DNA of 38,069 nucleotides from the NCBI GenBank assembly GCA_002104945.1, contig MCFH01000119.1:1-38069 (forward strand). The letters run 5' to 3'. Both the position numbers and the translations under genes were made by a program. This document shows positions 1 through 38,069 of the stretch, piece by piece (positions within the stretch are counted from its first letter, which is position 1; every line of letters starts with the position of its first letter). This DNA is from Piromyces finnis finn (lineage: Eukaryota; Fungi; Neocallimastigomycota). Under the pieces are notes generated by a model. The model ran no database searches. It worked only from the letters and a program-made list of their open reading frames with translations, and was not told the origin of the DNA.

Positions 1-40
1 GAATGAAATTTGCTATAGAGTTACTATTATTAGTAATAAA

Positions 41-355
41 TTAATTAAGATTGAGCCAAAATCTTTTATTATTATTATTGAAAGGAATGAGAGATTTATA
101 AACTAAATCCGTTATTAAGTATTTTTCACCATTTTCTATAGGATAGTTTATATAAAACAGATAGATATTTATATTATTAAAGAAGAAGGATTGTTCTTTA
201 ATTATTTTTTTCAATTTTTTATTTTTTCGGAAAACGAATAATAATATGATAATAACAATTTCAGATATGCTCATTGCTATTGATAACTTATTTAATCTAT
301 TAAAAACCTGTCTAGTAGTATTATTATAATTATCAGAAAAACTATAATCCAAGAT
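41..355 (-). pseudogene. Isolated terminal exon (stalk, TM, tail) of an LRR receptor-like family member
   Basis: Translation FSDNYNNTTRQV...IVIIILLFVFRKNKKLKK matches the terminal exons of the paralogs at 21410 (FHDNYNDKNKQV...LIFLVLRKNRDLKK) and 19049. An AG acceptor lies at 357-356. No upstream LRR exons are visible on this strand and no LPSY motif is retained in frame. Confidence 0.6.
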
Positions 356-471
356 CTATTCTATTAAGTATATTTATATTCGAAATTATAAAGTTTAATT
401 AGTGATACATTTAATAATTGCATTAATTGCGATAATATAAATGACAAGAATTTACAAAATGGAAAATAAAT

Positions 472-1335
472 AAAAATATAGCGAAAATGGACTTAGTGGT
501 TTAATCCCAAAAGAGATTACGGAACTAATAAATAATATAATAATAAATAATATAATAATAATAATAATAATAATAATAGTAATAGTATAATGAATAAAAT
601 TAATATAATAATAATAATAATAATAATAATAGTATAGTAATAATTAGAATATAATATATAATAATAATAATAAAAAATTATATAATAGTAATAATTAGAA
701 TAATAATAATAAATATATAATAATAATAATTAATAATAGAGTAATAATAATAACTAATAATAATAATAATATTAATTTAAATTATATATATAATTTGTTT
801 TTTTTCTCTACCTATAATAGAATAATGATTTTTATTTTAAATTTTTTTTTAATATTATTTTTATACAATATAACTGGTATGATAATTATAATACCAAACC
901 AATTTTAATCAAGGATATAAATCTAAAAAAGGATGATTCCACATATCAGAATAAGGACTATTCTGAAAACCAGAATGATGAGATTCAGATAATAAACCAT
1001 TATTAACTACAGTAATTATACCATGAATAAGTATTATTGCTGTATTTGTATATTCCTAGTTTCTAAAATAAATAAAAAAAATGGTTTAAAGAACAACAAT
1101 GATTCTGTCACTGTAAATATAGAGAATTAAATTTCTACACGTGATTCTTCAAGTAATACAAAAAACATCATCTAATATAATAATTATACTGCACTTCTTG
1201 CTTCAGTTAATAATGCAATAGAGAATAATTGTATTCATTCAAAATTTGTTACTTCAATTAATAATAGAAATATTAGTTCTCAAAATAATGAATCAGTAAA
1301 TAATAATAACAATGGTAAGAGATTATCAAATTATT
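472..1335 (+). pseudogene. LRR receptor-like pseudogene: last-LRR (cap) exon plus terminal exon
   Basis: 480-525 reads SENGLSGLIPKEITEL, compared with SENGFSGSIPDEIFEL at 5581. About 870-1335 reads YDNYNTKPILIKD and is clearly similar at DNA level to 5757-6264. It contains stops (e.g. TGA in the TM region) and frameshifts. Confidence 0.75.
527..775. repeat. Imperfect (AAT)n microsatellite
   Basis: Long run of TAA/AAT units with interruptions, inside the intron of the pseudogene. Confidence 0.9.
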
Positions 1336-1534
1336 AAATATATTTCTAAAAATTAATAATAATAATATTTATTTGAATATTATTGTTTTGTACATTGCAT
1401 TTCTTTGTTCATACTAGACATTTTATATTTATTTAAAAATGAATTAAATCTTTTCTTCTTTTTTTTGTTATATAAAAATTATATTTATAACTTGTTTCTT
1501 CATTAAGTAAATGTCCATATTTAAAATCATTCAT

Positions 1535-1576
1535 ATAATAATAATTAATAAAGTAATAATAATTAATAATAATAAT

Positions 1577-1647
<71 letters not shown>

Positions 1648-1656
1648 TAATAATAA
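1535..1656. repeat. Imperfect (AAT)n microsatellite
   Basis: Long TAA/AAT run ending at the acceptor of the LRR exon at 1659. Confidence 0.9.
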
Positions 1657-1658
1657 AG

Positions 1659-2587
1659 AAATCTAGGTAATAATATTTTAAATGGATATTCCATCAGAAT
1701 TTGGAAAACTATCAAACTTACAAACATTGTAAATTGTTTTATATAATTTATTTAAAAAATTCATATTTTTATATATAATTAATTAATAAAAAACATATCT
1801 TTTTTAAAATAATGCATAACCTCTTTCTTCATTAATATAATATATAAAAGAAAACTCAAAACAATACTTTAATGGTCTAATTCCATCTGATCTTGGAAAA
1901 TTACCAAACTTAAAAGAATTGTAATCTTTTTATATTTATCATAAAGATAGTAAAATGTAATACTTAATAATGTTTGATTTTTATTTAATAATTTAAACTA
2001 AAGAGATATAAGTAAAATGGGTTAGTTGTCTATCCAGAGAAATTAAGATGAAATGAATTATGATTTGTAATATCTTAAACTTTTTTTTTTTTATATGATT
2101 TTATAGTTTTACAATTATCATTGAATAAAGAAGTTTTATATTAAAAAAGTTTTATATATTTAATAAATTATTTTATTGTAGATACAAAAAATTATAATGA
2201 TATTAATAAAGTTAAACCAGTAGTGAATGATACAAATTAAACGAGCTAATTTAAATTATAAACCATCATCATTTAATAAATAATAGTAATTGAAATGATA
2301 ATGATAATTACTATTATAATAGCCATATTTTAGTCTTAACTTTACAAAAAAGAAAAGAATAATGATAAAAATTTAACAAATTCTATTATTCACGAATTTC
2401 AATGATTCATCAGAGAACATAATAGTTAATACAAATGATAATAATGACAATGACTCAATTATTATTATCATCGCGAAATAATTTTAATAGTTTATTGAAT
2501 GATTCCGATAGTAATCCTAATATTCACTTGTTGCAACGGACCAACCTCCCAAAATATGAAGATATAATAGAAGAAAATATGAAATAA
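1659..2587 (+). pseudogene. LRR receptor-like pseudogene: 2 LRR exons, cap exon and terminal exon
   Basis: AG/GT-bounded exons at 1659-1728 (NLGNNILNGY-PSEFGKLSNLQTL, 70 nt), 1851-1920 (GLIPSDLGKLPNLKEL, 70 nt) and 2004-2066 (degenerate cap). The terminal exon from 2182 ends in LPKYEDIIEENMK*. Several indels and stops; no first exon found. Confidence 0.75.
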
Positions 2588-3269
2588 ATCAAAGTAGTAT
2601 AAATGCAAATAATGAATTTTCGAAATTTAAAGGTGGAAATGGATGATGTAGGAAGAAGTTGGGTTATATCAATTCCATATAAAAAAAAACCTCTTTTAGA
2701 ATTATTTTAACTATCCATTATTGAATAAAGTAAAAATATATTAAATAAAGTTTATTTAAAAATAAATAAATGAAGCAATTAAAATTTAAATTTTAATAAA
2801 TTAATAATTAAGTAAATTCGTGTAACAAGAGTTCCATTTTAGTGTAAATCCTTAAATTAAAATCCAATAAAATTTCATATAAAAATCACAAATGAAAGTT
2901 ACACAATATTCTAATATTATATATATTAATAAATTAATAAAGTTTATAATTTTATATTAATTATTCTTTTTTTTTTTTTTAAACAAAAAATGTAAAAAAA
3001 AATGAATTATTCTCAAATTGTATAATGACTTTAATAATAATGATAGTAAATAAGTTAATAAACTATACCTCTCTAACTAGTTTACATTGGCAATTTAATG
3101 AATGAAAATGATATTTCTTAGGTATATTCTCAGCATTCAATATTAATTTACATTACATTACATTTAAGCGAAATTATAGGAAAAATTCATCTATAGTTCA
3201 TCTATTAATAGTATTGTTTATGTTTTATATTGTCATGGCATGGATCATTGAGGTAGTTAGGAGTATCTT

Positions 3270-3307
3270 TTGAAGTTGGCTCAGTCAGCAGCGCGTAAGT
3301 CTCGTAA
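3270..3307 (+). pseudogene. tRNA-like 5' half (elongator tRNA-Met-like fragment)
   Basis: TGGCTCAGTCAGCAGCGCGTAAGTCTCGTAA resembles a tRNA A-box/D-arm followed by an anticodon-loop pattern CT-NNN-AA. No T-arm or 3' acceptor strand follows. Confidence 0.3.
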
Positions 3308-3522
3308 TTAAAATAAATAGAAATAAAAAAAATCTTATATAAAAATAAAATCATTACTTTTTACTCCCCTCCATAAAAAAATAATTATCCTTTACAATTA
3401 ATATCCGTTTTTAATTCATAAATTATTATTTCTATTATATTTTTAATTTCAAATGTAGCTTTTTTAAATCAAAAAATTCGTGTAACATTTAATTTGTGTA
3501 ACAATAATGATTTTCTAATTAG

Positions 3523-3532
3523 CCAATAAAAT
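3523..3532 (+). promoter_or_regulatory. Extended CCAAT box (CCAATAAAAT) upstream of gene A
   Basis: About 205 nt before the ATG at 3738. The same 10-mer recurs upstream of the other genes in this window. Confidence 0.4.
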
Positions 3533-3737
3533 TAAAGCAATATTTTATGAATTACATTTCTATTATTGTTTTTCCAAATTAATATTAAATAAGATTTGAT
3601 TATCATTATTATTATAGTTGACTTTTTTTACCTTTTTTTTTTGCCGTTTTTAAAAATAATAGTTCTTTTATTTTAATTTAATAATGCAAAATGTGAATGA
3701 AAAAAAAAAAAAAAAAAAAAGATAGATATAGGAAAAA

Positions 3738-6264
3738 ATGGTTAAATACGCTTTATTATTGTTAAGTTTAACCTCTACAATAAAAGTAATCTATTCAGCA
3801 TTTATTGAAGATTGCATTCCAATAAATAAATATTAGGAGAACCTTCTGATATATGATTTGTTCCCATAAAGGAATTAATTGTATCAATAGTTTTATAACA
3901 GAATGTAATAAAAAGTTTTTTTTTTCAATCAGTGAAAAAAGAAAAAAAATATTAACATATTAACATAGATTAAAACAAACTTATTTAACAATTTTTATTA
4001 TAAATAGAAAATTAGAAAATGAATATTTAAAATGTCCTATTCCTTCAGAAAATTGGTAGTTTAAAAAACTTGGAAAAACTGTAATTTTTATTTCAATCTT
4101 CTTAATAAAGAACCTAAAATATATTATATTTTTAATTGATATTTACTTATTATTATTATTATTTATAAATAGAGTTTTATCTCATAACTATTTATATGAT
4201 AATATTCCTTCAGAACTTGGGAATTTATCAAATTTAAAAATATTGTAATTGGTTATTTTTATTTTATTATTATTATTTTTAAGTATAATAATTAAAAATA
4301 TATAAATTAATTTTTTTAATTGATAATTTTTATATTATAAAATAGAAATTTAAACTGTAATGATTTAATAGGTACTATCCTTCTGAACTTGGAAATTTAA
4401 AAAAATTTGGAAGAAATGTAATTATTATTTTTTTTCTTTATCTATATAAATAGTAGTAATATTGAATAATATAACATAAATATTAATATATAGTCATTAT
4501 AAATAGCGATTTATCGATTAATCAATTAAGAAGTTCAATTCCTCGTGAAATTGGAAATTTACCAAACTTGAAAAAATTGTAAATATTTTTTTTCTTTTAT
4601 AATAAGTAAAAAAAAAAAAAATAGATTTATAGAATTATTATTTTTTTAATATTAATATATTTATATTTTACATAGGATATTATATTCAAATGATATAATA
4701 AATATGATTCCTTCAGAACTTGGTAAATTAGAAAAATTGAATATGCTGTAACTATTTTTCTTTTCTTTTCTTTATAATAAATAGTAAATTTTCATATATA
4801 ATAATTTATAATTTTTATTTCATATTATTATGTATTATAAATAGAGTAATCATAATAATGCATTAAGTGGTTCTATTCCTCCAGAACTTGGCAATTTAAA
4901 AAACTTATATTATTGTAAATAATATTTTTCAATATTATAAATTTAATATTCTATTTATTATTACAATTTTATTTATTTTTTTTTTTTTTATTATTTTCTA
5001 ATATAAATAGAAGTCTTAATAATAATATGTTATATGATGCTATTCCTCCTGAGCTTAGTAATTTGGAAAACCTGGAATATATGTAATTGCTGGTTTTTTT
5101 CTTATATGCATTAAAAGAAATTTATTAATTTTTATTTCAACCTCATATTTTTTAAAATTTTATTTATTCATGATTAATATAATAAAATTCATTTAAAAAA
5201 TAAAAGGTATTTCGGAAATAATACTTTAAATGGTTCTATTCCCCCTTCTTTTGGAAATTTATCAAAATTAAAAATTCTGTAATATAATTTATTTAATAAT
5301 TATTATAAAAATAAAAAGTTATTATATTTATAAATAGGAATTAAAAGTTAACAATTACCCATTTTCTTATATAAATGTTATTTTTAATAATCCTTATTAA
5401 AAAAAAAATAATAAAGAAATCTCCAAAATAATACTTTAAGTGGTCCTATTCCACCAGAACTTGGAAGATTATCAAACTTGAAGGAATTGTAAATTTATAT
5501 TTTATAAAAATTATTAATTAAATAACAATAATAAAATCTCATATAATTTTTTTTTTTTTATAAATTTATAAAAAAAATAGAGATATTAGCGAAAATGGAT
5601 TTAGTGGTTCTATTCCAGATGAAATATTTGAATTACAAACGTGTAAAATGTAAATACTATTTCTTTTAATTGTATTGTATTATAAATAATTCATAAATAT
5701 ATATTATTTTAATTAATTACATTTTTGTATAATAAAAAATAAAAAATATAATATAGATATAGAAAAAATTTTAATACCAAACCAATTTCAATCAAGGATA
5801 TTCCTCAAAATAAGGATGTTTCAGATAATAAAAATAAAAATAATAAATCAATAATAACTACGGTAACCATGTCAGGAATGAGTATTGTTGCTTTATCAGC
5901 TTTATTTCTGGTTATAAAGAAAAATAAAAAAAATAATATAAAAAAAAAGAATAATTCTACAAACAATGTGAATAATATATATAATATAAATGATTGTTTT
6001 CCTTCCTCTACTGATTCTTCAAACGATATCAAAAGAATATCTAATCATTCTAATACTGTTTATAATGCTCATCTTGCACCAGTTGATGATACAATTAATA
6101 ATAATAGAAATCATTCAAAATCTGTTAATTCAATTAATAATAGAAACAATAATTCACAAAATAATGAAACAAGAAATAACAATATTTTCAATTATAACAT
6201 TTCTATCAATGAAGAAGACTTACTTCCAAGTTATAAAGAAGTAGTAAATGAAAAAAATACATAA
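3738..6264 (+). pseudogene. LRR receptor-like gene A (12 exons, 9 LRR exons plus cap); frameshifted as assembled
   Basis: Exon 1 at 3738-3904 (signal peptide MVKYALLLLSLTSTIKVIYSA plus Cys cap). LRR exons: 4008-4080, 4173-4244, 4346-4417, 4507-4578, 4676-4747, 4845-4914, 5011-5082, 5207-5278, 5417-5488 (e.g. NLQNNTLSGPIPPELGRLSNLKEL). Cap exon 5581-5649. Terminal exon 5757-6264 with TM and EDLLPSYKEVVNE. All splice sites are AG/GT. About 8 single-nt indels lie in exons 1, 2, 4 and 7. Confidence 0.85.
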
Positions 6265-7087
6265 TAACACAATTACAATGTATAAATATTAATTATAATA
6301 ATATAAATGAAAAAGACAACCAAGTTATTAATATTAATGTATAATAACATTGTAATATATATTTAAAAGAATTATAATTCTCTTTTATATATTTATTTTA
6401 AATACCCAAACCTAATAATATTATGAGTTTTTTAAATCTATTTAAAACTTTAAAAAAAAAAAAAAAAGTATTAATTTTTGATTATTTTTTATTTTATTAA
6501 AGAATAAATAATAATACTTTTTAAATTTAACTATCAATTAGAATAAAACTACAAAAAAATAGAAATAAAGTAATTAAATAATATAAATAACAAATGTTAT
6601 TAGATATTTTATATTTAAATATAGTTATCTAATATTTATTTAAATATTAGTTTTTTTTCTTTCAAATTTAAATAAATTTAATATTATATTATCACTTTAA
6701 TTTTTCAGTTAAAATGTTTTCAATATTCGTATCGAGTAATAATTAATTTTTGATTTTTATTAACAAAATAAAAAAAAAAGAAATAAGAATAATAATAATA
6801 TTAAATACATAAATATTATAAATATATAATATTTAGTATGTATAGGTATAATGAATATTTTGTAATCTCAAATCCAGATTTTAATCGAGTATTAAAATAT
6901 AATTGACTTAATATTTTTATTATATAATTTTATTTTTTTTTTTTAATTTTTTTATCCTTTATTCCTCAAGATATAGATAATATATTAAACATGATAAAAT
7001 TATAATTATTTGTTTTTACTTTATTTAAAAGAATAATATTATTAAAATGTATATATTGATTTATAATTTATCGCTTTCTATTATAAA

Positions 7088-7150
7088 CTGAATGTTATGA
7101 ATAATTTAAATAGAATTATCCCTTAAGAGCTTGGAAATTTAAAAAAAATA
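7088..7150 (+). pseudogene. Orphan decayed LRR exon
   Basis: Reads NNLNRIIP*ELGNLKK, matching the family consensus NxLxGxIPxELGNL with an in-frame TAA. Confidence 0.55.
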
Positions 7151-9034
7151 ATTATATAAATCCACAAATAACAATTTTATTATAAATACGTTACATTACA
7201 CGATGTTAAGAAAAATCATCTTATTAAATAATATTAATAATAATTAGTTTAGCTTTAGTAAAGGGGACTTTTCAAATTGAAAGAGTGAAGCGTATAAAAA
7301 TAAAAAAAAAATTTTAAATTGAAAGTTTAATTTTTTTTTTGTATTTTTTATTAAATTTTATTTTCAGTTGTGTAACATAAAAATTAACTAATGTATACAT
7401 TGATGTATTACATTAAAATAAGATAAAATAGCGCTTTCTTTTTTTTTTTTACATTTTATATATAAATATTCATATTTTTTATTGTTAATATTAGTACATA
7501 GATCTATAAGATCATATATAATTACTTTTTAATAGATTTAAGAGTCGAGTCATATTGACTCTTCATTGAATTTCATTAATTCTTGGTTAATTTTCTTTTG
7601 GTACTAGTAGTGATTTGTCCTTTTCTGTTTAATACATCGTCATAACTTTAAAGTATGAAATTTTCACTAACAACTAAATTGTTGTTATGTACATTATCTA
7701 ATTATTTAGTACTATAACATGTCACTTTACTCTTTATTATAATTAATTATATCTATATAATTATAAAAATCTGCATTATTTCTCTTTTTTATATTATAAT
7801 TTATAATTTCATATTTTAATTTCATTAAATATAAATAATTACCAAAATAATAATTTATTTAAATATTCTATTCAATTTCTTTAACTTTAAAATAAATTAG
7901 AAATTATTATATAAATAAGTATAAAATGGATTAATTAAACTAGAATAAATTATTAACATTATTATTTATGTTTTCTCACATTTCTTTTCCCATTTCTTTT
8001 TTCCCATATTTTTTTTTTAGAAATAATGATAATTTAAACTTTTTTTTATTGAAATTAACCTTTTTTTTTTTTTTACCCAAAAAAATCCTTTAAATAAAAA
8101 TTGATTTTTTTTGTTTGTTTGTTTTGTTTCTCATAAAACTTACTATAAATAATTAATTTTATTGGTTATTAATCATCTAAAATTTAAAATGAATTTATTC
8201 ATAAACTTTTTAATCTTTTTATACTATTATTTACATTATTTTGTAAATAATAGTAAAAAGAGTTGTATAATAATTGGAATAATTTAATTATTATCTCAAT
8301 TTTTAAGGCATTTAATACATTTTATTTATAGGATTATTGAATTTTATAATAATTCATTATAAAAACTTAAATATACTTTATTAAAGAATTTTATTTTTTT
8401 TTTTATTTATTTTATTAATGATTTAACTTTTTGTAAGTAGAAAAAATATATATTATTATATTATTATTATATTATTACAAATAATAAATAATTATAACTA
8501 AAAATTAATTGAAATTTAAAAATAAAATAGATCAAAGGAATTTATTGAAATAAAAATTATAAAGTTAGATCTATACTTTTATTATTATTTAAAAATGAAT
8601 AAAACAGTAATCTAGTTCATTTACATGAATTACTTTATTTTATATCAATATTTAGAAATAATGAAATGAATAATTAAAATATATATATATATTTAAATAA
8701 AAAAAATTTATAATAATTATAACTTATAATTGTACTTCTTAATATGTATTTTTGATAATAATTATATAAAAAAAATTACAAAATTAACATTTATAAGGTT
8801 TACTTTTTGATTTAAATCTCCAATATTAAAATTCGTTTTTAATTCATTTAAAATTAAACTTTAATAAAATAAAAATTTGATCTATTTTTATTTGTAATAT
8901 GAAAATCCTTTTTTTCCTTTTCAATATAAATAGGTTGAAAATGTATTAAAAAAAAAAAAAAACTATTATTTATTATACCTTTAAAAAATATTATTTATTT
9001 TAAATATTAATTTAGAATTTTACTTTAATTAAAA

Positions 9035-12000
9035 ATGAAATTTCAACAAATCGGTGTTGTTCTTACTTTTCTTTCATTAAATCTTAATGGTGCTTTATCT
9101 TTACCTGCTAATAAAATAGGAAGTAGAATTGATGAACTTGATCCACAAAAAATTGATGATATTTTTGGTATTAATGTAAATTTACGTAGACCAAATATAA
9201 CTGCTATTCTTTCAAAAATTTCAGATAAAATACAAGAAGGAAAGGATAAAATTAAGAAATATAAAAAGGATGAAGTAAAATCTAATATTAATAAATTATT
9301 TTTCAATAAATACTTTAGTAATAGAGTATGAATTGATACCTAACAATTCATATTATTTTTTTTTTATAAATTTTAGGTATGTATGACAGACGAATGTGTA
9401 GAATCTTCAAAAAAAATATTAAGTAGTATGGATACTACAGTTGATCCATGTGATGATTTCTATCAATATGCTTGTGGTGGTTGGATGGTATTTATTTATT
9501 TTTATTTGTATATGAAATAAATAAAATATAGAAAAAAAATATTTATTAATACTTTGTTTTTTTATTTTAATAAATAAAATAAAAAAATAGGAACAAAATG
9601 AAATTCCATCAAACTCTGTTAGTATAAGTACTTCCATTAAAGGAAATGCAAGAAACATGGTAAATAATAATAATAATAATATGTTTTAAAAATTATAAAA
9701 AAGTAATAATTATTAATAATAATATATAATAAAAAATATTTATTTCTTTTCAATAAATATAGGAAATTATTAAGAATATTCTTGAACGTGACTACAAGGT
9801 TAATGAAAATTTAAGTCCAGAAGAACAAGAATTAGATAAAAATTTATTTAATAAATTAAAAACAATTTTCAATACTTGTATGGATGTTGATAAGATTAAT
9901 GCCAAAGGAAAACAACCATTAATTGATTTATACGATAAATTAAAAATCTACGAAAATAGAGAAAATTACAAGGATGTTAATAAATTCACTGAACAACTTG
10001 TTACTCTTAATAAGTATGGTATTTTCCCATTCTTTAAAATTGGTGGTCATACAGATTATGAAAAGGCAAATCATTACCTCATTGCTTTTCTTCAAAATGG
10101 TTTAACTTTAAGTAAAGACTATTACTCTTATGACGTTGTTTTGGTCGAATTAAGAAAATACATTAAAAATATATTAACTTTAATCTTTGATAGTACTGAA
10201 AGAGATATTGATGCTATGGCAGATTCTATTTTAGAATTTGAAAAAAAGGTTGCCAATGCTTATGTTCCAAGGTAAAAAAAAATTAGATAATTCATTTTAA
10301 TCTATTTGTTAAATTAATGTTAAATTTTTTTTTTTTTTTTTTATTTTTATTCAATTTTTTAAAAAAATATTATGATATTGTGATGTATTATGATAAATAG
10401 TGTAAAATTACAAAATCCACAATTTTATTATAATAAGCGCACTATTAAAGAATTATCTGAAAGATATCCAAAAATCAATTGGAGTTTATTCTTTAAGCAA
10501 AGACTTGCTAACCATAATATTGATTTTGAATTTGATGATGAAACCATCTTTATTGATATGACACCAGATTATTTAACAACTTTAAATGAAATTCTTGAAG
10601 AATCTGATGTTGATAGTATTGCTTACTATTTAGAATGGTATATTTTAAAAGCATAATAGAAATTGATAAAATTAATAATATACTAATAATTTTTTATTAT
10701 ATCCATTATTATATAATATCTAACATATATCTAAATAAATAATAATTAATAAAATTAGGAGAGTTATTGACAGATTCTATGAATACTTATCTAGTGATCT
10801 TCAAGGTCCAGTTAAAGAATTTAGCGATTTCTTATATGGTAAGTATTATAAAATATCAAATTAAATTTAATATAGAATTATTATTTTAATTACAATGTAT
10901 TTATTAAACATTATTTAATTACAATTTTTATTAATATTTTTATATAATAATTCTTTTTTACCTTTTTAATAAAAAAAAGGTGGAAGTGTTGAAACTCCAT
11001 TATATGATAAATGTTCTTCAATGGTTGATGATATGATGGAAATGGCTGTTGGTAAATACTTTGTTGAAGAAGCCTTCGATTCTAATACTAAACCAGCTGT
11101 TAAAGAAGTATTCAAAAATATCAAGCAATCCATGATTGAAAGAATTCCACAAATGGAATGGCTTGATAAGGAAACTAGTGATTATGCTATTGAAAAGGTT
11201 AAAATGATTAAAGAAAATATTGCTTATCCAGATTATCTTATGGATCTTGAAAAGATGACTAAAAAGTATGAATATTTAGAACTTAATCCAGATGATTACC
11301 TTGGTAATGTTATCAGTTATCTTAACATGTACTACAGAAATGATTTAAATCGTATTGTTGAACCAACTTCAGACTGGCGTTACTCTCCACAAGTAAATAT
11401 TTTCATAATAAATAAAATATATATTATATTTATGTTATATCATTTTTATAATTACATAATATAATAATTTCTATAAATTATACTTTTTTAATTTTTTTTA
11501 TATAAATTAGACCTTTAATGGTTTCTACTATCCACCAGATAATTCTATCAATATTCTTGCTGGTATTTTACAATCTCCATTCTATGATTCTCATGAACCA
11601 GATTACATTAACTATGGTGGTCTTGGTATGCTTGTTGGTCATGAATTAACACATGCTTTTGATGGTACTGGTAGACAATTTGATAAGAATGGAAGTATGA
11701 CTAATTGGGTTAGTATTATATAACAATTACAATGTATTATATAATATTTATATATATTGTTGATATATTTAAAAAATATTAATTTCGTAAAATTTTTATT
11801 TTTAAAATAATATAATATAGTGGACTTCATCAACAGCAGAAAACTTTAGTAATGCCTCTCAATGTTTCGTCAACCAGTAAATATTTTCAAAAATAAATAT
11901 ATATATATTTATTTATTTATTTATTATTTTAATAAAAAAACTAATTTTTTATAATAAAAAATAGATATTCAAATTATACTATTGTAGGAAGTGATGGCAA

Positions 12001-12487
12001 TAACTATAATGTTGATGGTGAAGTAAGTTATTATATATAAACATTAAAGCTATTATATTAAACTATTATTATACTATATATTATAAATATTGAAAAAAAT
12101 TTATTTTAATCATCATATATTTTATTTTTTATTATTTCATAGTTTACTCTTAATGAAAACATTTCTGATAATGGTGGTGTTGATCGTGCCTATGAAGCTT
12201 GGAAAATATCCATGAATAACGATGAAAAAGAAGCTAAAGAACGTAATAAGATACTTCCAGATTTCACTAAATATACTAGAGATCAATTATTCTTTATTTC
12301 ATTTGGTCAAATTTGGTGTTCTAAAATGAGACCAGAAGTTGCTGTTCAAAGATTATCTCAAGATAATCATGCTCCAAGTGAATGGCGTGTTAAGGGTGTC
12401 TTAAGAAATTCAAAATATTTCGCTAAAGCTTTCAATTGTCCAGTCAATTCACCAATGAATCCAGAACAAAAATGTTCAATTTGGTAA
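9035..12487 (+). CDS. Secreted M13-family (neprilysin/ECE-like) zinc metallopeptidase, 11 exons, 771 aa
   Basis: Exons: 9035-9274, 9377-9487, 9591-9659, 9763-10271, 10401-10637, 10759-10838, 10980-11392, 11511-11708, 11821-11876, 11965-12022, 12143-12487. These total 2316 nt and stay open when spliced. Motifs: signal peptide, [24 protein letters not shown] (HExxH at 11640-11654), [18 protein letters not shown] and C-terminal CSIW. Confidence 0.93.
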
Positions 12488-14099
12488 AATTAATTATTAA
12501 AAATGGAAAAGAGTTGTATTTATATATTTTCTAATAAATGTATATCTAAATATGTAAAAAATAGAATAATATAAGAGAATTATTAACTATTATATTATTT
12601 TAATAATAATAAAAATTAGAAGAAATAAATAAAATTCACATAATAAATAAAAAAATTAAATATAAGAATTTTTTTTTATATTTTTTTATAAAATTTTTTA
12701 TTTTTAAAAAGTAAAAAAGATTTTTTTCCTTTTTTTATTAAATTTTTTTAGACAATTTTTCGTTCAATTTATTGTTGTGAAACATTTTTTAGACTAGTAG
12801 TAATACACTTTTTATATTTATTTGATTTAAAATTTATAGATGATAATTAATATTAATATTATTAATAATATTAATATAATAAATAATAAATATTAAAGTG
12901 ATATAAAGAATTAGATGAATTCTGCAATTTGTACATGTGAAATTGACCTACCTAATAAATTAAATGAAATAAAAAAGAAAACTAACATCAGGTAGGATAG
13001 TGTGGTGTACACTAAATTCTCCTATGAGTTTATAATTTTAATTAAATTAGTAATAAAGTTTAAAAATATTTGATGTCATTAAAAAAAAAAAAGAGTTTAT
13101 AATAATGGTTTTATTCGAAATTAGAAATGTTCTTTTATCATATCCATTCGATGTCTTATTACACCGAATAAATAATCCTTTTATTCTATTTATATTTAAT
13201 AACATAATTTTAAAATATTCTGTATTAAAATTGATCTATATAAAAGTTTATTAGAATGCTTTTATATTTATTATTAAAATAAAGCAAAGGATTTTTAAAG
13301 TGTATATTGAAAATATTTTTATTTTTTATAACTATTTTTAAATATTTAGAAAAATAAAATATGTATTTTATTCATATTTTTGTTATTGTAGTAAAAAATA
13401 TGAAAATTATATACTTTAAAGCCATTTCTTTTTTTTTTTTTACTATTATCTCTAACCTTTTTATTATTAAATACATTTTTTTATTTGATGTATCTCCAAT
13501 ACTTTATCATATTTACTTAAAAATAAAAAAAAGACACCAAATAAAATATTTTTTGGAGAAAATAAAGAACAATCTTTTTAAATGGGAACAAAACTTTTAA
13601 CAACCAAAATATCCATGTTTTATTAATATAATAAATTCTTTATATTATAACAAAATACTGTTAAAATATGTAAAATATATAAAATATGAAGGTATAAAAT
13701 GTATTAAAATATTTTGTAGTAAGTTAAAGATGCAACCATCCACAATGTAAACAAGTAAACAAGTAAATAAAAATATTTTAATTTTAGGAAAATTTCATTT
13801 CTACAAAAATGTATGAATAAAAATGTACAATTATAATTAATAATGTACATTCTCATAATTTCAATAAAAATTGTTTTGTTGAGAAGTTGAGAAAAAAGAA
13901 TAAAATTTATTAAACTTTATATTTTTACATCAAAATATATATATATAATAATGATAAGAACCATACAAAATGTTTTTTAACTATTTTGTGTCATAATCTA
14001 GTTTTGCAAAACACACTTTAAAAATATAAATTAATAAAAATAATCTTTAAATCATAGAAATAGAACTTGAAAACTATTTTTAGAAATAATAAAAAAAAA

Positions 14100-16227
14100 A
14101 ATTCATATATTATTATTGTTGGTTTATTCATATTTTCGTTTGGTAATATTATTAAATCTGCATATCATTTACCTGAATCAACTTCTGTTAAAGTTGTACA
14201 TGAATAATAAATCAATGTATCAAAATATATATTTTGAACAATAAGTTTAAATATTGCTTCTTTATAATAATTTATATTTGAAGTTTTATTATGAAAATAT
14301 TCAATTATAATAGCTACTTCACGTTATTCTTTTCCATTCCATGTATCATTTAATTGTTTTTTAGATAATTCTACTTTTTCAAATAATTTTTTCCATTTAT
14401 TATTTTCTGTGGATACCTTAAATGATGTATGTACTTCTTCATTAGGAATAAATAATTCCCAATTAATTTATCAGATTTATTATCATAATCTTTTTTATAT
14501 TCATAGGCTAAATATCCAAGATGAACAAGCTTTACTAAAACATCGTATTTATTATTATATTCTCCGCAATTTCTATTGAAATTAACAATATCCATGTCTA
14601 ATTTTATTCTATTCTTTTTATCACTCATTAAATATACAATATCTTTTTTTAGTCCATCAAAATCCATATCGATATATTTATAAAGGTTATCATACGATTC
14701 AGTTAAATGCCAATAGTTTCTAATACTATTGAATTCAAATGCTTTTATAATTGACAATGATGTATATATTTCATATGTTTTCCAATAATTCCTATTTTCA
14801 TTTTTACTTCCATCTGTTAATCTGTAACCATTATATATTTCTTTAATATTATAATAAAAAATATTTACATATTCATCATCGAAATTTTTCTTTTTTTTAA
14901 ATTTTTTGCATAATTCTTTCACTTCTTCAACTGTAAAGCCAACATATTTTGACATCCATCCACCTTCTACCATAGAAAAGTGATCAAAAATCCCTGTGAT
15001 CTCAGAATTTAATCCATAACTCTTAAGAGGCAAAATTCCTGTCATATAAGTTAAATGTATGCTTTCTTCTCCTTTAATTAATGAAGTTAAAAATTTCAAG
15101 TACTCTATTGAATTTTTATTATTATCTCGAAATACTATATCCCATTCATCAATGACGAGAATATTATGTCTACTCGTCTTTTCTAGTATTTCGTTCAATA
15201 TTTCATTAATGCTGTTTTTATTATCACATTCAAAATCTGCTATAGAATTTTTTACTTCTTTTATAATAGATGTTTTAATATTTTCTTTTCCTTCTTTTAT
15301 ACTTGTTTGATAAAGATAATTAAACATATTTAATTTTATTACATTAAATTTTCCTAAATATTTATCTCAATTTTCTGATTTTGAAATTTTTTTATCCATA
15401 AAACTAGTTATTTTCGATTCTTTATAACTATAATAAGCTGAAAGCATATCTACTATTTTGGTTTTCCCAAATCTTCTAGGTCTTGAAATACAAATATTTT
15501 GTTTCTCTGAATTTATTATTTTATTTAGTTCAAGAATTAATTCTGTTTTATCAACATAAAATTCTCTTTGTGAAAATTTTTTAAAATCATTTTCACCAGG
15601 ATTAAATATATTGTTTGTTTCCTCTTTCATATAATTCCACCAGTCAGCTTTAGAAATCAATTTAAATAATCGATGTATTTCTTTATTTGGAATGGATATT
15701 TCATTATTATATTTATCATAATTTAAATACCCTAAATGGACAAGTTTCATTAGATTGTTTTTTCTTTTTGAAAATGAATAAATATCATTTTGATACAATA
15801 ATGAATCTACTTTTATTTTTTTATCCCTTTCTGATTCTATTAATAAAGTAATAACATCTTTTAGATTATCATAATTCTTTTGAATAAATTTAGCAAGTAA
15901 ATCATAATAATTATCATCCATTTGATACCTCTTAACAATATTATTTTTTAAGGATTCTAAAATTAAATATGGAGAATATATTTTATATATTTCATTTGAA
16001 AAACTATCTATTAATTGATAACTGCCATAAGAGTCTTTTAAATTCTCATACTTTATTCTATTTCTACCTCTATCTTTGTCATTTTCATACTTTGTTTCGT
16101 TTTTATGTATTAATGCTTTATTATTTATTATTTCATCTTCAGAGGTTTTTTGTGTGATTATTTACAAGTATATAATTCCTTTAAATATTGAAAAAGATTC
16201 ATGATTAATTAATATTTTTATTTTCAT
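14100..16227 (-). pseudogene. Intronless bacterial-type AAA-ATPase-like / PD-(D/E)XK nuclease-domain pseudogene
   Basis: Motifs NPG..F....YVDKT, ISRPRRFGKT (Walker A, about 15460-15483), LVIDEWD, MTGILP, VGFTVEEV and LVHLGYL. The shifted 3' frame reads IPNEEV...EVDSGK*YADLIILP...PTIIIYE. ORFs 15367-15921 and 14371-15327 are in one frame split by a TGA; there is a frameshift near 14460 and further stops. Confidence 0.85.
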
Positions 16228-17233
16228 AGCTTTTTTCTTTTATTTTGAAAAAAGCTATAAATAAATTGAATGATATCCATTGTATCATATTATTAATAAT
16301 ATATCTTAATAATTAAAATAAAATATTTAATATAAAAATTGATACTTTATCATTATGGTATAATTCATAATACTATGTATAATATTATAGAGAGTATAAA
16401 TTATAAATTGATGTTATAGAAATAGAAATATTACTATTATTATATTATAATAAAAAAATCTTTTAAAAGGTAATATAATGTTAGTTTTATATATAATATA
16501 TATGTATTACAATAAAGGTTTTAAAATAGTTATTGCCATTTTAAAAAATTATATAATTATATAATCCATTAAATGAATAAATATTACTATATTAATGAAA
16601 ATTAAGTTATTTATTTTGATTTTCTTTGAAATTAATAATATTTATATATATTTATGTCTTTTATAACACCATTTTCACAAGGATCCTCTCCTCGTATACC
16701 ACAATATACCTATGTCTATGAATATCCAAATTATAGAAAAATATTTATAAATTGTATCCTTATGCGTTACTGATATATCATCATTATAAATACAATGATT
16801 ATCAATACATTTATTAAATAAACAATCAGAAACATTATATTTTAAAGAAATGTTAAAAAACTAGTATCACTATTAAGACAATAAACCATCACTTTATTTT
16901 TTTTGCTTTATCATTCTATATACAATACTCTACAATATTATATTTTAAATTGTAGTTTTAGGCTTTCATTCGGAAATTCAATAAAATTACCATAGTTATC
17001 ACTATTTTGTAAAGTGATACAATTTCTATTTCTACAATAACTTTTTTCATATTTTGCTCTTACCTGAATTTTCATATTTACATAATAATTTATCAGATAT
17101 TAAATATTAATAATTATGTATATCAAAGGAATATAAATATCTGTATAATTAAATCTATCGTTATCCTTATAATATTTTGTTTTTTTAAAAGGTAAAAAAA
17201 ACGTTCAAAATGATCATATTTGAAACAAAAAAG

Positions 17234-17243
17234 ATTTTATTGG
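17234..17243 (-). promoter_or_regulatory. Extended CCAAT box (ATTTTATTGG) upstream of gene B
   Basis: About 30 nt before the ATG at 17275, within a TGAAACAAAAAA-ATTTTATTGGTTAAA block shared with gene C. Confidence 0.45.
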
Positions 17244-17274
17244 TTAAATAATAAAATTAAAAAAAAAAAAAAAA

Positions 17275-17869
17275 ATGAAAACGCTTTTTTTGTTATTGCT
17301 AATCAATTTAACTTTTACAGCAAAGTTTATTTATTCTTAATTTGTAGAAGATTGTCGTATTGTAAATAAATTATTGGGAGAATTTGAGGAAAATGATTGT
17401 TGTTCTTCCCCTGGAATTACTTGTGATAAAGGTTTCGTAGTGGCAATGTAATAATAAAGAGAAAGGCTACTTTTTTTTTTTTTTTTCATTTTATTTCTAT
17501 TCAATAACCTAGATATTCAATATTAATAATAATTAACAATTAATTAACAATAGAGAATTAAGAAATGTTAACGTCATATTGCCTGGTGGTTCAATTCCAC
17601 CTGAAATTGGAAATTTATCAAACTTGATAAAATTGTAATTATCCATTTTATAAAGGAAAATTTAAAAATTCTTTATTTATATACATCAATTTATATTTAT
17701 TTTTTTTTTCAATGTTTTACAAAATAATAAATAGAGATCTTTTCAATAAAGGTTTTTCTGGTTCCATTCCTCCAGAGCTCGGAAATTTATCCAATTTGAA
17801 AGTTTTGTAAAGATTGTTTATATTATTATATAATTTATAAAACCTATAATTTCTTATTTTTAAAATTAC

Positions 17870-17901
<32 letters not shown>

Positions 17902-19748
17902 GAATTCTCCAAAAAAATGCTTTAACTGGTCCCATTCCACCTGAACTTGGAAATTTAACAAAATTGACTTGGTTGTAAATATTTTTTAATAATATTTATT
18001 TAAATCTCTCTATAAATTTTTATTCCTCCAATGAATCATAAAATAATTACATTATTTTCTTTTTTTTTTTTTTTATTTTTCATTTCTAAAAATACATTAT
18101 TAATTAAAAAATAGAAATTTAGTGGATAATAAATTAAGTGGTTCTATTCCACCTGAACTTGGAAATTTAACAGAATTGGATTCACCGTAATGAATTTATA
18201 TATACTATCTGTTTAATCTATTTATTTATTTTTAAATTCTTAATTTATTAAAATAAAAAAAATATAAAATAATGTTATTTATTCTAATTAGAAATATAAA
18301 ACTCTTTCATTAATTAAAAAAAAAAAAAAATAGACGATTAAGTGATAATTATTTAAGTGGTTCCCTTCCACCTGAACTTGGAAAGTTATCAAGCTTGAGA
18401 ACTTTGTAAATGATTTTTATAATATTATTTGTTTATCTATTCATTATATTAATTCTTATTTTAAATGAAACAAAAAAAAAAAAAAATTATATTATTTACA
18501 TTATTTTTTATTCTTTTTTAAAATTATTATAAATATGTTATTAATAGATGGATAGAAAATAATAACTTTAGTGGTTCCATTCCACCTGAGCTTGGAAATT
18601 TATTAAAATTGAGATGGATGTAATTAATAATATTTGTTTATATATAATCATTGCTTCTTTATTAATAATTAATTAATTATTTATTTATAAAATAAAAATA
18701 ATTCATGACCACTTAAAAACAACAACAACAACAACAACAACAACTAAAATTGAATAATATCTAATAAATCATGTATGATATTCAGAAATATTAGTAATAA
18801 CGGATTTAGTAGTACTATGCCACAAGAAATATTAAATCGTCCATATGATGAATTGTAAGTAATTTCTTTTTTTTTTATATAAATAGATGTACTTTTTATA
18901 TCGTTGCTCAATATGATTATATTGAAAATAGTTTATAGTTTTAAATTATGTTGATTATCATTTTAATGATTATATATAAAATGAATACAAAAAGTTTTTT
19001 ATTTTAAAATAAATATTAATATTAATTATTTGTACTGTCTATATATAGTAAATTTTATAATTATGATGATAGTACCAAACAAGTTCCCGAAAAAGAAGAA
19101 TCAGATAAATTAATTATTGATAATGATTTAAATAAGGATACTTTAAATAAGGATACTAAATCCGATAAGGGTGGTAGTAATACATTATTAGCAATAGTTA
19201 TTGTGTTTGGAATAATTGGTATTGTTTCAAGCATTTTATTATTCCTCGTTATAAAAAAAAATAAAAAGTTAAAAGATAATGATAAAAATAATGTAAGAAA
19301 TAGTTCTTTATCGACTGTAAATAATGTTCACATTAATCCATCTATAATTTCAGGAAATGATGAAAATACAACACTTGATATTGTTTCTACCCCAGTTCTT
19401 TCTTTTAATAATAATTATAACAGTACTATTACGGAAATAAATACTAATAATGCTATTACTACTATTCATGATGATGATGATGATGATGATTCAATAGTAA
19501 TTAATTCTACTATTACTACAAATAACAGATATAGTGTTCCTTTAAATTCTACGAATAATATAAACCATGTAATGACAATGAATAGCATTGGAGAAAAGGG
19601 TTTACTTCCAAGTTATGAAGATGTTTTAAATGAAGATGGAAAGCATAACACGGAAAAATATCCACTGTCTGACGATAAATCCAAAATTCAAACTATAAAA
19701 AATGAAAAAAATAAGGAACCACTTCATTCATCAAAAAAGAAATATTAA
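17275..19748 (+). pseudogene. LRR receptor-like gene B (9 exons, 6 LRR exons plus cap); single premature stop
   Basis: Exons: 17275-17447, 17554-17634 (81 nt), 17735-17806, 17903-17974, 18115-18186, 18334-18405, 18548-18619 (72 nt each), 18786-18854 (69 nt), 19049-19748. The spliced length of 1383 nt is in frame; the only lesion is TAA at 17338-17340 (codon 22). TM LLAIVIVFGIIGIVSSILLFLVI; tail GLLPSYEDVLNE. Confidence 0.88.
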
Positions 19749-20058
19749 AAATAATTTTTAAAAATAAAAAAAATGAAAAAGTATACTTTGAAAGTATATT
19801 AAAAATAATAAAAAATTTCATAGTAAAAAAATGAAAAAAAAAAAAAAATAAAAAAATAAAAAATATTTAAATATAGTTTTAAATAAAAAAAAATAAAAAA
19901 TAGAAATTTATTTAATTTGAATTTTTTTTTTTTTTTTTTTAATTTTATTAAAATAAAAAGGCGGATTTTTTTTTTTTTTACATTTTTTTTTAAAAATAAA
20001 AAAAGTCCAAAAATCGTCCGCTTTTTTTAAAAAAGTTTGAAAATTTGAAACAAAAAAA

Positions 20059-20068
20059 ATTTTATTGG
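20059..20068 (-). promoter_or_regulatory. Extended CCAAT box (ATTTTATTGG) upstream of gene C
   Basis: About 85 nt before the ATG at 20152, in the same block as upstream of gene B. Confidence 0.45.
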
Positions 20069-20151
20069 TTAAAAAAAAAGAATTTAATTAATAAAAAATA
20101 TATAAATTTGAAAAAGTAAAAAAGTTAAAAAAAAAAATAAAAATTTGAAAA

Positions 20152-21884
20152 ATGAAAAAGTTGGTTTTGTTATTGCTGTTCAATTTAACTTTTACAATAA
20201 ACGGTGTCTTTTCAGTATTTGTAAATGATTGTAGTGCAGTAAATAAATTGTTAGGAGAATCTGATAATTATGATTGTTGCACTCATAATGGAATTACATG
20301 TGAAAACGGATTCGTAGCAGTAATGTAATGATAAAAACAAAAAGTTCACTTTTTTTTTTTTTTATTTCTACTTAATAGTATAAATAAATGAATATTTATT
20401 TTTAATAATTAATTAAACAATAGAAATTTAAGTAATGGTTTGTATGGTGGTTCAATTCCTCCTGAACTTGGAAATTTGACACGTTTAGTTTATCTGTAAT
20501 TATTCTTTTTCATTTATATAGGAAGGAAGAATTAAAAGTTATTTATATATTTATATATACACTAATCTATATATTTTATTATAATGTTTTACGATATGAT
20601 AAATAGAGATCTTAGTGATCAAGGTTATCATGGTTCCCTTCCTTCAGAGCTCGGGAATTTATCAAATTTGCAATATATGTGAAGATTGTTTATATGTTAT
20701 TTGCATAATATAAATGATAATATAAATTTTATTCTAATTTTTTTTTTTTTTTTTTTTAAAAAATTATTAAAAATATTCATTATCATTATTATATAAAATA
20801 ATAATAAAAAAAAAGATATCTTAGTAATAATGCTTTTACTGGTTCAATACCATCTGAATTTGGAAATTTATTAAAATTGGAAATTTTGTACCTATTTATT
20901 GATATAATTTAATATTATAAAAAAATAAAAATAAAAATTATTAAACTTTCCTTTAAAAATATACAATTATTTTATTAACTAAATAAATAGATCATTAAGA
21001 GATAATCTTTTAAGTGGCTTTATCCCTCCTGAACTTGGAAGGTTAAACTTAGAATATTTGTAAAGTATCTTTTACTATTTGAATATATAAATAAATATAA
21101 TTTTTTATAATTTTTTTTTTGTATTTATAATATTTATATAATTATATTTTTAAACAATTCATGATCAACTAAAACAAACAACAACTAAAACTTGATAATA
21201 TTTAACTTTTTATTATATTCAGAGATATTAGGAATAACGGATTTAGTGGTTCTATACCTCAAGAAATATTAAATAATAATATTTCTAAATTGTATTTAAT
21301 TTACTTTTTTTTTTATTTTATTTATTATATAATAGTTTATATATATTATAATTATATTAGTTGTATTAAAACATTTTTATTCAAATATTCATCATTTAAT
21401 ATAATATAGTTTTCATGATAATTATAATGATAAAAATAAACAAGTTGTAGAAAAAGAAGAAAAGAATGATTTAAATAAAGATGCTAAATCCGATAATGGT
21501 ACAAATCCATTTTTAATAATAGCCATTGTATTTGGAATAATTAGTATTATTTTGACCATCCTGATATTCCTTGTTTTAAGGAAAAATAGAGATTTAAAAA
21601 AGAAAAATAATGAAAGAAATAGCTTTTCTACTTTAAATAAGGTTCACATTAACTCAACTTCAATTTCTGGAAATGGAGAAAGTTCAACTAATCTTCCAGA
21701 TATTCCTTTAAATTCTGTAAATGAGTCAAACTATATAAAATCATTAAATCATACAAATAATAATAATACTATCATTGGAGGAGAAGAAGATTTACTTCCA
21801 AGTTATGAAGATATATTAAATGAAAATGGTGAACATAACACTGGTAATATGCATGACTCAACCTCTAACTTCATTAAAGAATAA
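20152..21884 (+). CDS. LRR receptor-like protein C (7 exons, 4 LRR exons plus cap), intact, 333 aa, type I single-pass membrane protein without kinase
   Basis: Exons: 20152-20324, 20424-20495, 20607-20678, 20816-20887, 20991-21059, 21223-21291, 21410-21884, totalling 1002 nt and open. Signal peptide MKKLVLLLLFNLTFTINGVFS; cap DCCTHNGITCENG; LRRs such as YLSNNAFTGSIPSEFGNLLKLEIL; TM; tail EDLLPSYEDILNE. Confidence 0.92.
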
Positions 21885-24800
21885 ATACTAAAAGCAATTT
21901 TTAAATTTTTATTATTAATATTATTAATCAAAAAATGAAAAAATAAAAAAATAAAATAGATATACATTGAAAGTATATGAATAATAATAAAAACTTTATA
22001 GTAAAATAAAAGAAAAATAGTAAATAACAATAATAAATTCTTTAATAATAAAAAAAAAATAAAAATAAGAAAATAATAAAAGTGATATAATCAAATATTT
22101 AATTAAACAAATAAAAAAATAAATGATTTTATATAGAAAAGGAAAAAAAAAATACTTTATAAATTGAAAGATGTTTTATTATTTTAATTTTGTTTTATTT
22201 TTAAGATAAAAAAAAACGTTATCTTCATGCCTACTAAATTCTACTCTTTTTTTAAAAAATAAAAAATAAAAAAATATAAAAAAAATTATGTTTTTTATAT
22301 TTTTTTAAACTAATAATAATATAATTGAGATTTTTAAGTTAGTTTGAAAATAATTCTGTGGATTTAATCCATAGGAAAAGAATTTTCAAATATCTTTTAC
22401 ATATATTTTTCCAAAATCAGAAGAAGGAAAGTGATAATAATAATTCTTATTTCAAATTATTTTAGCATTATCATAAAAAAGATTTAATATTAGTAATATA
22501 TGCAAAAAGTAAGGATTACGTCTTCAATAATACTATATATATCAAATATCTCTAAAATACTTAAAATAGCATATCACAAATGAAAAAAAAAAATACAAAT
22601 TCAAAATAAAAAAAGTAAAAAAAAAAGTAATTCAAGCAAAGTTTAAGATAAATCACAAAATTTCTAAAATATATTTAATTTAAATGATAAAAAAAAAAAA
22701 AAGAGATTAATGTAGAAAAATTATTAAAATACTTTTAACAGAAATTTAGAAATTTTTGGGATTTAAAAAATTTTTTAGAAAAAAAAAAAGAAAAGAAAAA
22801 TTCTTCTTGTTGATGCCAACAATGTAAAATATTTCAATATTAGAAAATTAAGCATTGGAATTCTTAACAATAATTAGAAGATCACCCACAATTTAGTATC
22901 CAAATTTTAAAACAATCATTGAAACAATAATATTAATTGTATAATTAAGTAATTAATATCAAGATGAAGGTCATTAATAATAATCCTATTATAGTATTTT
23001 TTTATTATTTTTATTTTTTAAAATGTATTGTATTATATTAAATAAACAAACCACAATATATATGTATAAATATATGTAGTTTGAATAGAATGTAACCATG
23101 GTAGTTCTTTATCATAATTTACATTAAAAAGTTGACAACCTAAATCAACGACTCTTAACAAAAGGAATGTAAAAACATTTATATATAAAAAATAAAAAAG
23201 AATTCCATTTCCTATTCTAATTTAATTTAAAAGAAGATTTAATTAAAAATTTATTAAATATAAAAAATGTATTATTTTTATAAAGTATAACTATACCTAT
23301 CGTTATAATTACATGAAAATACCCTATCCCCATAAAAACTTTTATGGCGGTGTTATTACTAAAATCATGATGATTAATAAGGATTTATTCTACCCATAAA
23401 TAAATATAATTTTTATTTTATTTATTATTAACAAAATATTTACTAAAAAAGCATTATATTTTGAAAATTTTTAATTATTGAAAAACATGATTTGTTTTAA
23501 AATATTTATTATCATTAAAAAAATACAAAATAGAATAATTCTCATTTCAATTCATAAATTGTAAATATAATATATATCTTTATTTAATCATAATCAATTA
23601 TAAGTTAAGAATTCAATTTGTTATTAAAAGTTTTGTAACCACTAAATTGTTATTACAATAAATACTTTATTATTAAAGTATAATAATTGCATTTGTCTTT
23701 CAATAGGATTCGATGTTACATTTTATCAAAAGAAAAAATTATTAGTTGTGCTGTTAAATCCTTTCTTATTTTTTCTTCATCATTGACGTCCTTGGCTATC
23801 CCATTAAACTTTTTGAACATTGATCATTGTTGGCCAATAATATAAGGTATTACTATGGGCTGAAGTGCAGTGAGCATGAAAATTTACTATAAATTCTCAG
23901 TTTAATTTGATCCTTGTATTCTTTCCACTCGAATTATTATTTTTATTTTATGTTTAATTATTCAAAATAATAGTTAAATTACATTTAAAATAGCATTTAA
24001 TCCATAAATTCATTAATTTATTTATTGGAACATAAAACCTGTTAAATATCATATTTAAATCATAATTAACATAATTTTATTTCTAATACTCCTTCAAAGA
24101 AATTAGAATATTCGAAAATGCCATATTTTCCAATTTTCGAATTTGCAGAATTTTAACAAAAGAATCAACATAATTGACTGCTCAATGTACAATATTTCAA
24201 TCAATAATAATTAATGTAATTAAAACAATTAATATATTAAAATAATGAATTTAAATAAATTATATTATACAAGTAATATATAGAGTAATATAAATATTAT
24301 TTTGTTGAATATTAAATATTTTATAATTATTAAAAATAATAAATATCATTTTAAACTTGAAATGATTAAAAGTCACCTATGAAAGTTATATTTAATTCAA
24401 GTGAACGTCTCAAAATCCGACCCACATGTTTAATTGTACCTGTCAGGAAGGGGGATGTCTGACCCTGACAAAAAACAAGAATCTTTTCTAAATCATTTAT
24501 AATGTTGTATATAAACTATGAATGAAGAACTATAAAATTATAAAACTAAAAATATTTATAACATTTATTTTATAATATTCATTTTAATTTTTATATATAA
24601 TAATATAACTATTTTTTATTATTTTTTTATTGGAATTATACTTTTATTGTCAAAACTTTTTATATTTTAAATAATTCTTTAAAAACTGCTATTTAAAACC
24701 AAATTGAAAAATTATTTTTATTTAAAAGAATTATTTATTATACAAAAAATAAAAAAGTATATATATTTATAAAATAAAATATAAAGAATACAGTTTCATA

Positions 24801-26791
24801 TATCAATAAAAAAAAAAAGGGAATAAGAATATGAAATAAAATAATTAATTTTATAAAGTCAACTTCTTTTTAAAATTAATGAATTATTAGTTAATGTGAG
24901 TTTATTTTATTTTAAAATAATATTGAAATATATAGAATTATAGAATTAGAAAAAGTTATTTATTTTTAAATACTATTTTTTTTATATAAAAAATAACTAA
25001 AACTTTTTATAACAAAAAAAAATTGTTAAAGCATTGATAATTAGTTATTAATACTTATTATTATAAAGCATCATTTCTAAAAGTTAATATGTTTTAATAA
25101 CTTTTTATAAAAAAACTATTACTTAGCCATTATATATTTATTGTACGATCCATTTTTGATATATTTAATGTATACATTTACATACAATAATTTTAATTTA
25201 AAATAAAAACACTACAATTAGGTAATGTAATTTCAATTACATTATTAGGAATAGTATTAGTATCAGTGTCTGCTTGTGGAAATGAATTTATCACAATAAA
25301 GTAAGGTATATTTTGCAATATAAAATAAAATAATTTTATAGATTAACATCATATATTATATATTAATTAATTAATAATAAAAGAATTCAAATTGCTTTTT
25401 TATTAATTACCCTCCTTTTAACTAATAAAAATATTATTTCTAGTAAAATTATATATATTATTTTTATAAAATGATTTGATGTTTTTTGTAATATTTTATA
25501 TATTTTATTTTAGTCACATAAAAATAATAATGATTTGAATTTAAAAAAAAATAATTAAAATAGTAAGTATATATGTTTTTATTTCCTGTTTATAAAGATT
25601 ATTTTCTATTTTCTATTATTATTATTATTATAATAGTAATTAAATATTATTGTTCAATTGCTGTTGTAAATTGTTTTTATTAATAATGATAATGGTAATA
25701 AATTATATAATAAATAAAACGAATTAAAATATAAAAAAAAAAAAATAGGTTATTTCCAAAACACAATTTAATAAGGTTTTAAAATGAATATAATAAAACT
25801 TGTTTTTCGATTTTCGTTATTCCAGTATGATAGAAAAAAAAAAATCATACTACCTATTCTAATAATTTAAATAATAATAAGAATGTCAAGTTTAATAAAT
25901 ATTAATAACAACCCCCCAAAAAAAAAAAAAAATTATTTTTTTTAAAGGTATAAATTTCAAAAGGATAATTATAAATGGTAATATTATTTTATAATAATTA
26001 GTAATAATAACTTTTAGTAAACGTATTTTAATTTTGAAGAAGAAGAAGAAAAAAAAAAGTAATTTCATCTTTAAATTTTTTTTTAAAGATATATTTGTAT
26101 ATAAATATATATAAATTAAATATTATATATATAATATATATAATATTTAATTTATTCTTTATTATTATTATTTATTTTCATTATTTTCATTTTAGAATTA
26201 TAGCATTAAAAACTTTTTTTTTTTTTTTTTTTTTCCTAATGAAACACTAAACTAATAAACTGATTTTATGTATAAAGTGATTTTTTATTATTATTATTAT
26301 TATTTTATTCTAAATTAAAAAGATCTTTCTGGTTAATATCCAATTATTATTAAACTTTAAAAAGACAATGAAATAATAATGAATATAATCATTGTTTTTC
26401 GTTTATATTATAAATAATGTTTTATTTTGCTTTCCTAGTTTTGTAATAATAAAACTAATGATTTTTATTTAATATATATTATTTATTTTTATTTAAATGA
26501 TTATTAAAAGAGATTTTGTTATAAAATTATTAATCTTTTAAATGATTTTTCTTCTATTTATTGAAAGCTACTCAAAAAATTTATAAATATAGCCAAAATA
26601 ATAAATAATAAGATGCAAAAATAATAAACTTTAGTTTATGGAATGTTATGTATATAAATATAAATATTCTAAAAATGAAAAAAAGATTTTATAATTTGGT
26701 TTTTTTTTTTTATATTGGTGCTACCCAATTTTTATTAATATAATGATGTATATATCACTTTATGAATTCTCTCTTTATTCCTTCATTTATT

Positions 26792-29700
26792 CTATTTTTT
26801 TAAGCTTATAATAAAGTTTCCATCTATCATTTCCTCTTCATCTACCATTTCCTCTTCATTATCATCCCAATAACTGTATAAAGATTGCTCACCACACATC
26901 TTATTCAGGGTATCAACAGTATTGGCAATTCTATGACATGTTAATGGTTGCTCTGACTTGCACTCAATATTATGGATTTGCCCAACTTGTAAATCCAATG
27001 ATAGTATAGGATCAAACATGGGTATGATATTAACAAAATTTCGTATTAATTTATTTAATTCAATGCCATAAGTTTTGTAGGAATAACCTAAACCAGGGGA
27101 CGAAAAAGTAATAGCAGGAATATCTAAATGAGCTGAGATAACACCAGCTACACCACCACCAAGAGAATGGCCAGTAAGATACAAAGTATAATCAGTATTC
27201 ATTTTTAAATCATAAATATGTTTTTCAACATCAACCCAATATAAAAGTCGAGAATTTGTAAATTGTTTTACAATAAAATTAACTAATGAAGCGACAAATT
27301 CTCTCGGCCAGTATTTTATAAAGGTTCCAAAAAAGCCGAATAATTGAAGCAAAACAGACGCACTCCAAATATAAATATCTTGAAAAATATCTTCAAAGGT
27401 AGAAGTTCCTCTAATTGCAACAACAATAATTTTTTTTTTCCTCATTAACAAAATCGATGAAATGAACACCGCCTTTTGAGTGAATGCTATTATCCCCTAT
27501 AATAAAATTATTATTAGAAGATTTTGGTCGATTATACAACCAAAAATGGAACACACCGTCAATTGTTTTAAAATAGCAGGCTTGAGCTAATGATGAAAAT
27601 TCATTAATAGTAATACCATCAATATTCCATTGACAAATTGCTGGTTTTTGATTATAAATATTAGGACTATCTAAAAATGGTACCGTTTTATATTTTCTTG
27701 AATGGTCTAGAAATATACTAATTAAAATAGAGGCAATGATTACTATTATGGTTACAAATAAAATTGCATAACCATTATGACGTGCACGAGCATTCCGTTT
27801 ATATTGTGTTTCTGTTGTAGCCGTCTTATAGAGTTGTACCGTAGGTTCCTTCCTATTGTCATAGGTAATATCATCATATAAATCATTGGTATATTCATTC
27901 CCCTTCTTCCCTTGATTAAAATATATATTATTATATGAACAACTTTCATGGTCCTTTTTCATTGGAATAGCATTAGGTGATGGTGTATACTTACCTTCCT
28001 TACCTAATACATCATATAAATTTTCATTTTCATGGTCATTATATACCAGTGAAATATCCATGATAGGAATATCTTTTTTCGATTTTTTACTAATGAAACC
28101 TTTCCTTTTATCAAAATGCTTATAGGATATCCTTGGTTGAATATTAATATTTGGTTTGAAAAGATCAAGAAAGGTTTTTCTTTCAACATTTTCATCATCC
28201 CATGTATTTCTGGGATCAGGATAGATGCTAAAGTTTGAATAAGCTATAACAATAAAAGCCATTGGTATATAGTTATTTGTTATGGTAATACGAATAATAA
28301 TAACCAGACAAAACTCGAATATTAATAGTAAAATAAAAATAATTTTCCTTATTTTCATGGACATAAAACCAGAGCTCGCTGGAATTACTTGAATGACATC
28401 TTGACCGAGTAATGCTATCAAAAAAATTGAATGCGTAAAAATGTCAACCAAAAGACTATTCGTTGTTTTGACATTTGAACTATCAATGTTATTAGAATAT
28501 TTATAGTAATTTAAAAATGCCATAGAACCAACTCCTATAATATTCTTTATGAACCGAACAAAGAAAACGGTTAAACATCCCTTCCATAATTTAAAATTTT
28601 CCTTATTCCAAGGTAATATAGCTTCAATATTCTTATCATCAGTATTCATTGTAGTATTAAAATTGTCATTTTTGTTATCTATGTTTTCAACGTCAAATTT
28701 AATATTTCCATTCTCACCTCCTATACATTCACTTTTATTATTTATCCTATTTGTATTTGCATTATTATGCAAACTATTATATATGTCATTATCATCACCA
28801 TTAGAATCAAAATGTATACGATCTAAATTATTTTCTTTTTCTACAAAAGTTTTTAAACAATTTTCCTTGTTATTTTCTACAGGATCATCATTAATTTTTT
28901 TTATATTTTTAATATTATTTTGATTATAAAAGTATTGTATGAATTTTTCTCTACTAATGATATATTCCTTAAACGCTTCATTGACTTGTTTTCCTATCTT
29001 TAATTTATTATGTAGATCATTGTTCTCAAGTTTTCTTTTTGGAAAAATCTTCATTTTTACAATTAATCTATGAACTTTATTTCTAAAACGAACAGGAATA
29101 AGAACTAGAATTATTCCAAACAAAAAACTTAATTTTTTTACATTTGAATCAAAAGATCCAAAAAAAAAAGAAGCGATTGAAATTCCTACAAACATTTTAA
29201 TTAAATGATCTAATACATAATTAATATAATTAGTATTAAATTTAAGCTTATTTGTATTACAGTATACTATTCTAAGATAACTTGTTTGATTATAAATACG
29301 ATCTTTAATATCTACAAAAGATGGTGCATTATAATAGTATTCGTCTAGTCTTTTAAAAAACTTTAAATATAAAATACCACGTGAAAAAAAATTTAAACTC
29401 AATATCGTAATGGCACCACCACCAACAAACATTAGGCAAACAATTTCGGTGATCTTCCAATAACCAAAACATATACTAATTAATAGGAATGGAAGATGTA
29501 GTATAAATATAAATATTACAAATACTGTCATATTAACTTTCTCATACCAGTCCTTTGGGTGTGTTTTATATCTATCAGGAAGAGTCATGTAGGTAAGTTT
29601 TTGACTTATGAAATAACCTAGTACTCTTTTAATAAAAATATCATTCATGGATGAACCAAATTTACTATTTATTATCGTACGAATTAATCTTAAATATGTT

Positions 29701-30507
29701 CTCCAAATTGATCTATTAATTTTGTATAAGGAATCAAAATAATACATAAAAAATAACATTTGTACAAATGAATTTATTTTATCAATTTGAACACAAACAT
29801 AACCAACATTGATTGTAATACATAGCAAAATTACAGTTAATAATATAATACCAGCTGTTGCAAATACGCCTATCAATATTTTTAGGATTCCAATAATTAT
29901 ATTATATCTATGCAATCGTACATCTGGACCACGAGGACCATTTATCACATCATCAAAAATACTGGGTATAAATAAATTTTGAATATCCTCTTTGATAAAT
30001 TGATCTCTTGAATTATATTTACTATTAAATTTTATTGAATCGGATTCACTATCTTCTGAATTATTTTTTACGAAAATGTCTATTTTATCACCATCAAAAT
30101 TATTATTATTATTTATATTATCAAATGTATCATTGGTATTCAAAGCATGGCTTCCTTTTTCAATTTTAATATTATCATTAGATAAAGTTTCATTATTAAA
30201 CTTTAAATTTTTTTGTCATTTGTAATATCATTTTCGTTTATAGTTTCTTTATCTTTCTTCATTTCCCTCTCTTCAAGTATAAAGTTACTCTTATTTCCAA
30301 AGTTTATATTCTTTTTATAAATCATATCTTCATTTCTATTATGTTCATTCCTATTATCTTTACTCCATTTATATATTTTGCGTCTTCTTTTATATATGAA
30401 GTATCAATTTCATTCTCATTCTCTAGTGTATTTATTTTCATAATCCTATCGTCCTTGTACTCTTTTTCAGTATTATTATGGCACTTGTTGTTGCTATTCA
30501 TATTCAT
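26792..30507 (-). CDS. Intronless multi-pass membrane protein with C-terminal class-3/Atg15-like lipase domain (about 1240 aa if three homopolymer frameshifts are corrected)
   Basis: ORF pieces 30322-30507, an unlisted piece of about 30360-30210, 27411-30143 and 26792-27469 join through 1-nt shifts in A-runs (about 30359, 30208-30214, 27430-27439). About 10 hydrophobic segments precede VVAIRGT, TGHSLGG (27158-27172), ITFSSPG, FDP and TCH. Confidence 0.8.
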
Positions 30508-30647
30508 ACTTTTATCGTTGAGATAAATTTACAACATCACTTTCGGCGGTAAATATTTTTATAAATTTTAATAAATACTAAAACTTTTTTAATAAAAAAA
30601 AAGAAAGAAAGAGATAATTAATAAAAATGAAAATTGTTTCTTTATAT

Positions 30648-30657
30648 ATTTTATTGG
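30648..30657 (-). promoter_or_regulatory. Extended CCAAT box upstream of the lipase gene
   Basis: TAGCCAATAAAAT on the minus strand, about 140 nt before the ATG at 30507. It is an identical 13-mer to 3520-3532. Confidence 0.4.
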
Positions 30658-32779
30658 CTAAAATATTAAAGTTTTATGAATTTCTTATCTTTTTCTGTTT
30701 TTATTATTTATTTGTTTGTTTGTTTGTTTGTTTGTTTATTATATTTATTTATTATATTTAAATATACTTTTATATTTATGTAATAGAAATATTTAAAAAT
30801 AGTTGTATTGTACCTTAGAATAGTAATAATTATAGAGTAGCCTTTTTTTATTTATTTATTTTAATTCTCTTTCCAGCTTTTGTATCTTTATAGTAGTAGG
30901 AATTATAGAATATATAAAATGTCTTTTATATCCATAGGAGGAGAATGAACATTCTTCCACCCACAAAAAACTATGTAAATACGGAAGATCCAATTAGAAT
31001 GATGATTTAATATAAAAAATGAAAATCTGTGGTGGATTACTATGATTTAATATATTGACATAATATTATCATTTATATTTATTAAAGTTTAATTCCATGC
31101 TAAATTTATTATTTTATATTAAAAAAATGGTTATCTACAAACTCTAAAAGATAAAATAGGAATTAATAATAAAATGATGAATTGAGTTTTATTCATTCCT
31201 CTTTCAAATAATAAAGCAAAAAAAGTATAATTTGCAATGTTCAATAATCTTTATTTCTTCTTACTATTTAATATTAATTCATTAATGTCAAAATTATTAT
31301 TTAGTTCATTTAATTCAATCTTTACAGATTTTTCTTTTTCTTTTTTTTCTTTTCTTTTTTTTTTTTTCACCAATCAATATCAAAATTTAATTTTATTCCA
31401 TGTAATGTTTTAATGTACGTAAAATTATTTATATATACAAATAATAAAGACTTTTTTTTATTATATAGAATTTTTAAAATAGACAAATTTTCTTTTAGAA
31501 ATTGTCTATTCTTTAGTAAATAGTAATTATTATCCTTCTTATTTTTAAATATTCAATAGTAAAATTATTTTTTAATTATTTATTATAACACTTTTATTAC
31601 AAGGCAAGAGAAAAATTTTACTTTTTTCTAAACAACTACAAATAATGAATAAATTTGAAAATTTGAATGTAACCATTTAATATATGTATTAATTTAAATT
31701 AATATATGAGCCAATTAATTCATTTTTCCAATTAAATTAATATTTCACAAATCAAAGAAATTCTCCTCCCAAAAAAAAGAGTTTAACTCTCAATAAAATC
31801 TTTAAGATATTTTTCAATATTATAATATTAAGAAAGTGACTTAATATTTTTTGTTAAGTCAAGTATTTTCCTTTTAGTTTTTGATGCATTGAGGGTAATT
31901 GAACAGAATCTTTTGAATCCATATGGATAATAGTTTTTATCTCTTTACTAGAGTTTTGGAGGTATCGCTGTTATCCCAATTAACTCAAGTTCAAATGACA
32001 AAACAGCATAGTAGTTATTAGAAAGAATGAAAAAATATTAGTTTTCATATATAGCATGACTATTAGATCTTTCTAGATCTTTTAAATCACCTTTTTTTTT
32101 AGCAAGAAAGAGAATACTTCTACTTTATTTAATTTATTAAATTTCATTAAATTAAGTAATAATACGAATGATAATTAATGATAATATTAATATAATTATA
32201 TATAAATAAATTATAAATATAAAAATAAATATAAAATTATTCTGGTTGCATAATAGTTTGATGAATTATGCAAATAAGTAATTGATGATTTTATTCCATA
32301 AACTTCGATATATTTGCTTTTCTAAGTCTTTGTTTGTTCCTAACATCACTATTAATTTTGTAGAAGATGAATTCATTATAATTTATACATTAATTAGAAT
32401 CAGTTAAATTTATAATTAATAAAAATTATTAGTTTTTCTTATCTGACACTGACATGAAAGTAAAACCATTATTACCATAGCATTCTTTTAATATTACAAT
32501 GACATTTATATACATTAATATTATATATCCTTTAATACTCTTAAATATCTTCCAATTGTTTTATTAATATTATTTTTTACTTACTCATGTTTAGTATATA
32601 AAATGATTAAATTCTAATTTATTAATTATAAATTGAAAAATGACACTTTTAAATTTCATATTATGAGTATTTTCTTTTTTGATTTTTAATAAAAAAAAAC
32701 GAATCTATAAAATTTATCAGTCGTTATTATCATTTATATTTATTATTTATATTATATATTAAAAAGCGCTTAAAAGATT

Positions 32780-33815
32780 TTATTATTACTTTAATATTAA
32801 ATCTGTTCCTTTTCATTTAAATATTTAACTATCTACATAATGTATTGGTGTCATGTCATTACTGAATATAATATTATTTTTCATTTTATTAAATGTTTTA
32901 CTCTTGTTTCATTTCCTTATACATGCATAATGAATAATGTCCAACCTTATATTTGTTTATATAGTTATATATTCTTTCAGTAAATATATTTATTATTTTT
33001 AACAAATAATAATGGTATTACTCTGAAGATTCAATATATGTATATTTCATTCTATGATAGCTTTACATAAAATTATAAATTTCATTTTCTTTATTTAAAT
33101 AGTTTTCATTTTTTACTACCTTTTTTCTATTGCTAAATCCAAAGGTTTTTCCATTATCATCTGAATATATATATTTCACATCAATTAAATATTTGCTATA
33201 TCATAATTTTCATCATCAATACTGCAAAATGAAGTAGAATTTGTCCATTATTATCTTAACATTTAAATTTGTACCATTAAAATTAAATAATTCATTAAAT
33301 TTTTATTTTTTATTAAATATGTATATTGTAGTGGAGTAAATCCATTTTATTACTAATATTTGTATATGCATTATTTGAAATAAATACTTTGTAATATTTT
33401 CATTGTTCTTTTACATCAATATGTAATGGCGTATCATTTCATTATACTTATATTATATATACTTATTACAATTAAATATTTACTATATTAATATTTTCAA
33501 TTTTACAAGCAATGTGCAATGGTTATCACTATCATTATTGCTTATATTTTATAGGCCTCATTATTAATTAGATACTTCACAATATTTTCATATCCTTTTA
33601 TGCAAGCATAACGAAATGGAGTCCATTTGTTATTATCTTGTTTGTTGATATCTATACTTCTTTTTCCATTATCCATTAAATATTTAATAATTTTGACATT
33701 TTCTTTTTATGCCTTATGTCCATCCTTGTGTTTTGAATATTGATATCTCATTATTAATTAAATATTTCACAATATCTTCACTTCCTTTTTTACATGCATA
33801 ATGAAAAAGAACATT
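32780..33815 (-). pseudogene. Decayed ankyrin-repeat gene
   Basis: Fragmented repeats FHYACKKGSEDIVKYLI, DINKQDNNKWTPFRYACIKGYENIVKYLI, NDTPLHI, GFTPLQY and DMTPIHY, with many frameshifts and stops. Boundaries are approximate. Confidence 0.75.
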
Positions 33816-36093
33816 TATAAAAATCAAATAATAAAATACTTTAAAATTGTTACTGCATTTTTACATGTATTATATGTATTATATAATTTTATAACTTTTA
33901 TTTTATATACATTTTTTTAATATTATTACATTTGTAATTAAAAGATATTTGAGATAAAACATATATAATTATTTTTCTATATATTAAATATAATAAAAAA
34001 TTTATTATGTAATTGTATATAAAAAAAACGAAAAAGTGTCCTAGACTTTTTTGATTAATTTTTTTTTGCAAGTCTTATTTAATATTTTTGTTAATATTAT
34101 TTATTAATAACACTAATAAAAGATAATTACAAAGTACATAAATAGTTCATATATTTATTCTCTATTTATACTAAGAATTGTGACGTATAATTTAATACGA
34201 GAATATTCCATGACTAGTTTTAGTAGTATTACATAATTCTATTCTACATATTTCTAGATTTAAGTTAAATTATTAATGTTTAACTTTAACTATTTTTAAA
34301 TAGGTATAAATATATTTTTAAATCAAAATTTTTTTTTATAATTTACTATTTTGTAAAATCAGGTTTAATAACAGTTATTAATTATTGATACTTTTGCATT
34401 ATTTTATAATTGAACTAGTATTTAAAAAAACTTTACAATTAGGGTAAATACTAATAATCGAATTTGGAAATAAATGTAAGGAAATAGTTGGTCATTTTTA
34501 AATTTTATATATTCATTAAATATTAAGTTAATTTAAAATTATTTCAATATTGGCCTTTTTCTTGCTTCCAAATATCATTTATGTATTTATTTTTTTATAT
34601 ACATTATCTATTAAATTAATAAACCCAAAAAGTATACTTAATTCAAGCACAACAAATATGAAAAGTCATATTTAGAAATGAATATTCATTTTATTTTTAT
34701 TTAACTTTAATATATTTACCAAATAAATATATAAAAAAGAATTATGTATATAATATTATTAAATTTGATTTTTGGATTTTCATTTTAAAGAAATAGTTAT
34801 ATTTATTATTTTTTTATCATTGTATTAATTAATTATATTTAATACCTTTAATTATGAAATATTTTATATAACTGATATTTAAATTTGTTAAAACTATTCT
34901 ATTTTTTAAAATTAAATATTTCAAGAAAAATAAAAAGTATTTATATATAAAATATTTAAATATTATATATAAATATTATTGTTTAAGTTACACGAAAATA
35001 CCTTTTATTTAATTTTAGAATAATTTAATAATAATATACTTTTTTATTTAAATTTAGAATAGTTTAATAATTTTAACTGAGTTTTAAAAATAGATGTGTT
35101 TATAGTTCAATAGGAAATATATTAAGAATAGTATTGATAATATTAAACTAATTTATAGATAATACATGGACTTTATTCAATTTTGAGTTTACTCAAACTG
35201 AATTAAAAGTATAATGAATTAGTTTTAGTTTAGTTTTGTTATTTTATTATTTAGTTAGATTAGTTTTGTTTATTTTATATTAAATATATGTTTATTTAAA
35301 TAGCATAATATATTAGAATATAATTATGAAAAAATATAAATACATGTAATTTTTATTTGTTAAATCAATGTAATTGTTATTTTAAATTTTGATAATTTAT
35401 AAAAGTAAAAGTTGTGATAAAAAATATTTTTTTATTTTTTTGTTTTCGTGTTTAGTTGTTTTATTGTTAAATATATAATCTGTTTTAAGATTAATATTTT
35501 ACAATAGAATAGTATATTAAAATATATTTTACAAAAAATATAAATATATGTAAAAAAATTTCATAATTAAAACAACGTAATTGTTATTGACTATTATTTA
35601 GTTAATAACTAGATAAAACTAATAAAAAGAGATATTTTAAATAATTTGTTTTCTAGTTTCTTTTTATTTATTTTGTGTTTTTGTTTTATTGTAAAATTTT
35701 ATAATCTGTTTTAATTTTTTATAAAATTTTTACAGCTGCGTACAACTTTGAAATAATATATCGGCCAGGAAAAATGAATGGTAGAGCCGATATACTCTCA
35801 AGGATGGTATCTCCAGAACAAGTACATCTGGAGATGGAAAAAGCTAGCCTCCTTCGACCAGAATAAGTAAAGGAATTTCCACCCATGGAAGAAGAGTGCT
35901 ATGCGGTGTTAGAAGTAAGCTTTGTAGGAGAACTTAAACAAGCTTACAATACAGATGAGCTCGCAAGAGAAATTAGAGAAGATCTTAATGCAAAAAGAGG
36001 CCACAAGCTCATCAAGAAGAAGTGGTTGGAAGTAAATGGGTTGATTGTTAGGAAAGATGCACCTGAACGTATATATGTACCAAAGGTATTAAG

Positions 36094-36495
36094 TGTAAAG
36101 AAATGTGTCTTTAACAATAAAAAAAAATTATAATATTTACTAAATAACTTAGTAATATTTAAAATATTCTGTAAATTATTAATTTATAAAAATATTATTA
36201 AAACCACATAGAATTTAACTTAATAAGTTAGTGTTTAATAATATAATTATTTATTAATAAAATCTCGATTTTTTAAAATATTTGGGAAAATTCACTCGTT
36301 TATATACTAAAAATTTTTTAAATTAATTTATAAAATTTTTTCAACTTAAAATTCTTAACCAATCAATAATCTTCATATAAAATAAAATTTAAAAATAAAA
36401 TAAAATAAAATTATAATTTTTAAAATAGTATCTATGAGGTCTCGAACTAGTGTCATTCAGACTCAAAGTCTTAGCTATTTCTAGTATTCGTTACA
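36094..36495. mobile_element. Solo LTR (402 bp) nested in the gypsy pol
   Basis: Starts TGTAAAGAA and ends TTCGTTACA (TG...CA, 8/9 inverted match). Flanked by direct repeats TTAAG at 36089-36093 and 36496-36500. Removing it plus one TSD restores IYVPKVLRETIIK. Confidence 0.88.
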
Positions 36496-37142
36496 TTAAG
36501 GGAAACAATCATCAAACTCAACCACGATAGTGAAACATCAGGTCATCTGGGTAATGATAAAACTTATGACCTGATAGCCAGAAACTACTACTGGCCCAAA
36601 ATGAAAGATGACGTTGCGGGTTATATTAAAGCTTGTACCATATGTTGTACTCAAAAGGACAACAGGCATAAGCCGTACGGTAGCGCTACTAGGGTAAAAG
36701 TTGCAGACTTACCTTGGCAATAATTAGAAATCGACTTCCTGACGGACCTATCTATCAAGGAACGAAGAAAACTAGGTAGTGATCCTTCAGAACCACTAGA
36801 AGTCACTCGTAGGAATTGTATCATGGTTTGTAGTAATAAGCTTACCAAGATGATACACTTGGGATTTAAGAGTATGCCTACTGCAAAAGAAACAGCATTA
36901 GTATACTTACAACATGTGTTCAAACTACATGGTTGTCCTAAATCAGTTACGACTGACCTTGGTGTTTAGTTCACCAGTAAGTTGTGGAAGAACTTTATTG
37001 GGCTCTTTGGCGTAGAAGTAAACCTTGCTACTACCAGTCATCATAAAACGGTTGGTCAGGTAGAACCCAATAACTCCAACGTTAGTATGTACCTGAGGTG
37101 CTTTGTGAAGACCTTTGATGACGACGAATGGTTGAAGTACTT

Positions 37143-37868
37143 ATACCAACTCTTGGAAGAGTAAGAGGCAAAATAGTTTTATTTTTAAGGATTGAATTTT
37201 TCTATAGAAAAGGTAATATTAATTTTTCTGATGTTGATCCCAATGAACCAACAAAAGAATCTGACAAAGAATATGTTCCAATAGGATTTTATAGAAATAT
37301 AGATGATAAAGGAAAATGTAATTCTTTCCCCATTTTTATTATTTTTGAATTTAATAATGAAGTTTGTAAAGTGGAAGAAAAGGAAAATTTCCGTTATCAA
37401 GATAATTACCAACTTACCCCAGATATAAAATGGTCGTTAGTTGAAAGTATACTATTAGAAAAAAGTGGATTTAATGATAAAAATAATGGTCTAACTCATA
37501 CAATGAATTTTATGAATACTGCCTTTTTAAATAATCTCCTTATATCAAGCGGTGCAAATTATATTAATACAAAATTATCAAATTTTCTTAATTTTCATGA
37601 AGTACCAAATGAATATGTTATACGAGCAGTATATAATTCAAATTTTGAAACTAAATCTTCGATTGTTAAATTTATGGATTATAATTTTGATTATGAAATC
37701 GATGAATTATTGGAAGGATTTGTACATGTCTATGATTTTTTTGCGATGTTTATGAAGATGTTAAAAATTTCGCGGAGGATGTTGGAGATTTTGTGAAGGA
37801 CAGCATTTCTTATATTATTGGAGGGTTGTTTAATTCGGATTCAACTGATCCCTCTTCCCTTCTACAGG
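37143..37868 (+). pseudogene. C-terminal half of a PI-PLC X-domain (PLC-like phosphodiesterase) gene embedded in the integrase
   Basis: IPTLGRVRGKIVLFLR, YQDNYQL..KW, NFMNT, GANYINTKLSNFL and FMDY follow the order of bacterial-type PI-PLC C-terminal motifs (PTLGxVRGKIV, QDxY, NF, A..IN..L, MDF). A 1-nt shift in the T-run at about 37736-37742 continues as CDVYEDVKNFAEDVGDFVKD. Recognised from memory of the family, not by search. Confidence 0.6.
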
Positions 37869-38069
37869 CTACAAGCCAGAAAATACGGACCCTTCAAGGT
37901 TATTGGAATTGATAAAAGCAAGCTTAACTACCGCCTGGACATTAGTAAATCACCTTTCCCTAACGTCTATCCTGTGTTTTACATTAGTGAGTTGGAACCA
38001 TACCACAATAAACCAAGAAGAACCAATACCGGTACCAGAAGACTACCAGAAAATTATCAAAAATCCTTA

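What the first reader, a model, noticed from the sequence alone, without database searches (positions are those of the whole stretch)
41..21884. Cluster of plant-type LRR receptor-like proteins in a probable anaerobic fungus: candidate cell-surface recognition system
Seen: at least 7 loci (41, 472, 1659, 3738, about 7090, 17275, 20152) share one layout. It runs signal peptide, Cys cap, 24-aa LRRs with consensus xLxxNxLSGxIPxELGNLxxLxxL, charged stalk, one TM, basic stop-transfer (KKNKK) and a kinase-less tail. Established: this consensus is the 'plant-specific' LRR class of plant RLKs/RLPs (Cf-type, CLV2-type). Characterised fungal innate sensors (NLR-like) mostly use WD40/TPR/ankyrin repeats instead. 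Inference: this is an expanded, fast-turnover RLP-like receptor family, possibly sensing microbes or plant ligands. I know of no functional description, although the LRR domains are probably auto-annotated.
Basis: partly seen in the sequence, partly recalled or inferred. Interest (0 to 1): 0.85.

Follow-up and report, generated by a model that had tools for sequence, protein, structure and literature searches.

The report
Gut-fungus membrane LRR receptor-like genes
The gut fungus Piromyces finnis carries a small cluster of genes for surface proteins with a plant-style leucine-rich-repeat head, one membrane span and a tail bearing a ubiquitin-ligase docking motif. Only one copy is intact and transcribed, so this is a modest, lineage-specific family and not a large recognition system.

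Summary
The window is the whole contig MCFH01000119.1 of Piromyces finnis, so it is fungal and not contamination. Family sequence lies at all seven stated places, but only three loci have the full layout.

- **G3 (20152-21884)** is intact: 7 exons, 333 aa, with RNA k-mer support.
- **G2 (17275-19748)** has an in-frame TAA in its signal peptide and almost no RNA words.
- **G1 (3738-6264)** has at least six frame breaks and has lost framework glycines.
- **The other four places** are fragments.

The repeats are the 24-residue "plant-specific" class, but that class is not confined to plants. The best database hits are bacterial, and diatoms and the fungus Catenaria also score. Catenaria LRR-membrane genes share the double-Cys cap and the same phase-2 intron in each 72-nt repeat exon, which suggests an old lineage of zoosporic fungi and not a plant transfer.

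The stalk-membrane-tail module was found only in P. finnis. Its one conserved element is an L/PPxY motif overlapping a YxxPhi signal. I infer ubiquitin-dependent endocytosis; this is untested.

The published gene models are truncated and lack the signal peptide and cap. The scan has met related LRR clusters elsewhere in this genome (s1-171695, s1-185380).

Verdict: a new member of a known kind, of moderate interest.

The parts
20152..21884 (+). G3, the only intact copy. Seven exons: 20152-20324, 20424-20495, 20607-20678, 20816-20887, 20991-21059, 21223-21291, 21410-21884. Encodes 333 aa.
   Evidence: Spliced reading frame with GT-AG borders. RNA runs hold 0.43 and 0.18 of its sampled words; about 0.48 is expected for a fully spliced mRNA. 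The published models P0002 and P0003 use the same junctions but start inside introns.
20152..20324 (+). G3 exon 1: signal peptide (hydrophobic residues 3-24) and a 4-Cys cap (C27, C42, C43, C50).
   Evidence: Hydropathy and Cys list. The cap aligns with the Catenaria P0062 N-terminus at E 3e-5. No Pfam hit. The Cys hairpin matches LRRNT-like caps in a profile comparison, 82% probability over 18 columns.
20424..21291 (+). Five LRR exons of G3 (72, 72, 72, 69 and 69 nt). Each is flanked by phase-2 introns that split the last Leu/Ile codon of the repeat.
   Evidence: Pfam LRR_1, LRR_8 and LRR_4 hit P0003. PDB sequence search gives plant LRR-receptor-kinase ectodomains.
21410..21884 (+). G3 last exon: charged stalk, membrane span (21507-21581), basic RKNRDLKKK stretch, and an N/S-rich tail of about 100 aa with LPSY at 21795-21806.
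   Evidence: Hydropathy over 19 residues peaks at 3.24. Net charge is +5 after the span and 0 before it..
17275..19748 (+). G2, tandem duplicate of G3 with 7 LRR exons (9 exons, 460 codons). In-frame TAA at 17338-17340 inside the signal peptide. Membrane span 19185-19256. LPSY 19605-19616. Probable pseudogene.
   Evidence: The TAA exon is identical in MCFH01000067.1. Almost none of the RNA words found in 17200-21950 lie outside G3. G2 is collinear with G3, introns included, apart from two extra LRR exons.
3738..6264 (+). G1, a copy with 10 LRR exons. Frame breaks or stops occur in exon 1, LRR1 (4008-4080), LRR3 (4346-4417) and LRR6 (4845-4914). The 3' half is intact. Membrane span 5869-5916. 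LPSY 6223-6234. Probable pseudogene.
   Evidence: All four losses of the framework Gly of 'SGxIP' are in G1. Substitutions of that kind cannot be explained by insertion or deletion errors in the assembly.
14..352 (-). Relic of a last exon: stalk, membrane span, KNKKLKK, and a decayed tail with no PY motif.
   Evidence: tblastn at E 5e-6. ORF 41-352.
472..539 (+). Isolated relic of a terminal-type LRR exon (NGLSGLIPKEI...).
1659..2590 (+). Degenerate copy: two LRR pieces (1688-1729, 1856-1921), a stalk and membrane-span region with stops (2166-2372), and a tail piece with LPKY at 2546-2557.
6961..7743 (.). Scrambled relics: LRR pieces with a stop on the + strand (6961-7150) and a tail piece with a stop on the - strand (7579-7743).
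17235..17248 (+). Exact 14-nt element TTTTATTGGTTAAA upstream of G2. The same element stands at 20060-20073 upstream of G3. It contains an inverted CCAAT.
   Evidence: two exact copies among five matches at up to one mismatch, against 0.74 expected by chance. One search shows the surrounding 31 nt are 97% identical.

Best explanation
This is a small, tandemly duplicated family of type-I membrane LRR proteins. As far as the tail can be traced, it is specific to Piromyces finnis.

G3 is the working gene. Its product has a cleavable signal peptide, a fungal-type 4-Cys cap, five 24-residue repeats of the 'plant-specific' class, a charged stalk, one membrane span and a disordered N/S-rich cytosolic tail with no enzyme domain. 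G2, G1 and four relics are copies in successive stages of decay, which is birth-and-death evolution.

**Shown**
- The gene structures and the intactness of G3.
- The LRR class.
- The predicted topology.
- The restriction of the tail module to P. finnis.
- The cap and the intron position and phase shared with Catenaria anguillulae LRR-membrane genes.

**Inferred**
- The ectodomain binds an extracellular ligand on its concave face. The positions on the beta-strand face are hypervariable and rich in aromatic residues, while the GSIPPELGNL backbone is nearly invariant.
- The one conserved tail element is [L/P]P[S/K]Y followed by acidic residues, and it overlaps a YxxPhi signal. I infer that it recruits an Rsp5/Nedd4-type ubiquitin ligase through its WW domains, or the AP-2 adaptor, so that output is ubiquitin-dependent endocytosis or sorting and not kinase signalling.
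- The shared fungal gene architecture points to an old LRR receptor-like lineage of zoosporic fungi, not a recent plant or bacterial transfer.
For: - **Organism and contig:**
- **G3 model:** 333 aa, GT-AG borders, all introns phase 2.
- **Topology:** N-terminal hydrophobic segment, a single strong membrane span, +5 net charge on the inner side, Cys only in the cap.
- **LRR identity:** Pfam LRR_1 at E 2.5e-16, LRR_8 and LRR_4 above threshold for P0003. PDB hits to the GSO1, FLS2, PEPR1, MIK2 and SERK/BAK1 ectodomains.
- **Variability pattern:**
- **Transcription of G3 without its introns:** X2 holds 0.43 and X3 0.18 of the sampled words. These account for nearly all RNA words found in 17200-21950.
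- **Tail motif:** LLPSY is invariant in G1, G2 and G3. It is PPSY in the paralogue P0121 and LPKY in a relic.
- **Tail module restricted to P. finnis:**
- **Catenaria:** cap similarity at E 3e-5; 72-nt LRR exons with the phase-2 intron in the same Leu codon; a C-terminal membrane span.
Against:
- The RNA evidence is a share of k-mers in assembled contigs of runs whose RNA label is itself a guess. It cannot prove that exon 1 is part of the mRNA.
- The signal peptide and membrane span rest on hydropathy alone.
- The PY/YxxPhi reading is a motif match of 4 to 10 residues, with no binding data. I did not look for an Rsp5 gene in this genome.
- The Pfam NEDD4_Bsd2 match to P0001 is below threshold (E 0.096).
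- The contig comes from a long-read assembly with homopolymer insertion and deletion errors, so some G1 frame breaks could be errors.
- No ligand is known, and no orthologue was found in another gut fungus.
Confidence: 0.55

Rival explanations
1. The protein is an adhesin or attachment protein, not a signalling or endocytic receptor. The LRR head would stick zoospores or rhizoids to plant particles or to partner microbes, and the tail would only anchor it.
For: A short five-repeat ectodomain on a charged stalk. No enzymatic tail. Many of the closest bacterial LRR relatives are surface proteins carrying FN3, Ig or type-IX-secretion sorting domains.
Against: The only tail element kept across paralogues that are otherwise 33-56% identical is a sorting or ligase-docking motif. 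That suggests regulated trafficking and not a passive anchor. No binding data exist either way.
Confidence: 0.2
2. The protein is a kinase-less co-receptor that signals through a partner membrane kinase. This is how plant receptor-like proteins work with SOBIR1, and how the five-repeat SERK and BIR ectodomains work in receptor complexes.
For: Five LRRs, as in SERK/BAK1. Both score in the PDB search. Language-model neighbours include RLP51 and BIR2 clusters, but at scores below 0.9, which makes them leads only. LRR receptor kinases are reported to be expanded in chytrids (PMC13618815).
Against: No LRR kinase lies in the window. I did not test whether P. finnis has such kinases. No GxxxG motif is evident in the membrane spans read. 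The tail is 100-170 aa long, not short as in plant receptor-like proteins.
Confidence: 0.12
3. The genes are of foreign origin: the repeats were acquired from bacteria or plants by horizontal transfer, which is frequent in gut fungi.
For: The best non-self hits to the LRR region are bacterial and metagenomic proteins (E to 1e-44, about 50% identity over three repeats). They rank ahead of plants.
Against: Hit rank among repeat proteins mostly reflects how regular the repeats are. The genes have one intron per repeat, at the same codon and phase as in Catenaria, a member of another fungal phylum. The double-Cys cap matches Catenaria and does not match the plant or bacterial caps tested.
Confidence: 0.1
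4. The apparent pseudogenes are assembly errors, and G1 and G2 are functional genes in the living fungus.
For: The window and its twin region on MCFH01000067.1 differ almost only by single-base insertions or deletions at homopolymers (38 in 7.2 kb). That is typical of an unpolished long-read consensus.
Against: - In 17581-22050 only 6 such differences occur, all in long non-coding homopolymers.
- The G2 defect is a stop codon with no change of frame where G3 reads GTA, so it is not an insertion or deletion. It is identical in both contigs.
- G2 has almost no RNA words.
- G1 packs at least six breaks into 1.2 kb, some at runs of only 2-4 bases. It has also lost the framework Gly in 4 of 6 intact units.
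Confidence: 0.15

Closest known systems
Catenaria anguillulae (Blastocladiomycota) LRR-membrane proteins P0062, P0085 and P0123 (hypothetical proteins BCR44DRAFT_1437553, _1444112 and _1437715)
   Same: An N-terminal cap with the pattern [DE]C-x-[AI]-[VL]...CC...C-xx-G-x-V. LRRs of the same 24-residue class. One 72-nt exon per repeat, with a phase-2 intron in the same Leu codon. A single C-terminal membrane span and no kinase domain. Tandem neighbours that are also LRR genes.
   Different: Catenaria has 8-9 repeats and a Cys-rich cap after the repeats, which Piromyces lacks. The tails are unrelated: the tail profile finds no Catenaria protein. No PY motif was noted in the Catenaria tails. Their function is equally unknown.
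Plant LRR receptor-like proteins and small LRR ectodomains (CLV2, Cf-9, RLP51, TMM; SERK/BAK1; BIR)
   Same: A signal peptide, a Cys cap, the 24-residue LxxLxLxxNxLSGxIPxxLGxL repeats, one membrane span and no kinase. The repeat count of five matches SERK and BIR. The best solved-structure matches are plant LRR-receptor-kinase ectodomains.
   Different: Pfam LRRNT_2 does not recognise the cap, and the plant cap does not match by BLAST. There is no island domain and no Cys pair after the repeats. There are 5-10 repeats where classic receptor-like proteins have 20-30. The tail is long and low in complexity, with a PY motif, where the plant tail is short and basic. No SOBIR1-type partner is known.
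Bacterial surface LRR proteins with the IPPELGNL-type repeat (Bacteroidota, Anaerolineae and others)
   Same: The highest-scoring LRR similarity, about 50-57% identity over three repeats. Many also carry a CxWxGVxC cap.
   Different: These are prokaryotic genes without introns. They use other anchors (FN3, Ig, type-IX-secretion sorting domain). They have no type-I membrane span followed by a tail. Their cap is longer and has a single Cys where the fungal cap has CC.
Fungal secreted plant-like LRR proteins (ZtLRR and other sLRRs; bioRxiv 10.1101/2025.08.22.671746)
   Same: Small fungal proteins made of plant-like LRRs behind a signal peptide. They are reported across fungi, including a chytrid.
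   Different: Those proteins are soluble effectors of plant pathogens that suppress plant immunity. G3 is membrane-anchored with a cytosolic tail, and it comes from a saprotrophic gut fungus.
PY-motif membrane partners of Nedd4/Rsp5 ligases (Ndfip, Bsd2, Sna3, Ear1; Spt23 LPKY). This comparison rests on my own knowledge.
   Same: A cytosolic [L/P]PxY motif followed by acidic residues, close to a membrane span. The variants LPSY, PPSY and LPKY all occur in this family.
   Different: There is no sequence homology outside the motif. The Pfam NEDD4_Bsd2 match is below threshold. Those proteins have no LRR ectodomain. WW-domain binding is untested here.

Membership tests
'Plant-specific' (PS) LRR class | A 24-residue unit with the consensus LxxLxxLxLxxNxLxGxIPxxLxx (stated in PMC5296948). 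| tested here: met
   In 15 intact units, P12, L18 and L21 are invariant, and N5, G9, I11, E14 and G16 are near-invariant. The best solved-structure hits are plant LRR-receptor-kinase ectodomains.
'Plant-specific' (PS) LRR class | Restriction to plants, as the name implies. | tested here: not met
   The same class gives top hits in bacteria, diatoms and Catenaria.
Plant LRR receptor-like proteins (Cf-9 / CLV2 type) | An N-terminal signal peptide. | tested here: met
   Charged MKK start, hydrophobic residues 3-24, small residues before the likely cleavage site. Hydropathy only; no SignalP was available.
Plant LRR receptor-like proteins (Cf-9 / CLV2 type) | An LRRNT_2 cap (PF08263). | tested here: inconclusive
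   No Pfam hit at E up to 1 and no BLAST match to a plant cap. A profile comparison does align the CC-x-W/H-x-G-I/V-x-C hairpin with LRRNT-like caps, at 82% probability over 18 columns.
Plant LRR receptor-like proteins (Cf-9 / CLV2 type) | A large ectodomain (about 20-30 repeats), often with an island domain, and a Cys-pair cap after the repeats. | tested here: not met
   There are 5 (G3), 7 (G2) or 10 (G1) repeat exons and no island. All Cys residues lie in the N-terminal cap.
Plant LRR receptor-like proteins (Cf-9 / CLV2 type) | A single membrane span followed by a short cytosolic tail with no kinase. | tested here: inconclusive
   A single span and no kinase or other Pfam domain. However, the tail is about 100-170 aa long, not short.
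Plant LRR receptor-like proteins (Cf-9 / CLV2 type) | Signalling through a SOBIR1-type adaptor kinase. | not testable with these tools
   The tools offer no search of the whole genome, and no interaction data exist.
LRR-membrane genes of zoosporic fungi (Catenaria type) | A double-Cys N-terminal cap: [DE]C-x-[AI]-[VL]...CC...C-xx-G-x-V. | tested here: met
   BLASTP at E 3e-5. The alignment has six invariant columns, four of them Cys. Among 241 retrieved proteins only the Catenaria ones carry the motif.
LRR-membrane genes of zoosporic fungi (Catenaria type) | One 72-nt exon per repeat, with a phase-2 intron inside the last Leu codon of the unit. | tested here: met
   Piromyces splits the codon as xT|A and Catenaria as TT|G, both with GT-AG borders.
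LRR-membrane genes of zoosporic fungi (Catenaria type) | A Cys-rich cap after the repeats, and a homologous tail. | tested here: not met
   G2 and G3 have no Cys after the repeats. The tail profile finds no Catenaria protein.
PY-motif substrates or adaptors of Nedd4/Rsp5 ligases | A cytosolic [L/P]PxY motif. | tested here: met
   LPSY in G1, G2 and G3, inside the invariant LLPSY. PPSY in P0121. LPKY in a relic.
PY-motif substrates or adaptors of Nedd4/Rsp5 ligases | Binding to WW domains and ligase-dependent ubiquitination. | not testable with these tools
   This needs a biochemical test. The Pfam NEDD4_Bsd2 match to P0001 is below threshold (E 0.096 and 13.3 bits, against a cut-off of 24.7).
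Fungal secreted sLRR effectors (ZtLRR type) | A soluble secreted protein that consists of the LRR domain only. | tested here: not met
   G3 has a strong membrane span (hydropathy peak 3.24) and a 100-aa tail.

The most novel reading that the evidence does not exclude
Zoosporic fungi (Blastocladiomycota and Neocallimastigomycota) may keep an ancient lineage of LRR receptors with its own double-Cys cap and a one-repeat-per-exon build, a lineage lost in Dikarya. In Piromyces the ligand-binding head would be wired directly to the ubiquitin and endocytosis machinery through a PY motif, with no kinase. That would be a receptor output not described for LRR receptor-like proteins. The truncated published gene models would have hidden it from proteome surveys.
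Probability: 0.2. Interest if true: 0.65.

Novelty: new member of a known kind. Interest (0 to 1): 0.4.

Why it matters
Fungi are usually said to lack LRR surface receptors (Soanes and Talbot 2010, PMC2939053), with a few exceptions in chytrids and zygomycetes.

- **A worked example in a gut fungus.** This locus shows that such proteins exist there.
- **Under-counting in proteome surveys.** The published models miss the signal peptide and cap, so surveys based on predicted proteins will under-count them.
- **The same build in two fungal phyla.** The gene architecture is shared, which bears on where 'plant-type' LRR ectodomains came from.
- **A testable output.** If the PY-motif tail is confirmed, it offers a simple kinase-free output for a surface receptor.

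The practical value is modest. There is one working gene, no known ligand, and no orthologue yet traced in other gut fungi.

Tried and rejected
1. **Read laying on 17200-21950.** After that I sent no reference containing 18497-18532 to any database or search tool. Local scripts did read the whole window file.
2. **Search with the G2 tail exon, a profile of three tails against 1.84 billion representatives, and a metagenome scan.** The only hits were P. finnis models, so no orthologue in another gut fungus was found this way.
3. **Search limited to the cap plus first repeat of Catenaria P0085.** LRR words swamped it. It added only one Catenaria paralogue and no other fungi.
4. **Pfam on the cap exons.** No hit.
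5. **A mini-intron to remove the G2 stop.** The only GT...AG pair around it is 23 nt long and shifts the frame, so I rejected it (sequence).
6. **Contamination by plant or protist DNA.** Rejected: the contig is in the P. finnis assembly. Its region 9419-24767, which includes G2 and G3, recurs at 99.4-99.96% on a 265-kb contig.
7. **ARAGORN on the retroposon-like insertion in the twin contig.** No tRNA was called.
8. **Structure prediction.** I did not run it.
9. **The claim that plant receptor genes place their introns at the same spot.** I could not verify it from the papers I read.

Full report
**What the window is.** The window has 16-30% G+C. Searching with the last exon of one gene returned proteins of Piromyces finnis. 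Exact look-ups then placed them on MCFH01000119.1, a 38,069-bp contig of GCA_002104945.1 whose stored stretch is identical to window 8775-29748. The window is therefore that whole contig.

Window 9419-24767 recurs on the 265-kb contig MCFH01000067.1 at 99.4-99.96% identity. The differences are almost all single-base insertions or deletions in homopolymers. After the point matching window position ~24,700, the large contig runs backwards to ~18,660 and then forwards again. This duplicates gene models: P0002 is encoded twice, and P0003 and P0122 come from the inverted copies.

**Checking the observation.** A six-frame motif scan and a scan for AG-(63-78 nt)-GT exons show many LRR units on the + strand. 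Each sits on its own 72-nt (sometimes 69-nt) exon, flanked by phase-2 introns that split the last Leu/Ile codon of the unit. Joining the exons gives three genes.

- **G3 (20152-21884)** has 7 exons and an open 333-codon frame.
- **G2 (17275-19748)** has 9 exons and 460 codons. Codon 22, inside the signal peptide, is TAA where G3 has GTA. No usable intron removes it (sequence). The exon is identical in the large contig.
- **G1 (3738-6264)** has 10 LRR exons. Its frame breaks in exon 1, in LRR1 (73 nt), in LRR3 (two shifts) and in LRR6 (70 nt). All four losses of the framework Gly in 'SGxIP' also lie in G1, and insertion or deletion errors cannot explain those.

The places at 41, 472, 1659 and about 7090 are relics: single exons, stop-ridden pieces, or pieces on opposite strands. 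So seven loci do carry family sequence, but only three have the full layout and only one is intact.

**Transcription.** I sent nothing from those places to any search tool afterwards.

The run index still gives indirect evidence. Two runs labelled as probable RNA, from the same organism, hold 0.16 and 0.07 of the sampled words of 17200-21950. They hold 0.43 and 0.18 of the words of G3 alone. In words, that is about 78 against 74 for the first run and about 34 against 31 for the second, so nearly all RNA words lie in G3.

A fully spliced G3 mRNA would hold about 0.48 of the words and unspliced or genomic sequence about 1.0. The last exon alone would hold about 0.26. G3 therefore appears in RNA contigs with most of its small exons and without its introns. 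G2 is essentially absent, which fits a pseudogene. This is a k-mer share in assembled contigs; no junction was seen.

**What the protein is.** Simple calculations on G3 show the following:

- an N-terminal hydrophobic segment, residues 3-24;
- four Cys residues, all in the cap (27, 42, 43, 50);
- one strong membrane span, residues ~209-233;
- net charge 0 before the span and +5 after it;
- a 101-residue tail rich in N and S.

Pfam finds only LRR families (LRR_1 at E 2.5e-16, LRR_8 and LRR_4 in P0003) and no kinase or other domain. Against solved structures, the best matches are the plant LRR-receptor-kinase ectodomains GSO1, FLS2, PEPR1 and MIK2, followed by SERK1 and BAK1. The repeats therefore belong to the 24-residue class called plant-specific (definition in PMC5296948). 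Across 15 intact units the GSIPPELGNL segment is nearly invariant. The x positions of LxxLxLxxN are highly variable and often aromatic, which is the usual sign of a binding face.

**Published models.** The deposited proteins are truncated. P0002 (253 aa) and P0003 (189 aa) start at ATGs inside G3 introns. P0001 (259 aa) and a 128-aa model split G2 into two. None contains the signal peptide or the cap. They are named 'hypothetical' or 'L domain-like protein'.

**Is it plant-type?** Searching with P0002 gave 818 hits. The best outside P. finnis are unnamed metagenomic and bacterial proteins carrying FN3, Ig or type-IX-secretion domains (E to 1e-44). Diatoms, plants and two proteins of the blastoclad fungus Catenaria anguillulae also appear. 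The repeat class is thus widespread.

The Catenaria proteins have the same overall layout of cap, repeats and a C-terminal membrane span. The G3 cap aligns with the Catenaria cap (E 3e-5, 39% identity, same Cys pattern). It does not align with a plant MIK2-like cap or a bacterial cap. Only the Cys hairpin resembles LRRNT-like caps in a profile comparison.

Mapping P0062 and P0085 onto their loci shows one 72-nt exon per repeat, with a GT-AG phase-2 intron in the same Leu codon as in Piromyces. A shared cap and a shared intron position and phase across two fungal phyla argue for common fungal ancestry and against recent transfer. The argument is not a phylogeny.

**How large is the family?** A profile of the stalk, membrane span and tail from G1-G3 was searched against 1.84 billion representatives. 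It found four proteins, all from P. finnis. Three are models from this region. The fourth, P0121 (ORX40350.1, on MCFH01000100.1), is a chimeric model whose locus holds only three LRR exons and a last exon, with no cap exon. A scan of JGI metagenome contigs found nothing. By this measure the family is small and confined to P. finnis.

Earlier notes of this scan report other LRR clusters elsewhere in the genome, including forms with chitin anchors (s1-171695, s1-185380). I did not test how they relate to this family.

**The tail.** G1, G2 and G3 are 33-56% identical over the last exon. The only long invariant stretch is LLPSY, followed by acidic residues and N-E. P0121 has PPSY and the relic at 2546-2557 has LPKY. 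From general knowledge, [L/P]PxY is the ligand of the WW domains of Nedd4/Rsp5 ligases, and LPKY is the Rsp5-binding motif of yeast Spt23. The same Tyr starts a YxxPhi sorting signal (YEDI, YEDV, YKEV). I therefore propose ubiquitin- or adaptor-dependent endocytosis as the output. This is inference from a short motif.

**Duplication history.** G2 and G3 are collinear, promoter and introns included, at about 65-70% identity. G2 has two extra LRR exons. Both genes have an exact TTTTATTGGTTAAA element upstream.

**Literature.**
- Soanes and Talbot (PMC2939053) found LRR-plus-membrane-span proteins in only 4 of 49 fungal genomes, mainly chytrids and zygomycetes.
- A 2026 paper reports expanded LRR-kinase groups in chytrids (PMC13618815).
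- A 2025 preprint describes secreted plant-like LRR effectors across fungi.
- I found no paper on LRR-membrane proteins of gut fungi.

**Verdict.** The feature is real, and the 'plant-type' label is only partly apt. It is a new member of a known kind, with a fungal cap and a PY-motif tail as its own traits. One working gene sits among decaying copies.

Noticed in passing
L004:7558-8190 (MCFH01000067.1), inserted at the point matching window 16963-16975: The twin contig has a ~630-bp insertion that the window lacks. It is bounded by the direct repeat CTTTCATTCGGAA and starts with a T-run of about 95 nt. On the opposite strand it carries a B-box-like GGTTCGACCCC. It looks like a recent SINE-type retroposon, so the two contigs may be alleles or true duplicates and not one region assembled twice. 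ARAGORN calls no tRNA in it.
   Followed up: partly
L004:15943-20973 and L002:1-1128 (MCFH01000067.1), compared with window 18658-24886: The large contig runs forward to the equivalent of window ~24,700, back to ~18,660, then forward again, at 98.7-99.4% identity. This is either an inverted triplication or a long-read palindrome artefact. It inflates the gene count: P0002 is encoded twice, and P0003 and P0122 come from the inverted copies.
   Followed up: partly
window 17581-24767 compared with L001: There are 38 differences, nearly all single-base homopolymer insertions or deletions, and 32 of them lie beyond 22997. Consensus quality is uneven, so frameshifts anywhere in this assembly deserve caution.
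   Followed up: yes
L007:6001-8035 (Catenaria anguillulae MCFL01000077.1): In P0085 seven successive LRR exons have almost identical intron ends (gtgcgttgc ... catttgccag). Exon and intron were evidently duplicated together, and recently. The P0062 locus has a second LRR gene 1 kb downstream (L006:9031-10425).
   Followed up: partly
window 17235-17248 and 20060-20073: The exact 14-nt element TTTTATTGGTTAAA, which contains an inverted CCAAT, lies 27 and 79 nt upstream of the G2 and G3 start codons. It may be a shared promoter element.
   Followed up: partly
window 9035-16202 and 26792-30143: The annotated neighbours are an M13 peptidase (+), an AAA-ATPase-like gene (-) and a Lipase_3 / phospholipase-like gene (-). 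None has an evident link to the LRR genes.
   Followed up: no
window 20991-21059: The published model P0002 uses a donor 15 nt upstream of the one used in P0003 and in my model. The protein then reads GR|DIRNN where the other models read GRLNLEYL|DIRNN. This may be alternative splicing or a model error.
   Followed up: no
The tool says its filter also trips by chance. I worked beside them.
   Followed up: no

What the first reader, a model, noticed from the sequence alone, without database searches (positions are those of the whole stretch)
4008..21291. One LRR per symmetric phase-2 micro-exon: frame-preserving modular cassette
Seen: the LRR exons in genes A, B and C are AG/GT-bounded. They are 72 nt (variants 69 and 81; 70 and 73 where indels occur). 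Introns fall after base 2 of the codon for the last L of LxxL, so each splits the LxxL|xLxxN beta-strand. Each array ends in a conserved 69-nt cap exon (xIxxNGFSxxxPxEI). Established: ERECTA- and SERK-type plant genes also delimit LRRs with introns. Inference: any exon can be skipped, duplicated or swapped in frame, and each new junction creates a new solvent-exposed strand. This allows combinatorial diversity by splicing or recombination. Exposed positions vary widely (e.g. DLFNK, ILQKN, NLVDN, RLSDN, WIENN) while GSIPPELGNL is nearly fixed.
Basis: partly seen in the sequence, partly recalled or inferred. Interest (0 to 1): 0.75.

Follow-up and report, generated by a model that had tools for sequence, protein, structure and literature searches.

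The report
Gut-fungus LRR genes, one repeat per exon
Three neighbouring genes of the anaerobic gut fungus Piromyces finnis encode membrane-anchored, plant-style leucine-rich-repeat proteins with one repeat per 72-base exon; the layout is real, but the evidence shows ordinary growth by copying exon-plus-intron blocks, not exon mixing.

Summary
In genes A (3738-6264), B (17275-19748) and C (20152-21884), all 25 introns are GT..AG and phase 2. LRR exons are 72 nt (one of 81, one of 69), and each array ends in a 69-nt cap exon. The junction codon is the last L of LxxL and lies inside the beta-strand.

Three corrections:
- The window is an unpolished duplicate of another contig (C197). The 70- and 73-nt exons and gene A's stops are single-base assembly indels; A is intact in C197.
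- Gene B carries a TAA at codon 22 in both copies.
- The public models of B and C are truncated.

In-frame modularity and duplication of exon+intron cassettes are shown: B and C are collinear, introns included, and differ by two cassettes. Exon swapping between loci is not seen: resolved exon-tree nodes are collinear, and no exon-sized match of 95% or more exists elsewhere in the genome. Splicing diversity could not be tested.

Exposed positions change much faster than the scaffold, but not significantly above neutrality.

The same 72-bp phase-2 architecture and the same hypothesis are published for brown-alga ROCO genes. This scan had already reached the same verdict on several other loci of this genome.

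The parts
3738..6264 (+). Gene A: signal peptide and Cys N-cap exon, nine LRR exons, cap exon, last exon (linker, TM, tail). Broken in this window copy by assembly indels; intact in C197:121737-124288.
   Evidence: Window exons: 3738-3904, 4008-4080, 4173-4244, 4346-4417, 4507-4578, 4676-4747, 4845-4914, 5011-5082, 5207-5278, 5417-5488, 5581-5649, 5757-6264.
4008..5488 (+). Gene A LRR array: nine one-repeat exons, all 72 nt in C197, separated by phase-2 introns of 89-138 nt.
   Evidence: Internal period-2 duplication A2/A4/A6: 79% and 74% identity, tree node 92/79.
5581..5649 (+). Gene A 69-nt cap exon (partial terminal repeat, NGFSGSIPDEI).
5757..6264 (+). Gene A last exon: linker, hydrophobic TM stretch, basic stop-transfer, N/S-rich tail with LLPSY.
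17275..19748 (+). Gene B: 9 exons (173/81/72x5/69/700), 460 codons, open except for one TAA.
   Evidence: 100% identical in C197. Public model BCR36DRAFT_464208 covers only the cap and last exon.
17338..17340 (+). In-frame TAA at codon 22 of gene B, just after the signal peptide. Present in both assembly copies, so B is probably a young pseudogene.
17554..18619 (+). Gene B LRR array: six exons (17554-17634, 17735-17806, 17903-17974, 18115-18186, 18334-18405, 18548-18619). The two cassettes absent from C lie within 17903-18619. The exon 5/6 junction codon reads CCA (Pro), not Leu.
   Evidence: Self-alignment 17921-18263 against 18352-18702 is 71% over 365 nt.
18786..18854 (+). Gene B 69-nt cap exon.
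19049..19748 (+). Gene B last exon: linker, TM, tail with LLPSYEDV.
20152..21884 (+). Gene C: intact 333-codon gene of 7 exons (173/72/72/72/69/69/475).
   Evidence: Public model BCR36DRAFT_374611 (253 aa) starts inside intron 2 and uses a donor 18 nt upstream in exon 5.
20424..21059 (+). Gene C LRR array: four exons (20424-20495, 20607-20678, 20816-20887, 20991-21059). The last is 69 nt and one codon short.
21223..21291 (+). Gene C 69-nt cap exon.
21410..21884 (+). Gene C last exon: linker, TM (model helix 129-171 of P0002), tail with LLPSYEDI.
470..2590 (+). Two further partial family members upstream: a cap plus tail remnant at about 470-1320, and two LRR exons plus cap plus tail at about 1665-2590. 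No first exon was found for either.
   Evidence: In C197 the exons at 119573-119995 are open.
7100..7140 (+). Decayed half of an LRR exon (IP*ELGNLKK), orphaned about 850 nt downstream of gene A.
   Evidence: Not recovered as an open exon in C197.

Best explanation
The window holds a tandem cluster of genes for type-I membrane LRR receptor-like proteins of the anaerobic gut fungus Piromyces finnis.

Each protein has a signal peptide, a small Cys-containing N-cap, 4-9 plant-type 24-residue LRRs, a partial capping repeat, an acidic linker, one TM helix, and a short disordered N/S-rich tail with a conserved [LP]PSY motif. There is no kinase.

Each LRR is one 72-nt exon bounded by phase-2 introns that split the codon of the last L of LxxL. 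The uniform phase is best read as a by-product of how the arrays grew: repeated tandem duplication, and occasional deletion, of an exon+intron cassette by unequal recombination. Gene duplication followed, within the cluster and across the genome.

Shown:
- the exon structure;
- that the repeats are the plant LRR type;
- collinear orthology of B and C, introns included, with a two-cassette difference;
- internal cassette duplications in A and B;
- fast change at concave-face positions against a conserved scaffold.

Inferred:
- the proteins sit at the cell surface and bind ligands on the concave face;
- the PY motif links them to ubiquitin-dependent endocytosis;
- diversity arises over evolutionary time, not by programmed splicing or somatic recombination.

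In this cluster C is intact, A is intact in the better assembly copy, and B is probably a recently inactivated copy.
For: Organism and locus:
- NCBI names for P0001 and P0002 give Piromyces finnis.
- The genome is 56.46 Mb in 232 contigs.

Exon structure, phase and splice sites.

Repeat type:
- LRR_1 passes its Pfam cut-off.
- The best solved relatives are plant LRR-RK ectodomains: GSO1 at 3e-85, then FLS2 and MIK2.
- The consensus is xLxxNxLSGSIPPELGNLxxLxxL.

TM helix and disordered tail: the AlphaFold model has LRR pLDDT of 83-96 and a helix at 129-171.

Cassette evolution:
- B exons 1-4 align to C exons 1-4 at 70% over 816 nt, introns included. B exons 7-9 align to C exons 5-7 at 65% over 878 nt.
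- Intron pairs score far above shuffles: Bi1-Ci1 z 11.7, Bi2-Ci2 z 9.6, Bi5-Bi6 z 7.4, against a median z of 0.6.
- B and A align to themselves at one- and two-unit offsets.

No shuffling.

Family size: at least about 35 distinct first-exon loci, with a large cluster on C177.

Selection pattern in B-C orthologous exons: pN at exposed codons is 0.56, against 0.14 at scaffold codons (p = 1e-7). pS is equal at 0.35 and 0.34.
Against: - No transcript evidence was reachable, so constitutive splicing is assumed, not shown.
- Public gene models disagree with mine. They are truncated, and one uses a different donor.
- Omega at exposed codons is about 2.1, which would fit diversifying selection. With only 21 codons it is not significantly above 1 (p = 0.32). 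Strong AT codon bias may also distort dS.
- The 72-nt exon tree is mostly unresolved (17 of 26 inner branches open), so old shuffling events cannot be excluded.
- Signal peptide and surface location are read from the sequence, not predicted by a dedicated tool or measured.
Confidence: 0.8

Rival explanations
1. Regulated alternative splicing: cassette exons are skipped in different combinations, so that one gene yields several receptors with different concave faces. This has been proposed for brown-alga ROCO LRR exons and shown for Dscam.
For: - All internal exons are symmetric (phase 2-2, multiples of three).
- The junction lies in the beta-strand.
- Published precedent exists with the same 72-bp phase-2 exons and multiple splice variants (PMC11378527).
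- The public model of C uses another in-frame donor in exon 5.
Against: - No isoform data were available.
- The arrays are short (4-9 repeats).
- Donors and acceptors are uniformly close to the local consensus.
- The protein database held no transcript-derived full-length or variant product of C within the searched length ranges.
- The alternative donor would leave a 17-residue repeat, which looks like a prediction error.
Confidence: 0.08
2. Ongoing exon exchange between loci, by gene conversion or ectopic or somatic recombination, uses the family and its orphan exon fragments as a reservoir. This is the Ectocarpus 'exon shuffling' model.
For: - The family has dozens of members with the same cassette format.
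- Decayed fragments and partial genes lie beside the intact ones.
- Exposed codons change fast.
Against: - B and C are collinear, introns included.
- Resolved exon-tree nodes follow position.
- The best LRR exon identity between genes is 81%.
- Outside the redundant contigs, no array match exceeds about 72% over more than 300 nt, and no exon-sized hit reaches 95%.
- All five assembled copies of gene C keep the same exon order.
Confidence: 0.05
3. The cluster is largely dead DNA or an assembly artefact: decaying copies with frameshifts and stops, so the regular structure has no present function.
For: - The window copy of A is full of frameshifts.
- B has a TAA in both copies.
- Two partial genes and an exon scrap are present.
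- The region is assembled three to five times, with an inverted duplicate.
Against: - A's defects are single-base indels that are absent from C197, where it is an open 464-codon frame across 12 exons.
- About 90% of all differences between the window and C197 are indels.
- C is intact in every copy.
- Scaffold codons are under purifying selection, with omega about 0.35 (p = 0.015).
Confidence: 0.07

Closest known systems
Brown-alga (Ectocarpus, Saccharina) LRR-ROCO genes with shuffled LRR exons (Zambounis et al. 2012, PMC3341825; Teng et al. 2024, PMC11378527)
   Same: One LRR per 72-bp exon. All introns are phase 2. Arrays vary in length, concave-face residues vary, and the same hypothesis of combinatorial diversity was proposed.
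   Different: - The algal proteins are cytoplasmic LRR-ROC-COR GTPases with a different LRR consensus. The proteins here are secreted, TM-anchored plant-type LRRs without a signalling domain.
- In the algae, exons from different loci intermix and splice variants are documented. Here the resolved exon relationships are collinear, and no variants are known.
Plant LRR receptor kinases and receptor-like proteins (ERECTA, SERK, TMM; ectodomains GSO1, FLS2, MIK2)
   Same: - The same 24-residue plant-type repeat; these are the best solved-structure matches.
- Type-I topology with an N-terminal Cys-containing cap.
- From my own knowledge, not tested here: ERECTA and SERK genes also carry one LRR per 72-bp exon.
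   Different: - No kinase domain and no Cys-rich C-terminal cap.
- Pfam LRRNT_2 is not detected in exon 1, even at E <= 1.
- The tail carries a PY motif instead.
Vertebrate glycoprotein-hormone receptor genes (LHR, FSHR, TSHR)
   Same: LRR exons of similar size with all introns in phase 2, read as growth by duplication of one prototype exon (cited in PMC11378527).
   Different: A different LRR class, fused to a 7-TM receptor. These are single genes, not a large family.
LRR receptors of early-diverging fungi (chytrid and Blastocladiomycota LRR-RLKs)
   Same: - Fungal proteins with plant-type LRRs. Two Catenaria anguillulae proteins, each named 'non-specific serine/threonine...' by UniRef (name truncated in the output), are among the hits.
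- LRR-RLK expansions are reported in chytrids (PMC13618815).
- LRR-TM proteins are nearly absent from Dikarya (PMC2939053).
   Different: The P. finnis proteins here have no kinase domain. Their tails have relatives only within P. finnis in the searched length range.

Membership tests
Plant-type (PS) leucine-rich repeat, Pfam LRR_1 (PF00560) | 24-residue unit with the pattern LxxLxLxxNxLSGxIPxxLGxLxx | tested here: met
   Of 17 standard units in A-C, P, L19 and L22 are invariant, and I, E and G occur in 15-16 of 17. LRR_1 scores 32.1 bits against a cut-off of 20.6. Plant LRR-RK ectodomains are the top PDB matches.
LRR receptor-like protein (type-I membrane, no kinase) | N-terminal signal peptide and a single TM helix after the LRRs | tested here: met
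   A hydrophobic N-terminus lies in exon 1. The AlphaFold model has a helix at residues 129-171 over the IVFGII...FLVL stretch, followed by a basic cluster. No dedicated signal-peptide predictor was run.
LRR receptor-like protein (type-I membrane, no kinase) | Plant-like N-terminal cap (Pfam LRRNT_2) and Cys-pair C-terminal cap | tested here: not met
   Exon 1 has a C...CC...C pattern, but gives no Pfam hit at E <= 1. The cap exon has no Cys pair.
LRR receptor-like protein (type-I membrane, no kinase) | No kinase or other signalling domain in the cytoplasmic part | tested here: met
   Pfam finds nothing above cut-off in the last exons of A, B and C. The tail is modelled as disordered.
One-LRR-per-exon, phase-2 gene architecture | Each LRR on its own exon of about 72 nt, with all flanking introns in the same phase (2) | tested here: met
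   25 of 25 introns are phase 2. Exons are 72 nt, with single exons of 81 and 69 nt and 69-nt caps. Paralogue D on C170 has the same layout.
One-LRR-per-exon, phase-2 gene architecture | Intron at the same position of the repeat as in plant ERECTA and SERK genes | not testable with these tools
Exon-shuffled or splice-diversified receptor repertoire (Ectocarpus ROCO type) | Exons of different loci and positions intermix in exon phylogenies, or near-identical exons are shared between loci | tested here: not met
   The supported nodes are positional: caps, B2-C2, B3-C3 and B6-C5, plus A2-A4-A6 within gene A. No exon-sized match of 95% or more lies outside redundant contigs.
Exon-shuffled or splice-diversified receptor repertoire (Ectocarpus ROCO type) | Several transcripts per gene with different LRR exon sets | not testable with these tools
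   No transcript data. Only one public protein model exists for each of B and C, and both are truncated.
Exon-shuffled or splice-diversified receptor repertoire (Ectocarpus ROCO type) | Positive selection (omega above 1) at concave-face codons | tested here: inconclusive
   Omega is about 2.1 on 21 exposed codons of B-C orthologous exons, with p = 0.32 against neutrality. The scaffold value is 0.35.

The most novel reading that the evidence does not exclude
P. finnis may use its symmetric one-repeat exons for regulated exon skipping or repetition. Each of several dozen LRR genes would then yield a set of surface receptors with different composite beta-strands. That would be a fungal counterpart of the splice-diversified LRR receptors proposed for brown algae.
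Probability: 0.07. Interest if true: 0.7.

Novelty: new member of a known kind. Interest (0 to 1): 0.3.

Why it matters
Dikarya fungi are reported to lack LRR-type surface receptors (PMC2939053). A family of dozens of plant-style LRR-TM proteins in an anaerobic gut fungus is therefore a candidate sensing or adhesion system for plant cell-wall, bacterial or host cues. It is also poorly annotated: both public models at this locus are truncated.

The exon architecture is a clean example of repeat arrays growing by cassette duplication. The architecture and the diversity hypothesis are already published for other lineages, and nothing here shows a programmed mechanism. The practical value is corrected gene models and a warning about assembly redundancy and indel errors at this locus.

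Tried and rejected
- Two scans of metagenome contigs, one with the public model of C and one with a four-tail alignment, found no relatives.
I therefore could not fetch a plant ERECTA-like locus or a Catenaria locus to compare intron positions.
- Plant LRR-RLK papers gave no statement of intron phase. A further literature search failed on term length.
- I checked whether in-frame stops in first exons are systematic across the family. They are not: the stops sit at different places or in the intron.
- I rejected the idea that gene A is a pseudogene after comparing it with C197.
- The large all-against-all HMMER search was not used. The protein is not left open by the family scans, and no claim here rests on absence of relatives.
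- Joined (spliced) translations were made only inside local scripts, to check reading frames. Searches used single exons by reference, or the public models P0001 and P0002.
Full report
**What the window is.** The window is very AT-rich (14-30% GC) and carries spliceosomal introns. A word search with the last exon of gene B returned two NCBI proteins of Piromyces finnis, BCR36DRAFT_464208 and BCR36DRAFT_374611, the first at 100% identity. The assembly has 56.46 Mb in 232 contigs, and the window is contig C23:1-38069.

The window is a redundant copy of C197:117875-168898, at 98.7-99.4% identity. In the first 17 kb the two copies differ at 198 gap positions but only 22 mismatches. Most of the gaps are bases missing from the window. 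That is the signature of unpolished long-read consensus, not of alleles. C63 holds a third copy of the B-C region. C197 also holds an inverted and a second forward copy of the stretch from the B cap exon to beyond gene C (window 18658-24668).

**Checking the observation.** A splice-aware scan and manual models give three same-strand genes.
- Gene C (20152-21884) is an intact 333-codon gene of seven exons (173/72/72/72/69/69/475).
- Gene B (17275-19748) has nine exons (173/81/72x5/69/700). It is open for 460 codons except for one TAA at codon 22 (17338-17340), and that stop is present in both assembly copies.
- Gene A (3738-6264) has twelve exons. In the window its first exon and exons 2, 4 and 7 carry stops or frameshifts.

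The C197 copy of A differs at exactly those points by single-base indels. There A reads as an open 464-codon frame with exons 170/72x9/69/508.

All 25 introns are GT..AG (GTAAT or GTAAA in 20, ATAG acceptor in 19). They are 89-194 nt long and about 11% GC, against about 28% GC in the LRR exons, and all are phase 2. The split codon encodes L, I or M in 21 of 22 standard units. Each array ends in a 69-nt cap exon with xIxxNGFSxxxPxEI.

**What the genes encode.** Exon 1 gives a hydrophobic leader and a C...CC...C cap. Each LRR exon gives xLxxNxLSGSIPPELGNLxxLxx. The last exon gives an acidic linker, a hydrophobic stretch followed by a basic cluster, and an N/S-rich tail with a conserved [LP]PSY motif.
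- Pfam LRR_1 passes its cut-off. No kinase or other domain is found, and LRRNT_2 is not detected in exon 1.
- By sequence, the closest solved structures are plant LRR receptor-kinase ectodomains: GSO1, FLS2, MIK2, PEPR1 and ERL1/2.
- An AlphaFold model of the public C model, built on a 35-row alignment, has pLDDT 83-96 over the repeats, a long helix at 129-171 (the TM segment) and a disordered tail.
- In that model the strands at residues 31-33 and 55-57 contain the junction residues I32 and L55. The intron does fall inside the beta-strand.

The public models are poor. B is reduced to the cap plus the last exon. C starts inside intron 2 and uses a donor 18 nt upstream in exon 5.

**Variability.** In the 24-residue register, P, L19 and L22 never vary, and I, E and G have 0.3-0.5 bit of entropy. 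Positions x2, x3, x5, x7, x10 and x12 have 2.7-3.2 bits. This is the standard LRR pattern of a variable concave face on a fixed scaffold.

For the B-C orthologous exons, Nei-Gojobori counts give these values:

| Codon class | n | pN | pS | omega | p against neutrality |
|---|---|---|---|---|---|
| Exposed | 21 | 0.56 | 0.35 | about 2.1 | 0.32 |
| Scaffold | 49 | 0.14 | 0.34 | about 0.35 | 0.015 |

The contrast in pN between the two classes is strong (p = 1e-7). The excess over neutrality at exposed codons is not significant. The exposed face is therefore at least unconstrained, and diversifying selection is possible but unproven.

**How the arrays evolved.** B and C align collinearly, introns included. 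B exons 1-4 match C exons 1-4 at 70% over 816 nt. B exons 7-9 match C exons 5-7 at 65% over 878 nt. Two B cassettes have no partner in C.

Orthologous introns score far above shuffled controls: Bi1-Ci1 z 11.7, Bi2-Ci2 z 9.6 and Bi7-Ci5 z 5.6. So do neighbouring B introns: Bi5-Bi6 z 7.4 and Bi4-Bi6 z 5.7. The median over all pairs is z 0.6. B aligns to itself at one- and two-unit offsets (71% over 365 nt). A does so at one to four units.

This is growth by tandem duplication of exon+intron cassettes. That mechanism also explains why every intron has the same phase.

**Testing for shuffling.**
- The highest LRR exon identity between genes is 81%, and the cap exons reach 87%.
- In an ML tree of 29 exons, the supported nodes are the caps (99/96), B3-C3, B2-C2, B6-C5 and A2-A4-A6. 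These pairs are collinear and none crosses. The rest of the tree is unresolved.
- Genome-wide blastn with the three arrays finds many family loci. The first-exon search gives at least about 35 distinct loci, with a large cluster on C177.
- Outside the redundant contigs, nothing exceeds about 72% over more than 300 nt, and no exon-sized hit reaches 95%.
- All five assembled copies of C keep the same exon order.

Recent exchange of exons between loci is therefore not seen.

**What could not be tested.** Two metagenome scans were blank. The large HMMER search was not used.

**Comparison with what is known.** The same architecture (72-bp LRR exons, all phase 2) and the same idea (exon shuffling plus alternative splicing as a source of receptor diversity) are published for brown-alga ROCO genes. 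Phase-2 LRR introns are also known from gonadotropin receptor genes (PMC11378527 and PMC3341825). One LRR per exon in plant ERECTA and SERK genes is from my own knowledge and was not verified here.

LRR-TM receptors are reported as nearly absent from Dikarya, with a few in chytrids and zygomycetes (PMC2939053). LRR-RLK expansions are reported in chytrids (PMC13618815). I found no paper describing this Neocallimastigomycota family. The LRR part has close matches in bacteria, diatoms, Catenaria and plants. The tail matches only P. finnis proteins in the searched length range.

**Earlier notes of this scan.** Earlier notes on other pieces of this genome describe the same family, and follow-up agents reached the same verdict. 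I re-tested the points used here: the organism, the cassette duplication, the absence of shuffling, and the two-exon difference between B and C.

**Verdict.** This is a new fungal member of a known kind of gene architecture, and interest is modest.

Noticed in passing
window 1-38069 against G000:C197:117875-168898 and C63: The window contig is a redundant, less polished copy of part of C197: about 90% of the differences are single-base indels, mostly bases missing from the window. C63 is a third copy of the B-C region. Frameshifted 'pseudogenes' on C23 should be checked against C197 before they are believed.
   Followed up: yes
G000:C197:143396-149382 (inverted) and 149387 onward: C197 carries a forward-inverted-forward triplication of the stretch from the B cap exon to beyond gene C (window 18658-24668). 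C23 lacks it. The extra copies differ by indels only, so this is either a foldback assembly artefact or a real palindromic duplication.
   Followed up: partly
window 6223-6240, 19607-19630, 21790-21815; L004:7400-7440: The only conserved element of the cytoplasmic tails is [DE]xLLPSY[EK][ED][VI] (PPSY in the C170 paralogue). This is a PY motif of the kind bound by WW domains of Rsp5/NEDD4 ligases, and it also reads as YxxPhi. Weak Pfam echoes to NEDD4_Bsd2 and WBP-1 appear.
   Followed up: partly
window 470-2590 (+): Two more partial family members lie upstream of gene A: a cap plus tail, and two LRR exons plus cap plus tail. Long (AAT)n microsatellites sit where further exons would be expected, and no first exon was found.
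   Followed up: partly
window 9035-12487 (+): A multi-exon M13 (neprilysin-type) metallopeptidase gene with a signal peptide lies between genes A and B (Pfam Peptidase_M13_N and Peptidase_M13).
   Followed up: partly
window 14371-15921 (-): Two adjacent intron-less ORFs (184 and 318 aa) lie here. The upstream one matches Pfam AAA-ATPase_like (PF09820). They are probably one gene split by an assembly indel or a real frameshift.
   Followed up: no
window 26792-30143 (-): A 910-aa multi-TM ORF with no Pfam hit overlaps the start of a 225-aa Lipase_3 ORF. They are likely one gene, a membrane-anchored class-3 lipase, in the GC-richer part of the window.
   Followed up: no
L005 (G000:C3:56400-56900): A decayed paralogue on C3 has an intron swollen by about 300 nt of (ATT)n microsatellite. 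One LRR exon there carries a stop, and an unrelated ORF sits where its first exons should be.
   Followed up: no
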